From: an uncultured Spirochaetota bacterium
GTDB taxonomy: Bacteria > Spirochaetota > Spirochaetia > SZUA-6 > Fen-1364
Assembly (NCBI GenBank): GCA_963820525.1
Contig: CAWGAA010000001.1
Coordinates: 2,294,203 to 2,358,202 of the forward strand
Length of the DNA: 64,000 bases
Reading direction: 5' to 3'
Of this stretch, positions 1-64,000 are shown in pieces. Below the pieces are notes generated by a model. That model was not told where the DNA came from and searched no databases. It saw only the letters and a list, made by a program, of their open reading frames with translations. Each line of letters starts with the position of its first letter. Within the stretch, counting starts at the first letter, position 1. A program made the translations under genes and the position numbers.

Positions 1-42
1 CGGCGCCGCCGCGGAGGCGATTAAAAACCTCACAGGCGCCCC

Positions 43-1365
43 TTACAGCTCGTCCATCTTCCGCCAGAGCTTTCGCGCTGCTTCACGAGCCGCCGCGGAG
101 ACGGCGGACTCATCCGAAGCGAGGCGGCGGCCCTCCATGACGATCTTTCCATTCACGATGACCGTGTCGACCTGGGAGCCTCCCATGCCGAAGACGGCAT
201 GGCCCGCCACGTTTGCGCTCTCAAGAGGGGTCGGCGGGAAGTAGTCGAGGATGACGAGGTCCGCCTTGTAGCCCCTTCGCACGCGGCCGAAGCTTTCCCC
301 GAAACACCGCCCCAGGATCTCATTGCCGTTCTGGAGGAAGCGCGCGAAGTCTCCCGGCTCGAGGACGCCCCCGGCGTCCCTGTTCTTGAAGTAGGCGAAG
401 GCAAGCTCCGCCAGCATGTCGGCCCCTATGCCGTCGGTCCCCAGCGCCACGTGCTTCAAATCGGAAAGCCGGGCGTTGTATCCCACGCGATTGTTCATGT
501 TTGACCGGCAGTTGTGTACCAGAAAGCCGTCCCGTCTGTTGAGAAGGTCCCTGTCCGCCGCGCTCAGGAAAACCCCATGGGCGATGAGGGATCGGTCCGT
601 CAAAAGGCCGTTCTCGTCGAGGCGGACCAGTGGGCCCTTGCCCGCGTAGCGATGGGAGAATGAAGGGTCGAACCCGTCCTCCGCCACATGCACGTGGAAG
701 CCGCGCCCGCTCTCCCGCACGAGGTCCCCCAGCGCGCGAAGCCCGTCGTCGCTCAAGGTAAAGGGGGCGTGCCCGCCGATCATTGCCTCAACCACCCGCT
801 CCCTGCCCTTGCTCCCCTTCTCCTCTTCAGCCAGTCGGGCGAAGCGCTTGTTCTCTTCGATCCCCTCCTCCATCCCCTGCCGTCCGTTCCTGTCCGTGGT
901 TTCGTAGCAGAGGACCCCTCTGAGTCCCACCTTCTCCAGGCAGCCCTTCAGGACGTCCAGGGAGCCGCTGATGAACGACGGCGAGGCATGGTGGTCGATG
1001 ACGGCGGTGCAGCCCGCCTTGAGCGCATCCGTTGCGGCAACCAGCGCGCTCGCCTCGAGGATCTCCTTGTCGATGGCGCGGTCCAGGCGCCACCAGAGGT
1101 TGGCCAGCGTGGAGACGAAATCATCGGACTGCGGGATCCGCGCCAGGATTCCCCGCGACAGGGCGGAATAGAAGTGGGCATGACCGCAGACAAGCCCCGG
1201 CATCACGACCCGCCCGCCGCAGTCGATGGCGCTGCTGGCGCGCACCCCGCTTGCAGCCCCGCGTCCCGTCGCGACGATCTCGGTTCCGTCGATGACGACG
1301 TCCATCCCGTTCTCGACCTCAGGGGGATGCAGGTGGACCAGGGTGGCGTTCTTCAGGGCTTTCAT
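43..1365 (-). CDS. ssnA: Putative aminohydrolase SsnA (amidohydrolase superfamily).
   Basis: 440 aa. Near-colinear with E. coli SsnA: MxxLKN..HP, RVVMPGLVCGHAHFYSALSRGI, STLANLWWRLDRA, HHASP metal ligands, NCRSNMNN, LGTDG. Lies directly downstream of ygfK, as in E. coli. Confidence 0.9.
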   Translation of the reverse strand: MKALKNATLVHLHPPEVENGMDVVIDGTEIVATGRGAASGVRASSAIDCGGRVVMPGLVCGHAHFYSALSRGILARIPQSDDFVSTLANLWWRLDRAIDKEILEASALVAATDALKAGCTAVIDHHASPSFISGSLDVLKGCLEKVGLRGVLCYETTDRNGRQGMEEGIEENKRFARLAEEEKGSKGRERVVEAMIGGHAPFTLSDDGLRALGDLVRESGRGFHVHVAEDGFDPSFSHRYAGKGPLVRLDENGLLTDRSLIAHGVFLSAADRDLLNRRDGFLVHNCRSNMNNRVGYNARLSDLKHVALGTDGIGADMLAELAFAYFKNRDAGGVLEPGDFARFLQNGNEILGRCFGESFGRVRRGYKADLVILDYFPPTPLESANVAGHAVFGMGGSQVDTVIVNGKIVMEGRRLASDESAVSAAAREAARKLWRKMDEL

Positions 1366-4300
1366 GTCGACCTCCCCAACAGGTACGGGTAATCCCGGAG
1401 GATGGCTCGAATCACGGCGCGGGTTGATGCGTCCCCGACAGCCTGCGGTATCTCGGAAGATCCGTCGAGTGGGAACTCCCAGACCTGGGCGCCCAGACGC
1501 ACCGCCGCAGCAGCGCCCCTGAGGAAGAAGCCGGGGTTGGTTCCGGCACTGAAGTCTTCCGCCGTTTCATAGAGAGTGAGCTTGTCCTTGTACGGCCGTC
1601 CGTCCCACGGGCAGAAGGTGGCGCAGTTGCCGCACTCGTTGCACGGACCGTCGAGGTGCACAACCTGATAGGCATCCCGGTGGCCGCCGGGGACGAGCAC
1701 CGCCGCGTTTGCCCGGTTAGGACAAACCTCCACGCACTTCAGGCACAGCGCGTCGCATCCCAGGCACCGGGAGGATTCCTCCCGGAGCACGCTCCCGTCG
1801 TCCGAGGTCCGCGGGGGGGCGGCGGCCACGCGGCCGCGCCTTGCGCGGAGCTCTCGGGGTCCTCCCGGGGGGCGAACTGGGGGAGGCTCCTGCTCCCCCC
1901 TTCCCTGATGCAGATTGCATCGGCGGCGCGCCGCGCCGATGCGATGGCCTTCACGATGGTATCGGCGCCGCAGGCCGCGTCCCCGATGAGGAATACTCCC
2001 TCGACCGGGGTCTCCTGGGTCACGGCATTCGCTTCCCGGTCTCCTCCGCTCAGGCCCAGGCCGGAAAGCGCGCGGGAATCCTGCCCCGCCCCAATGGCGG
2101 CGATGACGGAATCAGCGGGCAGGGTTTCCATGGCCTCGGTGGGGACGGGCTTTCTGCGGCCGCTTTCATCCGCCTCCCCGAGCGCCATGACGCGGCAAAC
2201 GAGCGACCCCCCTTGGGTGCGCTCCAGCGGGGAGCGAAGGAAATGAAAACGGATTCCTTCAGCCAGGGCGGCCTCGTACTCTTCGCGAGAAGCCGGCATC
2301 TCGTCCCGGGAACGGCGATAGACGACCCTCACCTCCTCCACCCCCGGGGATCGCTTCGCGGCCCTGGCCGCGTCCATGGCCGTGTCTCCGGCGCCGATCA
2401 CCGCCACGGCGCGGCCCAGCGAGAGCCGCCCGGCATCCTTGCGGTATTGGCGCAGGAAGGAGAGGGCATCGAGGGCTCCCTCGATCGGGAGGCTGCCGCC
2501 GGCTTCCGCCCCAACCGCGACGAGGATGTAGGAATACCCCCTCTTTTTCAGGGCGCCGATGGTCTGGGCCTGGCCCTGGCCGAAATGGAACTGGACGCCC
2601 ATGTCGTGGAGCAGAGAAACGTCCTTCTCCACGGCGTCGGCAGGTACCCGGAACCCGGGAAGGAGGTAGCGCACAACCCCACCGGGCTCCTCCTCCCGCT
2701 CGAAAACATGGATTTCGAAACCCTCCCGGGCAAGGAAGGAGGATGCCGCAAGTCCCGCCGGGCCGGCGCCGACCACGGCGACTTTCACCCTTCCGAGGGC
2801 GGTCCCCACGGCCCGCGGCGCGGCCATTCGTTTTGAAAGCGATCCGCTCTGCCTGAAATCGGCATAGCCCCTCTCCGCCGAAATCCTCTTCATCTCCCTG
2901 ATCCTCACGGGCTGGTCCCAATCCAGGCGCGTGCAGTTTGCCTCGCACTGATGGTCGCACAGATATCCGGTGATGAAGGGAAGGGGGTTTCTCTCATGGA
3001 TCACGGCGAACGCCTTCGGGAATCGCTCCAGCCCCGCCTGGTGGATATAGAGGGGAACCTCCTGGCCGATGGGACAGGCCGTCACGCAGGGAGCGACGAA
3101 ACAGTCGAAAAGCGGGAGAAGCCCATCGGCATGGACGCGAGCTTTTCCCCGGAACTCCTTTTGAAACTGCGGGGCGGAAAGCGCCGCCTCGGCCGCTGTG
3201 CGCGCTTTCTCGGAGTCGACGCGGCCGGCGAGGGGCTCCCCTGCATCAGGCTCGCCCTGCCGATCGGCGGCATGCCGCGCCGCGATGTCGGCGAGCTGAT
3301 TCAGCCTGCCATAGCCTCCCGGCTTCAAAAGCTCCGTGGCCACGGTCACGGGGCGGATCCCGGCGTCCAGGATTGCGGCCAGGTTCCATGCCGAAGCCCC
3401 GCCGGAGAAGGAGATGGGAAGAGCGCCGGCGAAATCCTCCGACAGCTTCGCCGCCAGGCTCATGGTTATGGGGTACAGCGCGCGGCCCGACATGTACATC
3501 TCGGCGCCGGGAAGCGCTGCCCCGGTATTGCGCACGGCCAGCGTGTTGGAGAGCTTCACCCCGAAGCGCCTCCCCTCCCTGGCAGCAAGCTCGGCCAGCC
3601 GCCGGAGCATGGGAAGCGCCTCCGCGTAGTGCAGGTCCCTGCCGAACCCCTCCTCGTCCAGCTCCACGTCGGTGAAGCCGGTCCGGCCGAGCATTTCCTT
3701 GACCGTCTGGTATCCGAGGAGAGTCGGATTGAGCTTCACCAGGGTGTCCAGCTTCTTTTCCACCAGGAGGTGTGAGCAGATCGACTCGATCTGGGCCGGC
3801 GGGCAGCCGTGCATGGTGGAGAGGGTCGCGGAGGCGCAGATCTTGGGGGAAATATCGATGGGCCAGGCGATGACTTTCACCCCGAGGGAGCGATCCGCGG
3901 CGAGCCGCGACGTCTCTTCGATGTAGCGGTGGTACAGGGGCTCGGCGTAGGAGTCGATGAGCCGATTGATGAAGAGGTCCACCTTCTGCGACGTGATGCC
4001 CGCAAGGTCGTAGCCGACGCTCATCGTGAAGCGGATGGGAGGCGCGCCCGAGGAGGCTGCCTTCACCCTTTCCCGGCCGGCCGCCTGGCAGGCGGCGGCC
4101 ACAAGCCTCTCCAAAACATGCAGCAGGAACCATGCCTTGAGGTATTCGTCGTAGGCCTGCGGGAGGGTGAGCTCGGTGGACCATTCGACATTGTAGCCTT
4201 CATCCGAGGCGTCGATGCAGGGTTTTGAAACGGTAAGCTCGTCGAGGGCCTGGACAGTCTTGAGCTCGAAATAGCGGCCACCCGCCAGCCAGGCGCAGAG

Positions 4301-4501
4301 GATGTTCTGGGCCAGCTGCGTATGGGGACCGGCCGCGGGCCCGAGGATGGGCAGCCCTGCCCGGGGATGGACGAAGAGCTCCCGGGGAAGCTCGAATATC
4401 GTCCCATGGCGGCGATATTCGCCGAGGGCTCGAATCAGAAGCTCGCTGTAGGGAAGCTGACGCATCGCGCCGCTCAATGCCTTTCTCCCGGTCCCCGTCA
4501 T
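1362..4501 (-). CDS. ygfK: YgfK-like putative selenate reductase subunit, split by a +/-1 frameshift. Reads as ORF 1739..4501 (920 aa, glutamate-synthase small-chain-like flavoprotein) plus ORF 1362..1829 (C-terminal 2x[4Fe-4S] ferredoxin domain).
   Basis: N-terminus (MR.LPYSELL.R...Y) through LSTMHGCPP, GAGPAGLAA and GAGNTAMD matches E. coli YgfK end to end. The last ~110 aa (CLGC..C.KCVEVCPNRAN...CNECGNCATFCPW) continue in another frame. The two frames overlap at a CCCCCCC (+strand G7) run at 1812..1818; adding one base rejoins them. Confidence 0.85.
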
Positions 4502-4580
4502 GATACGGTGAGCGGCATCGATTGTAAAGCAAGGCTTCTCTCGCGCACGAATGACGAGCTCACCTTGACAGCGGGGGCCG

Positions 4581-4594
4581 CCGCTGTTTCCATG
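4581..4594. promoter_or_regulatory. Perfect 14-bp palindrome GTTTCCATGGAAAC in the divergent ygfK / TrpB-like intergenic region.
   Basis: Read directly. Sits 6 nt upstream of the 4600 start codon, ~90 nt upstream of the ygfK start, and 13 nt downstream of a TTGACA at 4563..4568. Confidence 0.35.
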
Positions 4595-4599
4595 GAAAC

Positions 4600-6066
4600 A
4601 TGATCAACCTCGAGGTGGATGCCGCGGCGCGCGCGCGCAATATCGCAAGGTGCAGGGAGCGGGGGGTCATCCTTCCCACCTTTGCCCAGATGCGAGACCC
4701 CGCGCTGATCCCCGCAGGGGTGAAGGGGCGCCTGAAAAAGGTCGGTTTGTGGGACCTGGACCCCGGAAACCTCTTTCGCATCTCCTGGCACAACCAGCCC
4801 ATTCCCAGCGGAGGTCTGTTCGGGGCTGTAAACCGAATCGAGTTTCCCCGCGAGCTTACGGGAGTTTCGGCCCGCATCATCGCCCTTGTCGGCAAGTGGT
4901 TTCCCACGGGTGCGCACAAGGTGGGAGCCACCTACGGCTGCCTGGCTCCGGCCCTGGTCACGGGACGATTCGATTCGACCAGGCAGAAGGCTGTCTGGCC
5001 GTCGACGGGGAACTACTGCAGGGGCGGCGCCTTCAACTCGGCCCTCCTGGGGTGCACCTCGATCGCCATCCTCCCCGAGGGGATGAGCAGGGAGCGCTTC
5101 CAGTGGCTTTCCGGCATCGCGGGCGAGGTGATCACGACTCCGGGTGGAGAGAGCAACGTGAAGGAGATCTTCGATGCGTGCCGCGAGCTTTCCCGCAAAC
5201 GCGGGGACGACATCGTGATCTTCAACCAGTTCGAGGAGCCCGGTAACTATCTCTGGCACCACGAGGTAACGGGAGAAGCCCTTGTCTCGCTCGCCTCGGA
5301 GGAGCTGGATAGAGGGGGCGAGCTTCGCGCCTTCATCTCGTCCACGGGCTCGGCAGGCACGATCGCGGCGGGAGATCGCCTCAAGGAGGCGTTCCCGGCG
5401 GTGAAGATCGCCGCTGCCGAGGCCCTCCAGTGCCCCACTCTCCTTTCCAATGGCTTTGGCGCCCATCGCATCGAGGGAATCGGGGACAAGCACGTCCCCT
5501 GGATCCACAACGTGAGGAATACGGACGTCGTGATCGCCGTGGACGATGAGGACTGCATGCGCTGCCTGCGCCTGTTCAACGAGCCGGAGGGACGGAGGCT
5601 CCTCGAGGAGTCCGGCGTGCCCCGGGCTCTCATCGACTCTCTCCCCCTTCTGGGGATTTCAGGCATCGCAAACCTCCTGGCATCGGTGAAGCTCGCCCTC
5701 CACTTCGAGATGGATGAGCGGGAAATCGTTCTCACGGTGCTTACCGATTCGATGGAGCTGTACGGCTCGCGGCTCGGGGAGCTTGAACGCCAGAAGGGCC
5801 CATTCGGTCGGGACGAGGCCGTGCGTGCCCACGCGATTTCACTCTCCGGCCAGCGGGCCGACAACGTGCTCGAGCTTGACTGGCGCGAGCGAAAGCGCGT
5901 GCATAATTTGAAATACTACACGTGGGTGGAGCAGCAGGGAAAGAGCGCCGTAGAGCTCGCCGATCAATGGTCCAGCCGGGAATACTGGAAGGGGATTCAA
6001 CTGCAAGCGGCCCGGATCGACGGGCTCATCGAAGAGTTCAACCGCGAGGCGGGAGTCTCCGGGTGA
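4600..6066 (+). CDS. Fold-type II PLP-dependent enzyme, tryptophan-synthase-beta-like, with a ~100-aa C-terminal extension.
   Basis: 488 aa. PTGAHKVGATYG resembles the TrpB HTG(S/A)HKINN PLP-lysine motif. Gly-rich SSTGSAGT loop. Stop overlaps the next start (gGTGa). Confidence 0.55.
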   Translation: MINLEVDAAARARNIARCRERGVILPTFAQMRDPALIPAGVKGRLKKVGLWDLDPGNLFRISWHNQPIPSGGLFGAVNRIEFPRELTGVSARIIALVGKWFPTGAHKVGATYGCLAPALVTGRFDSTRQKAVWPSTGNYCRGGAFNSALLGCTSIAILPEGMSRERFQWLSGIAGEVITTPGGESNVKEIFDACRELSRKRGDDIVIFNQFEEPGNYLWHHEVTGEALVSLASEELDRGGELRAFISSTGSAGTIAAGDRLKEAFPAVKIAAAEALQCPTLLSNGFGAHRIEGIGDKHVPWIHNVRNTDVVIAVDDEDCMRCLRLFNEPEGRRLLEESGVPRALIDSLPLLGISGIANLLASVKLALHFEMDEREIVLTVLTDSMELYGSRLGELERQKGPFGRDEAVRAHAISLSGQRADNVLELDWRERKRVHNLKYYTWVEQQGKSAVELADQWSSREYWKGIQLQAARIDGLIEEFNREAGVSG

Positions 6067-7301
6067 GCGTCGGATACGCATGCGTGAGCTGCGGCCGCAC
6101 CTATCAGACCGACGAGGTCATCTACCTGTGCCCGGCGTGCAGCGCTGAGAAGGCGGCGGCCGGAGGCGGGTTTCAAAAGGGGATCCTCATAACGACCTTC
6201 CAGCCCCGGGAGAGCTTCAGGCCGGGCCTCCCCATGGACCCGAAGCTGTTCCTGCCGCTCGCCGCGGAAAACGCCGCGTTCAGCGCCGGAAACACCCCCC
6301 TGGTCGAGCCCCATGCCCTGCGCCGAAAGACGGGCTTCCCGCGGCTCTTTTTCAAGAACGAAGCGCTCAACCCCTCCGGATCGCTCAAGGACAGGGCTTC
6401 GATGCTCGTCGTCGAGCAGGCGAGGCTCCACGGGGAGAAGCGGATCGCCCTTGCATCCACCGGGAACGCCGGAGCTTCAATGGCCTGCGCGGGGGCAGCC
6501 TGCGGCCTCCAGGTCGTCCTCTTCGTTCCGGCCGCGGCGCCGCGCGCCAAGCTCCTTCAGGCGCTTCTCTTCGGGGCCAAGGTTGTCCCCATTGCGGGGC
6601 CCTACGACGAGGCGTTCCGCCTTTCCATCGAATACACGACGCGCCATGGGGGGATCAACCGCAACACGGGCTTCAACCCGTTCACGATCGAGGGCAAGAA
6701 AACGGTCTCGATCGAGATCTTCAATCAATTGGACTGCATGGTACCCGATGCCGTGTACGTTCCCACGGGAGACGGGGTCATTCTCGGCGGCGTATGGAAG
6801 GGGTTTTCGGACCTCGTTACGGCAGGCCTGGCCGAGAAGATGCCTGCCCTGATTTCGGTTCAGGTGGATGGCAGCAATGCCATCGCCCGCAGCTGGCGGG
6901 AGGGGCGCCAGGTGGCACTTGAGCGCGCATCGACCATCGCAGACTCCCTTGCGGTGGCCTCCCCCGTCAACGGCGAGATGGCCCTCCAGTGCCTGGCGAA
7001 GACGGGCGGCAGGGCCGTCGAAGTGAGCGATGAAGAGACGAGCCGCGCCCAGGCCGAGCTGTGCAAAGAGAGCGGTCTTTTCGTGGAGCCTTCGTCGGCG
7101 GCGGCGTGGGCGGGGTTCAGGAAGGACATTCCGAATCTTGATCCGGGCTCCCGCGTCGTGGTCCTCCTCACGGGAACGGGTTTCAAGGACATCGCCGCGG
7201 CGGAAAAGCTCGTGAGCCTTCCCGACGCCTGTGCCCCGGATCTCGATAGCGCCCTTCGCCTGCTGGAGAGCTCCTATGGGATCAAAAGCGGAGAGCCGTA
7301 G
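6063..7301 (+). CDS. Threonine synthase family PLP enzyme with N-terminal CxxC...CxxC zinc ribbon.
   Basis: GTG start at 6063 (VSVGYACVSCG..LCPACS) overlaps the previous stop; the longer 5922 ORF is rejected. NPSGSLKDR PLP-lysine motif is as in B. subtilis-type ThrC. TGNAGAS loop. Confidence 0.7.
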   Translation: MSVGYACVSCGRTYQTDEVIYLCPACSAEKAAAGGGFQKGILITTFQPRESFRPGLPMDPKLFLPLAAENAAFSAGNTPLVEPHALRRKTGFPRLFFKNEALNPSGSLKDRASMLVVEQARLHGEKRIALASTGNAGASMACAGAACGLQVVLFVPAAAPRAKLLQALLFGAKVVPIAGPYDEAFRLSIEYTTRHGGINRNTGFNPFTIEGKKTVSIEIFNQLDCMVPDAVYVPTGDGVILGGVWKGFSDLVTAGLAEKMPALISVQVDGSNAIARSWREGRQVALERASTIADSLAVASPVNGEMALQCLAKTGGRAVEVSDEETSRAQAELCKESGLFVEPSSAAAWAGFRKDIPNLDPGSRVVVLLTGTGFKDIAAAEKLVSLPDACAPDLDSALRLLESSYGIKSGEP

Positions 7302-8445
7302 CGGCTGTCGCGCTCCGCCTGTCCATCCCGAGCTTCCGGCAGACGGCATCCCCCGTCTTCTCCGCCATGAGCCGGAAGGTGGTGAGCTTGCCGCCCACGA
7401 TGGTCACCATGCCCTCAACCCCATCGCTTTCGGCGTGATCGATCACGGTGAAATCCCTGCTCAGCCGCCGCGGATCGGGATCGGCGCCGAGGCTCGCCCT
7501 GCCCCGGGGGTCGTAGAGGGGACGGACGGCGGACCAGCTGTGAACCACCCTCGCCTCCTCGAGGCCGGGAAGGAGGGCGCCGATCCGCTTGCGCATGAGA
7601 TCCAGCTCCCACTCTCCCACCTGCCTGTCTTCGGGGTCACTCGTGGCAACGGTTGTCGTTCCCGCGATGCTGTGCCGCCCCCGCGGGAGGATGACGTCTC
7701 CATCGTCGGGAGGCTGGAGCGTGTTGAGCACGCTGCCCACCAGGCGGCCTTCGAAGGCCACCATGGCGCCCCGCGCGAGGTCCAGCCGGAGGCTTGCTCC
7801 TGCCATGGCGGCCACCTCGCCGCTCCAGGGCCCGGCCGCGTTCACGACGAGCCGGCATGAGAGTCGGCGGATTTCCCCCGAGCGCACATCAGAGAGGCGG
7901 GCTTCGGCGACCCCATCCTCCGCGGAAGAAAGGCTGTCCAGACGGTGGAAGGTGAGAAACCGTGCGCCCAATGATTCCGCGTTCTTTCGAAGAAGCCCGC
8001 AGAGGCGCAGGGAATGGCATACGGCGTCGGGAACCTCGAAAGCGCGCCTGACTGCGCGCGCCAGGCCGGGCTCCCGCTTGAAGGCTTCCCCGACGGACAG
8101 CTCCCCCACCGTGATTTCAGCTCGCTTGCATGCCGCCAGCCACTCCTCGACGAACGACTCCGGCCCCGTGGGCAGGAGAACGAAGAGCCCCCCCGTATCG
8201 TCGATTGCCTGAGGCGCAAGCCGCTTGAGAAGCGCATTCTCCCGAAAGCATTCTCCGGCCGTGACGGGATCGGACACCGCGTAGCGCGCTCCCGAGTGCA
8301 GAAGACCATGATAGCGCCCGCTGGTCCCGCCCCCGATGTCACCCCTTTCAACGAGGGTGACGGCGAACCCGCGCAGCGCGAGGTCCCACGCCACCCCGCA
8401 GCCGGTGACGCCTCCTCCGATTACCAGCACCTCAGGTTCCATCAA
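7282..8445 (-). CDS. FAD-dependent oxidoreductase, GlpA/GlpD (glycerol-3-phosphate dehydrogenase) N-terminal family, short form.
   Basis: 387 aa. VLVIGGGVTGCGVAWDLALRG...RYHGLLHSGARYAV closely matches the GlpA N-terminus but lacks the C-terminal half. Confidence 0.65.
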   Translation of the reverse strand: MMEPEVLVIGGGVTGCGVAWDLALRGFAVTLVERGDIGGGTSGRYHGLLHSGARYAVSDPVTAGECFRENALLKRLAPQAIDDTGGLFVLLPTGPESFVEEWLAACKRAEITVGELSVGEAFKREPGLARAVRRAFEVPDAVCHSLRLCGLLRKNAESLGARFLTFHRLDSLSSAEDGVAEARLSDVRSGEIRRLSCRLVVNAAGPWSGEVAAMAGASLRLDLARGAMVAFEGRLVGSVLNTLQPPDDGDVILPRGRHSIAGTTTVATSDPEDRQVGEWELDLMRKRIGALLPGLEEARVVHSWSAVRPLYDPRGRASLGADPDPRRLSRDFTVIDHAESDGVEGMVTIVGGKLTTFRLMAEKTGDAVCRKLGMDRRSATAATALRF

Positions 8446-8536
8446 TCCAAAATACAGTCATCGGGCCCGCCGTGACGAGCGAGATGAGTCAATAGCGGGA
8501 TGTTTGGCTGGGATTCATGAGCGGCAATTACGTTCT

Positions 8537-8562
8537 CTATGTTCAGTATATACAAAACATAG
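8537..8562. promoter_or_regulatory. Inverted repeat CTATGTT-N12-AACATAG in an AT-rich divergent promoter region. Candidate operator.
   Basis: Perfect 7-bp arms. Sits ~35 nt upstream of the GbsR/MarR-like gene start (8595), which has AGGAGG at 8583..8588. Confidence 0.4.
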
Positions 8563-8594
8563 AAAACCTGTTATGAGATTACAGGAGGCCTTGC

Positions 8595-9062
8595 ATGCCG
8601 GACGATGCAAAACAGCTCTTCGTCGAGAAAGCCGGTCTGCACTTCATGCAGCTCGGCATGCCCCGGATGGCGGGCCGGATTTTCGGCTGGCTTCTCATAT
8701 CGGACTCCCCGACGGCCACTATGGGGGAGCTTGTGAAGGCATTGAAGGCCAGCAAGGGCTCCATCAGCAGCATGACCCGGCTCCTGATTCGGATGCAGCT
8801 GATAGAGCTCGCCAGCAGGGCGGGAGAGCGGCGCGATTTCTACGGGATCAGGGAGGATGCCTGGGTCAACGCGCTCTCCGCCCGCGTCGAGCAGGCGCGC
8901 GATTTCAGAAAGCTGGCCGAACGCGGGCTTGAGGCACTGGCAGAAGAGCCGCCGTCTCGGCGCGAGCGGCTGAAGGAGATGCTGGGGGTCTTCTCTTTCC
9001 TGGAGCGCGAGCTTCCCCTGCTGACCGAGGACTGGAAGCGGGAGCGCGGTGCTCATATGTGA
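8595..9062 (+). CDS. GbsR/MarR-type winged-helix transcriptional regulator.
   Basis: 155 aa. GRIFGWLL...MGELVKALKASKGSISSMTRLL matches the GbsR/OpcR-like HTH. Strong SD. Confidence 0.65.
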   Translation: MPDDAKQLFVEKAGLHFMQLGMPRMAGRIFGWLLISDSPTATMGELVKALKASKGSISSMTRLLIRMQLIELASRAGERRDFYGIREDAWVNALSARVEQARDFRKLAERGLEALAEEPPSRRERLKEMLGVFSFLERELPLLTEDWKRERGAHM

Positions 9063-9216
9063 CGGGCCATCGGCGCTCAATTTACTTGACGCTCAGGCTC
9101 CCGCCGAGGCATTTTCCACTCAATGGGTTTCGCGTGCGTCATTGCGGCAACCGGGACGGAGAAACGCCTGAAACTCAAAAACAGCACCTCTACAAGGAGA
9201 TTGTAGATGGAAGAAA

Positions 9217-9648
9217 GTGCCTATAAAGAGAGATGGAGAACAAATTCAAGAGGTAGCGCTCGTGAATCAACAGAAACAGAGGATCTCCGTCCTCATCGTC
9301 GACGACCATAAAATAGTTCGCGAAGGCCTCGCCGGTCTCTTGAAGCTCGAGCATGACATCGAAGTGGTTGGAGAGGCTCCGGACGGCCCGCAGGCAATCG
9401 AGCTCGCCCAGAAGCTCAAGCCTGACGTCGTGATAATGGACATCAACATGCCCGGCATGAACGGGATCGAGACCACGAAGATCCTCACCTCAAGGATACC
9501 GGGGATAAAGATCATCGGCCTTTCCGTTCACTTCGAGATCGACATCGCCTCCGCGATGAAGGAAGCCGGCGCCATCGCCTACGTGACCAAGGGAGGCGCA
9601 TCGGAAGACCTTCTTTCCGTCATTCGAAGCTGTCACAAACAGCAATAA
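9217..9648 (+). CDS. Stand-alone response-regulator receiver (REC) domain protein, NarL/FixJ-type, with no output domain.
   Basis: ISVLIVDDHKIVREGL...PDVVIMDINMPGMNGIE...IKIIGLS. Likely start is GTG at ~9262 with AGAGG 8 nt upstream. Confidence 0.75.
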   Translation: MPIKRDGEQIQEVALVNQQKQRISVLIVDDHKIVREGLAGLLKLEHDIEVVGEAPDGPQAIELAQKLKPDVVIMDINMPGMNGIETTKILTSRIPGIKIIGLSVHFEIDIASAMKEAGAIAYVTKGGASEDLLSVIRSCHKQQ

Positions 9649-9695
9649 GGCTGCACGGCAGACCCGAAAGCGGCCCAGCCCGCCCATGAATCACC

Positions 9696-11852
9696 CTACT
9701 TCGATGTCATGACCCAGACGCCCGCCCAGGGGCCTTGCGACGGGCTTGCGATGAGCTCGCCGCACTTCTCGGCGTACGCCGCCGCCGGCGGATCCTGATC
9801 CGAGATGCTGGAAAACACCTCCCGCGCTTCGGCAAACCGGCCGTCGTAGAAGAGAGAGAGCCCCCGGCCGAACGCCTCGATCTCCCTTGCCCTTGCTGAA
9901 AAGACCTCGGGAAACATCGGCTCGTACACCGTGACCGGCTCCTTTCTCCCCACGACGGCCACACGGGCTATCTCACGGGCGGGAAAAGCGCCGCCCGCCT
10001 TGCCCATGGTCGCGGCGGAAGCCATCGTGTAGGACCGGAACTGCTTGTTGGTCCCTTCCAGCCGGGAGGCGAGGTTCACGGCGTCCCCCAGCATCGTGTA
10101 GTTGAAGCGCGTGTGCGAGCCCATGTTTCCCACCACGGCCGGGCCCGAGTGCATTCCGATGCGCATGTAAAGGAACTTGCCCACACGCGAATGCAGGGCG
10201 GGACGCATCTGCTCGAGCTTCGCCTGGCAGCGGAGCGCCGCGCGGATGGCGCGCCTGGCATGATCGTCCTGGGAGACCGGCGCGTTCCAGAAGGCGATGA
10301 TGGCATCCCCCTCGTATTTATCGATGGTTCCGCCCTCCTCCTGGATGATGTCCGTCATGGCGGAAAGGTACTCGTTCAACAGCGTGGTGAGGTCCTCCGG
10401 GCTCAGCACCTCGGAGATGCTCGTGAAGCCCTGGAGGTCCGAGAAGAAGATGGAAAGCTCCCTTTTCTCGCCTCCCAGCTTCAGCCGCTCGGGGTGTGCA
10501 ATGAGCTCCTCGATGACGTCGGAGCTCAAGTACTGCTTGAACGCGCCCTTGATGTAGCGTTTCTGGCGGCCTTCGGTTGCGTAGCTGGCGAGACTGGAGC
10601 CCACGAGGGCGATAGCGACGCCCGTTTCCAGGGCCAGGATCTGAAGCCAGTAGCCCAGGGCGTACGCCGCCAGGCCGAGCGCAGGGGCGAGGGGGAGGAA
10701 AGCCCCATAGATCAGGACGCTCCTTCCGGCGCCGGACACGCTCGAGGCCGATATCCCAGCCCCCGCGCAGAGCAGGACCAACAGGGCGATCATGGCCCAT
10801 GGCGGGACGGCGCTGATGAAATCGTTGGAGAGGAGGTTGTCCAGCATCGTGGCGTGTACCTCCACTCCGGGAGAGACCCCTCCCATGGGCGTCGGCTTGA
10901 CGTCCAGGAGGGCGGGGGCCGTGTCTCCGAAGAAAACGTACTTGCCGGCGAGCCTGCTAGGATCGATGTTGGGCTCTTTCCCTTCTTGGAGCTGAAGCTC
11001 GCTCTGGATAACGGCGCCGGCCGGCAAGGCCAGGTGCGTCTTGGTGGGCCCCCGGTATCGGAGGATCGCGCGCCCCTCGGAATCGATGGGCACGGAGAGC
11101 CCGTCCACGGTGAGGAGCCCCGGCTTGATGCTTACGACATGCTCTCCCGGATTGCCTGCGAGGTAGGCGGCCAGGCCCTGGGAGGGCACAACCCTGCCGT
11201 CAAAGGTATTGAAGAGCGCCGCCCTGCGCAGCACCGTGTCAGGGTCCGGGCTCAAATTCGTATTGGCCAGCATCCGGGCCGCCTTCGCCACCTCGGGGAT
11301 GGGAAAGCTTGCAAAGGGAAAAGCCAGCGTGCGGGGCTTGACGGACCCGATCCATTCCTGGAGCCCGAAAACTTGAATCTGGCTCTGGGGAAGGTCAGGC
11401 GGCCAGCTTCGAGCCTCCGCGTTCGCCTTTCCCAGGAAAAACGAGTTTACCACCCTGCCGTTCGCAGAAATGGCGCGGCCCAGGCTTTCGTCGTCAGCCA
11501 CGCCGATGGGCGATGCCTCGCTGAACAAGAGGTCGAATATCAGCGCTTTCGCGCCCGCCCTCCGGCAGAAATCTGCAATAACCGAAAATACCTCCCTCGG
11601 CCATGGCCAGGGAAGCCCATTCACGTTTTTTCCCCAGTCAAGACTTTCCTGGTCCCGAAAAATGAAGACGATTTTATCGCTCTCCCTGCCCGGGCGCGCG
11701 AAAAGCTGCTCGCGCCAGTCCCACGTTTTGGCCTCGAAGCCCCCGAATGCGCCGGTAAGCCAGATCAGGAGGCCAAGAGCGACGCCCACCCCGGCTATGA
11801 TGCAGCCCTGCGTCAGCCTGCGGAGGGACCGCGCGGTTCCAGCGGCGGCCAT
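9696..11852 (-). CDS. CHASE2 sensor-domain class III adenylate/guanylate cyclase.
   Basis: 718 aa. N-terminal TM plus CHASE2 region, membrane segments, then a cyclase domain (FSDLQGFTS...EGDAIIAFWNAP...RIGMHSGPAVVGNMG). Confidence 0.8.
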   Translation of the reverse strand: MAAAGTARSLRRLTQGCIIAGVGVALGLLIWLTGAFGGFEAKTWDWREQLFARPGRESDKIVFIFRDQESLDWGKNVNGLPWPWPREVFSVIADFCRRAGAKALIFDLLFSEASPIGVADDESLGRAISANGRVVNSFFLGKANAEARSWPPDLPQSQIQVFGLQEWIGSVKPRTLAFPFASFPIPEVAKAARMLANTNLSPDPDTVLRRAALFNTFDGRVVPSQGLAAYLAGNPGEHVVSIKPGLLTVDGLSVPIDSEGRAILRYRGPTKTHLALPAGAVIQSELQLQEGKEPNIDPSRLAGKYVFFGDTAPALLDVKPTPMGGVSPGVEVHATMLDNLLSNDFISAVPPWAMIALLVLLCAGAGISASSVSGAGRSVLIYGAFLPLAPALGLAAYALGYWLQILALETGVAIALVGSSLASYATEGRQKRYIKGAFKQYLSSDVIEELIAHPERLKLGGEKRELSIFFSDLQGFTSISEVLSPEDLTTLLNEYLSAMTDIIQEEGGTIDKYEGDAIIAFWNAPVSQDDHARRAIRAALRCQAKLEQMRPALHSRVGKFLYMRIGMHSGPAVVGNMGSHTRFNYTMLGDAVNLASRLEGTNKQFRSYTMASAATMGKAGGAFPAREIARVAVVGRKEPVTVYEPMFPEVFSARAREIEAFGRGLSLFYDGRFAEAREVFSSISDQDPPAAAYAEKCGELIASPSQGPWAGVWVMTSK

Positions 11853-11860
11853 GCGGCGGC

Positions 11861-12766
11861 TCAGATGGCGCCGAGGGCCGCCTGGAAGCGGGCCTTGCGC
11901 GCGGCAGGGGCGGGGGCGGCGGGAGCCGCTTTGCCGATGGCGCCCTGCACGTCCTTGATGCGGTCTTCGGGGTCGGGGTGGGTCTTGGCAAAGTCGACCC
12001 CTCCCGGCTTGAGCTTCTTTTCCATGACCTTGAGCATGCGCACGAGGGCCTGGGGATCGTAGCCGACCTTCTGGAGAATGACCACGGCCTGATGGTCGGC
12101 CTCGGACTCCTGGGCGCGCGAGTAGCCCGAATTGACCAGCGTTGAGGTGATATCCGTGATTGAACCCTCGAAGTCGGCGGTGAGCTGTGCCACCTCCTCG
12201 GGGCTCGCCATCTCCGCGGCAGTTATCGCCGTGCTGGTGAGCGCGGATGTGATGCGGGAGGTCTTGATCGCCTTCAGGGCGTGATCCTTGACCACGTGGC
12301 CGATCTCGTGCGCCAGGATGACCGCCGCCTCGTCCTCGTTCTCTGCGCAGCGCAGCAGGCCGCGCGTCACCAGAATCAGCCCGCCGGGAGCGGCGAAGGC
12401 GTTGATCTCATCGGAATCGAGGATCTGGAAGTGATATCCGCCGAAGGTTTCGGGACGGTCGCTGGCGAGCGCCAGGCTGGTGCCCAGGAGGTTGAGGTAG
12501 GCATTGGCCTTCGCGTCCCCGTAGGCGGTGTACTTGTTGAGAATGACGGCTGCCACCGCGCGGCCGATGTAGTATTCCTGCTCCGGGGTGATGTCCTCGA
12601 AGACCGCCTCTGCGCTCTTGTTGATTGAGGACGCCTGCCCCTCGCTGATACTGCCCGTCGCCACGCCCACCGTGGTGATCGCCTTGCTGATGTCTCCCAG
12701 GCTTTCGCAGCCGGAAACAAAGAACGCCAGGAAAACGAGCAGAAAGAGCGCGCATATCGTTTTCAC
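11861..12766 (-). CDS. M48-family zinc metallopeptidase lipoprotein.
   Basis: HEIGHVVKDH zincin motif. Start reassigned to GTG at 12766 (VKTICALFLLVFLAFFVSGC lipobox) with a GGGAGG SD. Overlaps the upstream stop by 4 nt. Confidence 0.65.
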   Translation of the reverse strand: MKTICALFLLVFLAFFVSGCESLGDISKAITTVGVATGSISEGQASSINKSAEAVFEDITPEQEYYIGRAVAAVILNKYTAYGDAKANAYLNLLGTSLALASDRPETFGGYHFQILDSDEINAFAAPGGLILVTRGLLRCAENEDEAAVILAHEIGHVVKDHALKAIKTSRITSALTSTAITAAEMASPEEVAQLTADFEGSITDITSTLVNSGYSRAQESEADHQAVVILQKVGYDPQALVRMLKVMEKKLKPGGVDFAKTHPDPEDRIKDVQGAIGKAAPAAPAPAARKARFQAALGAI

Positions 12767-13242
12767 CGATCGCCTCCCAGGTCCCCTGACAGCCCACCCT
12801 TGGACAGAAAGGCGGCGACCTGGTCGGGGGTGACTATGTAGGTGGTCGCCATGCGGTCCACCCACGTGTAGTCCAGCTTCTCGTCGCTCTTGTATTTGGC
12901 CTCCACCTCCTTGTTGAACCCCTTGCCGGCGAGGGCCATCTCTCCGCTCGACGCGATCTGGCTCACGTCCTCGGAGCCCGCCTTGAGCACGTACTTTTTT
13001 GTCGAAAGGGCGGAGAGGCTCACCCATCCCTGCTTGCCGGAAAAGCTCACCTTGGCCCACGCGCCCTGGGTGGACTGGACCTCGACCCGGTCCGTATAGG
13101 CGAGCTTGGCGAGGACTTTCCCCAGGAAGCTTGGCGTGGCCCTGATGAACGTCTCCTTGACCGAAACGCTCATCTCATCGCCAAAGGCGGCGGCCGTACA
13201 GATGAGCAGAACGGCTGCCCACACAATCCGCAATCGCGACAT
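12763..13242 (-). CDS. Secreted protein with a bacterial SH3-like domain.
   Basis: Start reassigned to ATG at 13242 (MSRLRIVWAAVLLICTAAAFG signal) with GGAGGG SD. GAWAKVSFSGKQGWVSLSAL looks SH3b-like. Confidence 0.5.
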   Translation of the reverse strand: MSRLRIVWAAVLLICTAAAFGDEMSVSVKETFIRATPSFLGKVLAKLAYTDRVEVQSTQGAWAKVSFSGKQGWVSLSALSTKKYVLKAGSEDVSQIASSGEMALAGKGFNKEVEAKYKSDEKLDYTWVDRMATTYIVTPDQVAAFLSKGGLSGDLGGDR

Positions 13243-13352
13243 GGGGACCCTCCTCTCGCCGGGCGCGGCGATCCTTCCCGCCATGGTAGCGAGAATCCCG
13301 CCCGTTGTCATCATTCTCTTGATTTTTTCCCGTCTTTCTGTACACCAGAAGC

Positions 13353-14006
13353 GTGACGGCCAAAGAGAGGAAAGAGGCGCTCCTCGGCATCGGCCAGAGG
13401 CTCTTCGCGCTCCAGGGGTATCGCGATGTGAGCGTCCGGGACATCACGGAGGCGGCGGGCCTGGGGACGGCCAGCTTCTACACCTACTTCCCCAGCAAGG
13501 AATCCTTCTACGCCCAGATCATCGACCGGCTCGAGCAGAGAGAGATCAAGGAAATCGAGAGGCGGGTGGGCGGGTTCCAGTCCCCGCTCAACAAGCTGAA
13601 AGCCCTCTTCCGCTCCATCATGAGCGACATGCAGAGAAACGAGATCCTCCGCGGCGTCTACGCCCGGGAGAAGCGCTTCCTGTACCCCGGCCTGGCAGAG
13701 GGCACCCTGCGTGAAACCGGCCTTCCCGCCTACTTCGAGGGGCTGGTCGAGAAGATACTGGCGGAAGGCGCCAGGAAGGGGATCTTCCGCACGAGCGTGT
13801 TCAGGAATCCCAAGCAGATGCTGCTCGCCATCTTCAGATCGCTTCTCATGGACAGCCGGCCCGGCAGCGCCGAGGATCTCATCTCGGACGTGTCCCTGCT
13901 GGTGGAGCGCGGGATAAAGAGGTGGCTGCGCCTGCGCATGAGGGATGAGAGGCTGGACAGACGGGCCTCGCGGATCCCCGGAAGCCCTGAAAAACAAACC
14001 GAATAA
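13353..14006 (+). CDS. TetR/AcrR family transcriptional regulator.
   Basis: N-terminal HTH: [27 protein letters not shown]. Confidence 0.85.
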
Positions 14007-14012
14007 TCCATT

Positions 14013-14022
14013 CGAATATTCG
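14013..14022. promoter_or_regulatory. 10-bp perfect palindrome CGAATATTCG immediately after the tetR stop, followed by a tandem TTGACA-TTGACA-TCGACG direct repeat (14114..14131) upstream of the operon.
   Basis: Read directly. Candidate TetR operator and promoter elements. No canonical -10 was found. Confidence 0.3.
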
Positions 14023-14140
14023 GCCCGCATTCCCCGCGCGCGGCCCCGGGGGCGGGATTCTCGCGAAAAACCCCGCGTTTTTCGATGATTTTTGGTATTC
14101 CCGGCGCATTCTGTTGACATTGACATCGACGAATGACCAG

Positions 14141-14956
14141 ATGGTTTTTGCGGGGAGGAAGAATGTGATCGACGTTCTGGCCATCCGTGGTGGAAACGAC
14201 AAATCAGGCATGCCTGAGAACGTGCGGGAAGTGTGCATCCGCCGGGGAGAGATCGTCGGGGTGGTGGGGCCGACGGGAAGCGGAAAAAGCTCCCTGATCG
14301 CGGATATCGAGCAGCTGGCCCAGGGCGACACACCGACGCGCAGGCACATCCTGATCAACGGCCGCGAGCCGCTGCGGGAGGAGCGCACAGACCCGAAGAG
14401 AAAAATAGTGGCCGAGCTCTCGCAGAACATGAACTTCCTTGCCAACATGTCGGTGGGCGATTTCCTGCGGCTCCACGCCAAGTGCAGGAGGGCTCACGGC
14501 GTGGAGGCCGCTCACGTCATCGAGCTTGCCAACGGGCTCACGGGAGAGCCGATCAGGGAGGACGAGGAGCTCACCATCCTGAGCGGCGGCCAATCCCGCG
14601 CGCTCATGGTGGCCGACGTGGCGCTCATCAGCGACTCCCCCATCGTATTGGTGGACGAGATCGAGAACGCAGGGATCAAGAAGCACGATGCCCTGAGGCT
14701 CCTCTCGGGCCACGGAAAGATCGTTCTCGTGGTGACCCACGACCCGGTGCTCGCCCTGATGGCCGAGCGGCGGATCATCATGAAAATGGGCGGCATGGCG
14801 AAGGTGGCCGAGACCTCCCGGGGAGAGAAGATCCTCGCCCAGAGGCTTCGGAGGATGGACGAATGGATGCTCACCCTGCGGGAGCTGGTCCGGCAGGGCG
14901 AGCCGCTTGAGGACGTGACCCATCTCGCGGGGGTGCAATCGGGGATCATGGCGTGA
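14141..14956 (+). CDS. Stand-alone ABC-type ATPase (nucleotide-binding domain only).
   Basis: Walker [10 protein letters not shown], signature LSGGQ, Walker B LVDE, H-loop VTHD. Alternative start is GTG 14165, which has GGGAGG 6 nt upstream. Stop overlaps the next start. Confidence 0.7.
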
Positions 14957-15654
14957 AGCTCATCATCGTTGCCGGGACGCCCGGCTCCGGCAAAACCTCC
15001 ATCCTGGTGAACGCCGTGAGGCTCCTCAAGGCGGGCGGACGGTCGGTTTCCGTGGTGAAGATCGACTGCCTTGCCACCGACGACGACGAGCGCTACGCGC
15101 GGCTTTCCATCCCGACTCTCGTCGGGCTCGCCAAGGACGTCTGCCCGGATCACTACACCGTCTACAATATGGAGGAAATCCTCCAGTGGGCCAACGGCCT
15201 CTCGACGGAGTTCCTCCTCGTGGAGACGGCGGGGCTCTGCCACAGGTGCGCGCCCTACACTTCCGGATCCGCCGGGGTCTGCGTCATCGATGCCACCTCG
15301 GGACCAAACACCCCCTTGAAGGTCGGCCCCCTGTTGAGCACGGCCAACATCATCGTGATCACCAAGGGAGACGTCATCTCACAGGCGGAGAGGGAGATCT
15401 TCCGGGAGCGCCTCTTGGAGATGAATCCCCGGGCAATGCTGATCGACGCCAATGGCTTAAGCGGTCAGGGCGCAGCCGAGCTCGTGGCGCTTGTCCGGGA
15501 CTGGCCGGAGGTGAATCTGGAAGACGAGCGGCTGCGGCACACGGCTCCGCTTTCCGTATGCACCCTCTGCGCGGGAGAGACCCGGGTGGCGCGGGAGCAC
15601 CACCGGGGGATCCTGCGGCGCATCGACGGTTTCCAGTCCTACACGGGTGAGTGA
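14953..15654 (+). CDS. G3E-family P-loop GTPase (HypB/UreG/CobW/MeaB-like metallochaperone NTPase).
   Basis: [10 protein letters not shown]-loop, ETAGLCHRC (Cys-His-x-Cys), TKGD (NKxD-like), C-terminal [12 protein letters not shown] start overlaps the upstream TGA. Confidence 0.65.
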
Positions 15655-16321
15655 AGTGAAGAGTGACCCCGCCCGGCACCTCCCCGGCCACAACTGCGGC
15701 GCATGCGGCCACGCGCGCTGCGACTCTTTCGCCGCCGCGCTCGCGGAGGGCAGGGCGGGCGTCACGGACTGCCTCGTTCTCCAGCAGGAACGCTACAGCG
15801 GCCAAAGGAGGCTCCTGGAAGAGCTTTTCGGGGGCCGGGAACGGGAGCGGGTGGGACCACGGCCCGAAAAACCCGTGGGGCTGATAGACGGATACGAGGC
15901 GGATTTCGTTCTCGCTCCCCTTCGGGGGGAGGGATCGTGCCGGGAGATTCTCATGCAGGTGACTCCTTCGGCGGTGGGCGCCGGGGACGTGATTCGCTAC
16001 AGGCCCTTGGGATGCCCGGTCACCCATTTCGCGCGGATCATAGAAAAAAGAGACGGGCTTCTCGTGGTGCATGTTGTTGGCCCGCGGCACAGGCTCGGGG
16101 ACGAGAGCTTCAACTTTGCGGAAATCGGCCTGTGCATGGTGATCGGTTTCGAAGGCGAGGTCCGGGGCACCCCGCCCGCGGTGGGCGAGACGGTGCGGTT
16201 CATGCCGGCCGAGTGCATGATGCAGAAGGTCCATTCCGGCGTCGTGGTGAGCTGTGAAGGAAAGAGAGTGCGACTCGAAGGGATAGACCTGAAGGTCTGG
16301 GCCCCCCCGGTGAAAAGATGA
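15647..16321 (+). CDS. Fe-S cluster domain protein with an RnfB-N-terminal-like C-x2-C-x4-C-x16-C motif and an uncharacterised C-terminal domain.
   Basis: [39 protein letters not shown] overlap with the upstream gene and ATGA overlap with the downstream gene. Confidence 0.5.
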
Positions 16322-17607
16322 ATCGCCATTACCACCTCTCGTGCGTGGCTTGCGGAAAGGCGCACGAGGACTCGAAAGAGGGTTTCTTCCTGGACTGCAC
16401 GGAGGAGCATCCCCCTTCCCTGCTTCGGGCGGTCTACAACAGAAAGGATTTCAACGTCAGGGAAGACCTCAGCGGAATCTTCCGCTATCTCGACTGGCTT
16501 CCCGTTCGAAGGTCTCTGGAATGCGGCGGCCGCCCCGTGGTCTACAGGAGCGAGCGGCTCGCCGGGAAGGTGGGCCTCGAGAGGCTGTTCGTCGCTTTCA
16601 GCGGCTACTGGCCCGAGCGGGGCGCGGGGATGGAGACATGCAGCTTCAAGGAGCTTGAGGCCCTGGCCGTTCTTGCCCGAATCCCCCTTGAAAGCGAGAA
16701 AAGCCTCGTGGTTTCCTCGGCGGGCAACACAGCCCGCGCCTTTCTCCAGATAGCGTCCCTCAATCGCATCCCCATCCTGGTTGTCGTTCCCGAGTCCGCG
16801 CTCCCCGACATGTGGATGACCGTGGAGAGGCACCCCGTCATCAGGCTGGCCGTCGTGAAGGGCAATGCCGACTACCTGGACGCCATCGAGCTGGGCAATG
16901 CGATCGCCACCCTCGACGGCTTCCACCCCGAGGGGGGAGCCCGGAACATCGCCCGGCGTGACGGCATGGGCACGGTGCTGCTCTCCGCGGTGGAAGAGCT
17001 GGGTGAGATTCCCGCGCATTATTTCCAGGCCGTGGGAAGCGGGACGGGGGCAATCGCGGCCTGGGAGATGGCGGTGAGGCTCACAGCGGACGGCAGATTC
17101 GGCTCGCGCGGAATGAGGCTGCACCTGGTGCAGAACGAGCCTTTCGCCATCATGACCCGCGCCTGGCAGGCGGGAAGCAGGGAGCTCCCCCAAACGGATC
17201 CCCTCGAGGCGAAGAAAAAGATCGCCCTGATGCATTCCCGCGTGCTCTCCAACCGGAAGCCTCCCTATGGAATCGCCGGCGGAGTGTTCGACGCTCTTTC
17301 GGACACCGGTGGGCTGATGTATTCGGTTTCCAATGAGGAGGCGCGGGAGGCGGGCGGCCTCTTCGAATCCCTGGAGGGCGTCGATCTCGACCCCGCGGCA
17401 GAGGTGGCCCTCGCCGGAATGATCCAGGCCGTAAAGGCGGGAAGCGTGAATCCGGAAGAGACGGTGCTGCTCAACGTCACCGGCGGGGGGAGCGCACGGC
17501 TGGCGGCGGAGGGCAGAGCGCGGAAGGTGGAGCCTGACTTCATTTTCACGCCGGAGGACGCGAAGAGGATTCGAAGCGTTGAAACCCTGTTGATCAAGGC
17601 GAGCTGA
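16318..17607 (+). CDS. ThrC/cysteate-synthase-like fold-type II PLP enzyme with an N-terminal CxxC zinc ribbon.
   Basis: HLSCVACGKAHED...LDCTEEH, then METCSFKELEA (S-F-K PLP-lysine motif of the threonine synthase family) and VSSAGNTARA. Confidence 0.6.
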   Translation: MNRHYHLSCVACGKAHEDSKEGFFLDCTEEHPPSLLRAVYNRKDFNVREDLSGIFRYLDWLPVRRSLECGGRPVVYRSERLAGKVGLERLFVAFSGYWPERGAGMETCSFKELEALAVLARIPLESEKSLVVSSAGNTARAFLQIASLNRIPILVVVPESALPDMWMTVERHPVIRLAVVKGNADYLDAIELGNAIATLDGFHPEGGARNIARRDGMGTVLLSAVEELGEIPAHYFQAVGSGTGAIAAWEMAVRLTADGRFGSRGMRLHLVQNEPFAIMTRAWQAGSRELPQTDPLEAKKKIALMHSRVLSNRKPPYGIAGGVFDALSDTGGLMYSVSNEEAREAGGLFESLEGVDLDPAAEVALAGMIQAVKAGSVNPEETVLLNVTGGGSARLAAEGRARKVEPDFIFTPEDAKRIRSVETLLIKAS

Positions 17608-17621
17608 GGAGGTCCGGCTTC

Positions 17622-18866
17622 ATGGTTGATCTGTTCGACAAGTGCAGGGGAGAGGGGGGGTATTTCGGCGCCTTCCGAGTCAAGGATGACATGTACTATT
17701 CCCGGCCCGTTCTGGAAGGAACCCCGGGGCCCCGGATGACCTTTCAGGGAAAAGAAGTGGTCGTGTGGGCCATCAACAACTACCTCGGGATGGCGGGAAA
17801 CGCCGAGGTGAAAAAGGCCGCCGCCGCATCCCTGGAGCGGTGGGGCACCTACACCCCGATGGGCTCCCTGATGCTCACGGGCAACACCGAGGCCCACATG
17901 CGGCTTGAGCGCCTGCTTTCCGAATTCGTCGGAAAGCAGGCCGCAAACCTCTTCAACTACGGCTACCTCGGGGTCATCGGAACCATCAGCGCCCTGGTGG
18001 GGCCCGAGGACGTGATCGTCATGGACCGCCTCAGCCACGCAAGTATCGTGGACGGGGTGGTCCTCGCCTCGGCCGGCAGGCGCTTCCGGCCCTTCAAGCA
18101 CAATGACCTCGACAACCTCGAGTTCCATCTCAAGGGGGCAAACCGGGACAGGAAGGGCGGCATCCTCATCGTCACCGAAGGGGTGTACGGGATGAGGGGA
18201 GACCTGGCCGACCTCCCGGGCATCTGCGCCCTGAAGGAGAAGTACGGGGCGCGCCTGTTCGTTGACGACGCGCACGGCTTCGGCGTGGTAGGGGAGAACG
18301 GGCGCGGGATCGGGGAGCACTTCGGCGTGCAGGAGAGGATCGACCTGTACTTCTCCACCTTCGCCAAGTCTTTTGCCGCAATCGGAGGCTTCACGGCCGG
18401 GGAAGAGGAGCCGATCCGCTACATCAAGTACAACGCCCGCACCAACGTGTTCGCCAAGAGCCTCCCCATGGTCTTCGTCGATGCGATAGCGACCTCACTC
18501 GAGGTGATCAAGAGCAGGCCGGAGCTTCGTCGGCGCATGTGGCGGATCTCGGAAAGGCTTCAGAAGGGCCTCACGGACCTCGGCTACGACATCGGAGACA
18601 CCAGGACACCCATCACCCCCGTGTACGTGCCGGCAGGCGACGTTCAGACCGCCATGGCGATGATCCGGATGCTCCGGGAGGAATACGGGATCTTCGTTTC
18701 CGGGGTCATGTACCCCGTGGTCCCGCCCGGGGTGGTCATGTTCCGGATGATTCCCACCGCCTCCCACACGGAAGAGGACGTGGACAGGACCCTCTCCGGG
18801 TTCAAGAGCATGCGAGACCGGCTGAAGCTGGACTTGAGCCAGAAGCCCTCGCTGAAGAACAGGTAG
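17622..18866 (+). CDS. Alpha-oxoamine synthase family PLP enzyme (BioF/Kbl/serine palmitoyltransferase-like acyl-CoA/ACP:amino acid C-acyltransferase).
   Basis: VDDAHGFGVVGENGRG and STFAKSFAAIGGF PLP-lysine, closest to the SPT GTFTKSFG motif. GAGGAGG SD. Confidence 0.8.
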   Translation: MVDLFDKCRGEGGYFGAFRVKDDMYYSRPVLEGTPGPRMTFQGKEVVVWAINNYLGMAGNAEVKKAAAASLERWGTYTPMGSLMLTGNTEAHMRLERLLSEFVGKQAANLFNYGYLGVIGTISALVGPEDVIVMDRLSHASIVDGVVLASAGRRFRPFKHNDLDNLEFHLKGANRDRKGGILIVTEGVYGMRGDLADLPGICALKEKYGARLFVDDAHGFGVVGENGRGIGEHFGVQERIDLYFSTFAKSFAAIGGFTAGEEEPIRYIKYNARTNVFAKSLPMVFVDAIATSLEVIKSRPELRRRMWRISERLQKGLTDLGYDIGDTRTPITPVYVPAGDVQTAMAMIRMLREEYGIFVSGVMYPVVPPGVVMFRMIPTASHTEEDVDRTLSGFKSMRDRLKLDLSQKPSLKNR

Positions 18867-19003
18867 ATCAGGGCTCACGTTGAAGGCGCGGGCCCGTGTG
18901 CCGCAGCGAGAAAAAACGGGCGCGCCAGCCATGGGGCGCCCGCTGCACGCCCGCTGCTCTTCCTTGACACGCGGCCGCGATTCAAGGACACTTGCCGCTG
19001 ATC

Positions 19004-19930
19004 ATGAGTCAGCGGCGGTCGGACAGGTTTGCCGGGAGGCCATGGCAGTCTCCCACGCTCATGGTATGCGCCTTTTTGCTTGCCGCCCTGCTCTCCTCCG
19101 GCTGCGGTCCGAGCCGCGGCGAGGTCGCCTCCACCTCAGCTTCGGCCAACTCCACAATCCAGATCACGGGGTCCGACACCCTGGTCAACCTGGCCCTTGC
19201 ATGGGCCGAAGCCTACATGAACCTGCACCCCGACGTTCGTATCTCCGTGACGGGAGGCGGCTCGGGCACGGGCATCGCCTCCCTGATAAACGGCACGATC
19301 AACATCGCCGACGCGTCCCGCGAAATGACGGCGGAAGAGATCGCCGCGGCGCGGAAGAACGGAATCGATCCCGTTCGATTCACGGTGGCCCTCGATGCCA
19401 TCGCCGTCGTTGTCAACCTCGAGAACCCCGTCACGGGCCTTACCCTGCCCCAGCTCTCGCAAATCTACACGGCCAGGATCTCCACCTGGAGTGAAGTAGG
19501 CGGCGACAACCGTCCCATCGTGCTTCTCTCACGCGAGTCCAACTCGGGAACCTACGTATACTTCCTCGAGCGCGTCGTGCGCCTGGGAGAGAAAGGCAAC
19601 AGCGCCCTGTTCTCCCCCGACACCCTGCTGATGCCCTCATCCGAGGGGATAAGCGTCGAGGTGAAGCAGAACCCGAACGCCATCGGCTATGACGGCCTCG
19701 GCTACGTCACCCCCCAACAGAAGGTTGTCGCGGTCGCTTCCGAGCCGGGCAGGCCGTTCGTTCTTCCCTCCTCGAAGACGGTCCTGGACGGCTCGTACCC
19801 GATCGCCCGGCCCCTGTTCATGTACACGGCGGGCGAGCCCTCCGGGGCGACCAGGCAGTATCTGGACTGGATCATGACCGACGGCCAGGCCATCGTGAAA
19901 AACCTCGGCTTCGTGCCGCTCAAGGAGTAG
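19004..19930 (+). CDS. pstS: Phosphate ABC transporter substrate-binding lipoprotein PstS.
   Basis: Lipobox LLSSGC. TGSDTL...GGGSGTG motif. Followed by pstCAB. Confidence 0.8.
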   Translation: MSQRRSDRFAGRPWQSPTLMVCAFLLAALLSSGCGPSRGEVASTSASANSTIQITGSDTLVNLALAWAEAYMNLHPDVRISVTGGGSGTGIASLINGTINIADASREMTAEEIAAARKNGIDPVRFTVALDAIAVVVNLENPVTGLTLPQLSQIYTARISTWSEVGGDNRPIVLLSRESNSGTYVYFLERVVRLGEKGNSALFSPDTLLMPSSEGISVEVKQNPNAIGYDGLGYVTPQQKVVAVASEPGRPFVLPSSKTVLDGSYPIARPLFMYTAGEPSGATRQYLDWIMTDGQAIVKNLGFVPLKE

Positions 19931-19935
19931 GGAAA

Positions 19936-20847
19936 ATGAGCGCGGCGAAGGACCGGCAGTCAACAAGGGCGCGCCGATGGGAAATCGCCATCGAAGCCTT
20001 CATCCGGGCCCTTGGCTTCTCCACCGTCGCCTTGGTCTGCCTTATCTTTTTGTTCCTGCTTCGCGAAGGGCTTCCCGCCTTCTTCGAGGTCGCCCCCGGA
20101 AATCTTTTTAGCTCCCACTGGTATCCCACTTTCGGCTTCTTCGGCACCCTGCCGCTCATCCTGGGCTCCATTCTCGTCACGCTGGTGGCCATCGTGATCG
20201 CGCTGCCCCTGGGGGTGGCCACCGCCGTATTCGTCCGGGAGGTGGCGCCGGGGTGGGTCCGCGAGATCCTCAAGCCGATGATCGAGATCCTGGCCGGAAT
20301 TCCCTCCGTGGTGCTGGGATTCTTCGGCATGACCATCATCGCCCCGTTCGTGCGCCAGGCCCTCGGCGCGCCCACGGGCCTTACGGCGTTCACCGGCGCC
20401 CTCGTGCTCGCCTACATGAGCCTTCCCACGATCATCAGCGTGGCCGAAGACGCGCTGGACGCGGTTCCCAAGGGCTACCGGGACGCGGGCCTGGCGATGG
20501 GAGCGACGAAGTGGCAGACGATCTGGCGGGTGGTGGTCCCCGCGGGACGCTCCGGGATCCTCACCGCCGTCATGCTCGGCATGGGGCGCGCCATCGGAGA
20601 GACCATGGCGGTGATGATGGTGACGGGAAACGCGGCGCGCATGCCCCTCGATTTTTCCTCGCTCATGGAGCCGGTGCGAACCATGACGGCCACCATCGCC
20701 GCGGAGATGGGTGAGGTGGCCCGGGGGAGCACCCACTACCACACCCTGTTCGCCATCGGAATCATCCTCTTCCTCATCACCTTCGCCACGAACCTCGCCG
20801 CCGCATCGGCGATCTTCAAGAAGCGGCGCCAGGGAGGGCTTCGCTGA
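19936..20847 (+). CDS. pstC: Phosphate ABC transporter permease PstC.
   Basis: 303 aa. Membrane EAA-like loop. Operon position. Confidence 0.85.
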   Translation: MSAAKDRQSTRARRWEIAIEAFIRALGFSTVALVCLIFLFLLREGLPAFFEVAPGNLFSSHWYPTFGFFGTLPLILGSILVTLVAIVIALPLGVATAVFVREVAPGWVREILKPMIEILAGIPSVVLGFFGMTIIAPFVRQALGAPTGLTAFTGALVLAYMSLPTIISVAEDALDAVPKGYRDAGLAMGATKWQTIWRVVVPAGRSGILTAVMLGMGRAIGETMAVMMVTGNAARMPLDFSSLMEPVRTMTATIAAEMGEVARGSTHYHTLFAIGIILFLITFATNLAAASAIFKKRRQGGLR

Positions 20848-21692
20848 TGAACCGCTACCTGGTCCAGCGCCTCGGTTTCATCCTCCTGGGCGCGATTGCC
20901 CTGATCGTGGTCATCCCCATCCTGATCGTGGTGGCAACGATCGTGGCCAAGGGCCTGGGGGCGATGAGCTGGGAGTTCCTCTCCTCCATGCCCCGGGGCG
21001 GCATGAAGGAGGGGGGCATCCTTCCCGCCATTGTCGGGACGGTCCTCCTCACCCTGGGCTGCGCGGCGGCCGCGGTGCCCGTCGGGGTTGGAGGGGCGAT
21101 CTATCTTTCCGAATACGCGCGCGACACGCGGCTCACGCGGGCGATACGCCTTGCCATCGTGAACCTGGCGGGAATCCCCTCGATCGTGTACGGGCTCTTC
21201 GGGCTGGGGATGTTCGTCCTGTTCTTCCGCTTCGGCGCCTCGATCCTTGCCGGGTCGCTGACCCTGGCGATCATGACCCTTCCGGTGATCATCTCCACGG
21301 GAGAGGAGGCGCTGCGCTCCGTGCCCGTGGAGTTTCGAACCGTGTCGGCCAGCCTCGGCGGCACGCGCTGGCAGGGCATCCAGAACATCGTGCTACCCCA
21401 GGCTCTTCCCGGAATCATCACGGGAGTGATCCTGGGGCTCCTCCGCGCCGCGGGAGAAACGGCCCCCATCCTTTTCACGGTGGCCGCCTTCTACCTTCCC
21501 CGCCTGCCCAGCTCGCCGTTCGACCAGACCATGGCCCTGCCCTATCACCTCTATGTCATCAGCACGCAGGTGCCCGGCATGCCCTCCAAGGTTCAGTACG
21601 GGACCGCCCTCGTGCTCCTGGCCTTCGTTCTCTCGCTCAACGTGGTCGCCACTCTCATCAGGAGGCATTTCCGGAGGAAGAGGCAGTGGTAG
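20847..21692 (+). CDS. pstA: Phosphate ABC transporter permease PstA.
   Basis: 281 aa, paralogous to pstC. ATGA overlap with pstC. Confidence 0.85.
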   Translation: MNRYLVQRLGFILLGAIALIVVIPILIVVATIVAKGLGAMSWEFLSSMPRGGMKEGGILPAIVGTVLLTLGCAAAAVPVGVGGAIYLSEYARDTRLTRAIRLAIVNLAGIPSIVYGLFGLGMFVLFFRFGASILAGSLTLAIMTLPVIISTGEEALRSVPVEFRTVSASLGGTRWQGIQNIVLPQALPGIITGVILGLLRAAGETAPILFTVAAFYLPRLPSSPFDQTMALPYHLYVISTQVPGMPSKVQYGTALVLLAFVLSLNVVATLIRRHFRRKRQW

Positions 21693-21703
21693 AGGGCAGA
21701 TCC

Positions 21704-22462
21704 GTGGTCAACCCCAAGATCATCATTGAAAGCCTTTCCTACTCCTATGGAGGCAAGTCCTCGCTCGAGGATATCAGCCTCTCCATCCCGGGCAAGGCGG
21801 TCACCGTCTTTTTCGGCCCGGCCGGCGGCGGAAAGACCACCCTGATGCGCCTGATCAACAGGCTCAACGACCTGGTGGGAGAAACCCGCATGACGGGAAG
21901 GATCCTCCTCGACGGTGAGGATATCTATGCGCCGAACACCGACGTGACGCGCCTGCGCCGCCTCGTGGGCATGGTCTTCGCCCTGCCCCTCCCCCTGCCC
22001 GGCACGATCCGGGAGAACGTCGTCTACGGCCCACGCCTTGCGGGAACGCGGAACAAGGCAACGCTTGAGGGAATCATCGAGCGAAGCCTCGCCCAGGCGG
22101 CACTCTGGGGCGAGGTGAAAGACCGCCTGGACAGCCCCGCTTCGAGCCTCTCCGGGGGCCAGCAGCAGAGGTTGTGCATCGCGCGCAGCCTCGCCCTGGA
22201 GCCGGAAGTGCTCCTCCTCGACGAGCCGACCTCCGGCCTGGATCCGATCTCGACGGCCAAGGTGGAAGAATCCCTCCTGGAGCTCAAGAAGAGCTACGCC
22301 ATCATCATGGTTCCCCACAGCGTCGGGCAGGCGGCCCGGATCGCGGATTACGCCGCCTTCTTCCTCATGGGCCGGCTGGTGGAGTTCGACGAGGGTCCCA
22401 CCGTCTTCACCTCTCCTCGGGAGAAGCAGACCGAGGACTACATCACGGGCAGGTTCGGGTAG
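21704..22462 (+). CDS. pstB: Phosphate ABC transporter ATP-binding protein PstB (copy 1).
   Basis: GTG start with [30 protein letters not shown]-terminal EDYITGRFG. The N-terminal part of the 583-aa track ORF is rejected. Confidence 0.85.
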   Translation: MVNPKIIIESLSYSYGGKSSLEDISLSIPGKAVTVFFGPAGGGKTTLMRLINRLNDLVGETRMTGRILLDGEDIYAPNTDVTRLRRLVGMVFALPLPLPGTIRENVVYGPRLAGTRNKATLEGIIERSLAQAALWGEVKDRLDSPASSLSGGQQQRLCIARSLALEPEVLLLDEPTSGLDPISTAKVEESLLELKKSYAIIMVPHSVGQAARIADYAAFFLMGRLVEFDEGPTVFTSPREKQTEDYITGRFG

Positions 22463-22465
22463 GCC

Positions 22466-23233
22466 ATGGGTGGAATATCGGTTGATGGGCTTTCTTTCTC
22501 CTATGGCAGCCGACTGGCGCTGTCCGACGTGCGGGTCGAGATCGGGGAGCGGAGGATCACCGCCCTGATCGGCCCGTCGGGCTGCGGCAAGTCCACGTTC
22601 CTCAGGTGCCTCAACCGGATGAACGACACGATCCCCTCTTCCCGCGTGAAGGGGAGCGTGAAGCTGGACGGCCAGGACATCTATGCTCCGGGCACCGACG
22701 TGGTGGCGCTTCGAAGGCGCGTGGGCATGGTCTTCCAGAGACCCAACCCCTTCCCCCAGTCCGTGTTCGACAACGTCGCCTTCGGCCCCCGCGTGCTGGG
22801 CACGCACAGCGGCAGGGAGCTCGCCGACGCGGTGGAGCAGAGCCTGCGGGGCGCAGACCTGTGGAACGAGGTGAAAGACTCGATGTCCCAGGACGCCCTT
22901 GCCCTATCGCTGGGCCAGCAGCAGCGGCTGTGCATCGCGCGCGTGATCGCCGTGAAGCCCGAGGTGATCCTCATGGACGAGCCCTGCTCGGCCCTCGACC
23001 CCATTGGCACGCTTCGCATCGAGGAGCTGATGCGGACCCTGGTGAACGACTACACCATCGTCATCGTGACGCACAACATGCAGCAGGCGGCGCGGGTTTC
23101 CGACTACACCGGCTTCTTCTGGCTGAACGAGGAGAGGGCGGGAATACTGGCGGAGTACGGGCCCACGGAGGAGCTTTTCACGAGCCCGCGGGACAAGCGT
23201 ACTGAAGACTACATCACCGGCCGATACGGATAA
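22466..23233 (+). CDS. pstB: Phosphate ABC transporter ATP-binding protein PstB (copy 2, tandem paralogue).
   Basis: [31 protein letters not shown]. Confidence 0.85.
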
Positions 23234-23248
23234 CAGGAGGGCATTGTC

Positions 23249-23920
23249 ATGCCACGGGAAAGATTCGAGCACGAACTGCAGCGCCTGCAGGCGGATGTCC
23301 TCGCGCTGGGACATGTGGCGCAGAAAGCGCTGGTTGATTCCGTCGAGACCCTCAGGCTGCAGGATCTGGACAAGGCCCGCGCGCTCATCGAGGGAGACCG
23401 CGCCATCAATGAGAAGCGCTTCGCACTGGAAAACGAGGTCATCACCCTGATCGCGACCCAGCAGCCGATGGCGGGAGACCTCCGCATCCTCGCCGAGGTG
23501 CTGGAGCTCGTCACCGAGATGGAGCGCATCGCGGACTACGCCAAGGGCATCGCGAACATCGCGCTCATGATCGGCAAGGAGCCCCTCCTGAAGCCCCTGG
23601 TCGACATTCCCCGCATGGCCGCCAAGGCGAGCGATATGCTGGGCCGGGCGCTGGACGCGTTCATCCGCAGGGACGTGGATCTGGCCCGCGCCATCCCCAA
23701 GGAAGACGTCGAGGTGGACGCCCTCTACGAGCAGATCTACAGGGAGCTGGTCACCTACATCATGCAAAACCCGAAGAACATCGATCAGGCCACCCGCCTC
23801 ACCTGGGTGGCCCACAACCTGGAGCGCGTTGCCGACAGGGTGGGAAACATCTGCGAAAGGGTGGTTTTCTCCGTCACGGGCAAGATCGAGGAGCTGGCGG
23901 GGCCCCCGGAGACGCAATAG
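23249..23920 (+). CDS. phoU: Phosphate signalling complex protein PhoU.
   Basis: Two PhoU repeats with E/D...R motifs. Operon position. Confidence 0.9.
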   Translation: MPRERFEHELQRLQADVLALGHVAQKALVDSVETLRLQDLDKARALIEGDRAINEKRFALENEVITLIATQQPMAGDLRILAEVLELVTEMERIADYAKGIANIALMIGKEPLLKPLVDIPRMAAKASDMLGRALDAFIRRDVDLARAIPKEDVEVDALYEQIYRELVTYIMQNPKNIDQATRLTWVAHNLERVADRVGNICERVVFSVTGKIEELAGPPETQ

Positions 23921-23974
23921 AGCTTTTACCGCCTTGCATGATATCCCCGGCGTGAGTACATTACCCTCCCGAGT

Positions 23975-25972
23975 ATGCGAAACAGGCATTCCGAGCGCCC
24001 TATCGAACGGCTGAAAGGCATCATCCTCGGAGCAGCGCGAAATCCCCAGGATCCCCAGCTCTTCCACAAGCTTTCCCTCGTCGCCTTCTTCGCATGGGTC
24101 GGGCTGGGCGCGGACGGCCTGTCCTCATCCTCCTACGGTCCCGAGGAGGCCTTCCTTGCCCTGGGCAGCCACACGTTCCTTGGACTCTTCGTGGCGCTGG
24201 CGACGGCATTGACCATCTTCATCATCGCGACGAGCTACTCTCAGATCGTCGAGCTTTTCCCCACGGGGGGCGGCGGATACCTGGTGGCGAGCAAGCTCCT
24301 CTCCCCCACTCTCGGGATGGTCTCGGGAAGCGCGCTCCTCATCGACTACCTCCTCACCATCACCCTCTCCGTCGCGAGCGGAGCCGACGCGATCTTCAGC
24401 TTCCTTCCCCTGTCCTGGCTGCGCTACAAGCTCGTCTTCGCCCTGGCAGGCGTCCTGCTCCTTACCGTGATGAACCTGCGGGGGGTCAAGGAATCCGTGG
24501 TTCCCCTTGTCCCCATCTTTCTCATCTTTCTGGCAACCCACGCCTTCGCCATCCTCTATGCCGTCGGGGCGAACCTCTCCATATTCCCCGAGGTTGCCCG
24601 CACCACCGGGGCGGAGCTGGGGCGCGCCGGCAAAGAGCTCGGCGGCCTGGGAATGATGATCCTCATCCTTCGCTCCTACAGCATGGGAGCGGGGACCTAT
24701 ACGGGAATCGAGGCCGTGAGCAATGGAATCCCCATCCTTCGCGAGCCGAAGGTGCAGACGGCAAAGAAGACCATGCGCTACATGGCCGCCTCTCTCGCCT
24801 TCACCGCCGTGGGGTTGATGCTCGGGTATCTCCTCTTCAACGTGCGTCACGTACCGGGCAGGACGCTCAATGCGGTGCTGATGGAGCGGATCGCCTCCGG
24901 CTGGGGCGTCCCCGGCTACATCTTCGCGCTGGTCACCCTCCTCTCCGAGGCCGTGCTGCTCTTCGTGGCGGCCCAGACCGGCTTCCTCGACGGGCCGCGG
25001 GTCCTGGCCAACATGTCGCTGGACCGGTGGCTGCCCCAGCAGTTCAGCCTCTTGAGCGAGCGGCTCGTGATCAAGAATGGAATCCTCCTCATGGGGGGAG
25101 CCTCCGCCCTGCTCATGCTGGCCAGCGGCGGCTCGGTTCAGCTCCTGGTCGTCTTCTACGCCATCAATGTATTCATCACGTTCTGCCTCTCACAGACCGG
25201 AATGGTCCGCCACTGGTGGAAAGAGAGAAAGAACACGCCGGGGTGGTCGCGGAAGCTCTTCATCAACGGGATCGGTCTCCTTCTCTCCGGCTTCATCCTG
25301 GTCTCCCAGATCGTGCTGAAGTTCCAGCAGGGCGGGTGGATCACCATCGCGATCACCGGCTCTCTGGTTCTGGTCGCCGTGCTTGTCAGGCGCTTCTATG
25401 CCCGCACCAACAAGAAGCTCAAGCGGCTCGACCACCTGATGGAGGCGGCCGTCGCTCCCTCGGCTTCGGAGGAGCCCGGCGCGAAAAAGAAGCCCGCCCC
25501 CCGATTCAAGCCCGAGGGGAAAACCGCCGTCATCCTGGTGTCCGGCTTCAATGGGACCGGCCTGCACACCCTCTTCAATGTCCGGCGGGTATTCGGGGAG
25601 GTGTTCAAGAATTTCGTTTTCATGCAGGCGGGGATCATCGACGCGGACCGCTTCAAAGGCGCCGAGGCCCTGGAGAAGCTCTCCAGCCACGTGCAGGAGG
25701 GGCTGGACCGCTACGTGGAGTTCCTCCGCACCCAGGGCATCCACGCCGAGGGGGTCTCCGCCCTGGGCACCGACGTGGCCGACGAGATCTGCGATCTTGC
25801 CCGAAAGATCTTCAAGAAAAACCCCAACTCCGTGTTCTTCGGCGGGCAGATCGTGTTCCCGGAAGAGACGTTCCTCTCGCGCCTGCTGTACAACTACACA
25901 TCCTTCGCCGTGCAGCGGCGCTTGCACCAGGACGGGATCCCGTTCATCATCATGCCGGTGCGGGTGAAGTAG
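23975..25972 (+). CDS. APC-superfamily permease with a ~200-aa cytoplasmic C-terminal domain.
   Basis: 12-TM-like hydropathy (GLGADGLSSSSYGPEEAF...) and a long soluble C-terminus. Substrate unknown. Confidence 0.65.
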   Translation: MRNRHSERPIERLKGIILGAARNPQDPQLFHKLSLVAFFAWVGLGADGLSSSSYGPEEAFLALGSHTFLGLFVALATALTIFIIATSYSQIVELFPTGGGGYLVASKLLSPTLGMVSGSALLIDYLLTITLSVASGADAIFSFLPLSWLRYKLVFALAGVLLLTVMNLRGVKESVVPLVPIFLIFLATHAFAILYAVGANLSIFPEVARTTGAELGRAGKELGGLGMMILILRSYSMGAGTYTGIEAVSNGIPILREPKVQTAKKTMRYMAASLAFTAVGLMLGYLLFNVRHVPGRTLNAVLMERIASGWGVPGYIFALVTLLSEAVLLFVAAQTGFLDGPRVLANMSLDRWLPQQFSLLSERLVIKNGILLMGGASALLMLASGGSVQLLVVFYAINVFITFCLSQTGMVRHWWKERKNTPGWSRKLFINGIGLLLSGFILVSQIVLKFQQGGWITIAITGSLVLVAVLVRRFYARTNKKLKRLDHLMEAAVAPSASEEPGAKKKPAPRFKPEGKTAVILVSGFNGTGLHTLFNVRRVFGEVFKNFVFMQAGIIDADRFKGAEALEKLSSHVQEGLDRYVEFLRTQGIHAEGVSALGTDVADEICDLARKIFKKNPNSVFFGGQIVFPEETFLSRLLYNYTSFAVQRRLHQDGIPFIIMPVRVK

Positions 25973-26060
25973 CGCCGGACCTTCGGGCGAACGACGATGG
26001 GCGCGAGCCGGAGAGGACGGCACGCCAGGTCCTGACCGCCGGCGAAAAAGGGGGCTAGAG

Positions 26061-26759
26061 ATGAGCACGTCTGACAATGAACGGCGCGAGCTTCTCCGGC
26101 TCTATGCTGACCTTCGGGTGGCCGACGTCCGCGACGGCATGGATTGGAACATGATGCACCGCTTCGGCTCCCTCTCCCCCGACATCAGGCCGCTTTACAG
26201 AACCCGGGCGCTGGGAATTGCGCGGACCTGTCGATACCTCCCCTATACCGGGCCGATCCCGACCATGGCACCCGAGGAATACAGGAAGTGGTCGGACTGG
26301 TACTACCAGAACGTGTGCACCTACCCCTGGATGGAAGACATCGAGGAAGGGGACTTCATCGTGATCGACCAGAGCGGAGTGGATGCGGGGCTCATCGGCT
26401 CTGCAAACGGACTTGGAGGGCGTATCCGCGGGGCGCGGGGATACGTCACGAATGGGGGCGTCCGCGATACCGACGAGCTGATAGCCGAAAAGGTCCCTTT
26501 CTGGTCCAGGATCATTTCCCAATCCATGGTGCAGGGAAGGCTCGCGTTCGACGCAAAAGACGCGCCCGTCAGCGTCGGGGGGGTCACGGTATTTCCCGGA
26601 GATGTCGTCGTGGCGGATGGCGATGGAGTGATCGTGGTGCCCCGAAAGCTCGCCGTGGATGTGGCCAGGTACGCTCATCTGGAGCTGAAAAATGACAAGG
26701 TCGAAAGACGAAGGCTGTATGAGAATGCGGGGCTTCCGCCCGACGACACCGTTGTGTAA
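26061..26759 (+). CDS. RraA-family protein (RNase E regulator / 4-hydroxy-4-methyl-2-oxoglutarate aldolase-like).
   Basis: 232 aa with GDFIVID...GGRIRGARGYVTNGGVRD...GDVVVADGDGVIVVP. Confidence 0.7.
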   Translation: MSTSDNERRELLRLYADLRVADVRDGMDWNMMHRFGSLSPDIRPLYRTRALGIARTCRYLPYTGPIPTMAPEEYRKWSDWYYQNVCTYPWMEDIEEGDFIVIDQSGVDAGLIGSANGLGGRIRGARGYVTNGGVRDTDELIAEKVPFWSRIISQSMVQGRLAFDAKDAPVSVGGVTVFPGDVVVADGDGVIVVPRKLAVDVARYAHLELKNDKVERRRLYENAGLPPDDTVV

Positions 26760-26813
26760 GCGCGCCCCCGACCTTCATTGGTGGCTATGCCTCGGCCCCC
26801 TCGCCCCGGCCGC

Positions 26814-28076
26814 CTATTGAATTTGCTTTTGCACTATCGCCGCCAGACGGGCGGCAAAAGCATCTCTTGCCTCCTTGGAGCCGAAGCCGCCGGGCGGCCA
26901 GGAAATGAAAGCTTGATGCACATCGTAGACTGCTTTGTCCGTCAGTTTAGCATCCAGCAGTGGAACGATTCGGGCTCCGCCTTCAAGAGCCCTGATGGAC
27001 TCCACCTGCACCTGAGTAGCATTTCCAGCTCCTTGAGACCCGCGTGCGTCGATCGCTGAAACTCGAAAACCATCCTCAGTCAGGCCGACGGCTCCATCTA
27101 TGATCCACGTGTCGGCAATGGCAAGGGCGGATTCGAGATTGCGGCCCGAGGCAGGGAAAACGAAGCCGCTCTCTGAGCCCAGAACCGCCTTTGGAACACG
27201 GTCTTTGCTGCTGCGCTTGATGAGCGTGAAGGACAGGTTCCCTGGATCTGTCATGGTGTTGACGGCGAAGGCTCCAATGAGGATAAAAGCGGCCCTGCCC
27301 TCCTTTACCCTGTCTAAAGCCTGGGTCCAGATAATGGATGATGCGTCAGGATTGAAGTAGCCCTTGGAAATCCATCCATCCAACTCGGCCAGGCTCGCCG
27401 TGGTTTGGGGATCCGAAAAAGAACGCTTGCCTGAAAGAAGACTCATGTATCCCTCAGGGCCATTGCGCAGCAGCTCTATCTGAAGAAGCCAATCAAGAAG
27501 ATGCCATCCATGCGAGTTGCTGAGAGCAATGGGCGCCATCCCCTTCGCCTTCAAAGCTTCGCACTCCGCAATGAAGGAATCGATATCCGTCGGGGGTTTC
27601 AGCCCGTATCGTGCCAGGACGGCGGTATTGGAAAACAAGCCCCACACATATGCGCTGGCCGGCAGGAACCAGCTCTGATCGGGATCGAAGTACTGAACGA
27701 CGCCGCGATAGACCCGTGCCGTCGAAGCCAGCCGCGCTTTATACCCCTTGAAATCGGAATAGACGGAGGACTCATGCGCCCTGTGCAGGTTTCCCGAGTA
27801 TTCCACAAGCATGAGATCCGGGGCCGCCGCAGGATCGGGAACTCCCGACCCGCCTCCCGTCTTGTTGGTGAAATTGACCGTCAGCCCGGGGAAGCCGCGT
27901 GAATCCTGCCGGATGGAATCGCGCACGGTGTCAAAACTCGTCGCCAGGGAAAGCTCCCCGGAAGCTCTCAGAGGCCGAGCCTTACAACCAGCAAATGTCA
28001 GCAGAATGCAGGCAAGCACGACGAAAGCATGCCGACTCATGCTGGCGAGGATAGCATTTCCCATTTTCGCGAACAA
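26814..28076 (-). CDS. ABC transporter substrate-binding protein (SBP family 1) lipoprotein.
   Basis: Lipobox LTFAGC. SBP-like fold features. No cognate permease in the window. Confidence 0.65.
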   Translation of the reverse strand: MFAKMGNAILASMSRHAFVVLACILLTFAGCKARPLRASGELSLATSFDTVRDSIRQDSRGFPGLTVNFTNKTGGGSGVPDPAAAPDLMLVEYSGNLHRAHESSVYSDFKGYKARLASTARVYRGVVQYFDPDQSWFLPASAYVWGLFSNTAVLARYGLKPPTDIDSFIAECEALKAKGMAPIALSNSHGWHLLDWLLQIELLRNGPEGYMSLLSGKRSFSDPQTTASLAELDGWISKGYFNPDASSIIWTQALDRVKEGRAAFILIGAFAVNTMTDPGNLSFTLIKRSSKDRVPKAVLGSESGFVFPASGRNLESALAIADTWIIDGAVGLTEDGFRVSAIDARGSQGAGNATQVQVESIRALEGGARIVPLLDAKLTDKAVYDVHQAFISWPPGGFGSKEARDAFAARLAAIVQKQIQ

Positions 28077-28152
28077 GCTTTAGCGACAGGGCTTCCCCTC
28101 TCCCTGAAAGCCCTTGTTCCTCCGCTTTGAAACGCGGTAGTATCCAAACCGC

Positions 28153-29385
28153 ATGCACTTCTCGAAACGGACCATTGCCCTTTCCATTGCGGCGGGAGTC
28201 TGCCTTGTTGTCTTCGCCATCGTGATGGCGCGCATCTTTCTTTTCGGCCCCTTCACGGTTGCCCTGTACGGCCTTGACCCCCGGGAAGCGAAGGCTGTTG
28301 AGACTGCCTGCCGCTCCTATGGCACGATGGGAAAGGGGAATGCGCCTCGGGTTGTCGCAATAGAAAAGGGCCGGTCCCTGGCTTCGGTCCTCCAGCCGCG
28401 AGCAAAACCCGACCTCATCGTGTTCGAACCGGGCGGAGAATCCACGGCCGCGGTTCGATCCTTTGTCGCCATGCCCGCGGATCGCCAGGGGCTCTTTTCC
28501 ACTACGCTTCGCTGGGCCGGCTCGTCGGGAAACACGTGGTACGCGGCCCCCCTGTTCCTCGACCACCTGGAGCTGGCCTGGAATGCAGGCGCTTTCGCCA
28601 CTGCAAAGCTTGCGGTCCCGACCGGCATTTCTGCGCTTGAAAAGGCCGGCGCTTATTTCGTGAAACGAAAGCCAACCATCCCCATCCTCATCGCCGGCGG
28701 GGAGGATGAAGTCCTCATCGACGTCGTTGGTCAGCTTCTGGCAAACAGGTACGGCGCCGCGGCCTACGATTCCCTCGCATCGCTTCTTTCCAAACAGCGG
28801 GATTTTGCCAAGGTCCTATCATCTCCCCTCGCAGCCGAGGGCTCCTCCTCCTCAGGTCCAACTACGCTCGCCGAGACACTGGGCATTTTCATTGGATGGA
28901 CGAACAAGGGATGGCTCCCCATAGATTGGCTGAGCTTCGATTCGGAAAGCTGCAAACGCCTGATTGAAAGCGGGATTGTGGCGGCAAGCATCCAACCCCT
29001 TTCGTTCCATCGCACGATAAGCTACGACGTCATCTACGGCTATAAAGCAGACAGGATGGGAATATTCAATGGAAACCCGCGCGGACCGATGACGGGCCCC
29101 CTCATCACGGCGGCAATACCGCGCGGAGCCCGCAATAGCGGCAAGGCCCGGAGGCTCCTCGATTTCCTCCTGGGAGCGGAGGGTCAAAAGGAGCTTGCGA
29201 AAGAAAGCGGCTGCGCGCCGGCGGTGCTCTCCGCGCAGGCCCCGGACATCCAGGCCTCGAGCGTTCGGGCATGGGCTGTGGCGAGCGACAGAATTCTGCA
29301 GGGACTCGACGTGGATGCCGGGGCGGATCGCGCCTGGCTTGCGCAAAACATCAGGGACTATATCTTCGCAAAGACCAGAAAATAG
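28153..29385 (+). CDS. Membrane-anchored periplasmic protein, SBP-like, function unknown.
   Basis: N-terminal TM anchor. 410 aa. Confidence 0.45.
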   Translation: MHFSKRTIALSIAAGVCLVVFAIVMARIFLFGPFTVALYGLDPREAKAVETACRSYGTMGKGNAPRVVAIEKGRSLASVLQPRAKPDLIVFEPGGESTAAVRSFVAMPADRQGLFSTTLRWAGSSGNTWYAAPLFLDHLELAWNAGAFATAKLAVPTGISALEKAGAYFVKRKPTIPILIAGGEDEVLIDVVGQLLANRYGAAAYDSLASLLSKQRDFAKVLSSPLAAEGSSSSGPTTLAETLGIFIGWTNKGWLPIDWLSFDSESCKRLIESGIVAASIQPLSFHRTISYDVIYGYKADRMGIFNGNPRGPMTGPLITAAIPRGARNSGKARRLLDFLLGAEGQKELAKESGCAPAVLSAQAPDIQASSVRAWAVASDRILQGLDVDAGADRAWLAQNIRDYIFAKTRK

Positions 29386-29395
29386 GGTCGCAAGA

Positions 29396-29429
29396 GACGA
29401 CAGCCCGGGGTGAGCCCCGGGCTGTCGTC
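29396..29429. terminator. Bidirectional intrinsic terminator hairpin between convergent genes.
   Basis: Perfect 15-bp GC-rich stem GACGACAGCCCGGGG-tgag-CCCCGGGCTGTCGTC. Confidence 0.6.
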
Positions 29430-29442
29430 CGTATCATCTCTC

Positions 29443-32400
29443 TTACTGTTCCTTCTTATGATAGACCAGATTGAAGCGGCTCCCCGCATACCCGATGGCG
29501 ATGTCCGCGGATTGCGCAACTCCCGCGACGTAGCGGCCGATGTTCAGCGTAGAGCTGGTCACGATGTTCGTTCTGTGGTCGCGCACGGGATCGTTCACGG
29601 GGATAGTACCGTATTCCCAGTCGTCGGCGCTCGATCCGGTCCCACTCTTCACCCACGCTATCTTCAATCCACCCAGGGTGCCGACTGAAGAAGCGTTCTC
29701 GTACGATACGTACGGTATGGCGGTAGTTCCAATATACATCAGGGAAATCCTGCTCCAGGGCCCAACCGATTCTACGGAGTCGATGGTTACCGGGGCATCG
29801 AACGTATATTGCACCCCGGCGCCGGTCCCATCAACGTCATGACCATGGATGAAGACGAGGTTCCCGTCCGCGTTCTGGAAGGTCATAATGAACAGGTCGC
29901 CATACGTCGAAGATGCCGCGTCGTTGCTGTCCACCACCATGCTGACGTAGCTTCCCAGGAAGCTGTTTACGGGCTGGATGAGATCGATCTCCCACTGATG
30001 AGTAGCGCTCGGAGCGTAGGGGGCGGTAGCATTGAAATTCCCGACGGGTTGCGTGTTCCAGCCGCGGGCAATCTTCAGCGTCTTGTTGGTGTTGCTGTAG
30101 TACACGATGACGGGAACGCCGTCATCCGGGTCTATGCCGATATCGCTCCACAACCCGACGTCCTCGCTGGAGGCGTACTTGTAGTCAGGGGCTGCGCCGG
30201 CCAGGAAATCGTAGCCATCCACGACGACCTGGTTGTCGGTGAGGTGGTTCTGTCCGATGAACGTCCCCGTTCCGCCGGTGACCACCCCGTATTTCAGGCA
30301 TTTGCTCCACCCGTCGTAGTACGAGATGTACTTGACGTCGTTCGCCGGAGCGGCTCCCACCTTCACCGTGAACCGCGGGTTCTTGAACTGGAAGAGCATT
30401 TCATCCTGGCCGTCGGAGTGATTCGCTGGAGGAGGATCCGAGTTGCCTTCCCGCTCGATTTGCCGTGAGCTTCCCGTGTCGATGAAAGAGTTGAGACCCT
30501 GCCATGTCCCGGTCATATTCTGGTTTTCCAGCACAACGGAATGCCTGACGTCTACTCCTGCGTTGTTGCGGACGAACAGATCCGTATACTCGGCCGGGTC
30601 GACACCGCTCCAGATTTCGGTAGCGGCGCCTCCATAGGAGTTCGGCATGCTGTAGTACGACGCGCCGGAGTTATAGCTGGACCAGGCGCCGTAGACGTGG
30701 CTATTGGTGGGATTGATCGACATTGACGGCCACTCGGGTGCATCAGAGCCCGCGAAATAATCCCCGACGTCGAACACTGACATGTAGCGGTCGTCGTCCC
30801 AGAGGCCCGAACCGCCTTCGTTGTTATATTCCGCAGAATTGGAGTCGGTATTGTTAATGGAGGGCTGGCCGTTGACAACCACCTTCAAGTAGCCGGAGTT
30901 CACCATTTGCGTTCCGGTGAAGGTGAGGGAGGTATACGGCGATCCACTGCCGCTCACGGTCACAGTATTCTGCTGGACGGAGACCTTTACATCAGCGCCG
31001 TCGCTGGTGAAGTCGACCGCAGGGCCGCCGGAGGTGAGCGATACCTGGAAGTAATTCGCGGCCGTATTGACGACATAGTATCCGACGTTCGATGAGATCC
31101 CTGTCGGAAGCGTTGTCGCGGTAATCCACACTATCGTGCCGTTGGCGAGCCCGTGCGCTGTGGCATTCAGTCTATTGTCTCCATTGGTTGCGACGACGAG
31201 GAACGGCGTGCGGTTGATCGTGACGGTGGGAGTGTCGGTCCCGTCGCCGAGGTTGAATCCGGTCATGGTAAGGTTGGTCTCGCCCGCGTTCACGAGGAAC
31301 TTCCCATACTTTGTGCGGTTCGTCGGATACGGGCTCTGGCGGGTGATGCTCGTGATGTACGGAACCACGTCCACCTGGTAGGCGGGCTTGTTCGGGGGCA
31401 GGGTAATGGAGTAGCTCGTGCTGCCTACCGCAACCGGGACCGCAAGCTCGATGACGCCGCTTCCTGAGTCATAGTCCGCTACCGTGGTGTTGGTAGAACC
31501 GACGGTGATCGGCAGGTTGTCCCAGAGGGTCGTTCTACCCTGGAGATTCACGTCCGAAATGTGGGTCGTGTCCGCGCGCGTGCCGGTCCCGCTCAGCGTC
31601 GTGTTGTCCGCCGTCACGGCTGAACGGGTGGCTGCCTTGTCCTCTGCCACGATCCTGATGTTCTGATCGTTCACAGCGATGTGGGAGATCCGCGCCGAGT
31701 CCCAATCCAACCGCCAGACAACCGAGTGCCCGGCCTGCGAGAACGTGGAGGACACCACCGTGAACTTCCAACCGTTCGTGCCAAAGGTGTCTGACGGCAC
31801 CATGAACCCGTTCATACTGGTCCAGTTCGCGGGCGGGGAGCCCAAGGGATCGTAGTTGGCGATCCGGTAGTATGTCTGGCCTCCGATGCTGGTGGTGGGG
31901 ATGGTCGCGGCGTGCGGGAAGGTGAAGTTGTCGATATGCATCCAGATGTAAACCACTCCCTGATCGTCGCCCGTCGTGCCTCGTATGGATATCTTCCCCG
32001 AAACGTCGGGATCCGAATCGTCGATTCCCGCGAGCTCGATGTGCCCGTTTGTTTTCAAGTTCAGGTACAACGAATTGTCCGAGGCGCTGTTCCAGAAGAA
32101 GTTGTTGAGATAGGCCACCGGAGCTTTCGAGTCCGTGACCTTGATCTTGCAGACGATGTCCCTCTGGATGTGCTGGCTGTCGGTGAGCCTTGTCGTCTCC
32201 TCGGTGGTATCCCAGATGACGGATCGGAAGGTCCTCGTCCCGTCCGTGATGGCCGAAAGGGCCGTGGCATCCAGGAGTAGGGAAGTGATCGGCGTGCCGG
32301 TGCCGCCGTTTCTTACGACGTAGGTTCCTACTGCCGAGAGGCTTCCGGTGTTCGGGCCCGCGCTCACCTGGGTCTCCAGAATCCCGTTTCCGCCCGTGAT

Positions 32401-35400
32401 CTCGTACAGGATGTACATCGGAGCCGCTTTCACCTTGTAGCTGGTGGAGACCGAGGTCAGGTACGTGACGGGGTTGGTGCCCTGCGTGAAGAGGAACTTC
32501 TCTCGCTCAGTGCTGCTGGGCGTTTCATCGATGGACCCGTTCTTGTCCAGGTCCGTTCCCAGCCACATGGCGCCAAGCTGAGGCCCGCTGTTCTGCACGG
32601 AGGTGGCAATTTGATAGTGGGCGGCGTTCCCCGCTTCATCGTAGACGACGTAGTGGATCTCGATGGGCCCGTCCGGGATATTCGCCGAGTTGACGTCCAC
32701 GTACCAGTCGTAGGTGTCTCCCACGGTCTGCCTGAGCTTCTCCACGTAGCCGTCGCCGTCGTCGTTGAGCACGGAGGCACCGTCGTGCGACTCCGTTATG
32801 TTCTTGTGATCGATTGAGATCGCCAGGTCTATGGAGTACGCCGTGAGCCCCTGGTCCACGACCCCGTCCGCCCAGGTGATTGTGCCGCTTCCAGGGGTCC
32901 AGGTGTCGATTGTCCTGATGGTGCCGCCGATCGCGATTTTCTGACCCTTGTTGATCAAAGCGGCCGCCGGCGCGGCGATAAGGCTTGCGTCCACAAGGCT
33001 CGTCTGCGAGGGTCGCGTCCCGGTGCCCGTCCGCACGGGCTCGTATCCGCTGAAGGCGAAGTCGCTCAAATACGCCTTCGTGTTGCCGGCCAGGGGGTTG
33101 TACATGCGGTCGTTGGCGGGGTTCCCCATGCCTCTTCGGATGAAGTAGACCTCGACCCTGTCCACGTCGGAGCCTTCATCGAGAGCGCTCCCCGTGAGCT
33201 TGCACCATCCGTTGTCCTGAACCATGAACTTGGTGAGGTTGTCGAAATCCGGTCCTGTAGGCGCCGTGGGCGGCTTGGTGTCTATGGTGATCCGCATGTC
33301 CAAAGAGCTGGACTTGGGCTGCGCCGCCACGTCCACGGCGGCAAGAGTGAAGTTGAGCGGGACGACGGAGTTTCCCGGAGAATCGATTTCGACGTTCAGG
33401 TCTATCCGCTTGTAGAGCCCGTTCGTGTATGGGGGAACGGACGGGGTAACCAGCGTGAATGAACCGGTGTCCCCGGTGTAGACGCTGCCGTTCCAGAAGA
33501 TCGACTTCGAGATGGGGGCGGAAAGCGACACGCTGGACAAAGCGGATTCGTTTTCAATGCTCCCCTTGAGGTACCAGTTGCCCTTAATATACATTCCCGC
33601 GGTATATGTAACCGTGGTGGTGGGATCTCCCACTTTTTCCAGATACAGGGGAACGGTGGAGCCGATCTTCGGTACGTTCTTGTCCACAAGAATGGTCCTG
33701 GGCTGTGACCACGGCCCGAGGGTCCCGTTGATGTCCTTGGCCCGGACGCGGAAGCTGATCGGATTGGGCGTCTCGCCCGAGGGATCGAATTCCTGCGAGG
33801 AGTTGATGACTTCGTACCAGTTGTTGGAACCGATCACCGTGTGGCCGTTTCCGCCGTTGTACCAGTCCGTGCCGCCCGCCGTGTCGGCTGCGGTAAACTG
33901 CCCGTCATTGTTGCAGTCGATCTGCATGGCGACTTCCGCCACGCCGTCGTCGTCGATGGCGCTTCCATAGATGCGGATGGAGCCGCCGAGGGTCATGTTG
34001 GCGTCCGGATAGGAGACGCTCGCTACCGGTTTGTCGCCGTTGGGGTCTATCCTGAGGCTGTAGGGGTAGATGGTGAAGTCGGTCTCGCCGATGGACACGT
34101 CTCCCGACCAGGAGACGGTCCCGCTGGCCGGAGTCCACCCCGTGATGAGCCGCGCGTTGTTTCCGATGAACACGACCTGGCCCACCGCAATCCTGGTATT
34201 GTTCTGGATGGCCGCGGAGCTGAGGCTGGTCGGGTTGGAGCGCGTCGCTCCGGCGCCCGTAATGGGCAGGCTCTCCGTGCTGTTGCCCGCCTTGTCGGTG
34301 GCTCTCAAGACCATGGGGAACACGAAGAGGTCTACCCCGGTGTACGAATCGTGAATGGCGGAGACGTCGGTGTACACCTCGTATTCCTGGCTGGTTCCCA
34401 CCGCCACATCGGCGCCCGTCCAGGTGACGGTGCCGGCGGCCGGGGTCCAGGTTGCGATTACGCGATATGCGCCATTGATCTTGATCGTATTGCCCACCGC
34501 GGCATTGGGATTGCTGACCAGGGCTGCGGCGGTGAAGCTCTTCTCCTCTCCGGTCGTCCTGTCCACCAATCCCGAGTACATGGAGGAGTAATTGTCGATC
34601 TTGCTGGGGTTCAGGAAAGGTATCTCCCAGGTGTAGACGGTGCCTCCAACAGCCGTTGGAGACTGGCTCGTGTAGTTCTTGCCCAGTCGATACATGACGG
34701 TGTCCAGCCCGGAGCCGGAGTCGCTGGCCGTCCCTTTCACGGTGACCTCGCCGTTGACAATCGCGGCATTCACCGGGGTCAGGAAGCCGAGGCTCGGGGC
34801 GGAGTTATCCACAAGAATGGTCCGGGTTGCCGTGGAGGCCAGGCCTGATCCGTCCGTGACCGTCGCAACGACGTCCTTGGCGCCGTCGGAAAGCGCGGTA
34901 ACGTTCGTGACCCCGGTTTCATACGGGGTGTATCCCGGCCACGCCACGGGGCTTCCCACGACGCTTGCCGTTACGTTTCCGATTCCGGGGATGGCCACGA
35001 CAACGGAAGCGACGCCGTTTTCATCCCGCGCGGAGTACCGGATGTTGAACCGTCCCGTGGGCCCGCCAAATGGCATGTTCGTCGTGAGGCTCTTGGCGGC
35101 CAGGTGCACGAAAACGCCGCTTCCCGCGCTGGTGATGTCCACCACGGGGCCGCCCGATGTGGCAGAGACCTGGATCTGGGTGGACGTTGGGACCGCGACG
35201 ACGAAGTAGGTGGTGTTTGCCGAGATCCCGCCCGGAAGCCCCGTTGCGCTGAAGGTTACCGTGTTGCCCGAGGCAAGCCCGTGCGCGGAATCAGTGGTGA
35301 TAATGTCGGAGGTGTCGTTGGCCGTTGCAGGAAGACAGGTTTCGATGGTGATCGTCGGATCGACTTCAGGAGTCTTCGTGTCCACCTTGAAGGTCACAGA

Positions 35401-38400
35401 GGTGTCGTCCGCCGCGTCCTGGATGCGCGGCTCGTTCGACAGGTCCGTCGTGAAGACGGTAGAGGAAGCATCGGTAACGCGGAAGTACAGGCGCTTGGTC
35501 CCGTCTCCGGAAGAAGCGTCGTAGCTCCAGCTTGCGTCCGCCGTCACGGTCTGGAAAGCGGAGATCGTCACATCCGTTCCATCGCTGGTGTAGTCCAGCT
35601 TTGTGCCGTCCAGGGTCTGCGAAACCTCGAAGTGGGTGGCGTCGAGGCCTTCAGAGATGACGTAGTAGCGCGTGTTGGCCGAGATTCCCGCGGGCAGGGC
35701 GGTGCCGCCGAAGTAGACGGCGGTACCCGCAACAAGGCCGTGCGCGGACCCTGTGGCGAACACGTCGGACCCGGAGTTGGGAGTTACGGTAACTCCATCG
35801 AAAGCGGCCTCCCCAATCTCCAGTTTCGTCACCCCGTCGTCGTCGCTCACCGTGCCGTACACGGTATTGGTGAGCTTGAGGGTCGTCGTCCCATTGGGGT
35901 TCACGTTGGTCAGCTTGATCGTCGGCCGGTCGCTCTGCTGATCGATGAAGAAGCTCCTGTCCGTGTATTCGGGGTGCTGCGCATTGTAGGCGCTTTTATT
36001 CCCCGCGATGTCGGTTGCCATCGCGCGAAGAGTGATGCCGTACTTGGTGCCGCTTACCAGTGTGGATGCGTTCACGACGTCGGCCGCCGTCGTGTCGAGC
36101 GCGGCCAGGTTCCAGGAGTAGCTTCCCGTGGGGCTCAGGGTAAGGGCCACCAGAGGCGCCTTGACGTCCACTCCGTCCGTGGAGAAGTCGAGCCGGGCGC
36201 CGTTCGGGGTGGCCGAGACCTCAAAGTGGGTGCTGTCCAGATTTTCGGAGATTACATAGTACGACGTGGCTGCGCTGATTCCCGTGGGAAGCGTGGTCCC
36301 GGTGAAGCTCACCACGTCTCCGGCGGACAGGTTGTTCGCCGCCGTGGTCGTGAAGATATCGGTGAGGTTGTTCGCCGTGACAGTGGTATCCTTGACGATA
36401 TGCAGTGTGAGGGACTGCACGGCCACGTTATCCGAGCTTGTCCCGGTTACAGAGATCGTCTTGTTCGTCGTGGCGGAAGCCGCCGGGGTGAGGAAGCTCA
36501 CCGTCGGCTTCACCCTGTCCAGGCTGATGTTCCGCGTTGCGGTGGAAGTCCTTCCCGCTACGTCGGTCAATGTGGCCGTCAGGGTGCACACTCCGTCATC
36601 CAGGCCGCTGACTGACAGGGGCGCCGCGGAATCGTCCCATGTGCCGTTGTACACGTCACCGCCCGTCCTTGTCAGGACCCCATTGGATGCGTGCAGCGCG
36701 GCGTCCGCGAGACTGACGGCAATAGAGGAGACGCCGTTGGTGTCAGAGGCGGTCATCGAAACGGTGACTGCGCCGTTCCTGTAGGCGTTTGCCGTGGGAG
36801 CGGTGATGGAGCCGCCAGGCGGGGAGTCATCCTTCCAGAACGTCACGCTCGCCGTACCGGAAATGTTTCCCGCCTTGTCCTTGGCCTGGCATTGCAGGGT
36901 CTTCTGGCCCTCGGAACCGAGGGTGATGGTGGCGGTCCACGCGGTGCCGTTGTACACGCTGGCCGTCCAACCCACATCGGTGGACAGCTTCATCTCCACC
37001 GTCTGGAGGCCCGCGGGGCCGGCGTCGGATGCCGTTGCCGCGGCGGAAAGCGAAATCCCGGAGAAGACGTCGGTGAGAACCGGCGCCGTTATGACGGGAG
37101 TGTTCGGCAGGCTCTTATCGATCACCAGTGTGTAAATGGAAGAAACGCTCGCGCTTCCGGCTGCATCGTGCGAGATCGCGCGGTAGAGGTAGGCGCCCTC
37201 GGATGCGGCGGTCACCCACGTTGCGTCCCTGCCCCAGCTCCACGTTTCGGGGGTGGTCGTGATCGTGGCGACGTTCGTGTAGGTCAGGCCATTGTCCGTG
37301 CTCTGCTCCACTGTCACGTTGACGAGGCTGCCATTGTCCGCGGCCGCTCCGGCGAGGGTAAAGGCCGTGTTTGTATAGACGGTGACGCCCGGAGTGTACG
37401 GATTGGCGGGGTTTGTGCCGACCTGGAACGTGATGTCGGACAGCGTGGGCGGCACCTGATCCAGGTGAACCGCCTGGCTCGCCAGCGGAGAAGTGACGTT
37501 GCCGGCATTGTCGACGGCGCGCACATAGATCGTGCGGTCATCCGTGAACGAGCTTGAATCGTAGGTGTAGCTCCAGGTCGCGGTTCCGCTTGCGTCCTTC
37601 CAGTCCCCGGATCCCGGCTGGCCTGAAAGCATCACTGCCACCTGGACCTTGGAAAGCCCGCTGGTAGCATCGGAGGCGGTGCCCGAGATGCTGAAGGCGC
37701 CTTTCTTCCAGTCACCGTCTGCCGGTGAACCAATCGCCGCCGTCGGAGCCGCCGTGTCGACCTTTATGGGCACATCCACGGACGTAGACCTTCCATAGAT
37801 GTCGGTGGCCCGTATGGAGACCTTCTTGCTCATCCCCTCACCGATTGAAGCGGTTGGGATGGAGTCTGCCCATGACATCCTGCTCGCCGTGACGCCCGCC
37901 CCATCGCTCGCAAAGTCCACCTTGGCGCCTCCCGAGGAGGAGGAGACCTCGAAGGTCGTGGGATCAAGGTAGAGCACGTAGTACGGCGTGCCCCCGTCGA
38001 GCCCGCCGGGAAGGGTCGTTCCGCCGAAGTAGACGACCTGGCCGGCGGAAAGCCCATGCGGCGCCGCGGAAGTGAAAATCCCGGCTACATGGTCAGCGGT
38101 AACGCCGATGGCCGTGTCGTCGACCTGCATCTTTTCCCAAGTGCCCGGCGTGCCGGGATGGAATACCTCGATGTATTTCACTTCGGGAGTGCCGGGATTG
38201 GAATCATGATCCCAGGTGGAAAGGCCGTTTAAGTCGATCCCGGTGCCGTTGACCGCGAGGTTTGCGCCGGTAACGTACGAATTGACGGCAGGGGAGCCCA
38301 CTGTCACCGTAGGCGCGTTCTGGTCAACGGCAAACGCAACGTCCACCGTCAGGCTGACAAGCGCCGCGGCGTCCGTCGCCCGCACATGCAGAACGTGGTT

Positions 38401-41400
38401 CGCCTCCGCCAGTCCCGTGTCCGGGCCTTCGCCGTCGGTGTCGAGATCCACGGTGGCGGCCCAGTTGCTGCCGCCCGCAGCAAGGGCATAGGCTCCGCCG
38501 TCGACGGCGTACTCGACGCTCGCAATCTGAGACGCTTCGGCGACCGTGCCGGAGATCGTCATCGTCGGGCCCTGAGTCCAGCTCGAGGCCCCTGGCGCGG
38601 TCACGGCTACCACCGGTTTCGTGGTGTCGATGCGCACAAGCCGGGAGACCGTGGTCGTCTTTCCTGCCGCGTCGGTTACCGTGATCCGATATTCGTATTC
38701 TCCGTCGTCATTATGCGTTCCGGTGTTGTCCACCGTCTTGGGATAGCTCCACGGCACATTGCTCTTCCCGGTCTTGGGCTGCGTGTCCACCGTGGCGTAC
38801 GCTCCCCCGTCCCGGGAGGCCTCCACCTTCACGCTCACAACTCCGTTGGTATCCGAAATCGTTCCCCCGATAGTGAAGTCCGCGGTCCTGTAGACCAGAT
38901 TCGGGGTAGCGATCTGATCCTCGATAATCGAAGGCGCAGAAAGATCGTAGCTGAACGCCACGCTTGACGTCGCGTCGGGGTTCAGCCCGTCGGAGGCCTT
39001 CATATACAGGGTCTTCGGCCCTTCCCCTCCGCCGCTCACGTCTATCGTCGCATTCCAGGCAAGCCCGGTCAACGCGATCGGCGTCCAGGTGGCGTTGTCA
39101 AGAGACCACGCTAATTGCGTCACGCCCTTTCCCGCGCCGTCGCTCACCGTGCCGCGGATCGTGTAGTTCGCCGCATCCGCCCAACCGCCGCTTGTCGGGT
39201 CTGTGATCGTCAAGACAGGGCTCGATGTGTCCACCATCGCCGTTCGGGTCGCGCTGGTGGTCTTGCCCACGACGTCACGCACCGTGATGACGTACTCGTA
39301 GTTGCCCTCGCTCAAGAGAGTTGTTCCCGGCGCCGCGGGGTCTCGCGGCAGGCCCGTCAGGCTCCACGCCTGGCTTGTCACGCTGTAGTTCTGGTTGAAC
39401 ACTTCAATGGCCGTTCCGCCGTTCTTGCTCTGCGTCACCGTGACGTTGGCAAGCGCGTTGGTATCTTCCGCGGTCGCGTCCAACGTGAAGACCGCGTTCT
39501 TGAATTGCAGCCCGGTGGCCAGACTGATCCCGCTTAAGCTGGGATTCGACTGGTCGATCTGGAATGTGCGGGTTGCCACACCGCTGGTGTTGCTCGCGTT
39601 GTCGGTGGCACGGATGCTGAGGGTCTTCTGGCCCTCGCCGAGAGTGTTGAGATCCAGAGTCGCACTCCAACTCGAGGTACCGGTAGCGCTCTGCCAGGTG
39701 GTGCCGTTGGTGGACCACTCCACTGTAGCAACCCCGCTCAGGGGGTCGGTGGCCGTGCCCGATGCGTTGTATGCGGTTCCCGACAGCCACGCGCCCACGC
39801 CGGGGTTGGAGATGCCGACAGTCGGCGCCGTGGTGTCGATCTGCACGGTGCGGGTCACCACGTGGGTGCGCCCCGCAACGTCGGTCAGGGTGGCCCTGTA
39901 CTCGAAAAGCCCGTCGGCAAGCAGGGAGTCTGCAGGGGTTGCCGGGTCACGGGGCAGACCGGTGACGCTCCAGGGCTGCGGGGGTTGGGACCCGGAAATG
40001 CCCTGGTTGTACACCTCGACGAAGGTTCCCGTACCCTTTTTCTGCTCGACCTTGATGCTGGCAAGAGCATTGGTATCAGCCGCCGTCCCATCCATTGGGA
40101 AGAGCGCGCTTCTGCCCACCACGCCGGTGGCGATATTGGTCACGGTAAGGACGGGGTTCGCCTGGTCTATGCCGAAATCGCGCTGAACCGTGGCGGACCA
40201 GTTGCCCGCCGCGTCCACCGCCTTCACGGAGAGGCGGCGGTTGCCTTCCCCAAGGCCGCTTACGTCCATGAGGCCGGACCAGAAGGTGGTTCCGGTGGCC
40301 GTGTTCCAGGAGGAAAGGAGAGCAGGCGGAGTAGCGAGCGAATCTCCCGCCCACCAGTAGACCGCGGCCACTCCGGTTCCCGTCCCGTCCGAGGCATTTC
40401 CCGTTGCCGTGGAGGTGGAGCCGGAAAGCCAGGAAGAGCCCGCAGGAGCGGAGACGGCGAGTGTGGGCCCCGTAGTATCCACGACAAAACGATAGTCGGC
40501 CACGGTGGTCTTGGCGAAGCGGTCCGTGGCCCGGAACTTGTAGGTGTGGCTCCCGTCGAAGGTGTGGCCGGTTGTGTCGACGGCCACGGGGTAGCTCCAC
40601 GCGCCGCCGGGCGCGCTCAACACGGTCCAGGAGGCGCCGCCGTTGGTGCTCACCTCGACGTCGGACACGGTGTCGCTGTTCAGATCTGCAAGGCCGTTGG
40701 CATCGGAAGCGGTACCGCTGATGGCAAAGCCGGCGTTCACCACGGCGTCCTGGGCCGGGCTCGTCACCGAGGTGGAGGGCGGGTACTTGTCCACGACGAA
40801 GTACACGGGACCGATGGCATTGCTTGCGAACGGCAGGCCCATCTTCGCGGTGGCGAGGTCCGAGGCCTGGATGTGGAGGTAGTGCATGCCTTCGGCGAGG
40901 GAGGCTATGTTGTGCTCGAAGCTCACCACCTTGCCGCTGGGCCCCTTCTGGCTGACCGCAGCCCATGAGGCGGCCGCGTCGACGCTTATCTCGATGGTGG
41001 ACGAGTCGAGGCTGTCATCGTCCGTTGCGCTTCCCTGCACCTTTGCGTTGGACTCGAGGAGGTTTCCCCATCCCAGCGCCGGGGTGTTTCGGGCGGCGCT
41101 CAAGTTCGTGAGGCTGATGACGGGTTTGTCTGAGGACTGATCCACGGCCAGGGCCTGGGCGACTTCCTGCGTGTTGCCGGCCAAATCTATGGCGCGGATC
41201 CATGCATTGGTGACCGCGAGGTCGGTGAAGGTCGTGGTATCGATGACGAGGCTCGGAGTCGTCTTGTTGGTGGTTATCTCGGCAAAGGCGCCGCTGTCGC
41301 CATAGCGGTACCAGACGGTGGCCAGCCCCGTCGTATCGGAGACGGCCACGGTGAGGGTCACGATGCCGTTGACGGTGTTGGTGCCGATCACGGGCGTGAG

Positions 41401-43635
41401 CGACGTGAAGGTGACGGTGGGCTTCACCCTGTCGTATACGACGGTCCGGCTCACCGCCGCGGCGGTCTTGCCGGCCACGTCCGTGACGGTGATCGTATAC
41501 TCGAAAGTTCCGTCGGTCTCGGCGCCGGGCACGCTCCAGCTCCAGGCCTGGCTCTTTCCGCTCAGGGCCTGGTTGAGGACGGTGGTGGAGGCCCCGCCGT
41601 TCTTCTTCTGCGTGATGGTGATGTTGGCCAGCGCATTGGTGTCGGCGGCGGTACCGCTCAGGCTGAAGGCGATATTGCGATACGCGGGAGTCGGCCCGAT
41701 GGAGGTCTCGGTCAGGGTGGGGTTGGCCTGGTCGAGGAAGAAGGATCGGATTGCAACGGCGCTCTGGTTTCCGGCAAAGTCGACGGCAACGGCGCGCACC
41801 GTGTACTGGCCTTCCGTGGCGAGCGGAAGCGTCGTGACCCACGAGGCGTTTCCGGTGAGGCGGTTCCACGTCGTGAAATCGGCCGGCGGGGTCGCGGAGG
41901 AAAGCCCCAGCCACAGGTAGATGTAGCGCACGTCCCCCGTGTTGTCGGAGGCGGTTCCGCTGATCGTCGTGCTGTTGCCGGTGACATACGAACCGGCGAG
42001 CGGCGAATCGATGGAAACGGTGGGGGCGCTCTCGTCTATTATATAGTGGAGCGTACGCCGCGCGATGGTGCCGGCGTCGTCGGTGGCCTGCAGGTCGAAC
42101 CAGATGTCGGTGTTTCCGGCGGCAAGAGGAACCTGGACATAGTACCAGCCCGGATCGACGCTGTCGGCGGCCGAAACAGTCCCGGCCAGGGCGGCCCCGC
42201 CTGAAGTGAGGGACGATGAGGCCGTGAAGGCGTTTATCGCATTGTCGTCGGTTGCATGGGCGCGAATCTCGATTCCCGACTGCCCGCTTCCGCCCAACGG
42301 TCCCGCCGTGAAGGTTTTCCGCGTGATCAGGGAGAGGTCGTCGGGCAGCACGCTGTCGATGCGGGGCGCCCCCGAGTCCACGAGGAAGCCACAGGTGATC
42401 TCGGTCGTGTTGCTGGATCCCGTCGATTTGGCGCTCACCTTCACCTTGTAGCGGCCGCTTGAGATGTAGGAGCCGCCCACCTTGGGCTCGATCTGGAAGC
42501 TCACGGAGCTCGAGATCGAGGTCCACGTCACGGCCCCTGCGTCGACGTTCGGCAAGGCGGGCCACGTGGTGACGGTGGAGGGGATGATCCATGCCTTGAT
42601 CGAGGTGCCGTCCACCGGCGTTCCGGCGGGACCCGGATTCGCATAGCCGGTTATAGGCACCTTGTTCCCGATGACATTGCTGGTGATCGCCAGGCTGGGG
42701 TCGAGGTTGGAGAAGTGAAGGACGGGAAGCGTTGCATCTGCTATCTTGTCGAAATCCCCGAACTTGGGGCTCCCCGTGATGCCGATGCGCAGGGCCTGCA
42801 GCATCGCGAAGGTGATATTGCCGGCCGTGCCGCTCTGGGTCTGATCCACCTTGCCGATCTCGTCGGTGGCCGGAAAGAGCAGACCGGGTGTAAGGGCGGC
42901 CCAGATATCCTGGGAATGGTAGTAGTAGGTGTTTGTGTTTCCCGCCTTGTCGGTCGCCTGAATGGCGTACCTGTAGGTTTGATTGTCGGGACGGGCGCTC
43001 GTGATGAAGCGGGTGGACCACGTGTTGGTGCCGTCCGCCAACTTGGTCTCCAACACGCTGTTGTCTGGCGCCAGAAGCTGGACATCCACATCCACAATGG
43101 GGGATCGGTCCCACACCTCACCCTTGACGTCGATGTAGTCGCTCACGATGGGCTTGGAGGTGCCATAGCCCTGGGGCACCGTCACCAGCACCGTCGGCGC
43201 GATGTTGTCGATATAGGCAAGGAGGAGGGCCTCGACTTCCTTGCCGGAGCCGTCCGTGGCGGTAACCGTGACTTTCTGCTCCCCGTCGGGCAGGTTGTCC
43301 GCGCTTGCCGTGCCGGTGGGGATGTCGATGGTCCATGCACCGCCGGAGACCGTGATGTTCTTGGTGACGGCGCCGGATGACCCGACGTATCGCACGGTAA
43401 CCTTGGCCAGGGAAAGGTCGTCCGCAGCGGTACCCTTGACCGTCAGGGGCCCCTTGACGTACGAGTTCTGCTGGGGCGAGCTGATCGCCAGGGAAGGCGG
43501 ATTGATATCGACCTTGTCTCCCAGGCCGGGCTTCAGCAGGTCGCAGGTATTGAGAGACAGGGACGCCAGGATGATGAGGGACACCCGCGCCAATGCTCGG
43601 AGGCGCGCAAATTCACTTTGGCTCCTCTTTTTCAT
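29443..43635 (-). CDS. Giant (~4,730 aa) cell-surface protein with a lipoprotein-like signal, more than 20 tandem bacterial Ig-like domains, five 'HGL' repeat modules, and a non-Ig C-terminal ~600 aa.
   Basis: Start reassigned to ATG 43635 (MKKRSQSEFARLRALARVSLIILASLSLNTC) with GGGAGGAGG SD. ~100-aa Ig periodicity (VDTTxPTV..SxPxxxxxxxG...SGTAxD). Alternating two-domain supermodule (...FxIDQxNPxL / TAADTNALAxIxVxQKKNGG). Confidence 0.8.
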   Translation of the reverse strand: MKKRSQSEFARLRALARVSLIILASLSLNTCDLLKPGLGDKVDINPPSLAISSPQQNSYVKGPLTVKGTAADDLSLAKVTVRYVGSSGAVTKNITVSGGAWTIDIPTGTASADNLPDGEQKVTVTATDGSGKEVEALLLAYIDNIAPTVLVTVPQGYGTSKPIVSDYIDVKGEVWDRSPIVDVDVQLLAPDNSVLETKLADGTNTWSTRFITSARPDNQTYRYAIQATDKAGNTNTYYYHSQDIWAALTPGLLFPATDEIGKVDQTQSGTAGNITFAMLQALRIGITGSPKFGDFDKIADATLPVLHFSNLDPSLAITSNVIGNKVPITGYANPGPAGTPVDGTSIKAWIIPSTVTTWPALPNVDAGAVTWTSISSSVSFQIEPKVGGSYISSGRYKVKVSAKSTGSSNTTEITCGFLVDSGAPRIDSVLPDDLSLITRKTFTAGPLGGSGQSGIEIRAHATDDNAINAFTASSSLTSGGAALAGTVSAADSVDPGWYYVQVPLAAGNTDIWFDLQATDDAGTIARRTLHYIIDESAPTVSIDSPLAGSYVTGNSTTISGTASDNTGDVRYIYLWLGLSSATPPADFTTWNRLTGNASWVTTLPLATEGQYTVRAVAVDFAGNQSAVAIRSFFLDQANPTLTETSIGPTPAYRNIAFSLSGTAADTNALANITITQKKNGGASTTVLNQALSGKSQAWSWSVPGAETDGTFEYTITVTDVAGKTAAAVSRTVVYDRVKPTVTFTSLTPVIGTNTVNGIVTLTVAVSDTTGLATVWYRYGDSGAFAEITTNKTTPSLVIDTTTFTDLAVTNAWIRAIDLAGNTQEVAQALAVDQSSDKPVISLTNLSAARNTPALGWGNLLESNAKVQGSATDDDSLDSSTIEISVDAAASWAAVSQKGPSGKVVSFEHNIASLAEGMHYLHIQASDLATAKMGLPFASNAIGPVYFVVDKYPPSTSVTSPAQDAVVNAGFAISGTASDANGLADLNSDTVSDVEVSTNGGASWTVLSAPGGAWSYPVAVDTTGHTFDGSHTYKFRATDRFAKTTVADYRFVVDTTGPTLAVSAPAGSSWLSGSTSTATGNASDGTGTGVAAVYWWAGDSLATPPALLSSWNTATGTTFWSGLMDVSGLGEGNRRLSVKAVDAAGNWSATVQRDFGIDQANPVLTVTNIATGVVGRSALFPMDGTAADTNALASIKVEQKKGTGTFVEVYNQGISGSQPPQPWSVTGLPRDPATPADSLLADGLFEYRATLTDVAGRTHVVTRTVQIDTTAPTVGISNPGVGAWLSGTAYNASGTATDPLSGVATVEWSTNGTTWQSATGTSSWSATLDLNTLGEGQKTLSIRATDNASNTSGVATRTFQIDQSNPSLSGISLATGLQFKNAVFTLDATAEDTNALANVTVTQSKNGGTAIEVFNQNYSVTSQAWSLTGLPRDPAAPGTTLLSEGNYEYVITVRDVVGKTTSATRTAMVDTSSPVLTITDPTSGGWADAANYTIRGTVSDGAGKGVTQLAWSLDNATWTPIALTGLAWNATIDVSGGGEGPKTLYMKASDGLNPDATSSVAFSYDLSAPSIIEDQIATPNLVYRTADFTIGGTISDTNGVVSVKVEASRDGGAYATVDTQPKTGKSNVPWSYPKTVDNTGTHNDDGEYEYRITVTDAAGKTTTVSRLVRIDTTKPVVAVTAPGASSWTQGPTMTISGTVAEASQIASVEYAVDGGAYALAAGGSNWAATVDLDTDGEGPDTGLAEANHVLHVRATDAAALVSLTVDVAFAVDQNAPTVTVGSPAVNSYVTGANLAVNGTGIDLNGLSTWDHDSNPGTPEVKYIEVFHPGTPGTWEKMQVDDTAIGVTADHVAGIFTSAAPHGLSAGQVVYFGGTTLPGGLDGGTPYYVLYLDPTTFEVSSSSGGAKVDFASDGAGVTASRMSWADSIPTASIGEGMSKKVSIRATDIYGRSTSVDVPIKVDTAAPTAAIGSPADGDWKKGAFSISGTASDATSGLSKVQVAVMLSGQPGSGDWKDASGTATWSYTYDSSSFTDDRTIYVRAVDNAGNVTSPLASQAVHLDQVPPTLSDITFQVGTNPANPYTPGVTVYTNTAFTLAGAAADNGSLVNVTVEQSTDNGLTYTNVATITTTPETWSWGRDATWVTAASEGAYLYRAISHDAAGSASVSSIYTLVIDKSLPNTPVITAPVLTDVFSGISLSAAATASDAGPAGLQTVEMKLSTDVGWTASVYNGTAWTATITLGSEGQKTLQCQAKDKAGNISGTASVTFWKDDSPPGGSITAPTANAYRNGAVTVSMTASDTNGVSSIAVSLADAALHASNGVLTRTGGDVYNGTWDDSAAPLSVSGLDDGVCTLTATLTDVAGRTSTATRNISLDRVKPTVSFLTPAASATTNKTISVTGTSSDNVAVQSLTLHIVKDTTVTANNLTDIFTTTAANNLSAGDVVSFTGTTLPTGISAATSYYVISENLDSTHFEVSATPNGARLDFSTDGVDVKAPLVALTLSPTGSYSWNLAALDTTAADVVNASTLVSGTKYGITLRAMATDIAGNKSAYNAQHPEYTDRSFFIDQQSDRPTIKLTNVNPNGTTTLKLTNTVYGTVSDDDGVTKLEIGEAAFDGVTVTPNSGSDVFATGSAHGLVAGTAVYFGGTALPAGISANTRYYVISEGLDATHFEVSQTLDGTKLDYTSDGTDVTISAFQTVTADASWSYDASSGDGTKRLYFRVTDASSTVFTTDLSNEPRIQDAADDTSVTFKVDTKTPEVDPTITIETCLPATANDTSDIITTDSAHGLASGNTVTFSATGLPGGISANTTYFVVAVPTSTQIQVSATSGGPVVDITSAGSGVFVHLAAKSLTTNMPFGGPTGRFNIRYSARDENGVASVVVAIPGIGNVTASVVGSPVAWPGYTPYETGVTNVTALSDGAKDVVATVTDGSGLASTATRTILVDNSAPSLGFLTPVNAAIVNGEVTVKGTASDSGSGLDTVMYRLGKNYTSQSPTAVGGTVYTWEIPFLNPSKIDNYSSMYSGLVDRTTGEEKSFTAAALVSNPNAAVGNTIKINGAYRVIATWTPAAGTVTWTGADVAVGTSQEYEVYTDVSAIHDSYTGVDLFVFPMVLRATDKAGNSTESLPITGAGATRSNPTSLSSAAIQNNTRIAVGQVVFIGNNARLITGWTPASGTVSWSGDVSIGETDFTIYPYSLRIDPNGDKPVASVSYPDANMTLGGSIRIYGSAIDDDGVAEVAMQIDCNNDGQFTAADTAGGTDWYNGGNGHTVIGSNNWYEVINSSQEFDPSGETPNPISFRVRAKDINGTLGPWSQPRTILVDKNVPKIGSTVPLYLEKVGDPTTTVTYTAGMYIKGNWYLKGSIENESALSSVSLSAPISKSIFWNGSVYTGDTGSFTLVTPSVPPYTNGLYKRIDLNVEIDSPGNSVVPLNFTLAAVDVAAQPKSSSLDMRITIDTKPPTAPTGPDFDNLTKFMVQDNGWCKLTGSALDEGSDVDRVEVYFIRRGMGNPANDRMYNPLAGNTKAYLSDFAFSGYEPVRTGTGTRPSQTSLVDASLIAAPAAALINKGQKIAIGGTIRTIDTWTPGSGTITWADGVVDQGLTAYSIDLAISIDHKNITESHDGASVLNDDGDGYVEKLRQTVGDTYDWYVDVNSANIPDGPIEIHYVVYDEAGNAAHYQIATSVQNSGPQLGAMWLGTDLDKNGSIDETPSSTEREKFLFTQGTNPVTYLTSVSTSYKVKAAPMYILYEITGGNGILETQVSAGPNTGSLSAVGTYVVRNGGTGTPITSLLLDATALSAITDGTRTFRSVIWDTTEETTRLTDSQHIQRDIVCKIKVTDSKAPVAYLNNFFWNSASDNSLYLNLKTNGHIELAGIDDSDPDVSGKISIRGTTGDDQGVVYIWMHIDNFTFPHAATIPTTSIGGQTYYRIANYDPLGSPPANWTSMNGFMVPSDTFGTNGWKFTVVSSTFSQAGHSVVWRLDWDSARISHIAVNDQNIRIVAEDKAATRSAVTADNTTLSGTGTRADTTHISDVNLQGRTTLWDNLPITVGSTNTTVADYDSGSGVIELAVPVAVGSTSYSITLPPNKPAYQVDVVPYITSITRQSPYPTNRTKYGKFLVNAGETNLTMTGFNLGDGTDTPTVTINRTPFLVVATNGDNRLNATAHGLANGTIVWITATTLPTGISSNVGYYVVNTAANYFQVSLTSGGPAVDFTSDGADVKVSVQQNTVTVSGSGSPYTSLTFTGTQMVNSGYLKVVVNGQPSINNTDSNSAEYNNEGGSGLWDDDRYMSVFDVGDYFAGSDAPEWPSMSINPTNSHVYGAWSSYNSGASYYSMPNSYGGAATEIWSGVDPAEYTDLFVRNNAGVDVRHSVVLENQNMTGTWQGLNSFIDTGSSRQIEREGNSDPPPANHSDGQDEMLFQFKNPRFTVKVGAAPANDVKYISYYDGWSKCLKYGVVTGGTGTFIGQNHLTDNQVVVDGYDFLAGAAPDYKYASSEDVGLWSDIGIDPDDGVPVIVYYSNTNKTLKIARGWNTQPVGNFNATAPYAPSATHQWEIDLIQPVNSFLGSYVSMVVDSNDAASSTYGDLFIMTFQNADGNLVFIHGHDVDGTGAGVQYTFDAPVTIDSVESVGPWSRISLMYIGTTAIPYVSYENASSVGTLGGLKIAWVKSGTGSSADDWEYGTIPVNDPVRDHRTNIVTSSTLNIGRYVAGVAQSADIAIGYAGSRFNLVYHKKEQ

Positions 43636-43828
43636 ACCGGCCTCCTCCCGATGACGGCGCTCCCGGTTTCCGGCAAGTCGAGGCTGTTTCCCTGTTCTTA
43701 ACCTCGCCTGCCGCCCGCCCACATACAGTATCGTCAGCTCGCTCACCGGGCCCACATGGGCAAACCATTAAAGTCTACCCCGTTTTTCTTCGATTTCATG
43801 AACAAATTCCTTAACATCCGTTAAGCGC

Positions 43829-43834
43829 TATAAT
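43829..43834 (+). promoter_or_regulatory. TATAAT -10 box in the AT-rich divergent intergenic region between the two giant genes, with inverted repeat TTAACatccGTTAA at 43811..43824.
   Basis: Read directly. The -35 is weak or unclear. Confidence 0.4.
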
Positions 43835-43911
43835 CCCCCGAAACGTCGAGAATTGATCAGGAGCACGCGGCCCAGCGGGGGAATGAAAAGCAAGGATGCG
43901 CGAGGTATGAT

Positions 43912-46900
43912 ATGGAAGACATGAGTGGAGCGAACCGTCGAATCTTGAAGAGATGTCTCCTCTCCCTCTCTTTTTTGCTCGGCTTTCAGGCAGCCTCTTT
44001 CGCCGCAGGGTCGAAGGAGGCCGACTTCAAGAAGACGGACGGCCGCGACAACTGGGAGTACACCTATGACATCTCCACGATGGCGCCCGGAAAGTACAAC
44101 CTGATCGTCGAGGGCAAGGACAAGGCCGGAAACGTCTCCACCGCGGGCCCTTACAACGTGTATATCGATCCGAAATCCGACCTGCCCGTGGCCGGCATTT
44201 CCAACCCGACGCCGGGCCTGCGCGTGGGAGGAGATCTCCACATCGTCGGCACCTGCGTGGACGACGATGGAGTGGACCGCGTCGAGGTCAAGCTTGACGA
44301 CGGGGAGTTCGTCAAGGCGGACGGCAGGGAGTACTGGTCCTACTCCCTGGAGGCGGCTTCCATGGCCGACGGCCGCCACACGGTGAGCGCCCGCGGCGTG
44401 GACATCAACGGCCTGGTGGGAGAGCCGGTGAGCGTTTCCTTCAACCTCGATACGCACAGGCCGGTTATCGCCATCGTCTCCCATAAGAGCGGGACCATCG
44501 TATCGGGGACGGTCACTCTTTCAGGAACCGCCACGGATGCCAACGGGATCAAGAGCCTCGCCTGCAGCCAGGACAACAAGAAAACATTCCGGGAGCTTCC
44601 CCTCCGGCGGGGGAAGGACGACACCTCGGCGCAATTCGAGCTCACCGTGGATACCAAAAAGCTCGCCGATGGCCCGTACGCCTACTGGTTCGGCAGCCTC
44701 GACATGACGGGATCCACCGGATACACGGCGTTTCTCCTGTTCGTGGACAACACGGGCCCCTCCATCGAAATCTTGAAGCCGAAGAGCGACGAGAAGGTGA
44801 GCGGCAGGGTCGCCGTCATAGGCAAGATCACGGAGCGCATCGGCATCAAATCGTTCTCCTACGACGGGGGTGAGGCAAACAGGGGCGCCATAGAACTGGC
44901 CCCGGGCAACCCCTACTGGATCCACGAGTTCGATTTTTCCAAGCCGCGCGCATCCTCCGCGCGCATCCTCTTCACCGTGGTCGACCTCGTGGGAAACACA
45001 ACGACGAAGGATCTCACCGTGCAGATCCTCCCCGACGAGGCGGACCTTCCCGTCGTGACGCTCCGCTCGCCGGCGGCGAACGGGGTCTATCCCGCCGATG
45101 TCCTTTTGTCCGGCTCGGTCCGCGACGACGATGGAGTGAAGGCAGTGCAATACTCCATCGACGGAGGGAAACCCGTCGTGCTCGATTCCCGGGAGGCTTT
45201 CTCGGCGATGCTCACGGAGCTTCCCGCCGGAAAGCACAAGCTGGCCATCCATGGAGTCGACACCAACGACAGACCGGGAAAGGATGTCACCGTCGAGTTC
45301 ACCTCCCGGGGAAAACCTCCGGCGGTCACGGTGGAAAGCGTTTCCAGCGGGAAAGAGAGCGTTCCCTTCAGGCCGGGCTTCGAGATAGCCCGCGACAAGG
45401 GAGCGGTCCTCGTCGGCAGGATATCGACCCTTGGCCAGCTGAAGAGCCTGGAGTGCTCCTTGAACGGCGCTCCAGCGCAGAAGCTCTCCACCAAGGGCGC
45501 CGACAAGGCCGGTGAGGCTTCATTCGAGATCCGCATCCCCCCGACGGTCTCCTTCGGCATGGTGACGCTTTCCGTGCGCGCGACGGACCAGTCCGATCAG
45601 GTGGGCGAGTTCAAGAGCATCATCCACGTGACCAACTACTCCAAGCGCAACATCGAGCCCGGCATCTACTTCCTGCAGACGCGCGCTCAAGCGGATGGTA
45701 CGATTCTCTTGACTCCTGAAATGCCCCTGGTGGGGATCTTCACCGGGGAAGAAATACGCTCCGTCAGCATCGAGCCTCCCTCCGACGTGCTTTCCATAGC
45801 CTTGGACGGAGAGAAGATCACGGTGAGCCCGCGCGGAACGGGCGCTGCGGGCCCCCTCCACGTCAAGGTGGTATCGGCCAAGGGGCGCGTCTTCACCTCC
45901 CCCGAGCTCGGATTCCAGGCCGACACGAGCGGAGGCGCCGCTTCCGCAGCCATCGATTTCTCCCGCATCGTCCAGGGAAAAGACTCCTTCGAGTATTCCC
46001 CGGGAATGCGTCTCGTGATCGATAGGTCGACTCTCCTCACGGGGACTGCCGCGATTGCCGCGCAGGTGAAATCCGCCGAGTATGCCCTCCAGGGCGGGCC
46101 CGCGCGAGGCTTCGGCTTGAAGAAGCTCGACACGGCAGGCCAGTACGGATTCGAAATACCCCTTCCGCCCGAACTCCCGTACGGAAAGATCGATCTGCGC
46201 ATGGCCGTTACGGATGCAAGCGGTCAGAAAACCGTGCTTTCGACCTCTTTCTTCCGGGTTGAAAAGGAAAGCGGGACGGACAATGACGGGGAAGGCATTT
46301 ACCTCGCCGACTCCCGCATCGACTCGACGGGGGCGCTTCTCCTCGCTCCCGGCGAAAGCATCGGCGGATACTTCAACGGCCGTCCGGTCAAGGAAATCAG
46401 GCTCGACCCCGACACTCCGCTTCTTTCCGCCGCGGCCGATGGCAACTTCATCCGGCTCTCCGCGGTCAAGGAAGGGATGCCGGCGAGCGTCCGCCTGCGG
46501 CTGACCACCGTGGACGGCGACTTCTTCCAATCGGATCCCTACACGGTCCGCTCGGACGCCGGGGCGCCCGCCGTCACCGTGGACTCTCCCCGGACGGGAG
46601 ACTGGGTGGGGGCACGGCTGAGGCTGAAGGGATCAGCCTCGGATCCCAACGGAATCGTGAAGCTGGAATACGCCCTGAACTCAAGCGACGCCTTCACCGC
46701 AATCCCGCCGGCCGGGGGGAGCGGGTCGTCCGGCTTCGATATTCCCCTCGATCTGGCGGACGTACCGGACGGGGACGTGGGCTTGACGGTCCGCGCCGCA
46801 GACGGCGCAGGGCGGCAGAGCGTGGTCTCGCTTCGGTTCATGAAGGACTCCGAGGGGCCGGCGATCTCGCTGGTAACTCCTCCCGCCGAAGACCCGGTGA

Positions 46901-49230
46901 ACGGCCTCATAACGGTCACCGGGACGGCCACCGACGCTGGAGCGGTGGATCAAGTGGAGTTCAGCGACGACGGCAAGACCTACGCCGCCGTGACGGGGAC
47001 CGGGGTGTTCAGCATGCCTCTGGACCTCTCCAAGTACACCAAGCTCCCGGAGGCGTTCTACTTCCGGGCGAGGGACAAGAGCGGCAACATATCCGTATTC
47101 ACCGCGGCGCTGAACGTCCAGCAGGAGACCGACATACCTACGGTTCAGATCCAGATCCCGCAGGACGGGGAGGTGCTCAGGAGCGATTTCACCATCTCCG
47201 GGATGGTGTTCGACGACGACGGAGTGGGGTCGATCTCCTACCGAATCGACCAGGGGCCGATCCAGAAGCTTCCCGGCTCCAACAGCTTCGACATCCCCCT
47301 CCGCCTTGAGGACATGAGCGACAACGAGCACGCGATCGAGGTGATGGCGGAGGATCTCAACGGGGTGCCCAGCAAATCAGCCACGTCGACGTTCAAGATC
47401 TCAAAGGCGGAGCCGACTTCGCGCCTGACATCTCCGGCTTTGAGCACCACGACGCGGGGCGTCATCACCCTTGCCGGAGAGTCGATGGACAAGAACGGCA
47501 TCAAGGAGATATCCATCTCCTTCGACAACGGCCAGACCTTCAACCTCGCCGAGGGCAAGGAGAAATGGGCCTACCGTCTCGATACCCAGATTCTCAAGGA
47601 CGGCACCTACTCCATCATCATCAAGGCGGTGGACGCGTACGGGACCGAGGGGCTTTTCTCGACGCTTCTCAACATCGACAACCAGCCGCCGCAAATCATC
47701 CTGGACACTCCCAAGGACGGCGCGCCTGTTACGGAAAGCCTCGCAGTCGATGGACGCGCCATCGACAATATCGACCTTACCTCCCTGAAGGCCACTCTTG
47801 CGCCGCTGGGCTTGAAAGGATCAAGCCCTGCCTCCTGGGATCTTCCGCGGAAGGGGCATTTCTCCTCGGCGCTGGATCTCAAGGCCGTCGCGGCCGGATG
47901 GTACAACCTAACCCTGGAGGCAACGGACAAGGCGGAGAACTCGGCCAAGATCTCCAGAAACGTGCTCGTCCAGGAAAAGAAGGCCGTGAACACGGTGCAG
48001 ATCCTCTTCCCCGTGAATGGGGAAAGCATTTCGGGATCGTTCACCCTGGCGGGAAGGGTGCAGTCCTCCGAGAAGGTCACGGAGGTCGGCTTCAGCGTGG
48101 ACGGTCAGGCCGCCGGAACCATTCCCATGAACGACAACGGCTACTTCACAATGGCCGTCACGCCGGAATCCCTTCAGGACGGGACGCATTCCCTCGAGGC
48201 GCAGGCCAGGCTCGCGGGAGACCTCGTGATCCGCTCGGAGCCTCGAAGCATCGTCTACAGGAAGCTGGGGCCGTGGATCAGGATCACCAGCAACGCACCC
48301 GGGGATTTCGTCACCTCCCGCCCCTTCATCACGGGAGAAGCGGGCTTCACCTCGGAGCCTGCGGATCCCGCGGACAAGGAAGCCGTGGCTCGCGCGCAGC
48401 GGGAGCGCGATGCTCATCGGATCGAGCGCATCGAGGTGAGCCTCGACAATGGGAAGAGCTTCACGGCCGTTTCGGGGCGCGAGAAGTGGCAGTACAGGCT
48501 GGAGACGCAGAACTATCCCGACGGAGAAGTCAGGTTCATCGCACGGGCCGTTTTTACGGACGGATCGACGGCATTCGACGAAACTCTCCTCACGATCGAC
48601 GACACGCCGCCCCAGGTTGTCCTGCTCTCCCCGCGTGAGGAAGGCCGATTCAACGGGGAGATCTCTCTGCTCGGTACGGCTCATGACGAGAATGGAATCT
48701 CCCAGGTGCGCGCCGCGGTCCGCCAGGGAGACAAGGCGAACTACGAAGTGCCCGGCTTCATCCAGGGCCTCTACTTCGAAGGCCACGCGCTTGGAGCCAC
48801 CGAATGGGACTTCGGCATCGGGCTCACGTTCTTCGACGACAACGTCAAGCTCCAGGCCCAGGTGGGCACGGCTCCCGAAGGGAGGTTCTCGGGCCTGGTC
48901 ATTGGGACGAAGCTTCTGGCCAACATCTTCCGCCTCCCCTTCAGCTATTTCCTGGGGCCCGACTGGGACCTGCTGTCCCTGTCCCTGGCCATCGGCGCCA
49001 ACTTCTCCTACGTCACCAACTCGGGCAGCGCGATCGCCTTTACAGACAAAGGCCTGATCATCGGAGGAGTCGTGGGTCAGCTGGAGTTCCCCATCGTGAA
49101 GCTCAAGTCGTGGCCCCTGTTCAGGACATACTCGCTGTACACGGAGTACCAGCTCTGGTTCATCTCATCGGACATCAGCGCGGGCTTCGTGAGCCGGATG
49201 GCTTTCGGCGCGCGGATCGGACTGTTCTAA
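43912..49230 (+). CDS. Large (1,772 aa) secreted Ig-like repeat protein with a beta-strand-rich, aromatic-terminated C-terminal region (possible outer-membrane anchor).
   Basis: Signal peptide (RRILKRCLLSLSFLLGFQAASFAAG). Repeated ~95-aa modules (SPxxGxxVxGxVxLSGTAxDDDGV). Last ~170 aa have alternating hydrophobicity and end ...GARIGLF. GAGGT SD. Confidence 0.75.
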   Translation: MEDMSGANRRILKRCLLSLSFLLGFQAASFAAGSKEADFKKTDGRDNWEYTYDISTMAPGKYNLIVEGKDKAGNVSTAGPYNVYIDPKSDLPVAGISNPTPGLRVGGDLHIVGTCVDDDGVDRVEVKLDDGEFVKADGREYWSYSLEAASMADGRHTVSARGVDINGLVGEPVSVSFNLDTHRPVIAIVSHKSGTIVSGTVTLSGTATDANGIKSLACSQDNKKTFRELPLRRGKDDTSAQFELTVDTKKLADGPYAYWFGSLDMTGSTGYTAFLLFVDNTGPSIEILKPKSDEKVSGRVAVIGKITERIGIKSFSYDGGEANRGAIELAPGNPYWIHEFDFSKPRASSARILFTVVDLVGNTTTKDLTVQILPDEADLPVVTLRSPAANGVYPADVLLSGSVRDDDGVKAVQYSIDGGKPVVLDSREAFSAMLTELPAGKHKLAIHGVDTNDRPGKDVTVEFTSRGKPPAVTVESVSSGKESVPFRPGFEIARDKGAVLVGRISTLGQLKSLECSLNGAPAQKLSTKGADKAGEASFEIRIPPTVSFGMVTLSVRATDQSDQVGEFKSIIHVTNYSKRNIEPGIYFLQTRAQADGTILLTPEMPLVGIFTGEEIRSVSIEPPSDVLSIALDGEKITVSPRGTGAAGPLHVKVVSAKGRVFTSPELGFQADTSGGAASAAIDFSRIVQGKDSFEYSPGMRLVIDRSTLLTGTAAIAAQVKSAEYALQGGPARGFGLKKLDTAGQYGFEIPLPPELPYGKIDLRMAVTDASGQKTVLSTSFFRVEKESGTDNDGEGIYLADSRIDSTGALLLAPGESIGGYFNGRPVKEIRLDPDTPLLSAAADGNFIRLSAVKEGMPASVRLRLTTVDGDFFQSDPYTVRSDAGAPAVTVDSPRTGDWVGARLRLKGSASDPNGIVKLEYALNSSDAFTAIPPAGGSGSSGFDIPLDLADVPDGDVGLTVRAADGAGRQSVVSLRFMKDSEGPAISLVTPPAEDPVNGLITVTGTATDAGAVDQVEFSDDGKTYAAVTGTGVFSMPLDLSKYTKLPEAFYFRARDKSGNISVFTAALNVQQETDIPTVQIQIPQDGEVLRSDFTISGMVFDDDGVGSISYRIDQGPIQKLPGSNSFDIPLRLEDMSDNEHAIEVMAEDLNGVPSKSATSTFKISKAEPTSRLTSPALSTTTRGVITLAGESMDKNGIKEISISFDNGQTFNLAEGKEKWAYRLDTQILKDGTYSIIIKAVDAYGTEGLFSTLLNIDNQPPQIILDTPKDGAPVTESLAVDGRAIDNIDLTSLKATLAPLGLKGSSPASWDLPRKGHFSSALDLKAVAAGWYNLTLEATDKAENSAKISRNVLVQEKKAVNTVQILFPVNGESISGSFTLAGRVQSSEKVTEVGFSVDGQAAGTIPMNDNGYFTMAVTPESLQDGTHSLEAQARLAGDLVIRSEPRSIVYRKLGPWIRITSNAPGDFVTSRPFITGEAGFTSEPADPADKEAVARAQRERDAHRIERIEVSLDNGKSFTAVSGREKWQYRLETQNYPDGEVRFIARAVFTDGSTAFDETLLTIDDTPPQVVLLSPREEGRFNGEISLLGTAHDENGISQVRAAVRQGDKANYEVPGFIQGLYFEGHALGATEWDFGIGLTFFDDNVKLQAQVGTAPEGRFSGLVIGTKLLANIFRLPFSYFLGPDWDLLSLSLAIGANFSYVTNSGSAIAFTDKGLIIGGVVGQLEFPIVKLKSWPLFRTYSLYTEYQLWFISSDISAGFVSRMAFGARIGLF

Positions 49231-49569
49231 GGGCCGCCACGCGGCGGCGGTCGGCGGAAGGGCGCCGTTCTGCGTGGTGCAGGATTCGGCGCCTGGATTT
49301 TCAAGGCCGAGCGCCCCCCTCGCGGCGGGGAGATTTCCCAAACAAAAAGCTGGAAACGAACCCGTTTTGACGGTACATTGCGGAGAGAGGGCGCCGAATC
49401 GGGCCCTCGGAGCAGCCGCTCGGAGGCAGCAGCTTTTCGCGCGGCGAGAGTCGCCCCGTATGGGGGGCTCAATGCAACGGTTTCGATCGTCGGAACCGGG
49501 CCGGATCGCCCGAGAGGGGATCAATGGGGGCCGCCGAAACGGCCCGGAAAGGCCAGAGGAGGAATCCGC

Positions 49570-50091
49570 ATGAACAATAAAGTGTTCTCTTTCGACATGG
49601 GAAGGATCATGGACGAAGCGTTCAAGTGCGCCGAGGAGTTCGGCAAGGCCTTCGACCATGAGACTGCGGAGCGGATCCGCCGCGCCGCTGAACATCACGG
49701 GATGGGCCACTTCGGAACGCCGGACTTCTATCCCGGGTATCTCTATCCGCCGGCCAACGTCTACCTCACCAAGGAGAAGAAGCTCATCCTGGAGATCGCC
49801 CTTGCGGGATTCGAGGAGAAGGACATCTCCATCCAGTTCCGGGGAGATTCGCTTCTGTTCTCGGTAAAGGCTCCGGCGGCGGGCGAATCGGAGGAGAGCG
49901 TGCAATACTTCAAGCGCCGGCTGAAGTTCAGGGACATCGAGGAACAGCGCTATTACGTTCCCGCGGACAAGTTCGACCAAGCCGCCACGAGCGCGACCTT
50001 CAAGAACGGGCTCCTGCGCGTCGTCATTCCCCCGAAGGAGCAGGCCGAACAGGGCGCCGAGATCAAGGTGGATATCAAGACCGAGGGCTAG
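49570..50091 (+). CDS. Hsp20/alpha-crystallin small heat-shock protein.
   Basis: Start reassigned to ATG 49570 (MNNKVF) with AGGAGG SD. ACD with LLRVVIP near the C-terminus. Confidence 0.85.
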   Translation: MNNKVFSFDMGRIMDEAFKCAEEFGKAFDHETAERIRRAAEHHGMGHFGTPDFYPGYLYPPANVYLTKEKKLILEIALAGFEEKDISIQFRGDSLLFSVKAPAAGESEESVQYFKRRLKFRDIEEQRYYVPADKFDQAATSATFKNGLLRVVIPPKEQAEQGAEIKVDIKTEG

Positions 50092-50145
50092 GCCCAGGGG
50101 AGGTCCCTCTCTGGACAGAGACCGGTTTCGGAGTATCATCGAAGC

Positions 50146-51522
50146 ATGAGTTCGGCCTTCGGTCCCGAAGCCGAGCCCCTTTACACGCACGAGCCTCCCG
50201 CGGTATACAGACCGCTGCACACGTCCCGGTTGGAAAGGAGGAAGACACCGCCCGTGCGCTTCGTGCATCGCATCACCCGGTTCGTCTTGCTTTTAGCGGC
50301 CGCCGCGGCGCTCGCCCGGCCCCCGTTCTCAGGGGCTCTCCCTGCGGTCTCCACCGCAAACTCGGAGCCGGTCCCCCTCACTCTAGCGGCCCGCTCCGCC
50401 ATTCTCATCGACCAGGCCACCGGCCGCGTGCTGTTCGAGAGGAACGCGGATACTCCGCTCCCCCCCGCTTCGCTCACAAAGCTGATGACGCTCCACCTCG
50501 TCTACCGGAAGCTGGAAGACCGCTCCATCGAGCCCGATGACGTGGTGACCATCTCCACCAATGCGTGGGCCCTCCACCAGGCCCCCGGCTCCTCGCTCAT
50601 GAACCTGGAGCCCGGGCAAATCGTCACGGTGGAAGAGCTCATGAAAGGGATGGCGGTCGCTTCGGGCAACGACGCGGCCACCGCTCTCGCCGAATACGTC
50701 GCCGGGACCAAGGAGAAGTTCGTCCAGCTGATGAACGAGGAATGCAGCTGGTTCGGCTACAAGAGCATGCACTTCACGGATCCCGCCGGAGTGGATGAGT
50801 CCAACAGGGTGACGGCGCGGGAGTTCGCCGATTTCTGCCGCCATTACATCGAGCTCCACCCCCAGTCGCTCTCCCAGCTGCTCTCGATACGGGAGTTCGA
50901 GTACCCCCAGCCCAGGAATCTGCCCGAAAGATGGCCCGAGGAGCGCAGGCTGAAAGTGAAGCCGGTAAAGCAGTTCAATGGCAACTTCCTGGTATGGAAC
51001 GGGATCGACGGCCTGAAGACGGGGCACCTCGATGAAGAGAACTTCACCGCGGCCATAACGATGAAAGAGGGGGACACGAGGCTGATAGCGATTGTTCTGG
51101 GGGTCCCGGGACGCACTCTCTCGGAAGGCTACCGCCAGCGCGCGGAGGACTGTCTTGCGCTCTTGTACTATGGACTGCGCACCTTCGCCACGCAGGCCGT
51201 CGATATTCAGCCAATCAAGCCGCTTCGAGTATGGAAAGGAGCCCGAGAAACCGTGGCCGTGGCGCCCTCCGGCCCTCTCCATGTGACGGTAAGGAAGAGC
51301 GAGTTCGATAAGATCTCCTACTCGATCGTGACCTCCTCAGCGGTTGTCGCCCCCCTGCGCAAAGGCCAGAAGGTGGGAGATATCGTCTTCTACAGCGGAA
51401 CCGAGGAGATCGCGCGCTACGGCCTGCAAGCCGCGGAGGACCTCGAAGAGGCCGGGATCTTCAAGCGGGCCTGGGACGCCGTATTGATGAGCGTTGACAC
51501 GCTGTTGGGGGGCGTCGGCTAG
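50146..51522 (+). CDS. D-alanyl-D-alanine carboxypeptidase (peptidase S11, PBP5-like).
   Basis: SLTK (SxxK), SGND (SxN), KTGHL (KTG). The signal peptide lies ~aa 35-60, so the true start may be an internal GTG (~50254). Confidence 0.8.
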   Translation: MSSAFGPEAEPLYTHEPPAVYRPLHTSRLERRKTPPVRFVHRITRFVLLLAAAAALARPPFSGALPAVSTANSEPVPLTLAARSAILIDQATGRVLFERNADTPLPPASLTKLMTLHLVYRKLEDRSIEPDDVVTISTNAWALHQAPGSSLMNLEPGQIVTVEELMKGMAVASGNDAATALAEYVAGTKEKFVQLMNEECSWFGYKSMHFTDPAGVDESNRVTAREFADFCRHYIELHPQSLSQLLSIREFEYPQPRNLPERWPEERRLKVKPVKQFNGNFLVWNGIDGLKTGHLDEENFTAAITMKEGDTRLIAIVLGVPGRTLSEGYRQRAEDCLALLYYGLRTFATQAVDIQPIKPLRVWKGARETVAVAPSGPLHVTVRKSEFDKISYSIVTSSAVVAPLRKGQKVGDIVFYSGTEEIARYGLQAAEDLEEAGIFKRAWDAVLMSVDTLLGGVG

Positions 51523-51613
51523 GGCGAGAAGGCCGTTCCAGCGCACGCTCGACGCGGCATCCGCCTGCTTCGACTCACACACGACGCGGCGCCTGCTCGC
51601 TTCGGCGCCCGCC

Positions 51614-52723
51614 CTATGGGTACTGTTTCTTCAATCTTCCCAGCATCCCGAGGTATTCGAGGCCCGTTACGGGCTCATCCGGCTTGAAGCTCACGCCGTC
51701 GGGAAGATCCATGATCTCCCGCTCCACCACCCCCAAAGCAGCATCGAACCAGGGGGCATCACGGGGGATGTCCGAAACGGGGCTGACTGAGTATTTGAGG
51801 CTGTATTTTTCCAGAAGCTTCGGGTCCCTCTCCATGCGGGCCACGATTCCCCAGAGAAAGAAGGCCACCTGTTTCCTCGACACGGTCGAGTCGAGGGGGG
51901 CTTCCGGCTCGAGGAGGATTCCTGCCTGATCGAGGGCGGAAAGAACCGATTCCGCCGCCGGCGTGGGATTGGTCGAGAGAGCGGAGAGGAGGCGGGTTTC
52001 GGCAAAGACCCGCTCAACCATGGCGCGAACGGTAAGCTGCCCTTCGAGGGTCTGTGCCTGCTCGGGGGGCGTGATCGAGCCCGTGTCCCTGGCGGCTTGC
52101 GCCATGGAGAATGCCCGGTCGCGGTCTGCGGCATAGAGATCCCGATAGCGGGGATCCAGGCCCCGAAGCCCTTCATCCAGGTCCTGGGCAGCCTCCGCAT
52201 AGCGTCCCGCCCTGAAAAGCTCCTCGCCCCTCTCGCAGAGAATTCGGGATTTCTTCTCCGCCTTCTTCGCACCCAGCTCGAGGACGGCAAGGCGCTTCGC
52301 AGCATCCGCCTCCAGGCCGGCGCGAACGAGCCAGAGGCCCTCATCCGTGTCGGCGAGCACAGCGGCGGCATCGGCGAACCCCATGGCGGCAGGGCGATCT
52401 TTGGCGAGCAGCGCCGCCTCGCCGCGCAGCGAGGCGCAGCGCGCCTGCACCCTGCGGTTCAAGCCGGGCTTTCCGGCAAATCTCGCGAGCTCAGCCTGGA
52501 GCGCCGCCAAGCCGGCAGCATCGGGAGCGAGCCGCAGATCGAGGAGGCGAAGCTCAAGGGAATCGAGGGCTGCCTGCTCCTGTTCTCCCGAGCTTTGCGC
52601 GATGAGGTCTGCGGGGCCGCTCTGGCATGAGGCGAGAGCGAGGAGGATGCCCGCGGCAAGCGATGCAAGGAGAGTGATCGCGCCAAGCGGCGCCTTTTGA
52701 CAGCCGGAAACGCGGCGGGTCAT
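51614..52723 (-). CDS. Lipoprotein with TPR-like helical repeats, function unknown.
   Basis: Lipobox LALASC. Ala/Leu-rich repeats. 4-nt overlap with the upstream gene. Confidence 0.45.
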   Translation of the reverse strand: MTRRVSGCQKAPLGAITLLASLAAGILLALASCQSGPADLIAQSSGEQEQAALDSLELRLLDLRLAPDAAGLAALQAELARFAGKPGLNRRVQARCASLRGEAALLAKDRPAAMGFADAAAVLADTDEGLWLVRAGLEADAAKRLAVLELGAKKAEKKSRILCERGEELFRAGRYAEAAQDLDEGLRGLDPRYRDLYAADRDRAFSMAQAARDTGSITPPEQAQTLEGQLTVRAMVERVFAETRLLSALSTNPTPAAESVLSALDQAGILLEPEAPLDSTVSRKQVAFFLWGIVARMERDPKLLEKYSLKYSVSPVSDIPRDAPWFDAALGVVEREIMDLPDGVSFKPDEPVTGLEYLGMLGRLKKQYP

Positions 52724-55380
52724 TTGCCCCTTCCCATGGAATAACCGTAGATCTTCCCGTCGATCCCCGCCGTCAGGAAGTCAACGGCGCCGTCGCCGTT
52801 CACGTCGATCAGCTGGGGCCGCGACACGCCCTTCACGGGAAATCCGCCGAGGGGGCGCAGGGAAGCGTCGTATCCGCAGATAAAGGCCCCCGACCCGTAG
52901 AGGAGGAGGTCCTGGCGGCCGTTTCCGAAGAGGTCCGCGACCAGGATCCGGGCTTTCTTGCCGTCGAGGTCGGCCACGCTCGTCTGCCTGATGACGGCGC
53001 CGTCCAGCCCAATGATGCTCACGCCGCCGTCTTGTGAAAGCGTCACCAGGGCGGACGCCCCATCATCCAGACGGATCTGCTGCGGAGTGGCGTAATAGAC
53101 TCCCGGCAGCGAAAGGGGGAAAGGGGCGACGGGCTTTCCGGCGATGTCCCAGAGATGGAGCGAGCCCGCCTGGGTCATGAATGCGACGAGGTTCGACTCG
53201 CCCGCGTGGACGAACCGCGGAGAGCAGAATGAGATGCCGGAGGCATCGACGGGCCAGCCGGCGGCCTCGGTACCATCGAGGTCGGCGAGGTGCACCTTCG
53301 AGTCGAAGCTCTTCGGGAAAAATGCAAGCCGTCCCGGCGGGGAGTAGTCGGGCGGGGCAAAGAGGGGAGCCTCCAGCTTCTCCGGGAAAACGCTTCGCTC
53401 GCCATCCTCACCGATCAGAACGAGAGCCGAGTCCGCCTTTGAGTAGAGAGCGAGCTTTCCGCCGACGCACTTCGGGGGCATGGGGCCGGAGATCCCGGTT
53501 GCCATGGGAAAGGGAGGGTGAACCTTCAGGTCCGGGCCGAAGCGCCAGACCGTTCCCCCCGGAGAGACCGCCCAGACCGCGGCCATTGCCCCTCCGTCCT
53601 CTCCATCGGCGACGAGGGTCGAATCGGGCTCCAGCTTCTCCTCTCTGATCGGGGTCCCGTCGGCTTCAGCAAAAACGAGGGCGGATCCTTCCCGCAGCCA
53701 GGCAAGCGTCGTCCTGCTATTGTCACGGAAATGGAATGCAAGAACATCTGCCGACACCCCCCCATCGGGAGAAAGCGGGAACCCGGGCAGGAGCTTGAGG
53801 CCGAGCCGCTCGCCGTGCGCGGCCGAGAGCGCCACCCGCAGCCCCGCCGGGGTGGCGCGGACGGCGGCGACGCCGCGGCCATAGAGCCGCAGGACATCGG
53901 CAAGAAGCCCGGATCCGCGGATGAAGAACGGCTCGGTCCGTTCGATATCGTACCAGAGAAGGAGGGAGGCGTCCGAGGGAATGCCCTGGCTCAGCCTGGC
54001 GAACAGAGAAACATGGGCGAGATTATCCGCCGTGTCTCCTGCCTTGGCGACGGCAGCCAGATTCTGGGCGTCCAGTGAGAGAAAGAAATAGCCGCCGAGC
54101 GTGATGAAATACGGCTCGGGCACGTTCATGCCGATCGTGTCGAGAATGGTCTTCAGGTACCAGGGAATGGAGATCCGGTCGATACGAACCCCGTCGAGCA
54201 CGAGTGAGCTGTCCTTGGTGGCCACGAGGGATTTGGTGATCTTGTCCATCGCGCGCTTGTACGCTCCCCTGTCGGCTATCCGCGCGAAGAAGACGGGATC
54301 CCCCGACTCCTCGGCCATGAACGCGCCGATCTCGGCGCCCACCCAGGAAAAGAGAAGCTCGTCTATCCCCGCCCCTACCACGGTTCGCGCTCCCGAGTCG
54401 GCCCGAGTGTAGATCCCCTCCACGTCGGCGCCCTGGAATGCGGCGGCCAGGCGATACATGTCGGCAAGGGGGGCGACATTGGAAACCGACAGGAAGTAGG
54501 AGGAGGCGGGGACATAGCGGAGCACTCCGATCGGAGCGGGGTTCCTGGCGAGGGTCTGAGACAACTCCGGCATCGTGACCTCAAGGGGGAGATCCGCGCC
54601 GAGGGTCAGGCGGTCCGGCCCAAGCTCGACGTCGAGCATCGACTGGCCCGGGAGCTCCATTGAGTCGAGGAGCTTGGCCCCAATTCCGCTTCCCGAGAGA
54701 AGCTCCGAGGAAAGGCTTCGGGTGTCGGCCAGCACGCGGACCGCGCGGCCGCTTCGAAGCCGCACCCGGTCCAGAAGCTCGCGGCTCGCCCTGGCTGCGA
54801 GCCCGCTATCCGACGCCCGGCGCGCCAGGGCATCCTTGACGACGTCGGGATCCAGAGAGACGATCGCGATGTCGTTCATAAAAGCGGCGTGGATCGTGGT
54901 CTCCCCCGTCTTGTAGCGGTACATCGGAATTCCAGATTCGTTGAGGAAGCTGAAACCCTTGATATTGAGCACGGGGCCGACCAGGCGCGCCAGTGGCGTG
55001 AACATTCCGCGCCATCCCAGCGGCACAACCGCAAGAAGCTTGCGGTTCTGTAGGAGCATGATGTCGGCCTGCACGTCGAGGAGGTTGCGCAGGATCGGCG
55101 AGCGCGTGAGGGCCAGGCCGCGGGCGCTGGTCACGACTCGGCGGTACTGGGCGAGGTCGGGCCGTGCCAGGACCGCATCGGCAACCTCCAGGTTGAGCCA
55201 CTCCTCGAAGATGCCGCGGATGGAAGGAACCTGGAGGTAGGCCATGTACTTGTCGGGGAGGAAGGCGGCGGGGTCCTCACGATGAGCCAGCCAGCGGAAA
55301 AAGAGCACCCCGATAGCCAGCACCATCGCGCAGAGGATTCCGAGCAAAACCTTGAGCAGAACGCTGAAGAATCTTTTCAT
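52720..55380 (-). CDS. Membrane-anchored 886-aa protein with C-terminal FG-GAP/beta-propeller-like repeats.
   Basis: N-terminal TM (VLLKVLLGILCAMVLAIGVLFF). C-terminal ...DVNGDGAVDFLTAGIDGKIYGY and ...FGNGRQDLLLYGSGAF FG-GAP-like motifs. Confidence 0.5.
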   Translation of the reverse strand: MKRFFSVLLKVLLGILCAMVLAIGVLFFRWLAHREDPAAFLPDKYMAYLQVPSIRGIFEEWLNLEVADAVLARPDLAQYRRVVTSARGLALTRSPILRNLLDVQADIMLLQNRKLLAVVPLGWRGMFTPLARLVGPVLNIKGFSFLNESGIPMYRYKTGETTIHAAFMNDIAIVSLDPDVVKDALARRASDSGLAARASRELLDRVRLRSGRAVRVLADTRSLSSELLSGSGIGAKLLDSMELPGQSMLDVELGPDRLTLGADLPLEVTMPELSQTLARNPAPIGVLRYVPASSYFLSVSNVAPLADMYRLAAAFQGADVEGIYTRADSGARTVVGAGIDELLFSWVGAEIGAFMAEESGDPVFFARIADRGAYKRAMDKITKSLVATKDSSLVLDGVRIDRISIPWYLKTILDTIGMNVPEPYFITLGGYFFLSLDAQNLAAVAKAGDTADNLAHVSLFARLSQGIPSDASLLLWYDIERTEPFFIRGSGLLADVLRLYGRGVAAVRATPAGLRVALSAAHGERLGLKLLPGFPLSPDGGVSADVLAFHFRDNSRTTLAWLREGSALVFAEADGTPIREEKLEPDSTLVADGEDGGAMAAVWAVSPGGTVWRFGPDLKVHPPFPMATGISGPMPPKCVGGKLALYSKADSALVLIGEDGERSVFPEKLEAPLFAPPDYSPPGRLAFFPKSFDSKVHLADLDGTEAAGWPVDASGISFCSPRFVHAGESNLVAFMTQAGSLHLWDIAGKPVAPFPLSLPGVYYATPQQIRLDDGASALVTLSQDGGVSIIGLDGAVIRQTSVADLDGKKARILVADLFGNGRQDLLLYGSGAFICGYDASLRPLGGFPVKGVSRPQLIDVNGDGAVDFLTAGIDGKIYGYSMGRGK

Positions 55381-55471
55381 GCTACCCCAACCTTCGCGGA
55401 CAAAATAGCTTAAAAACAGCGGGGACGCAATCGGCTGAGGACAAGGACGGGGCGAAGAAGATTCGACTGGC

Positions 55472-55526
55472 TTCTAAAATGGTGGTTTTAGAAATCGTTG
55501 ACAAATGCAATCTGATGATCTATAGT
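55472..55526 (+). promoter_or_regulatory. Sigma70-type promoter (TTGACA-17 nt-TATAGT) preceded by inverted repeat TTCTAAAA-N6-TTTTAGAA (candidate operator). Lies in a low-GC islet.
   Basis: Read directly: -35 at 55498..55503, -10 at 55521..55526, a second TATAAT at 55531..55536, AAGGGAGG SD 5 nt before ATG 55587. Confidence 0.6.
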
Positions 55527-55586
55527 ATCTTATAATTATATAGGTGGGCGGCAAGAACATCTATTTAGAAAGAAAGGGAGGAATTT

Positions 55587-55922
55587 ATGAACAGAGCTAT
55601 CCTGAAAAAGATCGTTTACTTGGCGATCGCGCTTTCTTTTGTTGGGCTGATGATCGGGTGCAGTCTCAAGTCAGATGAAGAAGCAATCATAGGTAAGTGG
55701 GCATATGCGTATGTCATCGAGGCTTACAATTTCACATCAGATGGAAATGTAATTATAGCGGGTACCATACCAGGCACATGGACAATGGATACAGGATCGA
55801 AACATCTGACTATTACTCCTACAGGCGGCTCCAGCACCACCTACGACTATTCTTTCAGTTCAGATAAAAACACGCTTACACTTGACTCCGGATCCGGCGC
55901 AATGACTTTCACGAGAATGTAA
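55587..55922 (+). CDS. Small (111 aa) lipoprotein of unknown function encoded in an AT-rich (~42% GC) islet.
   Basis: Lipobox GLMIGCS. Codon usage and GC are sharply different from the flanks. Strong promoter and SD. Confidence 0.7.
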   Translation: MNRAILKKIVYLAIALSFVGLMIGCSLKSDEEAIIGKWAYAYVIEAYNFTSDGNVIIAGTIPGTWTMDTGSKHLTITPTGGSSTTYDYSFSSDKNTLTLDSGSGAMTFTRM

Positions 55923-55958
55923 CTGTTTTATCAACCCGGCTTGAATCTCGACGAAGGT

Positions 55959-55987
55959 GCGGCCGCACAGGCCGCCCTTTTTTTGCT
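55959..55987 (+). terminator. Rho-independent terminator (GCGGCC-gcaca-GGCCGC then T7).
   Basis: Hairpin plus TTTTTTT directly after the small lipoprotein gene. Embedded in the 12-bp palindrome GTGCGGCCGCAC. Confidence 0.6.
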
Positions 55988-56014
55988 CCTTGGCAGGCTC
56001 ACCGCCAAAGAGAA

Positions 56015-56038
56015 CGGCCGCCCCTTTCGGGGCGGCCG
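56015..56038 (-). terminator. GC-rich 10-bp hairpin CGGCCGCCCC-tttc-GGGGCGGCCG. Possible minus-strand terminator or structured element.
   Basis: Perfect stem. A T-rich run follows on the minus strand only. Confidence 0.35.
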
Positions 56039-56192
56039 CCTGGAATCCGCCGAAGCGGATCCCGACAGATTTGACTGTCTAGATGCCAAACCCCTCAAGG
56101 TCCGGCGATTGAGATTCGATTCCCATTCTGCACCTCCTTTCCTTGCTGTTCGAAAGCGTGAACTTCCGTCCGCGGCCGGATTTTCGATATGA

Positions 56193-56222
56193 AAAGAGCC
56201 ACCCTGCCAGGGTGGCTCTCGT
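56193..56222 (-). terminator. Rho-independent terminator for the FHA gene.
   Basis: AGAGCCACCCTG/CAGGGTGGCTCT stem followed by TTTTC on the minus strand. Confidence 0.55.
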
Positions 56223-56242
56223 ACCCCGATATCCGGTCCTTT

Positions 56243-56629
56243 CTACTTCTTCTCTATCTCTTCCTCGATATAGAATCGAAGGATCGTGTTTCCCAGGACG
56301 ATGCGGTCCCCGTAATGGAGTTGGGTCTTTCCCTTCAGCTGTTTCGAGTTGAGGTACGTCGAGTTCGTGGAGCCCAGGTCCTCGAGGAAGAACTCTCCCT
56401 TCTCGTCTATGCTGACGGAGCAGTGCTTCCGGCTTAAAAGCGGATCGGGTATGGCAAGATCGCACTCGTGGTGCCGCCCGACGATGACCCCGGAGCCGCC
56501 AACGACGCACGACTTTCCGAAGAAATCAGGCGAGAGAACCACCAGGAGGGCTTTCTTGCCCAAAAACCCGGCGGCCTTGAGCTTCCTGTGATCTTCGCTT
56601 AAAAGTGTTTTTTCGTTTTCGTCTGCCAT
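56243..56629 (-). CDS. FHA (forkhead-associated) domain protein.
   Basis: Start reassigned to ATG 56629 (MADENEKT) with GGAGGA SD. FHA motifs GR..CD..I....SR.H and NGT/NSTYLN. Confidence 0.7.
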   Translation of the reverse strand: MADENEKTLLSEDHRKLKAAGFLGKKALLVVLSPDFFGKSCVVGGSGVIVGRHHECDLAIPDPLLSRKHCSVSIDEKGEFFLEDLGSTNSTYLNSKQLKGKTQLHYGDRIVLGNTILRFYIEEEIEKK

Positions 56630-56738
56630 CGTGCCCCCGATCCTCCAAACGTGAGTATTCGTCCGGCTCTGCCTCCTGTCAAGGCGCGGGTGGAGGGTCG
56701 CGACGTGGCCGCCGGACATTGGCGGCGCCGGGCCCGCT

Positions 56739-57617
56739 TCAGCCCGCGAAAATCCGCTCGAGAGCCTCTCGCATCACCCCGGCATCTACATCGACGCCGG
56801 TCCAGTACTTGATCCCGATCACCCCCTGCTCCACCAGCATCGCCAGACCGTCGATCACCCGGCATCCCCGCTCCGTGGCCGTGGAGATCAGGTGGGTGCG
56901 CGGAGGATTCGGGATGACGTCGGCCACCAGCATGCGCGAGGAAAGGGTGTCGAAATCGACATCGAGGCGCGCCGAAACGTCGGGAAAAAGGCCGATCGAG
57001 GTGGCATTGATCACGACGTCTGTCGAATCGGGAATGCTGTAGCGAGGCGTCCAGGCTGAAAGCTCGGCGGGAACCCTGAGCGCTGCCCCGAGCAGATCGA
57101 CAAGTTCCCTCCCCCTGCTCTTCGTGCGATTGACAATGGTGATCGCCGCTGCCCCGGCCAGAGCGGCCTCCACGGAGATTGCCCGGGCCGCCCCCCCAGC
57201 GCCGAAGATCAGGAAGCGCTTTCCCTTGGGATCGATGCGTTCTCCGAGGGACTTGAGGAATCCCTTTCCGTCCGTGTTTTCGCCGATAAGCTTGTCCCCC
57301 CGCCGAACGACACAGTTGACGGCGCCCATGAGGGCCGCCGATTCGCCCAGACCGTCAAGGTGGCGGACAACCGCCACCTTGTGGGGGATGGTGCAGTTGA
57401 AGCCGGCAAAGCCCATGGCCCGGGCCCCGCGCACGGCGTCTTCGAGCCCTGCCGGGTCGACCTCAATGGTGAGATATCGCCAGTCGAGTGAATGATGCCG
57501 GTATGCGGCCTCGACCATGGCCTGAGTCGGGTTTTCCGCGACGGGCTTGCCGAACACCGCGGTAAGCTCCTGCTTGAAGCTCAATTGCTTTGCCATGGCG
57601 CCCTCCGATGCCGCCAT
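56739..57617 (-). CDS. aroE: Shikimate 5-dehydrogenase.
   Basis: NCTIPHK, GAGGAARA Rossmann motif, GxGMLxxQG-like C-terminus. Confidence 0.85.
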   Translation of the reverse strand: MAASEGAMAKQLSFKQELTAVFGKPVAENPTQAMVEAAYRHHSLDWRYLTIEVDPAGLEDAVRGARAMGFAGFNCTIPHKVAVVRHLDGLGESAALMGAVNCVVRRGDKLIGENTDGKGFLKSLGERIDPKGKRFLIFGAGGAARAISVEAALAGAAAITIVNRTKSRGRELVDLLGAALRVPAELSAWTPRYSIPDSTDVVINATSIGLFPDVSARLDVDFDTLSSRMLVADVIPNPPRTHLISTATERGCRVIDGLAMLVEQGVIGIKYWTGVDVDAGVMREALERIFAG

Positions 57618-57768
57618 TCTACCCGGATTCGACGCGCGGTCAAAGAATTGGCATGGGCGAAGAGAACACCGGCCCGCTTCAAAAAGGTTTCAGATCCCCA
57701 GCGTGAGGACAGGCCGGTGTCACGGCTGGTTCGTCAGGGAGAGAGAGAGGATGAGGGGAAGCTCGGAA

Positions 57769-58350
57769 TCAGCCGGCTTTCTGGTATTCCGGCTCGTTTC
57801 CCGGCTTCCACTTGATGCTGCAGCCCATGCTGGGGCGCTGCTCGGCCGGCACGGCTTTTCCCGCGAGCACCGCGTCCAGGGCACGGCGAAGGTCCGTGCC
57901 CGTGATGGGCACGTTGTTTCCCGGCCTGCTGGAATCCATTTGTCCGCGATAGACGAGCTTCCTCTGCTTGTCGAAGAGGAAAAAGTCCGGCGTGCATGCG
58001 GCGCGGTACGCCTTGGCGATCTCCTGGATCTCGTCATAGAGGTAGGGGAAGGTGTATCCTGCGGCCTTCGCCTCCTTCGCCATCCCCTGAGGCCCATCCT
58101 CCGGATGGCTGGCCGGATCGTTGGCGCTGATCCCCACCACCGCCACGCCCTTGGCCTGGTACTCCTTGATGAGGCTCACCAGCGCTTTCTGCACGTGCTT
58201 CACGTACGGGCAGTGGTTGCACATGAAGATAACGAGGAGCGCCGGCGCCGTCTTGAAATCGCCCAGCGATACTGTCTTTCCGTGAACGTCGGGGAGCTTG
58301 AAAAATGGTGCGGGGGTGCCGAGGGAAATCATCGTCGATGTCGCCGCCAT
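57769..58350 (-). CDS. Thioredoxin-fold (TlpA/AhpC-TSA-like) protein.
   Basis: CNHC active-site motif. 193 aa. Confidence 0.75.
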   Translation of the reverse strand: MAATSTMISLGTPAPFFKLPDVHGKTVSLGDFKTAPALLVIFMCNHCPYVKHVQKALVSLIKEYQAKGVAVVGISANDPASHPEDGPQGMAKEAKAAGYTFPYLYDEIQEIAKAYRAACTPDFFLFDKQRKLVYRGQMDSSRPGNNVPITGTDLRRALDAVLAGKAVPAEQRPSMGCSIKWKPGNEPEYQKAG

Positions 58351-58855
58351 GTCTTTCTCCTTCCTTTGAGATGCTCACATTCAGATTACTCACGCGCAAT
58401 GGGAAAGTCAAAAATCCAGGTGCCGTTTGCCCGCCATCGTTTCATTTCGGTACCTATGAAGAGAATGTCGGCGCTCGCGCTGATCGCTTTGCGAGATGCA
58501 GTCCTACGACTACCAGCTCACCCCGGCGGAGAAGGATGCGCTGATCACGCTGATGCGGGACGGAGTGCGCCTGGTAAATGTCGCCTCCACCAACAAGACG
58601 ACGATCGACCCATCCTGAACAGCGGCCAGAACCTCGTGGCAGAGCTCAGTCACACCCAGGCTGAGGAGTTTCTCTCCAACCTGAGCAGGGCGACGACCGA
58701 GGGAGACGACTTCCAGAGGCAGGTCAAGCTGTTTCAGTAGGGCGCGGGGATTCTCCGCGCATGATGCACCCGGGCCGCCGTTTCCGCGCGTGGCCTGCAC
58801 GGCCCTAAAAAATAGTGTTTGACTCGACCCCGCCTTCCCGGTTTATCGTGCTCGG

Positions 58856-59338
58856 ATGGAACCGAAATGGATGAAGAGCTCGAGATTCGAAAGGATCGGG
58901 AATTTCACCCTCAAGGGGCCCCGAAGCGCCGTGTTTCCACTCCTCTGCCCGGTGCTCGAGTACCAGTGGCTTCCCGGCTGGAAGTGCACGATGGCGTACT
59001 CCGATTCCGGCATTGCTGAAAAGGATGCAATCTTTCATACTGTGGAAATGCTGGGAAGAAAAACGGTGTGGACCGCGATCACCTACCAGCCGGACACGTT
59101 CATCGAATACCTGATCGTGAGCGGCCGGGCGGCGGTGGTCCGCCTGAGCATCGCCCTGGAAAGCGGAGAGGGCGGGACGACCGCGGTCACCTGGCGGATG
59201 CTCTTCACCGCGACTTCAATGCTCGGCCGCATAGCGTTGAGCAGAGCCTTTTCGGAAGAGAGTTTCATGAAGATGATGAACAAACGCGAAAACGAGCTGA
59301 ACCATTTCCTGGAAAAGGGGAAGATGATCGATGCATGA
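58856..59338 (+). CDS. SRPBCC (START/Bet v1-like polyketide cyclase) superfamily protein.
   Basis: 160 aa. Composition and length fit. No strong motif. Confidence 0.45.
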   Translation: MEPKWMKSSRFERIGNFTLKGPRSAVFPLLCPVLEYQWLPGWKCTMAYSDSGIAEKDAIFHTVEMLGRKTVWTAITYQPDTFIEYLIVSGRAAVVRLSIALESGEGGTTAVTWRMLFTATSMLGRIALSRAFSEESFMKMMNKRENELNHFLEKGKMIDA

Positions 59339-59368
59339 GCGCCAGCTTCTGGCGGAAGGATTGATCAC

Positions 59369-59571
59369 ATGGAAATCAGAAAGGCACGCCAAGCCGACGC
59401 GGGAAAAATCTCGGACCTTCTTGGCCAGCTCGGGTATCCCCAAACCCAGGGCTTCATCTCGGAGAAGATCGCGCAGCTCTCCGCCCGATAAGCTATCTTT
59501 GCGTCGATGAGTCCGCCAGGGGCAATGGCGTCGGCCGAGAGCTGGAGTCGTTCTGCGCCCCGCGGCTCTGA
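59369..59571 (+). pseudogene. GNAT N-acetyltransferase remnant in two frames, internally deleted and truncated.
   Basis: Frame 1 reads MEIRKARQADAGKISDLLGQLGYP...* (59369..59491). Frame 2 reads SYLCVDESARGNGVGRELE...* (59491..59571) and carries GNAT motif A. Total coding is ~65 aa versus ~160 expected. Confidence 0.45.
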
Positions 59572-59588
59572 TCAAACACAGACGGGAA

Positions 59589-59614
59589 GAACACCCCGCT
59601 TTCGCGGGGTGTTC
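59589..59614. terminator. Bidirectional terminator hairpin GAACACCCCGC-tttc-GCGGGGTGTTC between the GNAT remnant and the OMP gene.
   Basis: Perfect 11-bp stem. The T-rich tail is better on the minus strand, serving the OMP gene. Confidence 0.55.
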
Positions 59615-59629
59615 TTATGCCGGCACAGT

Positions 59630-60649
59630 TCAGAATGCAAAGGTGTAGGAAACCTTCAGCTGAGGTTCGAAGAATGGTGCGACGTTCTTGTCGTTTGCAT
59701 CCGATGCCGCATTTGAGTCGATCTTGTTGCACTTGAAATCGCCCTCCAGGTAGAGACCGCCGATCTTGTAGCTGACTCCCGGCGCGATCCACGTGTCGTG
59801 CCAGGGGGCGGCGGAGGTGTACTTCGTTGCAGTGGTGTAGGTGGAAACGCGGCTTGAGACGAATGCCCTCAGGCCGGTAACCCCTATGCCGCCGAAGTCG
59901 AAGCTCAGCTTGGGCTCGATGTAGAGGTAGAGGTCATCGGAGCCGTTTGCACCGCCGTTGGCGTAGTTGTCGTTGAAACAGAATGCGGCCTTGGCGTCCA
60001 GCTGCGCGGGTCCATAGACAAAGCTGAGCTGGGGCTTGACGTCGAAGAGGGTGAGAACGGGGGTGAAGCCGGTGTCGGCTTCGGCGCCCACCGTCAGGGC
60101 GGTGATGGTATCGAAGGCGAATTTGTAGCTCAGCTTCGCGTAGTTGGTGACCCAGAAGCTCTGGGTGTAGTCGGGGGTAGGAGAGTTGTTGAAGTAGCCA
60201 TAGCTGTAGGGCTTGTAGGCATATTTCAGCTCATTGATGCCGCTTGCGTCTTGCGGAGAGAAAAACACGAGCGGGAAGCTCACCTTCGCATCCAAGCCGC
60301 CCGCCAACAGCTCGACCGAGGGCTCCACCTTGCCCGCCATCTGGAACTCGTAAGGGGCCGTAGCGCCTTGGTAGAGGCCGATCCAATCCTCGGCGTACAA
60401 GCCATACTTCAGCGAAAATGAATCCATCTTTTGCGTGAGCGTGTAGCTCACGTAGGGCTGGACGTTCGGGGCATACTTGTCGGTCTGGTTGCCGTTCGCG
60501 GTAAAGCCGTTCCGGCCGTCCGCGTAGACGCGGGTCACGTCCGTCAAGTAGCCGCCAGTCCCGACCTCCAGCGAAGACTGGGCTGAGATCGAGGCTGCAG
60601 CGGCGGCTATGAACAAAAGGACAAGGAACATTGGCTTTGAGCTTCTCAT
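59630..60649 (-). CDS. Outer-membrane beta-barrel protein (porin-like).
   Basis: Signal peptide (MFLVLLFIAAAAASISA). Alternating amphipathic strands. C-terminal ...VSYTFAF OMP signature. AGGAGGA SD. Confidence 0.65.
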   Translation of the reverse strand: MRSSKPMFLVLLFIAAAAASISAQSSLEVGTGGYLTDVTRVYADGRNGFTANGNQTDKYAPNVQPYVSYTLTQKMDSFSLKYGLYAEDWIGLYQGATAPYEFQMAGKVEPSVELLAGGLDAKVSFPLVFFSPQDASGINELKYAYKPYSYGYFNNSPTPDYTQSFWVTNYAKLSYKFAFDTITALTVGAEADTGFTPVLTLFDVKPQLSFVYGPAQLDAKAAFCFNDNYANGGANGSDDLYLYIEPKLSFDFGGIGVTGLRAFVSSRVSTYTTATKYTSAAPWHDTWIAPGVSYKIGGLYLEGDFKCNKIDSNAASDANDKNVAPFFEPQLKVSYTFAF

Positions 60650-60824
60650 CTTGAACTCCTCCTGGCTTACCTGAAGCCGACAGCTTCATTTCTCTCGCCA
60701 GGAACGTTATGTATTCTTTGTTAGAGGTCGATGAAGAGTCCATGAATTCTCGATGAAGTTGCGCCCTCGCGGACCGCTCGTGCTCACTCTCCCCAGCCAC
60801 GGGTTGCGGGCCCGCCGGCCGCGC

Positions 60825-61493
60825 TCATCCCTTGAGTTCCCCCTCTTCCTTGTGGTGCTTGATCACCCTGCCTTCCACCATGTAGATGACGTCCTCGCAG
60901 ATGTTGGTGGACAGGTCCGCGATGCGCTCGAGGTTGCCGGCGATCCGAAGGAGCGACAGCCCCTGGAGGATCGTGGAAGGGTCGCTTGCCATGGAAGAAA
61001 TGAGCTCCGTGAGGGTCTCCGTGGCCAGATCGTCCACGATGCTGTCGTCCGCGCAGACCTTCTGCGCGAGACCCGCCTGTTCGCCGATGTAGGCCTGGAT
61101 GCTCTGGTCGACCATCCGGATAGTTTCCCCGGCCATACGTGGTATGGTAGCCAGCGGCCGCGGGGTGGGACCTTCCAGCAGGCTGAGCCCCGCCTGTGCG
61201 ATGTTCACCGCGTGATCTCCCATGCGCTCCAGGTCATTTGTGATGCCGAGCGCCATGATCACCGTCCGCAGGTCCTTGGCCCTGGGCTGGTACTGGGCGA
61301 TGAGGACGGTGCACTCCTCCTCGAGCTCGATCTCGAGCTCGTTCACGCGCTTTTCGCTTTCGTCGATAATCCGGCGGAGCGCATCGGCCTTCCCATCCTG
61401 GAAAGCCCTGACGGCTCCCTCCATCATCTCCTCCACCAGCCGCGCGTACATGACCAGCCGCGACTTCAGGGCATCTATCTGTTGGCGAAGCAT
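60825..61493 (-). CDS. phoU: PhoU (second operon).
   Basis: [13 protein letters not shown]... PhoU repeats. Called separately from the 778-aa track ORF. Confidence 0.85.
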
Positions 61494-61502
61494 CACGTCT
61501 CC

Positions 61503-62282
61503 TATCCGAATTTCCCCGCGAGGTATTCTTCGGTGCGCTTGTCCTTCGGCACGGTGAAAAGCCTGCTCGTCGGGCCGAACTCCACGAGCTTCTCCCAGGT
61601 GGATGAACGCCGTGAAGTCCGAAATCCGCGCCGCCTGCGGCATATTGTGCGTGACCTGGACAATCGTCACCGCTTCCTTGAGGGAAACGATCAGCTCTTC
61701 TATGGCGGCGGTCGCCTTGGGATCGAGGGCCGACGTCGGCTCGTCGAGGAGGAGGATCTCGGGATTCATGGCGAGCGCCCGGGCGATGCACAACCGCTGC
61801 TGCTGGCCTCCGGAGAGGAAGGTCCCCCGACGGTAGAGAGCGTCCTTCACCTCGTTCCACAGCGTCACACGGCGCAGCGTTTCCTCCACCACGCGGTCGC
61901 GCTCAGCTTTCGACATGCGGGCGCCGTTCAGGGTAAAGCCCGCGATCACGTTGTCATAGATGCTCATGGTTGGGAAAGGATTGGGCCTCTGGAAGACCAT
62001 TCCGATGCGCCTTCGAAGCTGTATCGGGTTGAGCTGGTACACGTCCTCGTCGTCCAGAAGGACCCTGCCGCTCACGTGGGCGTTGGGAGCGAGCTCGTGC
62101 ATGCGGTTGATGCAGCGCATGAAGGTGGTCTTTCCGCACCCCGAGGGGCCCATGATGGCGGTGATGCGCCTCGCCGGGATGGAGAGACTGACCTCTTTCA
62201 CGACATCCTTCCCGTCGAAGCCGGCCGTGAGGTTTTCCGTCTTCACAATGGCGTACTCCGCGGTCAGAACTGGATCTTCCAT
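61503..62282 (-). CDS. pstB: PstB (third copy in window), with an apparent 1-nt frameshift ~25 codons from the 3' end.
   Basis: [22 protein letters not shown]. The canonical C-terminus [29 protein letters not shown] lies in the +1 frame from ~61583, while the in-frame reading runs into phoU. Start overlaps pstA by 19 nt. Confidence 0.75.
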
Positions 62283-63115
62283 CTCGATGTCACCAGCTTT
62301 GTCACGAGGTTCAAGACGAGAATAAGAACGAGCAGGACGAACGAAGCGCCCCAGGCAAGAGACTGCCACTCGGGGTACGGGCTCGTAGCGTAGTAGAATA
62401 TAATCTGCGGCAGGGAGCTCATGGGCCCCAGAACGTTCACGGTCATGAAGGGACTTCCGAAAGCCGTGAAAAGGAGGGGGGCGGTCTCTCCGGCGCCCCG
62501 CGCCACGGCGAGGAGCGTCCCGGTGACAATCCCGCTTGCCCCGGCCGGGAGGATCACCTTGAGCACGGTTCGGGGATACGAGACTCCGAGAGCCAGGGAC
62601 GCTTCCCTGAGGCTCACGGGGATCATGCGGAGGGTTTCCTCGGTGGCCAGCGTGATGACGGGGAGCATGATCATCGAAAGGGCGATCCCGCCTGAAAGGG
62701 CCGAAAAATGACCCATCGGCTTTACCACCCACACATACGCCACGATGCCGAGCACGATGGAGGGGATTCCCATCAGGGTCTCCACGGAGACTCTCGTAAT
62801 CGAGCCAAGACGGGACCTGCCGCTCTCCGACAGGAATATGCCGGCAGTCAGTCCCAGGGGAATCGAGATGACGGAGGCGATGACGATGAGGAGAGCGCTC
62901 CCCACGATCGCATTGGATATTCCACCCCCCGTCTCCCCTATAGGCTTGGGAAGCTCCGTGAGGAACGCCCAGTTGATGGAGGAGGCTCCCCTCGCGATGA
63001 TGAAGGCGAGAATCAGGATGAGCGGCAGCGTCGCTATGAGCGACAGCGCCAGCATGCCCCCCATGAACACCCTGTCTCTCCGGAGGCGTCCCGCTACTGC
63101 CGATTCCCTGATCAC
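62264..63115 (-). CDS. pstA: PstA (second operon).
   Basis: 283-aa permease. Operon position. Confidence 0.85.
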
Positions 63116-63999
63116 GATGAGAAGGCCCCGCCCATCCGACTGATGACGAGCTTTCCGGCAATGTTGATCACGGTGCTGATGACGAACAACAGCAGCGCGA
63201 CTTCAATGAGGCTGGCCAGATACACGTTGCCGGCAGCCTCCGAGAACTCATTTGCGATGAGGCTCGCCATTGTGTTCCCCGGCCCGAGAACGTTGAGCGT
63301 GAGCGAATTGGAGTTTCCTATCACCATTGTCACCGCCATCGTCTCACCCAGCGCCCTGCCCAGGGAGAGAAGGACGCCTCCGAGGATTCCCGAGCGAGCG
63401 TAGGGAAGTGACACCCTCCAGATCGTCTCGGATCGCGTGGCTCCCAACGACAGCGCCGCTTCTTTGAGGTCCTTCGGCACAAGGCTCATCATCTCCCTTC
63501 CGATCGAGGCGGAGTACGGGAGGATCATGAAGGCCAGAAGAATGGAGGCAGTGAGCATCCCGACGCCGAAAGGCGGTGCTCCCACGGCCAACTGCAGCGC
63601 CCGAACCGCCGGAACGAGAAAAAAGAGGCCGATAAAGCCGTACACCACCGAGGGTATGCCGGCTAAAAGCTCAACCGCGGTCCTCATGAGCGATGCGAAC
63701 ACCCCCGAGCTGAAATACTCTCCCATCAGAATGGACAGGGCCAGAGAGAGGACGGTGGCAAAGGCAAGCGCAACCGCGGAGGTGAGAATGGTCCCTACGA
63801 CGAAGGGCAGCGCGCCAAATGTTTTTGTAACGGGATCCCACTGCGTCCCCGTGAGAAAGCGAAGCCCATTGGCGACAAGGGCCGGCCGGGAGGAAAGAAA
63901 AAGAGAAAGGAAGATCGCGATAAGCAGAACGCTCACCACGATCCCCCCGAGATACAGGATCGAACGGAATGCGGAATCGGAAAGCCTGACTTTCCCCAT
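63112..63999 (-). CDS. pstC: PstC (second operon). Start lies 1 nt from the window edge and may be incomplete.
   Basis: 295-aa permease. 4-nt overlap with pstA. Confidence 0.75.
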
Positions 64000-64000
64000 C

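Follow-up and report, generated by a model that had tools for sequence, protein, structure and literature searches.

A TetR-linked operon of an uncultured Spirochaetota bacterium joins sulfonolipid head-group genes to a conserved three-gene module that may supply sulfite

Capnine-type sulfonolipids are made in Bacteroidota by the cysteate synthase CapA, the cysteate fatty acyltransferase CapB (also SulA or CFAT) and the 3-ketocapnine reductase CapC. In gut genomes 99.99% of prioritised sulfonolipid enzyme sets belonged to this phylum (PMC11525784). Methanogens make another sulfonate, coenzyme M, with genes that include comA, for a phosphosulfolactate synthase that uses sulfite and PEP, a cysteate synthase (MA3297) and MMP16/ComF. 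Sulfite is a substrate common to ComA and cysteate synthase (PMC3087415, PMC9457059); its source for coenzyme M synthesis has been described as unresolved (PMC3448663, PMC6286981). It is also toxic and damages MCR irreversibly (bioRxiv 10.1101/2024.03.05.583561; PMC3448663).

In this study, we analysed a 64,000-nt stretch of DNA from an uncultured Spirochaetota bacterium (GCA_963820525.1), referred to as the window. It carries an operon in which an ABC ATPase, a G3E GTPase and an Fe-S protein (the trio) precede a cysteate synthase and a cysteate fatty acyltransferase (CFAT). We read the operon as TetR-regulated, translationally coupled and built of two functional modules, one for a sulfonolipid head group and one, the trio, for sulfite supply; taken as a whole, this reading strikes us as about an even call. 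If it is true, the trio would be the missing sulfite source needed by the coenzyme M and sulfonolipid pathways.

Organization of the operon and its leader

Junctions read from the sequence confirmed a TetR gene directly 5' of five packed genes on the same strand (Table 1). The original prediction had chained all five genes by overlapping stop and start codons. This held for the ABC ATPase and GTPase genes, which overlap in GTGA, and for the Fe-S protein and cysteate synthase genes, which overlap in ATGA. The GTPase/Fe-S junction depends on the start codon, being an 8-nt overlap with GTG 15647 or a 1-nt gap with GTG 15656, the start called by JGI, which has a Shine-Dalgarno-like GGTGA 5' of it. 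The cysteate synthase and oxoamine synthase genes do not overlap; 14 nt with GGAGG separate them. The ATG within ATGGCGTGA was rejected as the GTPase start because it encodes a Met inside the ABC protein. The mechanical ABC open reading frame starts at TTG 14114, within the TTGACA repeat; homologues start at the residue of GTG 14162, which has GGGAGGA just 5' of it. With the start moved to GTG 14162, the leader is about 155 nt long and TTGACATTGACA at 14114-14125 is thus non-coding. An assembly artefact was rejected as the source of the arrangement, because two independent JGI metagenome contigs agree with it (99.6% identity over 13200-19000, collinear over 15.5-15.7 kb). The gene order is repeated in genome L087 at 57-84% protein identity. 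Downstream of the operon, the window contains a pst cluster with two PstB ATPases of its own.

Table 1. Features of the operon and its leader (positions in the window)
Feature	Position	Strand	Basis or remark
TetR gene	13353-14006	+	PF00440 match
Operator-like inverted repeat CCGAATAATC-N5-GAATATTCGG	13999-14023	.	contains CGAATATTCG; overlaps tetR stop codon
Hairpin CGAAAAAC-N5-GTTTTTCG and T-rich tail	14064-14084	+	consensus scan
Tandem TTGACA TTGACA, -35-like	14114-14125	+	read from sequence
ABC-type ATPase	14162-14956	+	PF00005; alternative start ATG 14141
G3E GTPase	14953-15654	+	PF02492
PF04060 Fe-S protein	15656-16321	+	alternative start GTG 15647
ThrC-like PLP enzyme (predicted cysteate synthase)	16318-17607	+	TIGR03844
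Alpha-oxoamine synthase (predicted CFAT)	17622-18866	+	solved CFATs are best PDB matches

The TetR protein (PF00440, 48.1 bits) is 63% identical to the TetR 5' of the same operon in L087 and 43-44% identical to the TetR adjoining the cysteate synthase and CFAT genes of Spirochaetaceae CP070696 (L088). The predicted intergenic palindrome is real: CGAATATTCG, at 14013-14022, forms the inner part of the inverted repeat listed in Table 1. Related repeats adjoin orthologous TetR genes in two other genomes; the block is kept in the L087 leader, and L088 has a perfect related repeat with 16-nt arms (ACCGAATAAATGAATA/TATTCATTTATTCGGT) 5' of its cysteate synthase gene. CGAATA-N3-25-TATTCG has two occurrences in the window, where chance predicts 0.03. 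We infer that the inverted repeat is a putative TetR binding site; repression of the operon by TetR, acting at the conserved CCGAATA...TATTCGG repeat, is probable. Between tetR and the operon, the hairpin may weakly terminate or attenuate transcription; it is kept only in part in L087, and the consensus scan found no more terminator-like sites in the region than in shuffled sequence. The tandem TTGACA noted originally is present in the leader and may have a promoter role. L087 keeps only its first copy, within ...CATGTTGACAT, and no matching -10 element was found by consensus scan.

The sulfonolipid head-group genes

The pairing of a ThrC-like protein with an oxoamine synthase had been proposed as the core of sulfonolipid or capnine synthesis, and profile and structure matches to TIGR03844, PDB 9k3c and solved CFATs supported it. 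The ThrC-like protein scored 514.7 bits with the TIGR03844 cysteate synthase model (cutoff 324.9) and at most 70 with threonine synthase models; its best PDB match was 9k3c 'Cysteate synthase' (396 bits, against at most 46 for threonine synthases), and an identical protein has the JGI product name cysteate synthase. It does not group inside bona fide threonine synthases. Its S109-F-K111 is presumably the ThrC-type PLP-lysine motif. The product of 16318-17607 is thus predicted to be a ThrC-like, archaeal-type cysteate synthase. The oxoamine synthase aligned over its full length with PDB 28eh 'Cysteate-C-fatty acyltransferase' (412.8 bits) and 7u7h (394 bits), and the motif FSTFAKS with Lys249 is conserved. 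It stayed under every NCBIfam cutoff, including those of Kbl, SPT, BioF and ALAS; when membership of BioF/Kbl was checked, it grouped with the solved CFATs. These matches support the product of 17622-18866 as a predicted CFAT of the alpha-oxoamine synthase family.

The cysteate synthase would convert O-phospho-L-serine and sulfite to L-cysteate and phosphate, with sulfite replacing phosphate, and CFAT would then form 3-ketocapnine from cysteate and acyl-CoA or acyl-ACP. That the last two genes make a capnine-type sulfonolipid head group is well supported. The window encodes neither of the enzymes that a finished lipid would also require, a ketoreductase and an N-acyltransferase, so that the predicted output is a lipid precursor. 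Firmicutes loci L071, L076 and L083 have an SDR gene 3' of the trio, cysteate synthase and CFAT genes, and the specific family that this SDR matches best is 3-ketodihydrosphingosine reductase. All five genes are present in L091 too, where a nearby SDR gene is encoded on the other strand. The SDR beside these genes in Firmicutes indicates that the pathway context is conserved. The two enzymes might instead use serine to form a sphingoid base, or make cysteate that stays free for other purposes, a reading to which the two missing enzymes and the unreached NCBIfam cutoffs leave some room. We consider it quite improbable: serine palmitoyltransferase scored only 247 bits against 413 and 394 for the solved CFATs, and related loci always pair the oxoamine synthase with cysteate synthase, those of Firmicutes adding the SDR. 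Of the "sulfono- or sphingo-like" amino-lipid first suggested, the sulfonolipid is favoured by these scores and the sphingolipid is not.

The trio, its distribution and its possible role

The original domain calls were right for all three proteins: the ABC ATPase as soluble, the GTPase as a G3E protein bearing CHxC and, at its C-terminus, CxxC, and the third protein as an Fe-S domain of RnfB type joined to an unknown domain. The ABC ATPase (PF00005, 58.4 bits) is a single nucleotide-binding domain (NBD) with a C-terminal helical tail and without a permease partner. Among 70 homologues, the Walker A motif GPTGSGKS, the LSGGQ signature, the Walker B motif IVLVDE and the H-loop THD are all conserved; the protein is 66% identical to its Methanobacterium counterpart (73% for Spirochaetia, 63% for Draconibacterium). 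It was present in 81 of 87 sequences (86 loci and the window); five of the six loci without it end at a contig edge just 5' of the GTPase gene. It reached no NCBIfam cutoff, transporter families included, and its best PDB matches were ordinary transporter NBDs at no more than 48 bits. The GTPase (PF02492, 47.2 bits) scored 45 against the HypB cutoff of 121.2 and 22.8 against the UreG cutoff of 204.2, and was far under the MeaB cutoff too. Its invariant residues are GTPGSGKT, C39, C64-P-D-H67 (aligned with the UreG CPH), E91TAGLC96H97RC99AP and C203xxC206, and judged by its sequence it is a distinct G3E subfamily. The Fe-S protein (about 220 residues) has an N-terminal RnfB/CFeSP-type [4Fe-4S] domain with CX2CX4CX16C and a C-terminal beta-barrel domain that is rich in conserved Arg and Lys and has no known relative; C160, one of four C-terminal cysteines first taken as invariant, is Ala in Methanococcus maripaludis. 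Between Bacteria and Archaea, all three proteins, the GTPase among them, are 54-84% identical to those of the window in the first 86 loci. For M. maripaludis and ANME-1, identity is about 62-63% and 41% for the GTPase, and 46% and 34% for the Fe-S protein; for the trio as a whole, it is 46-84% in most lineages compared and 34-47% in ANME-1.

Gene neighbourhoods showed that the trio is kept and that its partners vary by lineage. The order comA-ABC-GTPase-FeS was found in 57 of 80 species-representative loci (median comA-to-ABC gap 3 nt), but these 57 represent one archaeal family, Methanobacteriaceae, and independent associations number only about 5-6. Methanococcus maripaludis, of a different order, has the same comA-trio operon, as do divergent metagenome contigs (ComA 53% identical). 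In other archaea the trio neighbours MMP16/ComF (TIGR03287, 526.8 bits against a cutoff of 364), whose gene lies directly 5' on the strand of the trio in L100-L102 and runs convergently to it in an ANME-1 MAG. Cysteate synthase is the gene directly 3' of the trio in loci L001, L002, L087 and L096 of the window lineage and in four loci of Firmicutes type, and the trio stands alone in 13 of the 80 loci (Spirochaetota, most Bacteroidota and M. kandleri). No Methanosarcina homologue occurred among the best 120 matches for the Fe-S protein or the GTPase, indicating that the trio is not universal in coenzyme M producers. L088 and L089 have cysteate synthase and CFAT without the trio, and in L088 a phosphoadenylyl-sulfate reductase, CysH (161.3 bits against a cutoff of 154), is encoded divergently 5' of the cysteate synthase-CFAT-TetR cluster. 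We found no paper on these three proteins, in agreement with the earlier remark that they match no described system. Its conservation pattern marks the ATPase, GTPase and Fe-S protein as a conserved, self-standing module.

ComA and cysteate synthase match unrelated Pfam families, and what they have in common is sulfite, not a cofactor. Because the trio adjoins the genes of both sulfite users, we infer that it supplies sulfite, or oxidised or sulfonate sulfur, to the sulfonate-forming enzyme in anaerobes; its carriers appear to be anaerobes living on reduced sulfur. In L088, which has no trio there, the neighbour of cysteate synthase is CysH, a producer of sulfite; this is consistent with the role, which is proposed wholly by guilt by association. 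Further sulfur-related neighbours agree with it, namely a CysP-like permease gene in two Bacteroidota loci and, in several archaeal loci, genes for cysteine desulfurase, a LarE-like protein, CysK and homocysteine synthase. The Fe-S protein would be the redox and catalytic subunit, with a low-potential RnfB-type [4Fe-4S] cluster and a Cys/His metal site in the beta-barrel, and the GTPase, in the manner of UreG and HypB, would load or gate that site. The ABC ATPase would provide ATP-driven work, as soluble ABC ATPases do in Fe-S assembly (SufC) and MCR activation (component A2). Tight coupling of generator and consumer may keep toxic free sulfite low. We know of no biochemical precedent for sulfite formation by these protein families, and the six-electron oxidation of sulfide normally needs sirohaem. 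Also counting against the role are the 13 loci in which the trio stands alone, the lack of a Methanosarcina homologue among the best 120 matches, and the Ala at C160 in M. maripaludis.

Other roles deserve weighing. The trio might handle sulfur traffic or a metallocentre for sulfonate and coenzyme M synthesis without making sulfite; mobilisation of sulfide or persulfide, electron delivery and maturation of a common partner protein are conceivable tasks. Its place beside MMP16/ComF, a user of sulfide, suits this; that neighbourhood fits the coenzyme M pathway generally rather than sulfite specifically. Also suited to this role are the UreG/HypB-like metal motifs of the GTPase and the genes for cysteine desulfurase, LarE-like and SufT-like proteins, CysK and homocysteine synthase near the trio in several archaeal loci. 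However, the only pathway neighbours of the bacterial trio are cysteate synthase and CFAT, with no thiolation step, ComA and cysteate synthase have no common cofactor needing maturation, and in L088 the sulfite-producing CysH is found where the trio is missing; we regard this role as unlikely, though credible. A defensive function, in which the trio senses, sequesters, channels or detoxifies sulfite near its consumer, would agree with the toxicity of sulfite and its damage to MCR, with co-transcription with sulfite consumers, and with the Arg and Lys of the Fe-S C-terminal domain, which could hold an oxyanion. It is decidedly unlikely: MCR, the enzyme to be protected, is absent from the bacteria with the operon; sensing or carrying sulfite does not obviously call for both an ATPase and a metallochaperone-type GTPase; and the organism would still require a sulfite source.

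Two further proposals fare worse. The ABC_tran domain could mean that the orphan ATPase powers a sulfate, thiosulfate or sulfonate importer encoded elsewhere, with the GTPase and Fe-S protein as uptake accessories. In two Bacteroidota loci a PiT-family gene 3' of the trio has CysP sulfate permease as its only NCBIfam match, and pst genes lie 3' in the window. But no gene for an ABC permease or binding protein adjoins the trio in more than 80 loci examined, the pst cluster already has its two PstB ATPases, the ATPase is under every NCBIfam transporter-family cutoff, and in the window, L087 and L091 its translation is coupled to that of the GTPase; together these points make an importer very improbable. 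The original prediction saw a maturation trio for the two PLP enzymes, to which the trio is translationally coupled in the window. The distribution contradicts it, and hardly any weight is left to it: 57 of the 80 loci contain no PLP enzyme, the trio there lying 3' of comA (Pfam ComA family, not PALP) in Methanobacteriaceae, as it does in Methanococcus, and elsewhere beside MMP16/ComF or alone, while L088 and L089 have the enzymes and no trio. Sulfite supply stays our preferred reading.

Comparison with known systems

Like SufC of SufBCD and MCR component A2, the ATPase of the window is a permease-less ABC NBD tied to Fe-S or metal proteins, but it has no specific sequence relationship to either, and it has one NBD where component A2 has two. 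The GTPase has in common with UreG, HypB and CobW the P-loop G3E fold (PF02492), CP(D)H and Cys/His-rich motifs; it differs in its own invariant motifs, including the C-terminal CxxC, and in lying far from the HypB, UreG and MeaB cutoffs. Those metallochaperones serve urease, hydrogenase and a B12 enzyme, whereas the partner here is the Fe-S protein. In outline, CysD, CysN and CysH are an analogue, with an ATP-using protein, a GTPase and an Fe-S redox protein beside a sulfite consumer, although profile matches showed no trio protein to be homologous to any of them; CysH in L088 occupies the position that the trio has in the window lineage. The yitB (cysH-like)-yitC-yitD (comA) genes of B. subtilis are presumably a similar generator-consumer pairing.

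Chemically, the first two steps are the same as in the Bacteroidota capnine pathway, and the acyltransferase is clearly related to the solved CFATs 28eh and 7u7h; related Firmicutes operons place the SDR at the position of the third step. In contrast, CapA is CysK-like (NCBIfam NF053679) and the cysteate synthase here is of the ThrC-like archaeal type (TIGR03844), the window has no counterpart of the CapC reductase, and the closest relatives are Spirochaetota MAGs, the host lineage not being Bacteroidota. We found the attached three-gene module described neither for the known capnine pathway nor in the coenzyme M pathway schemes consulted (PMC3087415, PMC9457059, PMC12068725, PMC12713407). comA is absent from the window, and comDE and MMP16 had no match among the ORFs scanned. 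Even so, the cysteate synthase is of the methanogen type, and the trio found 3' of comA or MMP16 in archaea is the same module as that of the window. Unlike in the coenzyme M pathway, cysteate here would pass to an acyltransferase, and the product would be a lipid precursor rather than coenzyme M.

Operon layout and the predicted lipid enzymes

The tetR gene and the five-gene operon behind it are six genes read in one direction (13353-18866), and their GC3 of 0.78-0.87 is the codon bias of real genes. The original prediction described the five genes behind tetR as chained by overlapping stop and start codons. As read in the sequence, this is true of three of the four junctions, which overlap or abut: the ATPase and GTPase genes share GTGA, the GTPase and Fe-S genes overlap by 8 nt or are separated by 1 nt depending on the choice of GTG start, and the Fe-S and PLP-enzyme genes share ATGA. 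The fourth junction, before the oxoamine synthase gene, is only tight, with GGAGG in a 14-nt spacer. A mechanical ORF call starts the ATPase at TTG 14114; because its homologues in three phyla and in archaea all start at the residue of GTG 14162, which is preceded by GGGAGGA, TTGACATTGACA at 14114-14125 is assigned to the non-coding leader. Assembly error, once named as a possible source of the overlaps, is refuted: two metagenome contigs, each assembled independently, agree with the region at 99.6% identity, and the same gene order, at 57-84% protein identity, recurs in another genome (locus L087). A 100%-identical GTPase is on record on an NCBI contig that probably comes from the same genome as the window. 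An identical Fe-S protein (a 221-aa gene call) is on record only from JGI metagenomes.

Features of the operon and of other regions in the window
Feature	Position	Strand	Family match or content
Fer4_20 protein	1739-4501	-	Fer4_20 + pyridine-nucleotide-disulfide oxidoreductase
CysK/CBS-like PLP enzyme	4600-6066	+	
TetR regulator	13353-14006	+	PF00440
Inverted repeat, putative TetR operator	13999-14023		
ABC-type ATPase	14162 (GTG; 14141 alternative) to 14956	+	ABC motifs
G3E GTPase	14953-15654	+	PF02492
Fe-S protein	15647 or 15656 to 16321	+	PF04060
ThrC-like PLP enzyme, predicted cysteate synthase	16318-17607	+	TIGR03844
Alpha-oxoamine synthase, CFAT-type	17622-18866	+	PDB matches 28eh, 7u7h
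pstS-pstC-pstA-pstB-pstB'-phoU	18992-23920	+	
Giant protein, 4770 residues	29443-43755	-	Ig-like repeats
Giant protein, 1772 residues	43912-49230	+	Ig-like repeats
Second phosphate-transport-like locus	60825-63999	-	ABC_tran + two PhoU domains in one ORF call
Another ORF of this locus	63112-63999		

The last two genes of the operon are read as a module for the head group of a sulfonolipid. No threonine synthase model gives the 16318 protein, the PLP enzyme, more than 70 bits (best 69.6, cutoff 303), versus 514.7 bits on the equivalog model TIGR03844 (cutoff 324.9). Among solved structures it matches 9k3c, 'Cysteate synthase', with 396.2 bits over residues 5-424, threonine synthases reaching at most 46.3 bits; S109-F110-K111, which we take to be the PLP-lysine motif of the ThrC family, lies at the start of the PALP match (residues 106-389). 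The 17622 protein, the oxoamine synthase, matches two solved cysteate-C-fatty acyltransferases (CFATs) over the full length, 28eh with 412.8 bits and 7u7h with 394 bits. Serine palmitoyltransferases (SPTs) form the next group (247 bits), with Kbl at 226 and BioF at 167 bits, and FSTFAK249S aligns with FSTFAKS of 28eh, the conserved PLP lysine of alpha-oxoamine synthases. On the SPT-CFB, Kbl and BioF models the protein stays under the cutoffs (310.5/640, 313.8/460 and 304.3/426.45, score/cutoff), as it does on the ALAS model. Because the groupings with threonine synthases and with BioF/Kbl both fail, the sulfonolipid reading of this pair, which the original prediction had offered beside a sphingolipid-like one, stands, with cysteate synthase matches at profile and PDB level and CFAT matches at PDB level. 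Judged from these matches, the pair very probably makes cysteate and 3-ketocapnine: the 16318 protein is predicted to form cysteate from O-phosphoserine and sulfite, and the 17622 protein would then convert cysteate and an acyl thioester (acyl-CoA or ACP donor) to 3-ketocapnine.

A homology search of the 64-kb window found no homologue of the SDR that is operon-linked elsewhere, nor of the two-domain glyoxalase protein, CysH, CysP or ComA. The 3-ketocapnine reductase may lie elsewhere in the genome, and the complete capnine/sulfonolipid set (an SDR with synthase and acyltransferase) is not present within the window. In three Firmicutes-type loci (L071, L076, L083), an SDR and a 353-residue two-domain glyoxalase-family protein follow the cysteate synthase-CFAT pair; in L091, also of this type, the SDR is close by on the other strand, and the match to the glyoxalase-family protein is shorter and weaker. 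The best specific family of the Firmicutes SDR is 3-ketodihydrosphingosine reductase. The 353-residue glyoxalase/VOC-family protein is also co-located with cysteate synthase in L089 and in L088, a Spirochaetaceae locus (CP070696; 6912-7973), and its copies in the five loci come from at least three lineages and share 50-75% mutual identity.

Elsewhere in the window, a 488-residue CysK/CBS-like PLP enzyme, under every NCBIfam cutoff (cysK, 108.5 bits vs 351), adjoins a 920-residue oxidoreductase with a Fer4_20 domain. This gene pair may serve further sulfur or amino-acid chemistry; the PLP enzyme is not the CapA-type cysteate synthase.

Control region and phosphate neighbourhood

The palindrome CGAATATTCG of the original prediction is real and is the core of the extended inverted repeat CCGAATAATC-N5-GAATATTCGG, which straddles the tetR stop codon; the repeat pattern has 2 occurrences in 64 kb versus 0.03 expected. 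The regulator carries a TetR_N HTH domain, and the nearby repeat is conserved with its orthologues. The leader of L087 keeps the inverted-repeat block. In L088, an orthologous TetR (43-44% identity) adjoins the same two lipid genes, and upstream of its cysteate synthase gene there is a perfect 16-nt-arm palindrome whose CCGAATA/TATTCGG ends are those of the window's repeat. This conservation points to the repeat as a putative TetR operator. Only the first copy of the TTGACA repeat is kept in L087, and a consensus scan found no complete sigma-70 promoter at this repeat. Terminator-like sites are no more numerous than in shuffled sequence, and when the whole window was scanned against Rfam, neither a riboswitch nor any other RNA came up in the leader. 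In other lineages a two-component system, not TetR, precedes the first three operon genes (hereafter the trio): a HisKA_3 kinase with a LuxR-type regulator in Bacteroidota (L065, L069, L085, L086), and a LytTR regulator with a GHKL kinase in Firmicutes (L071, L076, L091). The regulators differ by lineage, and expression is therefore signal-controlled in every one.

The pst cluster follows the sulfonolipid operon on the same strand after 125 nt, and its PstS scores 258 bits on TIGR02136 (cutoff 206.6). The placing of an operon for a phosphorus-free sulfonolipid beside a phosphate-starvation transporter suggests a phosphate-sparing membrane lipid. A phosphate-linked function of the trio itself was set aside: the PHO4-family neighbour of the trio in Bacteroidota matches only CysP, and in L087 three other genes stand between operon and pst. 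In the second phosphate-transport-like locus of the window, the multi-domain ORF call is probably a merged pstB and phoU. The two giant proteins, encoded divergently, carry Big_7, Big_13 and Big_3 repeats and are probably surface adhesins.

The trio and its distribution

The nucleotide-binding motifs of the ATPase (Walker A, signature, Walker B and H-loop THD) are conserved in 70 homologues. The protein is under all NCBIfam transporter-family cutoffs, and no cognate permease or binding protein was seen beside the trio in more than 80 loci. The GTPase had been called HypB/UreG-like, which holds at the level of the G3E superfamily (PF02492, 47.2 bits vs a cutoff of 20.7) and not for any named subfamily, the scores being far under the cutoffs for HypB (45/121.2), UreG (22.8/204.2) and MeaB (17.3/240.75). 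Its invariant residues are C39, C64-P-D-H67, ETAGLC96H97RC99AP and C203xxC206, and CPDH (C64-H67) aligns with the CPH of UreG.

The Fe-S protein is composed as the original prediction had proposed, an RnfB-type Fe-S domain joined to an unfamiliar one. The N-terminal PF04060 [4Fe-4S] domain (47.9 bits vs 23) has four invariant cysteines in the pattern CX2CX4CX16C, the RnfB/CFeSP type, and is followed by about 145 residues that match no Pfam family. This remainder corresponds neither to the ferredoxin domains of RnfB nor to the TIM-barrel/corrinoid domain of CFeSP, and the protein has no sequence match in the PDB. Conserved residues of the C-terminal part include C95, C120, C187, H124, H139 and H193, together with several Arg and Lys; in place of C160, Methanococcus maripaludis has Ala. 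It is a small family, for which 1.84 billion representatives yield 20 clusters at E<=1e-30; full-length members have about 190-230 residues, and no fusion occurs among the 150 best matches. The Fe-S protein was also considered as ComF/MJ1681. This identity was rejected: ComF/MJ1681 is MMP16, an unrelated member of the COG1900 family, and TIGR03287/PF01837 (MMP16/ComF) is matched by none of the six tested proteins. In other genomes MMP16 lies beside the trio but does not belong to it.

The Fe-S protein, used as a query, has close homologues at 52-58% identity in Methanobacterium, Methanothermobacter and Methanopyrus. When one genome per species was scanned, 216 loci came up, of which the best 80 were analysed. 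The order comA-ABC-GTPase-FeS, in which comA encodes phosphosulfolactate synthase, was found in 57 of these 80 with a median comA-to-ABC gap of 3 nt, and ABC-GTPase-FeS-cysteate synthase-CFAT in three; at locus level the trio stands alone in 13 of the 80, and the rest are mostly cut by contig ends. M. maripaludis, of a different order, also has comA-ABC-GTPase-FeS, with spacers of 18, 19 and 1 nt; in strain X1 (CP002913.1) the locus, L109, is region 256314-273018, and the trio occupies 7190-9366 of the locus. Methanopyrus kandleri has the trio without an adjoining comA, its ATPase being an uncalled ORF. In three archaeal metagenome contigs MMP16-ABC-GTPase-FeS lies on one strand, and in an ANME-1 MAG the trio is convergent with MMP16; the trio-adjoining MMP16 scores 526.8 bits on TIGR03287 (cutoff 364) and is coenzyme M synthase ComF (PMC12068725). 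In Methanothrix, the Fe-S protein gene lies among CysK, homocysteine synthase, a SufT-like protein and LarE. Since neither the Fe-S-protein nor the GTPase search returned a Methanosarcina homologue in its top 120 matches, not every coenzyme M producer has the module. In the first 86 loci, identity to the trio is 54-73% for the ATPase, 54-84% for the GTPase and 46-70% for the Fe-S protein, which is unusually high for proteins common to both domains of life; the ANME-1 copies are more divergent (34-47%). The first three genes form a module that stands on its own and is highly conserved.

Several further neighbours were recorded in archaea. The M. kandleri ATPase homologue (53% identical) occupies 5561-6322 of locus L090 (AE009439.1), in about 900 nt upstream of a cobW-like gene where no gene is called. 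In M. maripaludis (L109, 5200-10590), LarC (nickel-pincer) is convergent 10 nt after the Fe-S gene, and upstream of comA there is an AIRS-domain (SelD/HypE-like) gene. In Methanothrix, the Fe-S gene adjoins a gene for a LarE-family ATP-dependent sulfur transferase (L093, 9026-9931), and a homologous PP-loop protein lies about 4 kb downstream in 45 Methanobacteriaceae loci (L003, 12110-13156). In about 60 Methanobacteriaceae loci, a CofE-like gene (F420-0:gamma-glutamyl ligase family, under cutoff) follows the Fe-S gene on the same strand (56 nt after it in L003, 8743-9636); it could be a fifth member of the archaeal operon.

A candidate sulfite source and known sulfonate pathways

ComA, which matches the Pfam ComA family, takes PEP, and cysteate synthase, which matches the PALP family, takes O-phosphoserine; both add sulfite to carbon to form a sulfonate (PMC3087415; PMC9457059). 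This addition is the one thing common to the two enzymes. In L088, where cysteate synthase, CFAT and TetR occur without the trio, CysH is found divergently upstream instead (161.3 bits vs a cutoff of 154). CysH, phosphoadenylyl-sulfate reductase, is a sulfite-producing enzyme. In two Bacteroidota loci a PiT-family gene comes after the trio, and the sulfate permease CysP is the only family that it matches; archaeal loci repeatedly have genes for cysteine desulfurase and LarE-like sulfur transfer close to the trio. According to the literature, sulfite is required for coenzyme M synthesis, its origin in sulfide-grown methanogens is unclear, and Dsr-LP, the one source proposed, is missing from some methanogens (PMC3448663; PMC6286981). 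Because sulfite is what ComA and cysteate synthase share, and in view of the CysH, CysP and sulfur-gene neighbours and of this gap in the literature, the trio is proposed as the sulfite source.

Under this proposal, the enzyme that forms the sulfonate would receive sulfite, or oxidised sulfur of an equivalent kind, from the trio, and translational coupling would keep the toxic intermediate low. By analogy, the Fe-S protein may be the catalytic subunit, the GTPase may load its metal, and the ATPase may supply energy for an unfavourable redox step; candidate sulfur substrates are sulfide or persulfide, thiosulfate and sulfate. From the evidence on the trio, all of it gene context, we consider the chance that it supplies sulfite to be slightly below even. 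The combined reading, with cysteate and 3-ketocapnine made by the lipid pair and sulfite supplied by the trio, is about evenly balanced.

The 57 comA-linked loci all belong to one family. There are about 5-6 independent associations, namely Methanobacteriales, Methanococcales, the MMP16-linked archaea, ANME-1, the bacterial cysteate synthase operons and the CysH substitution. The MMP16 links favour the coenzyme M pathway in general more than sulfite specifically, and we know of no enzyme of the trio's families that makes sulfite. The widest form of the sulfite proposal is less likely than not, yet has a substantial chance of being right: the trio would be a new enzyme system that makes sulfite, the sulfonate sulfur, under anoxic, sulfidic conditions, with a new metallocentre in a fold without known relatives. 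For Methanobacteriales, Methanococcales, Methanopyrus, ANME-1 and others, it would be the "step zero" that has been missing from coenzyme M biosynthesis, and it would have been recruited for sulfonolipids by anaerobic bacteria with an archaeal-type cysteate synthase.

The original prediction did not recognise the trio as a described system. This agrees with the literature searched, in which no paper on it was found, and with the NCBIfam and Pfam collections, which cover it with superfamily domains and hold no curated family of its own; the connection of the trio with both sulfite-dependent sulfonate synthases appears to be new. To our knowledge, no methanogen can do without coenzyme M, and in both known routes the first step adds sulfite to a carbon skeleton. 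Sulfide alone supports the growth of many methanogens, whose key enzyme is damaged by sulfite. The three-gene module is co-transcribed with comA in two methanogen orders, and anaerobic bacteria place it before the other sulfite-dependent enzyme, cysteate synthase; it is therefore a concrete candidate for the sulfite source that can be tested by knock-out. Genetically tractable M. maripaludis carries the trio in its comA operon, so the hypothesis is directly testable there by deletion. If true, it would reveal a sulfur-redox enzyme system and a protein fold in it that are both new, and a possible target for methane mitigation.

The trio aside, the operon adds Spirochaetota-like and Firmicutes anaerobes to the predicted producers of sulfonolipids. 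These lipids are otherwise known almost only from Bacteroidota, in which they are bioactive. The sulfonolipid enzyme sets known so far are almost entirely from that phylum (PMC11525784), and the nearest relatives of the operon are Spirochaetota MAGs and Firmicutes. With its lipid half, a known pathway gains a new member in a new lineage: the Bacteroidota capnine pathway uses the CysK-like CapA, which has a separate NCBIfam model (NF053679), whereas the window encodes a ThrC-like cysteate synthase of the archaeal type.

Follow-up and report, generated by a model that had tools for sequence, protein, structure and literature searches.

Two divergently transcribed Ig-chain genes

The window, i.e., the whole 64,000-nucleotide stretch of DNA analyzed here, contains a divergent pair of genes encoding long chains of immunoglobulin (Ig)-like domains, referred to below as gene A (minus strand) and gene B (plus strand; Table 1). 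The minus-strand open reading frame extends over 29443-43755, and gene A starts at the ATG at 43635, with GGGAGGAGG upstream and a strong Shine-Dalgarno sequence before the ATG. A 4,730-aa protein identical to A, including its start, is found in the public collection, so that reading frame, translation, and database record all agree with the ~4,730-aa gene proposed in an initial annotation of this DNA. The sequence of B is likewise present in the public collection, and its reading frame matches the signal peptide-bearing Ig-repeat gene of the same annotation. Pfam families Big_7, Big_13, and Big_3_x were detected in both proteins with E-values to 1e-85, which bears out their description as Ig-domain chains.

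The spacer between the two genes had been described as a shared, AT-rich control region of 270 bp. AT-richness was recovered only for the ~156 bp nearest gene B (43756-43911, GC 0.474), whereas the 120 bp adjoining gene A (43636-43755) has a GC content of 0.658, and the spacer as a whole measures 276 bp at 55% GC. The TATAAT box is present as described; a consensus promoter scan left it unscored because it lacks a good -35 partner, and selected a different, weaker site. The inverted repeat TTAACATCCGTTAA is real and unique within the window; however, it was found in none of 82 related loci, and a regulatory role for it is without support. Beyond the other end of gene A, a hairpin separates the convergent ends of this gene and of the upstream solute-binding-protein gene; although no T-run follows it, this hairpin may act as a terminator. 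Scanning the window for Rfam families and tRNA genes gave no matches.

No type I secretion system (T1SS), TpsB, or Slam gene was found within the window, in which the ABC genes are of phosphate or solute importer types, and two-partner secretion and Omp85 Pfam families were absent from A, B, the scanned neighbor genes, and 20 B homologues. This confirms that no dedicated secretion genes are adjacent, which the initial annotation had considered notable for a protein of this size. Spirochetes display many lipoproteins on the cell surface, however, and such an absence is unremarkable for a spirochete protein with a Sec/lipoprotein signal.

Table 1 Features of the A-B locus, in window coordinates
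Feature	Position	Strand	Basis or remarks
Hairpin GACGACAGCCCGGGG-TGAG-CCCCGGGCTGTCGTC, perfect 15-bp stem	29396..29429	.	Read from sequence
Gene A, giant predicted lipoprotein, 4,730 aa	29443..43635	minus	ORF and translation; Ig-like Pfam families; stop codon 29443-29445
A predicted C-terminal beta-propeller "head", 495 aa, residues 4236-4730	29446..30930	minus	
A conserved C-terminal core, residues 3171-4235	30931..34125	minus	Beta-rich domains, WTP modules, weak TIG, fifth tail-fibre-like module
A HGL module 5, residues ~4147-4219, immediately before propeller	30979..31197	minus	phrog_4711, E 7.6e-10; phrog_9370, E 6.8e-8
A expansion region, residues 681-3170	34126..41595	minus	~205-aa supermodule repeats and four tail-fibre-like modules
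A HGL module 4, residues 2771-2843	35107..35325	minus	phrog_4711, E 2.7e-10; phrog_9370 (tail fibre protein), E 6.7e-9
A HGL module 3, residues 2618-2690	35566..35784	minus	phrog_9370 (tail fibre protein), E 2e-4
A HGL-type module 2, residues 2420-2492, motif NNL	36160..36378	minus	Self-comparison
A HGL module 1, residues 1846-1918, within an Ig domain	37882..38100	minus	Weak PHROGs 4711, 7765, 38233 (tail fibre)
A conserved N-terminal core, residues 32-680	41596..43542	minus	Ig-like domains and a ~250-aa repeat-free stretch
A signal peptide and lipobox, residues 1-31 (MKKRSQSEFARLRALARVSLIILASLSLNTC)	43543..43635	minus	Cys31 as predicted lipidation site
Divergent intergenic region, 276 bp	43636..43911	.	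GC 0.554 overall vs 0.627 in the window
Inverted repeat TTAACATCCGTTAA	43811..43824	plus	One copy in window vs 0 expected
TATAAT hexamer, facing gene B	43829..43834	plus	
Gene B, 1,772-aa Ig-chain protein with C-terminal outer-membrane barrel	43912..49230	plus	ORF, Pfam
B signal peptide, about residues 1-31, signal-peptidase-I type, no lipobox	43912..44004	plus	Hydrophobic region, ASFA/AG-type site
B N-terminal half Ig domain, residues 36-86, second half of fold	44017..44169	plus	Big_13, 57-101 of 102
B Ig chain, residues 87-1561	44170..48594	plus	13 matches to the family's Ig model, ten essentially full length
B pre-barrel half Ig domain, first half of fold, and linker RxGDKxxYxVP	48595..48747	plus	Big_7, 1-39 of 70 only
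B C-terminal 8-stranded outer-membrane beta-barrel, residues 1613-1772, ending ...GARIGLF	48748..49227	plus	

Gene A encodes a predicted lipoprotein with a stalk of variable length

The N-terminus of A, MKKRSQSEFARLRALARVSLIILASLSLNTC, displays the positive charge, hydrophobic region, and lipobox with invariant Cys of a spirochaetal-type lipoprotein signal, and the conserved motif LLKPGLGDKVDINPP follows Cys31. In more than 25 A-like homologues, a hydrophobic region is followed by an invariant Cys and then by [FL]xxGLG[DE]xVD[LI]xxP, with T, S, A, G, or N as the residue before the Cys. The LSLNTC of A, initially considered a non-canonical lipobox, conforms to this family pattern, and A is thus, as judged by its signal sequence, a lipoprotein predicted to be anchored through its N-terminal Cys31.

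Fragment self-comparison revealed internal repeats with a period of ~205 aa between residues ~500 and ~2350, confirming the alternating two-domain supermodule noted previously. "VDxxxP" linker motifs recur once per ~100 aa as far as residue ~2500, and this spacing suggests a total of ~30 Ig-like beta-sandwich domains. The N-terminal core, with matches to Big_7, Big_13, and Big_3_2, aligns collinearly with the start of A orthologues, whether short or giant (27–31% identity), and the C-terminal core shares 25–29% identity with short orthologues over 300–400 aa, while the expansion region in between is missing from the short orthologues. These short forms correspond to A[1-680] joined to A[~3170-4730], and the giant forms to the short form plus a repeat expansion. 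The propeller forms the C-terminus in all members of the A family, whose lengths lie between ~1,300 and 6,133 aa, and stalk length differs about threefold among species via gain and loss of the ~205-aa supermodule. A also contains three ~45-aa "WTPxxGTxTW" modules, the first near residue 3063, just upstream of the C-terminal core, and the other two within it.

Five small HGL-type modules of a kind shared with phage tail fibres were identified in A by self-comparison, and the second is the sole copy without a PHROG match. The initial annotation had pointed to a distinct C-terminus, and the final ~650 aa indeed consist of a TIG match, the fifth of these modules, which carries a match to DUF6385 (both weak), and a 495-aa domain without Pfam family in either the window protein or nine homologues. 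The structure of this last domain was predicted from few homologues with a pLDDT of 47, and only the general fold was used since, at this confidence, nothing finer than "beta-propeller" can be assigned. At that level, the C-terminal 495 aa are a predicted beta-propeller, whose fold neighbors (for a model of pLDDT 47) include lectins, integrin, and sialidase; the model matches propellers generally, with lectins ranking above or equal to sialidases. BNR_4 is carried by two distant protein matches; the window protein itself has no BNR or sialidase Pfam match. The head occurs in 577 clusters of proteins, among which lengths of 3,000–6,100 aa are frequent.

Gene B encodes an Ig chain ending in a small membrane barrel

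Full-length B orthologues of 1,340–2,470 aa were identified in Spirochaetota genomes, and B homologues share a like signal pattern with no conserved Cys. Within the Ig chain of B, an internal duplication of ~210 aa lies at ~441-870. Each end of the chain is occupied by a half Ig domain. Measured against an Ig model specific to this family, the N-terminal half domain covers positions 42-83 of 91 and the pre-barrel one positions 4-49. The same arrangement was observed for all 52 B proteins, with a first Ig match at model positions ~42-82 and a last one at ~4-48, while 480 of the 571 internal matches were full length and six half-length; the linker residues RxGDKxxYxVP preceding the barrel are invariant. 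When the two halves of B were artificially joined, a full Big_7 match was restored (positions 1-68 of 70, 34.6 bits), whereas neither half reached the Big_7 cutoff when taken singly. Since the ends carry complementary Ig half-domains in 52 of 52 B proteins, the B chain probably either forms a closed loop or joins its neighbors in head-to-tail fashion, an assembly read here from profile coordinates. A "neuraminidase" label on a Treponemataceae B-homologue fragment is regarded here as an annotation artefact: no sialidase domain occurs in B homologues, and the other member of the same cluster is labeled "Ig-like domain-containing protein".

The suggestion that the B C-terminus is an outer-membrane anchoring barrel was upheld, as the final 160 aa form a membrane beta-barrel with a terminal Phe. 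All eight strands are contiguous within the final 155 aa and form a closed antiparallel barrel similar to known small outer-membrane barrels, with OprF-N, NspA, OmpA, PagL, and OmpW as the closest structures. The barrel segment (178 aa) matched no Pfam family at E<=1 and no NCBIfam family, and the family profile had no PDB sequence match. The barrel is present in genomes in at least 459 copies. Some short proteins encoded on long contigs (P0071, P0088) looked like stand-alone barrels but were fragments from frameshifted long-read assemblies rather than a separate family.

Because the eight strands are contiguous, both termini of the barrel lie on one side. The connections on this side are of near-fixed length (4, 11, and 8–12 aa), and the two proximal to the N-terminus are conserved (0.91 for the FFDDN turn and 0.63 for the 11-aa turn, compared to 0.40 for the third). 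On the opposite side, two of the four loops vary in length (6–28 and 8–24 aa). Length-variable loops are usually external and fixed turns usually periplasmic, and standard barrel topology would thus place the Ig chain of B on the periplasmic side; the surface exposure assumed in the initial annotation is no more than a proposal.

Conservation of the gene pair

The view of the initial annotation that A and B are a functional pair was supported, as their homologues are far from being never syntenic: an A-like gene adjoins the B homologue in 33 of the 48 Spirochaetota loci with enough flanking sequence. Three arrangements occur among these, namely A-then-B tandems (24 loci), in which the reading frames often abut or overlap, B-then-A tandems (8), and a single divergent pair as in the window. 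In two further loci, A lies ~5 kb from B, while no A-like neighbor was detected in 13 of the 48 at the thresholds used; one locus carries a tandem of two B genes but lacks A. The loci derive from Spirochaetaceae, Treponemataceae, Rectinemataceae, Salinispira, Alkalispirochaeta, Oceanispirochaeta, and Sediminispirochaeta, and none of the best 80 is from Leptospira, Borrelia, or Brachyspira. No third gene was conserved with the pair in related loci: candidates such as sugar or multidrug ABC transporters, LolA-like, penicillin amidase, and SPFH genes were each present in a minority of loci only. We did not find a description of this module in the literature searched, and conclude that the A-B pair is a real and previously undescribed envelope module.

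Comparison with known systems

Lig proteins combine a lipoprotein signal with tandem bacterial Ig-like domains and, in LigB, a non-repeat C-terminal domain. A resembles Leptospira LigA/LigB in its spirochaetal lipoprotein signal and long Ig-like array, and LigB also in its non-repeat C-terminal domain. Its repeats, however, are Big_7, Big_13, and Big_3_x, with no Big_2 (PF02368) match listed; it is 2–4 times longer, includes tail-fibre-like modules and a beta-propeller, and has a conserved barrel-anchored partner gene of a kind not known for Lig proteins. A thus works like a Lig protein without being a member of this family.

In OmpA and OprF, the barrel comes first and a domain that binds peptidoglycan in the periplasm comes second, whereas the barrel of B is C-terminal, after 1,600 aa of Ig domains, and no OmpA_C peptidoglycan-binding domain was found in B or in 20 homologues, in which only Ig-like Pfam families were detected. 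Unlike OmpA/OprF, NspA, OmpW, PagL, and the Treponema pallidum barrels, the B barrel belongs to no curated barrel family such as OmpA_membrane, OMP_b-brl, or OmpW (no Pfam match at E<=1). The 8-stranded barrels of T. pallidum are, moreover, single-domain proteins (PMC8407342).

B also resembles type V secretion systems in that a large repeat-rich part and a membrane barrel are joined in one polypeptide. Intimin and invasin (type Ve) have Ig-like repeats with a lectin-like tip and an N-terminal barrel, type Va barrels have 12 strands and a helix in the pore, and in Helicobacter Hop proteins (proposed type Vf) an 8-stranded barrel is interrupted after its first strand by a passenger that forms an external loop. 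B differs from all three in its eight contiguous C-terminal strands and in lacking any autotransporter Pfam family; no helix of more than four residues precedes its barrel, and its mature N-terminus is a half Ig domain, unlike in the Hop arrangement.

Giant RTX/T1SS adhesins (LapA, SiiE, MpIBP, BapP) similarly have long, probably Ca2+-stiffened Ig-like extenders with ligand-binding modules at the far end, and change length by repeat expansion; in BapP, a propeller is combined with Ig-like repeats (PMC12153261). A differs from these in its N-terminal Sec/lipoprotein signal, the absence of RTX repeats (no HemolysinCabind match in A or B), and the lack of T1SS genes nearby, and anchoring in the A-B pair would rely on a lipid together with the barrel of the partner, not on plugging a TolC-like pore. 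Finally, the half domains of B recall the donor-strand complementation of chaperone-usher and type V pili, in which an incomplete Ig fold is completed from elsewhere, yielding closed or polymeric assemblies. In B, however, each end misses about half the fold rather than one strand, both halves belong to one barrel-anchored protein, and no chaperone or usher gene is present.

Proposed architecture and alternatives

Taken together, we favor, at somewhat better than even confidence, a conserved two-component cell-envelope module of Spirochaetota in which A forms a fibre and barrel-anchored B a scaffold, serving in adhesion or as a coat. A extends from its predicted lipid anchor as a stalk of ~30 Ig domains tipped by the predicted beta-propeller, while B is exported via its normal signal peptide and fixed in the outer membrane by its OmpA/OprF-like, short-loop barrel. 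If the two half-domains of B assemble into one Ig domain, the free end of B would dock at the base close to the membrane. This base could belong to the same molecule, giving a closed loop, or to a neighbor, giving a head-to-tail row of arches. The lipid-proximal N-terminal core of A would then stand beside the base of B, which may thus act as a membrane-embedded scaffold for A; the basis for contact between the two proteins is their gene linkage. A itself would be the length-tunable, ligand-binding element, and would most likely serve in adhesion or as a fibrous surface coat, given tail-fibre PHROG matches with E-values down to 1e-10, lectin, integrin, and sialidase fold neighbors, and variable length.

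A periplasmic B chain, as derived from standard topology, fits a surface coat poorly. In the alternative of a periplasmic scaffold, the B chain would hang into the periplasm, with A anchored either to the inner membrane or to the outer membrane on its inner leaflet. The pair would act as a spacer, tether, or organizer in the gap separating the cell cylinder from the outer membrane, for instance at the poles of the cell or surrounding the periplasmic flagella. The contiguous strands that bring both barrel termini to one side, the near-fixed turns on that side (two of three conserved) facing two length-variable loops, and the lack of outer-membrane translocation machinery encoded nearby are all in line with such an arrangement. 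However, A lengths from ~1,300 to >6,000 aa sit uneasily with a compartment whose width is fixed, modules of the tail-fibre type and a head resembling lectins or sialidases are typical of proteins binding external ligands, and spirochetes place many of their lipoproteins on the surface. The accessory distribution of the pair, with no Leptospira, Borrelia, or Brachyspira among the best 80 loci, also argues against a core envelope role, and overall we consider a periplasmic location unlikely.

Even less probable, in our assessment, is the specific version of the surface module in which the split Ig domain is a clasp that locks after export, within one molecule or between neighbors, with surface loops or rows of arches of B holding A, and B represents a new type of outer-membrane-anchored protein. 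A clasp on the surface would need a novel route placing the N-terminal Ig chain outside an 8-stranded barrel. Murphy et al. reportedly described in 2008, from cryo-tomography of Treponema primitia, external "arcades of hook-shaped proteins" that were left unexplained, and B clasp arches could be the molecular identity of these arcades.

Two further explanations seem improbable to a still greater degree. A and B could be independent Ig-repeat adhesins, merely neighbors or co-regulated, with no physical or functional coupling: each has its own export signal and membrane anchor, no A-like gene adjoins B in 13 of the 48 informative loci, and A is missing from a locus with two B genes in tandem. 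Yet adjacency is held from Treponema to Salinispira through three gene orders, with reading frames that often abut or overlap, and unrelated genes would not be expected to remain together through such rearrangements; we consider independence very unlikely. The least probable explanation is an export partnership, a possibility raised in the initial annotation, with B as a dedicated outer-membrane translocator or usher for A akin to TpsB, Slam, or an autotransporter barrel: although the genes are tightly linked and a surface-exposed A must cross the outer membrane with no other secretion genes nearby, the eight strands and short loops of the barrel, its closest structures without polypeptide-conducting pore, and the absence of POTRA, DUF560, and autotransporter domains from B and 20 homologues indicate an anchor rather than a translocon, and an export model would leave the ~1,600 Ig-chain residues of B without a role.

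Implications for spirochete cell envelopes

Both free-living and host-associated spirochetes carry the A-B module, devoting to it up to ~20 kb of a ~3-Mb genome, and three of its elements are new to current family libraries: the anchor barrel of B, the predicted propeller head of A, and an Ig domain split across chain ends. If true, the assembly of this split domain would provide a simple natural means to close or polymerize a membrane-anchored chain, of interest to researchers in both envelope architecture and protein engineering. A surface location of the module, if true, would imply a new route of surface display behind a small barrel, while a periplasmic location would imply that these bacteria house a very large scaffold in the compartment where their flagella turn.

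Conservation and layout of the A/B locus

The locus formed by gene A, encoding a giant Ig-like lipoprotein, and gene B, encoding an Ig-chain protein with a C-terminal outer-membrane β-barrel, is a real, conserved envelope module. We compared the parts of A with 80 loci found through B's barrel, 48 of which were informative (at least 1.5 kb visible on each side), counting as A-like any gene with the lipoprotein N-core (conserved N-terminal region; 30–37% identity), the C-core (its C-terminal counterpart), and/or the C-terminal propeller (25–33% identity). Homologues of A were by no means never syntenic with B, the outcome that the initial annotation had named as speaking against a pair: 33 of the 48 had an A-like gene directly adjoining the B homologue, as an A-then-B tandem in 24 (reading frames often abutting or overlapping), as a B-then-A tandem in eight, and divergently, as in the window, in one. 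A lay ~5 kb downstream of B in two further loci, and some of the 13 "negative" loci contained sub-threshold matches. Gene order tracks A size, with short A proteins (~1,550–1,880 aa) in A-then-B loci and longer ones, mostly >3,300 aa, in B-then-A loci. Since this linkage survives three gene orders and named groups from Treponema to Salinispira, the evidence that A and B form a functional pair is strong.

No third gene family recurred consistently beside the pair in the related loci; sugar/multidrug ABC transporters, a LolA-like protein, a penicillin amidase, and an SPFH protein were considered and rejected, each occurring in a minority of loci. Where an A-like gene lies ~5 kb downstream of B (L057, L074), exporter-type ABC-transporter genes (ABC_membrane and ABC_tran) stand between them. 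Separately, one Treponema genome bin (L076) carries two tandem B paralogues (1,390 and 1,446 aa), each barrel-ended, with no A-like gene within 5.7 kb after them.

In the window (63% G+C), the ATG chosen for A is a sensible start because a GGGAGGAGG ribosome-binding site precedes it and the signal peptide begins there; a public protein collection already contains the identical sequence, with the same start, from a 3.2-Mb contig. The A–B spacer measures 276 bp, and the AT-rich control region proposed initially is limited to the ~156 bp nearest gene B (47% G+C), the part beside gene A being 66% G+C. The TATAAT box and inverted repeat reported there were both found. The repeat occurs once in the window against zero expected by chance, and in none of 82 related loci; the promoter scan found no −35 partner for the box.

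The genes scanned on both flanks are ordinary or fall into no recognisable family; among them are phosphate-transport genes and those for two solute-binding proteins, RraA, an amino-acid permease, Hsp20, a PBP5-type carboxypeptidase, and a CHASE2 cyclase. Two ORFs immediately downstream of B matched nothing in Pfam or NCBIfam. As noted initially, dedicated secretion genes are missing: no type 1, two-partner, or Slam-type gene was found among the flanking genes scanned. A hairpin with a perfect 15-bp stem separates the convergent ends of a solute-binding-protein gene and gene A, with no T-run after it on either strand. Also in the window are two overlapping ORFs that matched nothing in Pfam or NCBIfam and do not resemble A or B; one (886 aa) has an N-terminal membrane helix and the other (369 aa) a lipobox (LLALASCQSG), and together they may constitute an uncharacterised envelope operon. 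A 778-aa ORF with an ABC ATPase domain (322–477) and PhoU domains (from residue 573) may be a PstB–PhoU fusion or an over-extended ORF call.

Coordinates of features in the window and in related loci
Feature	Position	Strand	Detail
Gene A ORF	43755 to 29443	minus	chosen start ATG at 43635, 4,730 aa
Gene B	43912–49230	plus	1,772 aa
Inverted repeat	43811–43824		TTAACATCCGTTAA, A–B spacer
TATAAT box	43829–43834		A–B spacer
HGL modules	35107–38100 and 30979–31197	minus	A residues 1846–1918, 2420–2492, 2618–2690, 2771–2843, ~4147–4219
WTP modules	~32890–34450	minus	A residues ~3033–3090, ~3137–3195, ~3549–3605
Hairpin	29396–29429		GACGACAGCCCGGGG TGAG CCCCGGGCTGTCGTC
Two overlapping ORFs	51614–55380	minus	886 aa and 369 aa
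778-aa ORF	60825–63161	minus	one ORF
Tandem B paralogues	L076:3–8428		Treponema genome bin
Distant A-like gene	L057:6300–9250		~5 kb downstream of B
Distant A-like gene	L074:11850–14620		~5 kb downstream of B

Architecture of protein A

A begins with a lipoprotein signal, MKKRSQSEFARLRALARVSLIILASLSLNTC. More than 25 homologues in other genomes have the Cys at the same position behind the hydrophobic stretch, with T, S, A, G, or N before it and the conserved motif [FL]xxGLG[DE]xVD[LI]xxP after it; the lipobox, rightly flagged as non-canonical, is thus typical of the family. Pfam families in A are exclusively Ig-like (Big_7, Big_13, Big_3_2, Big_3_3, and Big_3_4). NCBIfam "OmpL47-type barrel" matches derive from a 68-position domain model and fall within the Ig-repeat region, and we read them as Ig-like repeats rather than as a membrane barrel. 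Comparison of fragments with the whole protein gave a repeat period of ~205 aa from residue ~500 to ~2350, bearing out the alternating two-domain supermodule described earlier, and VDxxxP inter-domain linkers recur every ~100 aa as far as residue ~2500. Short orthologues (~1,770–1,880 aa) consist of A residues 1–680 joined to ~3170–4730, while the window's A and other giants carry the repeat expansion inserted between the two conserved cores. Scanned in full with HMMER, a set of 1.84 billion representative proteins yielded 577 clusters with the propeller; among the 150 best hits listed, it is C-terminal wherever the host protein is long enough to judge, in proteins of ~1,300 to 6,133 aa (many 2,800–4,800 aa).

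Nested inside A's Ig domains are five ~70-aa "HGL" modules (HGLxxGxxVxF...LPxGI...YYV...F.VS...GG..VDF), four of which match inner segments of phage families, including the "tail fiber protein" PHROGs 9370 and 38233 (E down to 1e-10); Pfam offers a weak DUF6385 match only. Judged by these matches, phage fibres and this giant protein of a cell appear to have the module in common. A further three ~45-aa modules (G..I.I.G..R.I..WTP..GT.TW....V) lie in segments with no Pfam match.

A split Ig domain in protein B

Protein B has a normal signal peptide and no conserved Cys. Its barrel has no covering family in Pfam, NCBIfam, or PDB sequences, and is encoded in 459 stretches of a species-level genome collection; the best 80 are nearly all labelled Spirochaetota, two being unclassified bins. 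Because the barrel is the C-terminus of a 1,340–2,470-aa Ig-chain protein in every case with sufficient sequence, and 20 of these homologues align over their whole length with Ig-like domains only, B represents one orthologous family and not a random Ig-repeat protein. The "neuraminidase" label on one B-homologue fragment (P0060, HPX48601.1) looks like an annotation artefact: the 20 full-length homologues contain no sialidase domain, and the other member of its 90% cluster carries the name "Ig-like domain-containing protein". Apparent stand-alone 130-aa barrel proteins in two long-read metagenome assemblies (L001, L002) were rejected as fragments, both giant genes being split there into many short called genes.

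The chain of B comprises 13 matches to the family's own Ig model, ten essentially full length, between two terminal half-domains. At the mature N-terminus (~36–86), the match to Ig models is confined to their second half (Big_13 positions 57–101 of 102), and in the pre-barrel segment to their first half (Big_7 positions 1–39 of 70). Artificially joined, pre-barrel half first, the two halves match Big_7 over positions 1–68 of 70 with 34.6 bits, above the curated cutoff that neither half reaches singly; a native domain scores 46.9 bits over 1–70. We then scanned 52 B proteins with a 91-position Ig profile built from the family's own domains. All 52 begin with a second-half match (median model positions 42–82) and end, abutting the barrel, with a first-half match (4–48), while 480 of 571 internal matches cover essentially the whole model and six only one half.

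The halves of an Ig sandwich are interleaved across both sheets, and a single half should not be able to fold by itself. We infer that B's half-domains pair at the base, in cis or in trans, which, as their simplest reading, would return the N-terminus to the membrane-proximal base. Pairing within one molecule would make B a closed loop of ~14 domains, and pairing between neighbours would give head-to-tail rows of barrel-anchored arches. A-like proteins begin with a complete domain by the family Ig profile, so A is not the donor of the missing half.

Membrane side and functional interpretation

On balance, we favour a reading in which A would be a lipid-anchored, length-tunable, ligand-binding fibre whose base is organised by B, a self-clasping, barrel-anchored Ig chain. 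Since the eight barrel strands are contiguous, both termini lie on the same face. In a 53-sequence alignment, connections on that face are fixed or nearly fixed in length, at 4 aa (FFDDN; majority frequency 0.91), 11 aa (0.63), and 8–12 aa (only 0.40), the first two being conserved, whereas two of the four on the opposite face vary (6–28 and 8–24 aa); the linker RxGDKxxYxVPxFIQG is largely invariant. Such a contrast is usual between periplasmic turns and external loops, and a standard topology would place B's Ig chain on the periplasmic side. A periplasmic scaffold or tether, to which these features point, is distinctly less probable overall but retains a substantial share, set against A's extreme and variable length, tail-fibre-type modules, lectin/sialidase-like head, and the module's accessory taxonomic distribution. 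Because these are external-type features, and many spirochete lipoproteins are surface-displayed without dedicated neighbouring genes, a surface fibre or coat remains our leading functional interpretation. That A and B are independent adhesins that merely happen to be neighbours is improbable, being contradicted by their conserved linkage. Least probable is that B exports A, as the initial annotation had suggested alongside a pairing that did prove conserved, since its eight-stranded barrel is pore-less and lacks POTRA domains.

Known systems offer partial parallels. A resembles LigB-type spirochaetal lipoprotein adhesins in its working but is set apart from Lig proteins by having no detected Big_2 domains, and it shares the extender-plus-tip logic of RTX adhesins (such as LapA, or BapP, PMC12153261) but not their signals and secretion genes. 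B's barrel shares the OmpA/OprF fold without belonging to that family by sequence; a peptidoglycan-binding domain is absent, and the domain order is reversed. The barrel fits no type V class, Va having 12 strands, Ve an N-terminal barrel, and Hop-type Vf an interrupted barrel. The nearest precedent for an Ig fold completed from elsewhere is donor-strand complementation in pili, although there a single strand comes from a different subunit. Three building blocks of the module have no entry in the curated family libraries that were searched, and a limited literature search found no description of it. The split-domain clasp and the membrane topology are the parts most worth experiment.

Follow-up and report, generated by a model that had tools for sequence, protein, structure and literature searches.

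Five predicted beta-barrel modules, probably accessory and ligand-binding, in a giant Ig-repeat protein of a Spirochaetota-like bacterium

Results

The window (the whole 64,000-nucleotide stretch of DNA that was analysed) contains, among neighbours that are cellular genes, one giant ORF. Its probable true start is Met41 (window position 43635), yielding a protein of 4730 aa, and the public record of the protein (P0011) starts at this same methionine and is 100% identical to it from there. Its T-, S-, G- and A-rich sequence contains ~30 Ig-like repeats, five beta-barrel modules and three WTP repeats, with a domain of ~510 aa at the C-terminus. The features are as follows.

29443..43755, minus strand: giant ORF, continuous, 4770 aa from a GTG (ORF list and translation)
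43543..43635, minus strand: probable lipoprotein signal peptide MKKRSQSEFARLRALARVSLIILASLSLNTC, identified by eye from the translation, with a putative lipobox assigned after the relaxed spirochaetal lipobox
31786..43503, minus strand: Ig-like array of ~30 domains, aa 85-3990, period ~100 aa, host to modules
37876..38112, minus strand: module 1, aa 1882-1960, 84.6-86.1 bits, AF2 pLDDT 93.8 (peptide 1, aa 1889-1955, 37891-38091, minus strand)
36154..36390, minus strand: module 2, aa 2456-2534, ~82 bits, with AANNL in place of AHGL (peptide 2, aa 2466-2531, 36163-36360, minus strand)
35551..35799, minus strand: module 3, aa 2653-2735, 85-88 bits (peptide 3, aa 2665-2729, 35569-35763, minus strand)
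35101..35331, minus strand: module 4, aa 2809-2885, 88-91 bits, phrog_4711 at E 2e-10 (peptide 4, aa 2818-2881, 35113-35304, minus strand)
30976..31203, minus strand: module 5, aa 4185-4260, 85-88 bits, phrog_4711 at E 7e-10 (peptide 5, aa 4196-4256, 30988-31170, minus strand)
29446..30975, minus strand: C-terminal domain of ~510 aa, conserved in other giant proteins

With this signal peptide, the giant protein would be located at the cell surface. An Ig HMM made from the giant protein's own sequence gave 32 matches, counting halves split by modules, and a Pfam scan returned Big_7, Big_13 and Big_3_2, with Big_7 reaching E 4.5e-42 in 12 stretches. The same scan found neither a pectate-lyase or beta-helix domain nor a ThiF/E1 domain, the host of the modules being an Ig-repeat, putatively surface-located protein, and no glycosidase domain that a barrel might complement was recognised in it. 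The C-terminal domain has 29% identity to the C-terminus of another giant protein (P0149), and its last 125 aa have 62% identity to a further one (P0051); it had no match in Pfam, PDB sequences or PHROGs, and neither a glycosidase nor a sialidase was found there by sequence. PHROG scans of the WTP repeats and of aa 3660-4060 were empty. The closest homologues of the giant protein are from Spirochaetota; a search of the genome contigs with the whole protein as query found no relative. A prophage tail-fibre gene fused by misassembly was also considered and was rejected on account of the cellular neighbours and the occurrence of the same architecture in other spirochaete genomes.

All five peptides quoted in the first-pass annotation are present in the giant ORF, in exactly five copies, but the module is longer than the ~70 aa assigned to it then: full limits, set by a family HMM for which most sequences came from other proteins, give ~80 aa (77-83). 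With this HMM each copy scores 82-91 bits (i-E 1e-25 to 1e-28), and a sixth copy was found neither in the giant ORF nor elsewhere among the ORFs of the window. PHROG profiles, which are independent of our HMM, reach E 2e-10 to 6e-8 on modules 4 and 5, implying a similarity far beyond chance. Pairwise identity among the five copies is 38-52% at the protein level and 52-62% at the DNA level, and Tandem Repeats Finder reported no DNA-level repeat; the duplications are therefore old rather than recent. That the five segments resemble each other merely by their Thr/Ser/Gly/Ala-rich composition, or as a divergent type of Ig domain, is a reading to which the composition of the protein and spurious profile matches to antibody and neocarzinostatin chains lend some appeal. 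We consider its probability negligible, given the score of each copy, the restriction to five matches in the window, thousands of homologues and a confidently predicted barrel that is not an Ig fold. Both the compositional artefact and the divergent Ig domain were rejected on the HMM scores, the homologue numbers and the AF2/Foldseek barrel; the module itself fits neither an Ig profile (Big_7, Big_13) nor the Ig fold.

The modules had been described as interspersed among Ig domains, which holds for module 4, whereas HMM matches place modules 1-3 inside Ig domains, as evidenced by: 1) for module 1, the Ig HMM match is split, with positions 2-37 ahead of the module and 42-102 behind it, and excision of the module leaves a single full-length Ig match of 42.2 bits; 2) for module 2, the Ig HMM bridges the module as one long insertion, scoring 13.6 bits intact and 27.4 bits after excision, and only once the module is removed does Pfam Big_5 extend over the junction, matching 5-96 of its 105 positions (24.4 bits; cut-off 23.6); 3) for module 3, positions 6-50 are matched before and 42-100 after the module, and excision gives a single match of 5-102. 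Module 4 lies between two Ig domains and is not nested, a complete Ig match (positions 6-102) following it, and module 5 lies within or beside a TIG-like domain just upstream of the C-terminal domain, where TIG matches are weak whether the module is kept or removed. For modules 1-3, nesting thus comes from HMM evidence, the AF2 model of the Ig host with module 2 having a pLDDT of only 39.9.

The AF2 model of module 1 (pLDDT 93.8, pTM 0.83) predicts a six-stranded beta-barrel of the FCCH and phage insertion-domain kind. A Foldseek search against PDB placed UBA1 and UBA6 on top, with E-values of ~1e-2, and the structural neighbours include the P22 coat protein and its I-domain (5uu5, 2m5s), 4hiz and GH110 galactosidases. 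Family-wide conservation is seen at H, G, LPxG, YYV, FxVS and GG, with glycines, prolines and hydrophobics prominent; these residues look structural, unlike a binding site.

At the sequence level, no Pfam-A or NCBIfam model reaches its own threshold on the module, and no solved structure emerged as a member of the family, PDB profile searches giving only the spurious chains noted above. Among 68 diverse modules, sub-threshold matches were found to PF12195 End_beta_barrel in 12 (best E 7e-4; the commonest weak Pfam match) and to PF16190 E1_FCCH in 9 (best E 0.0019). Within the giant protein, module 4 scores 12.9 bits with PF12195 (gathering threshold 35) and module 1 scores 14.2 bits with PF16190 (E 0.046; gathering threshold 29.5); PF16190 gives 22.2 bits, again below 29.5, on a viral protein with two modules (L019), and a best E of 1e-5 on whole multi-copy proteins. 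When the module profile was aligned to the E1 FCCH alignment by hhalign, the E-value was 1.3e-4 over 46 columns, with a probability of just 54%; the alignment pairs HGLxxGDxVxF with HGFExGDxVxF and TFQVS with TFSI. Homology between the module and FCCH is therefore probable but unproven, and convergence on a simple barrel is possible. The claim that the module belongs to no family that can be named stands in so far as no family combining a confident match with an assigned function was found in Pfam-A and NCBIfam; it does not extend to the fold, which is known, to the sub-threshold resemblance to PF16190 and PF12195, or to PHROG families, which already contain the module (phrog_9370 and 38233, tail-fibre; 4711 and 7765, unknown function). 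The module is accordingly a new sequence family of a known kind of domain, and not a new kind. A literature search on FCCH with phage or tail fibre returned FCCH-like siphophage tail-tube domains and no description of this family.

A search with the family HMM yielded 12,628 cluster representatives at E<=1e-3, of which 2,062 were at E<=1e-10, with up to 32 copies in one protein. The majority of carriers are either virion proteins of phages, among them proteins of the tail fibre, baseplate, tail tube, sheath and head, or tandem arrays of the module alone, exemplified by three proteins with 27-32 tandem copies and little else (P0010, P0017, P0015); the gaps between modules are <=15 aa in 392 of 661 cases. 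By tblastn, 53 phage records with the module are annotated as minor tail or tail fibre proteins, and a BFVD search with the module returned tail spike and tail fibre proteins. Viral contigs carry the module in several settings: as a fusion partner of a major tail protein (L027), as an insertion within a P22-like major head protein (L034), linked to a domain similar to tail-fibre assembly proteins (L020, L021), and as part of a tail fibre (L026). The PHROG matches span ~65 of 296-578 profile positions, that is, the module alone and not the full length of any family; the sharing is at the level of the domain and does not make a tail fibre of the giant protein. With a strict DNA pattern, 12 loci were recovered from genomes, 9 of them in Spirochaetota and nearly all in giant ORFs homologous to that of the window; the fixed spacing of the pattern biases these and 22 viral matches to the window's own subtype. 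Co-occurrence with Ig arrays in other giant proteins, a question raised by the first-pass annotation, was seen for the spirochaete type only (5 of the 25 giants in the top list, and the giant-ORF loci).

Discussion

We think it reasonably probable that the modules are surface-displayed accessory ligand-binding barrels of the FCCH/phage-barrel superfamily, carried by a giant Ig protein and likely glycan-binding. According to this proposal, each module would be an independently folding six-stranded barrel of ~80 residues, and its superfamily, in which homology is probably distant, would take in the ubiquitin-E1 FCCH, the endosialidase barrel, the insertion barrels of tailspike depolymerases and the decoration domains of siphophage tail tubes. 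The main home of the family appears to be the exposed surface of tailed-phage virions, from tail fibres, baseplate, tail tube and sheath to the capsid. As the solved relatives are all insertion domains in a host domain, the N- and C-termini of the barrel are presumably close together, and a barrel with adjacent termini could be spliced into a loop of another domain. The carrier here would be a protein of ~4700 aa, probably a surface lipoprotein, in a Spirochaetota-like bacterium; with three modules in Ig loops and two beside Ig or TIG-like domains, the barrels may stick out sideways, as knobs on a long Ig rod. We surmise that these knobs bind a ligand, most probably surface polysaccharide, with variable loops giving specificity, and that they would contribute weak multivalent adhesion in the way suggested for the accessory domains of phage particles, which are reported to mediate carbohydrate adhesion (PMC7602432). 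What the analysis shows is the five copies, their predicted fold, the size of the family, its distribution among phages and the nesting of modules 1-3, whereas surface exposure and glycan binding are inferred.

Comparison with known systems reveals likenesses and differences. E1 FCCH (PF16190; PDB 2v31, 4p22, 6dc6) and the module have a common core, HG[LF]xxGDxVxF ... TFx[VI], and FCCH is likewise inserted in another domain, the inactive adenylation domain of E1; however, it lacks the LPxG[IL] and YYV motifs and is found in an intracellular eukaryotic enzyme, whereas the module resides in extracellular or virion proteins. In siphophages, the FCCH-like N-terminal decoration domain of the tail tube (PF08813 class; 9n71, 9jlf) faces the outside of the virion (PMC13576161). 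It is a different sequence family. The module itself can be fused to a major tail protein, as noted above, and the tail protein gp15 (10lj_C) shares the motif VITCAASHGLVVGDVVMFT with the module, in a match (E 0.08) that extends over only the first third of the domain. Accessory Ig-like domains of phage virions (Fraser et al. 2006, summarised in PMC7602432) share with the module a promiscuous spread, which takes in tail fibres and decoration proteins as well as baseplate wedge, major tail and major head proteins, and the role proposed for them there, weak adhesion to carbohydrate, is alike, but they are Ig sandwiches and not closed six-stranded barrels.

The tailspike and endosialidase barrels (PF12195; 4hiz, 8bke, 4ru5, 4y9v, 7w1c) are also inserted in a host domain, and they occur on phage receptor-binding proteins, where they are documented to contribute to polysaccharide binding: the polysaccharide groove of KP34gp57 and related tailspikes is completed by the barrel insertion domain, whose mutation lowers activity (PMC10653864). 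Their sequence similarity to the module is sub-threshold. The module agrees with this structural class in being a six-stranded barrel spliced into a host loop but departs from it in its host, which is an Ig domain instead of the beta-helix (as in the depolymerases) or beta-propeller enzyme; moreover, those barrels occur singly and build a catalytic groove, whereas the giant protein has five copies and no recognised enzyme. One could imagine that module 5 and the C-terminal 510 aa form a barrel-plus-catalytic head that binds and cleaves polysaccharide as endosialidases and tailspike depolymerases do, since module 5 is directly upstream of a conserved domain without family assignment, PF12195 leads the weak Pfam matches, and 4hiz and GH110 galactosidases are among the structural neighbours. 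We regard such a head as improbable, the C-terminal domain matching no glycosidase family or solved structure and the remaining four modules being far away in the Ig region.

A stronger competitor to ligand binding, although we rate it clearly below, is that the module is a purely structural, ligand-free bead or spacer that lengthens or stiffens fibres, or stabilises assemblies like the I-domain of the P22 coat, I-domains being described as capsid stabilisers (PMC7602432). The tandem module-only arrays with their short gaps fit a bead as well as a lectin, and both the conserved glycines, prolines and hydrophobic residues and the P22 I-domain among the structural neighbours are in keeping with it. 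However, three copies in the giant protein are nested sideways in Ig domains and would not make the rod longer, receptor-binding proteins are where the module is favoured on phages, and its closest characterised phage relatives participate in polysaccharide binding (PMC10653864). Accessory ligand-binding barrels remain our preferred reading. As a more speculative extension, which we put forward with considerable doubt, the family might be the large prokaryotic/viral sister group, and possibly the source, of E1 FCCH, captured by Spirochaetota from phage receptor-binding proteins and used as glycan knobs nested in the Ig domains of giant surface lipoproteins, with module 5 and the C-terminal domain as an endosialidase-like barrel-plus-propeller head.

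These findings overturn nothing in current understanding. More than 12,000 protein clusters (50% identity) carry the module without a curated model, and many phage tail fibres and receptor-binding proteins that bear it are now without any Pfam match; a Pfam-type family for the module would help phage annotation and host-range work. The FCCH link offers a concrete candidate origin for a poorly understood eukaryotic E1 domain. For the spirochaetes, possession of the module singles out a group of giant Ig-repeat proteins, probably on the surface and with phage-like knobs, as candidates for adhesion.

Results

Five modules in one giant protein

One unbroken ORF of 4770 codons from GTG (window 29443..43755, minus strand) contains the whole region, and its product is 100% identical from Met41 on to the public protein P0011 (4730 aa), the record of which lies on a single 3.2-Mb NCBI/ENA contig. 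All five peptides quoted in the first-pass annotation were found in the ORF translation at the positions given, and the five module copies are real, scoring 82-91 bits each with the family HMM (i-E 1e-25 to 1e-28), with no sixth copy in the giant ORF or any other ORF of the window; the unit, reported as ~70 aa, is actually ~80 aa by the HMM limits. Since the copies have diverged (pairwise identity 38-52% in protein and 52-62% in DNA) and no DNA-level tandem repeat was found, the duplications must be old. Module 2 (aa 2466-2531) has AANNL instead of the AHGL motif, the His of which reaches at least 90% conservation over the module family, and still scores ~82 bits. The GTG start of the mechanical ORF lies 40 codons upstream of the Met of the public record (window 43636-43755, minus strand), and the signal with which the Met-started protein opens is lipoprotein-like, its last residues being LNTC.

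A first Ig HMM built from the giant protein itself gave 32 matches; for the nesting test, the HMM was rebuilt from 18 repeats far from the modules, and host regions were scored with and without the module.

Features of the giant protein (minus strand; module positions are family HMM limits) and of its neighbor
Module 1, aa 1882-1960: host intact, complementary halves (HMM 2-37 and 42-102); excised, single full-length match, 42.2 bits; predicted nested
Module 2, aa 2456-2534: host intact, module as one long insertion in the HMM match, 13.6 bits; excised, 27.4 bits; predicted nested
Module 3, aa 2653-2735: host intact, halves (HMM 6-50 and 42-100); excised, single full-length match, 24.3 bits; predicted nested
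Module 4, aa 2809-2885: complete Ig domain follows; no change on excision; between domains
Module 5, aa 4185-4260: weak TIG matches only, intact and excised alike
WTP repeat, window 34351-34542, aa 3072-3135
WTP repeat, window 34042-34230, aa 3176-3238
WTP repeat, window 32806-33003, aa 3585-3650
WTP repeat, weak fourth copy, aa 4083-4118
C-terminal domain, ~510 aa, window 29446-30975, aa 4261-4770, directly after module 5
Second Ig-repeat protein, 1772 aa, window 43912-49230, plus strand (divergent): Big_7, E 2.6e-85, 8 stretches

The modules are thus not just interspersed among Ig domains, as described earlier: modules 1-3 appear, from these sequence scores, to be nested inside them. At the module 2 host, Pfam Big_5 became full-length and above threshold only once the module was excised; an AF2 model of this Ig host with module 2 had a pLDDT of 39.9.

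Two other parts of the giant protein deserve mention. A second repeat of ~60 aa (G..I.IGG..R.I..WTP.SGT.TW...V..G...Y.I), unrelated to the modules, had no match in Pfam or PHROG; it is conserved among spirochaete homologues (L008, L009, L012, L014, P0013 and P0040). The C-terminal domain had no Pfam, PDB-sequence or PHROG match and is conserved in other giants (29% identity in P0149; 62% over the last 125 aa in P0051); its repeated 'G.y.s...D..g.p.i.Y......L' motifs suggest a beta-propeller.

A family missing from Pfam and NCBIfam

On the whole giant protein, Pfam matched Ig families only (Big_7, Big_13, Big_3_2). Isolated modules gave only sub-threshold Pfam matches, to E1_FCCH (14.2 bits, with 29.5 required), End_beta_barrel (12.9 bits, with 35 required) and DUF6385, and NCBIfam yielded no meaningful match. 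Modules 4 and 5 matched phrog_4711, 7765 and 9370, the last of these a tail fiber protein family (E 2e-10 to 6e-8), over only ~65 positions of far longer profiles, indicating a domain common to these phage proteins rather than that the giant protein is one of them.

When 1.84 billion cluster representatives were searched exhaustively with the HMM, 12,628 proved to carry the module at E<=1e-3 (2,062 at E<=1e-10), with up to 32 copies per protein. Tandem arrays are common: of 661 gaps between successive modules in the best 150 proteins, 392 were <=15 aa. The metagenomic proteins P0017 (2842 aa), P0010 (2987 aa) and P0015 (2272 aa) consist nearly entirely of 26-32 tandem modules; the P0017 cluster has 14 members, on contigs up to 85 kb.

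Carriers in phages and spirochaetes

Tblastn against cultured phages returned 53 records, from Microbacterium phages and Sinorhizobium phage phiLM21, which carry the annotations minor tail protein, tail fiber protein or hypothetical. Among the structural matches in BFVD are the tail spike of Gordonia phage Skog, the tail fibre of Leptospira phage LE3 and structural proteins of cyanophages. Pfam recognises next to nothing in 51 sampled carriers (250-1350 aa), the PHROG classes of which are tail fibre, baseplate wedge, central fibre J, tail sheath, head and head-decoration.

A strict DNA pattern encoding H-G-L-x2-G-x2-V-x6-L-P-x-G-x6-Y-Y-V, biased by its fixed spacing towards the subtype of the window's own modules, matched at 22 loci among 2.9 million viral contigs and at 12 among 32 million genome contigs; we calculated a chance expectation of ~0.03 in 596 Gb, assuming uniform base composition. 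Module-bearing ORFs at the viral loci span 190-760 aa. For example, the module is fused with a major tail protein (L027), lies within a tail fibre (L026), is joined with a domain that resembles proteins of tail-fibre assembly (L020, L021), or occupies aa 236-316, the coat-protein I-domain position, of a P22-like major head protein (L034:4799-6034, plus strand, IMG/VR contig 3300020048_003371; phrog_283, weak PF11651). The range of virion protein classes resembles that reported for accessory Ig-like phage domains (PMC7602432). A recurrent viral protein of ~190 aa has the module (aa 27-109) followed by a second domain (~191-aa ORFs at L021, L024, L025, L031, L032, L033 and L038; also L020); the PHROG check covered L020 and L021, where this domain matches phrog_1084 and phrog_3304 (L-shaped tail fiber protein assembly).

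Spirochaetota account for nine of the 12 genome loci (Treponemataceae, Treponematales, Spirochaetaceae, Spirochaetales). In nearly all of these the module-bearing ORF fills the 8-kb locus, and these giant ORFs are homologous to the window protein, for which the best matches were ~40% identity over 1969 aa (Spirochaetaceae UBA1306) and ~40% over 995 aa (a Treponemataceae MAG). Co-occurrence of modules and Ig arrays in giant proteins, raised at first pass, holds within this spirochaete-type lineage (module and window-type Ig repeat together in 5 of the 25 proteins >=2000 aa in the top list, P0011 included) and not beyond it. The giant ORF is flanked by genes for an amino-acid permease, an RraA-like protein, solute-binding proteins, a PBP5-type carboxypeptidase and an ABC ATPase; these neighbors are cellular, and the region is no prophage. 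The second Ig-repeat protein contains no barrel modules.

Discussion

Structural neighbors of the module include tailspikes and depolymerases (4ru5, 8bke, 4y9v, 7w1c), the capsid decoration protein 8eci, the P22 coat protein and its I-domain (5uu5, 2m5s) and generic L3 / EF-Tu domain-2 type barrels, with UBA1 and UBA6 top-ranked by Foldseek against PDB (E ~1e-2); sequence profile searches of PDB found no module member among solved structures. From the best 150 proteins we took 492 near-full-length modules and drew from them a 68-member alignment, A2 (consensus ...AHGLxxGDxVxFxxTxLPxGLxxxTxYYVxxxxANTFQVSxTxGGxAxDxTxxGxG...). Among A2 members, 12 matched the endosialidase barrel PF12195 (best 7e-4) and nine the ubiquitin-E1 FCCH domain PF16190 (best 2e-3), with no other Pfam family in more than two. 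Against 21 aligned E1 FCCH sequences, the human UBA1 fragment having been checked against PDB, hhalign gave E 1.3e-4 (probability 54%, 46 columns), pairing module HGLxxGDxVxF with E1 HGFExGDxVxF and TFQVS with TFSI. Taken together, these sequence links and the fold make it probable, though not proven, that the module is distantly homologous to FCCH and to the endosialidase barrel. It forms a separate, uncurated sequence family. The first-pass view that it matches no domain family that could be named stands insofar as the family is indeed absent from both Pfam and NCBIfam; the domain kind, an FCCH-like or insertion beta-barrel, is well known and familiar to phage structural biologists. An 'FCCH domain' of just such type has been described on the outer face of siphophage tail tubes (PMC13576161, 2026), and in tailspikes with intra-chain catalytic sites a six-stranded barrel insertion domain completes the polysaccharide-binding groove (PMC10653864, 2023). 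The Ig nesting of modules 1-3 accords with the record of this fold, as FCCH, the endosialidase barrel, the barrels of tailspikes and the P22 I-domain each occur as an insertion domain.

The N-terminus of the giant protein, MKKRSQSEFARLRALARVSLIILASLSLNTC, looks like a putative spirochaetal lipoprotein signal. In the best-supported picture, a long Ig rod would be anchored at the cell surface with five small barrels protruding from it. By analogy with characterised relatives, and given that the module favors receptor-binding proteins in phages, we surmise that the most likely contribution of the barrels is weak, multivalent binding, probably to polysaccharide, with specificity in the variable loops. 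The main rival is that the module is purely a structural bead: the residues conserved family-wide look structural, and such a bead would explain the abundance of tandem arrays just as well. As a third reading, module 5 and the C-terminal 510 aa may form an endosialidase-like head, the module's position directly before this domain recalling the endosialidase barrel-plus-propeller. Whether binding elements, as we favor, or beads, what is modestly new here is the large size of the uncurated module family, the probable relationship of this family to the E1 FCCH domain of eukaryotes, and the apparent nesting of modules within Ig domains in giant surface proteins of spirochaetes.

Follow-up and report, generated by a model that had tools for sequence, protein, structure and literature searches.

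What accounts for an isolated low-GC islet in the high-GC chromosome of an uncultured Spirochaetota bacterium, and does it mark DNA that arrived recently? We analysed the window in which the islet lies, that is, the whole 64-kb stretch of DNA under study. Positions 55400-55990 have the lowest GC content of the 64 kb (0.40-0.46 versus ~0.63), so the low-GC islet described in the original prediction is real. In 200-bp windows, GC content was 0.395-0.46 across 55400-55899, and among the 128 bins of 500 bp the one at 55501-56000 stood at 0.446, with the runner-up at 0.546 and typical values of 0.60-0.68. The lipoprotein ORF within the islet has a GC content of 0.45 and a GC3 of about 0.49, the minimum of all ORFs listed for the window, where the other credible genes have GC3 values of 0.63-0.88; in a composition scan covering the 64-kb window, the low GC of this gene was unique. 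The islet had been read as either a recent acquisition or a tightly repressor-controlled locus. We consider it probable that it is something else, namely a one-gene replacement islet in which a small barrel lipoprotein unit exists as two old alleles that are swapped by homologous recombination. The features of the locus are given here, with the form in the window denoted allele A and the alternative form in conspecific strains denoted allele B.

50146-51522, peptidase S11 gene, the nearest peptidase, 4 kb off in a separate unit
52720-55380, minus strand, gene for an 886-aa protein with no family assignment, the divergent neighbour
55369-55399, diverged border patch with 9 differences, at the start of the 886-aa gene
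55400-55437, minus strand, 38-nt island that is 100% identical between the alleles, lying between the diverged patch and the block
55438-56030, not assigned to a strand, low-GC replacement block of 593 bp in allele A and 583 bp in allele B, with identical flanks
55587-55922, plus strand, lipoprotein gene encoding a 111-aa precursor with a DUF5640 match, a signal peptide and a lipobox
55659-55661, plus strand, Cys25 of the lipobox L-M-I-G-C, after the signal peptide (residues 1-24)
55953-55986, plus strand, intrinsic terminator that follows the lipoprotein gene, made up of hairpin 55959-55975 and T7, not conserved in allele B
56015-56038, minus strand, G+C-rich hairpin with a U-rich tail (z = -5.3), terminator of a convergent small minus-strand unit
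56243-56719, minus strand, FHA-domain gene, the neighbour on the other side
beyond it, minus strand, a shikimate dehydrogenase gene and a peroxiredoxin-type gene, which with the FHA-domain gene make three minus-strand genes

The predicted 111-aa lipoprotein ORF is present, and the reality of the gene is indicated by a dN/dS of 0.19 between natural alleles, a Pfam score above the gathering threshold and a confident structure model. The precursor begins MNRAILKK, with charges at R3, K7 and K8, continues with the hydrophobic stretch IVYLAIALSFVGLMI and then reaches G-C25; the lipobox of allele B reads LVIGC. When compared by eye with a PROSITE-type pattern for lipoproteins (positive charge at the N-terminus, then a hydrophobic stretch and a lipobox [LIVM..]-[..]-[AGS]-C whose Cys lies near residues 15-35), the N-termini of both alleles have the sequence features of bacterial lipoproteins, the substrates of signal peptidase II. 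The precursor would thus be acylated and cleaved, giving a mature protein of ~87 residues on a membrane of the spirochaete envelope.

The product had been thought to have no recognisable family, a view that profile searches overturned. We took as the cutoff for membership of DUF5640, an uncharacterised family, the curated gathering score of the whole-protein HMM (PF18692), which is 28.5 bits. Allele A scored 29.6 bits (E 6.4e-7, profile positions 1-76 of 85) and allele B by itself scored 21.6 bits, under the cutoff, while 37 of the 43 distant homologues tested (E<=0.01) matched DUF5640. Weaker Pfam matches were to two 'lipocalin-like' families, and related small lipoprotein families include Lipocalin_4 (PF13648) and DUF4923 (PF16270). 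When 1.84 billion representatives were searched exhaustively with HMMER, 69 proteins reached E<=1e-3; the majority are 100-130 aa long and have a signal peptide and Cys, a G-x-W strand, F..DG and a C-terminal Y.Y.FS.D..TLTL. A word-indexed homologue search with the protein and with a two-allele profile returned just a 99% variant and a fragment of allele B, searches of PHROGs and NCBIfam with the lipoprotein gave nothing meaningful, and none of the papers in the literature collection searched mentions DUF5640.

An AlphaFold2 model built on the homologue alignment (mean pLDDT 89.2) has a helix at residues 4-23, corresponding to the signal peptide, followed by eight strands. In the model these strands are antiparallel and form a closed barrel, with the G-x-W motif in the first strand, and a lipocalin-like barrel was likewise indicated by Foldseek and by searching the PDB with a sequence profile. 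[quoted passage not shown] It resembles its DUF5640 kin in length (~105-120 aa), in the signal peptide and Cys, in the G-x-W first strand and the C-terminal Y.Y.FS.D..TLTL, and in the eight-stranded barrel, although identity to DUF5640 members outside the species is merely 26-43%; solved examples of the DUF5640/lipocalin-like group include the Bacteroides proteins BT_0846 (2m4l), BT_0869 (3hty) and BACUNI_01346 (4qrl). Kernel lipocalins carry a C-terminal alpha-helix on the barrel and an N-terminal 3-10 helix and have ~160-180 residues. The mature protein of ~87 aa ends after strand 8 and lacks a C-terminal alpha-helix, and we rejected a kernel lipocalin of the Blc/ApoD type.

We next turn to how the locus varies among strains. 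Two JGI contigs could be aligned to the window over their entire length: L015 (14.8 kb) and L016 (12.7 kb). Between the window and L015 there are 440 differences in 14.8 kb, 271 of which fall inside four 200-bp bins at 55394-56193. Across conspecific contigs the flanks are 98.3-99.5% identical and the 593-bp block occurs in two forms, with sharp borders marked by identical anchors (left, GACGCAATCGGCTG; right, GGCGGCCGCCTGGAATCC). Of 627 aligned positions in the block, 268 (about 43%) distinguish the two forms, as against ~1% in the flanks. Allele B, as found in L015 and L016, encodes a 113-aa homologue with 58-60% protein identity to allele A. The two alleles are separated by a dS of 1.62, which is saturated, and a dN of 0.31 (dN/dS 0.19), and the protein is, judging from this comparison, under purifying selection. 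Given that dS is only 0.007-0.031 in five flanking genes, the alleles long predate the strains in which they occur.

The allele sample comprised eight contigs, all metagenome-derived; peat and fen metagenomes containing the species are ERR10755944, ERR3804376, SRR33367050, JGI 3300051019 and JGI 3300056618. Allele A is carried by four: the window's genome, L001 (ERR10755944), L014 (GCA_964512965.1) and L029 (ERR3804376). The four carriers of allele B are L015, L016, L025 (SRR33367050, matching L015 at 99.97% identity) and a fragment from ENA, P0083. Neither a third allele nor an intermediate or an empty site was seen among these eight conspecific contigs. As far as these alignments go, the dimorphism of this replacement locus, with its foreign-like composition, is standing variation.

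The divergence of the block did not track that of its surroundings. The window and L014 differ at 1 of 593 positions in the block (0.17%) and at 44 of 2622 positions in the 2.6-kb right flank (1.68%); for the window and L015 the corresponding values are 42.7% and 1.07%. L029, from a fourth sample, mirrors L014, with one difference in 309 bp of the cassette, again the S73A change. Allele A was therefore recently common to differing backgrounds, with allele B present in a closer background, as would result from allelic replacement by homologous recombination. These comparisons point to discrete old alleles exchanged in this way.

We also compared the locus with more distant relatives, consisting of 12 genome loci and 5 further contigs (L002-L013, L017-L021) in which the 886-aa protein is 51-69% identical. 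Homologues of this protein were found solely in uncultured Spirochaetia/Spirochaetota from fen, peat and soil metagenomes. The distant loci retain only the pair formed by the 886-aa gene and a downstream 369-aa gene; the genes upstream vary and include a diphthamide-synthase-like gene, an ABC transporter, an SBBP-repeat protein and others. No relative of the lipoprotein was detected by tblastn in the 12 genome loci and 5 contigs. Since the junction between the FHA and 886-aa genes is itself not conserved there, the absence of the cassette from these loci is no true empty-site test. Conservation at the same position in all relatives, which had been put forward as evidence against acquisition, was observed among conspecific strains, as divergent alleles, and not among more distant relatives. 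As far as seen, the cassette appears confined to one species-level lineage.

Other origins for the block have to be weighed against exchange between old alleles. The recent acquisition originally proposed would mean that one horizontal transfer event put a foreign promoter-gene-terminator cassette (moron-like, or naked DNA) between the FHA and 886-aa genes. Parts of this proposal stand: the unit is self-contained, its composition looks foreign (GC 0.45 and GC3 0.49 in a 63%-GC genome), and it is missing from the relatives whose neighbour proteins are 51-69% identical, albeit relatives in which the junction is missing too. A fresh one-off insertion, however, does not fit the occupation of all eight conspecific contigs, with none empty, or the presence of two forms separated by a dS of ~1.6 at the same position and with the same borders, which would require that independent insertions struck one and the same nucleotide twice or, as the simpler option, that the locus is older and exchanges alleles. 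The lack of direct repeats, terminal inverted repeats, a tRNA or an integrase, and of any phage, plasmid or PHROG match, also speaks against it, and we regard a single recent insertion as unlikely. Local hypermutation or relaxed constraint with an AT bias could instead have generated both the low GC and the divergence in place; bacteria have an established general GC-to-AT mutation bias, and the divergence is sharply bordered and affects coding and non-coding positions alike. Yet the cassettes of the window and L014 show a single difference in 593 bp where ~10 would be expected at the flank rate of 1.68%, a pattern of low divergence repeated by L029, and a cassette ten-fold less diverged than its flank in one pair is not a hypermutating spot. 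The dN/dS of 0.19 and the occurrence of all kinds of change, including insertions and deletions and extending beyond adenines, with no reverse transcriptase within +-7 kb, further oppose this explanation, which we judge very improbable. Faulty assembly or binning, with DNA of a low-GC organism joined on chimerically, might be suspected in a metagenome-assembled genome when short contigs break near the block edges. The same junctions, however, were recovered for both alleles in independent NCBI, Logan, JGI and ENA assemblies, and contigs of 12-15 kb span both flanks, making an artefact extremely improbable.

Several kinds of mobile or diversifying element were considered and rejected. No integrase, transposase, phage gene or tRNA was found nearby and no direct or terminal inverted repeats were found at the block edges, a combination that excluded an insertion sequence, a MITE and an integron cassette. 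For a phage moron, in addition to the lack of phage genes within +-7 kb, there was no PHROG match below E 0.02 and tblastn against 50,697 phage records gave nothing; tblastn of the lipoprotein against plasmids gave no match. A diversity-generating retroelement target was dismissed given changes of all kinds, indels and non-coding changes among them, the lack of a second copy in the window and the lack of a reverse transcriptase nearby.

The exchange of old alleles leaves the composition of the block to be accounted for, as low GC is common to both (block GC 0.459 in allele A and 0.456 in allele B). Had a dS of 1.6 accrued inside a 63%-GC genome, GC3 would be expected to rise, yet the GC3 values of the two alleles are only 0.48 and 0.59; AT-rich alleles with a saturated dS are hard to square with long residence. 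One possibility is that the divergence built up in another, lower-GC gene pool, and another is that the AT-richness is kept up in place. Searches for a donor gave no lead: an exact 26-mer of the right flank was unmatched in a metagenome contig collection that evidently leaves out the JGI samples of L015 and L016, and a protein-pattern scan of the same collection yielded 501 pattern matches, none of which was confirmed. Two distant DUF5640-type homologues were found on short contigs of 34% and 55-60% GC, and the GC of each gene matches that of its contig; no donor is therefore indicated for the family, which is scattered over very different genomes.

If the AT-richness is itself maintained, by selection on expression or by non-recombining alleles escaping GC-biased gene conversion, the locus could be an ancient balanced one-gene polymorphism under negative frequency-dependent selection, with the lipoprotein serving as a phage receptor or decoy or as an orphan inhibitor or immunity protein directed at enzymes or toxins that competitors secrete. 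We put this forward tentatively, as a possibility with the odds against it. If true, it would be an environmental equivalent of the ospC dimorphism and would offer a small, tractable system for asking why loci with little recombination become AT-rich in high-GC genomes.

Returning to the two swapped alleles, we used the comparison of A and B as a natural footprint of the regulatory parts of the unit. All the control elements originally predicted were found, at the positions given here with the A/B identity of each segment.

55438-55471, distal upstream region, 29% identity, the random level
55472-55497, plus strand, A/T-tract block with the inverted repeat, upstream of the -35, 77% identity
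55472-55479 and 55486-55493, plus strand, inverted repeat TTCTAAAA-6-TTTTAGAA, ending 4 nt ahead of the -35
55498-55526, plus strand, sigma-70-type promoter TTGACA-17-TATAGT with 11/12 consensus matches, 79% identity from -35 to -10 and both hexamers unchanged in allele B
55498-55503, plus strand, -35 element TTGACA, followed by the 17-nt spacer
55521-55526, plus strand, -10 element TATAGT
55527-55546, plus strand, block TATC.TATAA.TATATAGGT around the transcription start, which is predicted near 55533, 82% identity
55531-55536, plus strand, second TATAAT, which reads TATAAC in allele B
55547-55561, mid 5' UTR, 40% identity
55562-55586, ribosome-binding-site region, 74% identity
55574-55581, plus strand, ribosome-binding site AAGGGAGG, with the ATG (55587) 5 nt on and the GGAGG core the same in allele B

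The footprint sorted the likely functional elements (the -35, the -10 and the ribosome-binding site) from two unlikely ones, the second TATAAT and the palindrome as a whole. Both alleles keep the two promoter hexamers, the ribosome-binding site and the signal peptide, which supports TTGACA-17-TATAGT as the working promoter, and the gene is probably well expressed. The final base of a -10 element is counted as its most important, and the change of the second TATAAT to TATAAC in allele B thus removes the most important -10 base.

The inverted repeat is the weakest element and is only marginally above chance. The 8-bp repeat occurs once in the 64-kb window with 2 mismatches tolerated, and when the 197-bp AT-rich region was shuffled, 2.25% of the shuffles contained a perfect 8-bp repeat with a spacer of <=12 nt. 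The left arm is ATTCAAAA in allele B, in which the A4/T4 core and the right arm alone are retained. A copy of TTTAGAA in the 5' UTR (55564), kept in A and B, is a possible second site. These observations bear on the proposal that the locus is tightly repressor-controlled, with a dedicated repressor on the 8-bp palindrome abutting the -35 silencing a foreign gene and regulation as the key feature. In keeping with a repressor, the palindrome has no mismatch and no second copy in the window, few shuffles produce an equal repeat, 55472-55497 is 77% conserved and TTTAGAA recurs in both alleles. However, the altered left arm in allele B breaks the 8-bp dyad, and the cassette has no adjoining regulator gene. 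In sigma-70 promoter architecture, A/T tracts upstream of the -35 can be an UP element, and the tracts at -40 to -60 would read equally well as such. We find a dedicated repressor quite improbable, and tight repressor control gains little support from a palindrome arm and a second -10 that allele B does not keep. The segment 55472-55497 would fit an UP-element-like A/T tract or a single half-site better than a conserved dyad operator.

The 3' ends of the two alleles also differ. In allele A, the predicted hairpin plus T7 terminator is present, with the G+C-rich hairpin 55959-55975 followed by seven T, and the 3' end of the transcript is predicted near 55984. The 3' region of allele B has a long hairpin, and only the G+C hairpin of the convergent unit is common to A and B. 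The right edge of the block passes through this 56015-56038 hairpin, for which allele B supplies a different left arm; a minus-strand hairpin with a T6 run after it is still formed. On the left, the identical island at 55400-55437 may be the promoter region of the divergent 886-aa gene. An Rfam scan of 54800-56900 gave suhB/mmgR as its sole match, which was sub-threshold (E 0.74). Several metagenome contigs end at the block edges, as expected where strains differ.

The closest structural neighbour of the lipoprotein is potempin E (PDB 8ehd/8ehc), with a profile E-value of 1.2e-3. Potempin E (PotE) of Tannerella forsythia is an outer-membrane lipoprotein that inhibits the KLIKK peptidase encoded directly downstream, and potempin genes lie directly upstream of their target peptidases, with which they are co-transcribed (PMC9890683). 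The two proteins share a lipid-anchored (here predicted) eight-stranded up-and-down barrel of ~100 residues. Unlike the potempin genes, the gene here is monocistronic, has its own terminator (55959-55984) and has no adjacent peptidase. Its neighbours are the FHA and 886-aa genes, and the nearest peptidase, S11, is 4 kb off in another unit; potempin membership was rejected. A further mark of potempins is a reactive-centre loop joining strands 7 and 8, by which a peptidase is blocked. With no linked peptidase or toxin gene, the likeness is one of structure alone, of fold and not of system. By analogy with potempin E, our best guess from the fold is that the lipoprotein acts as a binding or inhibitor protein via its barrel loops. 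We also considered the small barrel lipoproteins Tp17 (TP0435, 4u3q) and Tp0751 (5jk2) of Treponema pallidum, which show 12-16% identity in structural alignment, have no detectable sequence relationship to the lipoprotein and differ in function and context.

As a type of strain variation, the locus recalls the replacement flexible genomic islands of aquatic prokaryotes. Such islands code for exposed structures, are swapped through homologous recombination and have peaks of substitution at their edges; they are multi-gene, several kb to tens of kb long, and include O-antigen and flagellar glycosylation islands, among others (Lopez-Perez, Martin-Cuadrado and Rodriguez-Valera 2014, PMC4033161). 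Here too, one position holds divergent, functionally equivalent contents in 8/8 contigs, a small sample, the allele distribution is incongruent with the flanks, and a border patch (55369-55399) carries 9 differences. Shared with such islands are the same locus in all strains, recombination between clonal frames, raised border substitutions and an envelope or exposed product (here predicted). Unlike them, the locus spans just 0.6 kb and one gene unit, and its two alleles are homologous. Another parallel is found in Borrelia burgdorferi, whose ospC lipoprotein locus has discrete and divergent alleles that balancing selection maintains and recombination spreads; OspC is helical, plasmid-borne and driven by host immunity. 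Like ospC, the locus is a spirochaete lipoprotein gene with discrete, divergent alleles in near-identical backgrounds, and the distribution of its alleles is incongruent with the flanks, but the fold is unrelated, the gene is chromosomal in a free-living peat/fen organism, and two alleles are known. Both the protein family and the type of strain variation seen at the locus are of known kinds.

Collectively, these data suggest the following model. A monocistronic unit, running from a sigma-70-type promoter through a strong ribosome-binding site and the 111-aa ORF to an intrinsic terminator, would produce a precursor whose Sec-type signal peptide and lipobox Cys25 would direct its acylation and cleavage to a tethered barrel. 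Conspecific strains would hold, at one position, either of two anciently diverged, homologous and equally low-GC versions, which would move between strain backgrounds by homologous recombination via the conserved flanks. Frequency-dependent selection, for example by phages or by the enzymes or toxins of competitors, may uphold the dimorphism, and the cassette lineage may ultimately be foreign and low-GC. No new mechanism is implied. The low-GC signal here would denote a strain-variable replacement spot and not a fresh insertion, a gene that formerly looked like an orphan now has a family and a fold, and one small envelope lipoprotein is flagged as a probable target of strain-level selection in uncultured high-GC Spirochaetia.

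When the window was compared with the conspecific metagenome contig L015 across 47594-62378, divergence was found to be a mosaic, at ~0.1-0.3% over 49400-55190 and ~1-2% over both 47594-49400 and 56800-62378. Because of this patchwork in the aligned sequences, the comparison suggests that more recombination tracts lie next to the low-GC cassette (55438-56030) that carries the lipoprotein gene.

We also noted a short diverged patch, with nine differences between the two block alleles, two of them synonymous, at the start of the divergently oriented 886-aa gene. It adjoins a stretch without any difference between alleles:

55369-55399, diverged patch over the 5´ UTR and first codons of the 886-aa gene
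55400-55437, 38 nt, 100% identical between alleles

Within the identical stretch, a possible promoter for the divergently transcribed 886-aa operon, TTGCGT-17-TATTTT on the minus strand, was picked out by eye. The 886-aa gene and its 369-aa partner are kept as a pair in every Spirochaetia relative found, and a family search on the two gave no assignment, returning only faint FG-GAP/beta-propeller and SLH/TPR matches. The ORF listing of the window additionally contains two giant, divergently oriented ORFs; the coordinates of the pair and of these two ORFs are:

51614-55380, minus strand, 886-aa and 369-aa gene pair
29443-43755, minus strand, giant ORF of 4770 aa
43912-49230, plus strand, giant ORF of 1772 aa

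At the other end of the cassette, the stretch 56015-56139 holds a small minus-strand unit convergent with the lipoprotein gene:

56131-56139, minus strand, strong ribosome-binding site AAGGAGGTG, preceding the ORF
56079-56126, minus strand, 15-codon ORF MGIESQSPDLEGFGI

Two highly stable hairpins and a U-rich tail are located 3´ of this ORF (fold z = -5.3), and alignment of the strain contigs revealed no differences among any of them in the ORF. The sole Rfam signal here was a sub-threshold suhB/mmgR match at 56000-56065 (E 0.74). The unit at 56079-56126 could encode a small peptide or, alternatively, act as a small RNA.

Contig ends in independent metagenome assemblies fall on, or close to, the borders of the replacement block: the contigs L014 and L028 begin at 55429 and terminate at 56208, respectively, and P0083, an ENA fragment with allele B, is a 620-bp contig. 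These breaks are consistent with the coexistence of both alleles in the sampled communities.
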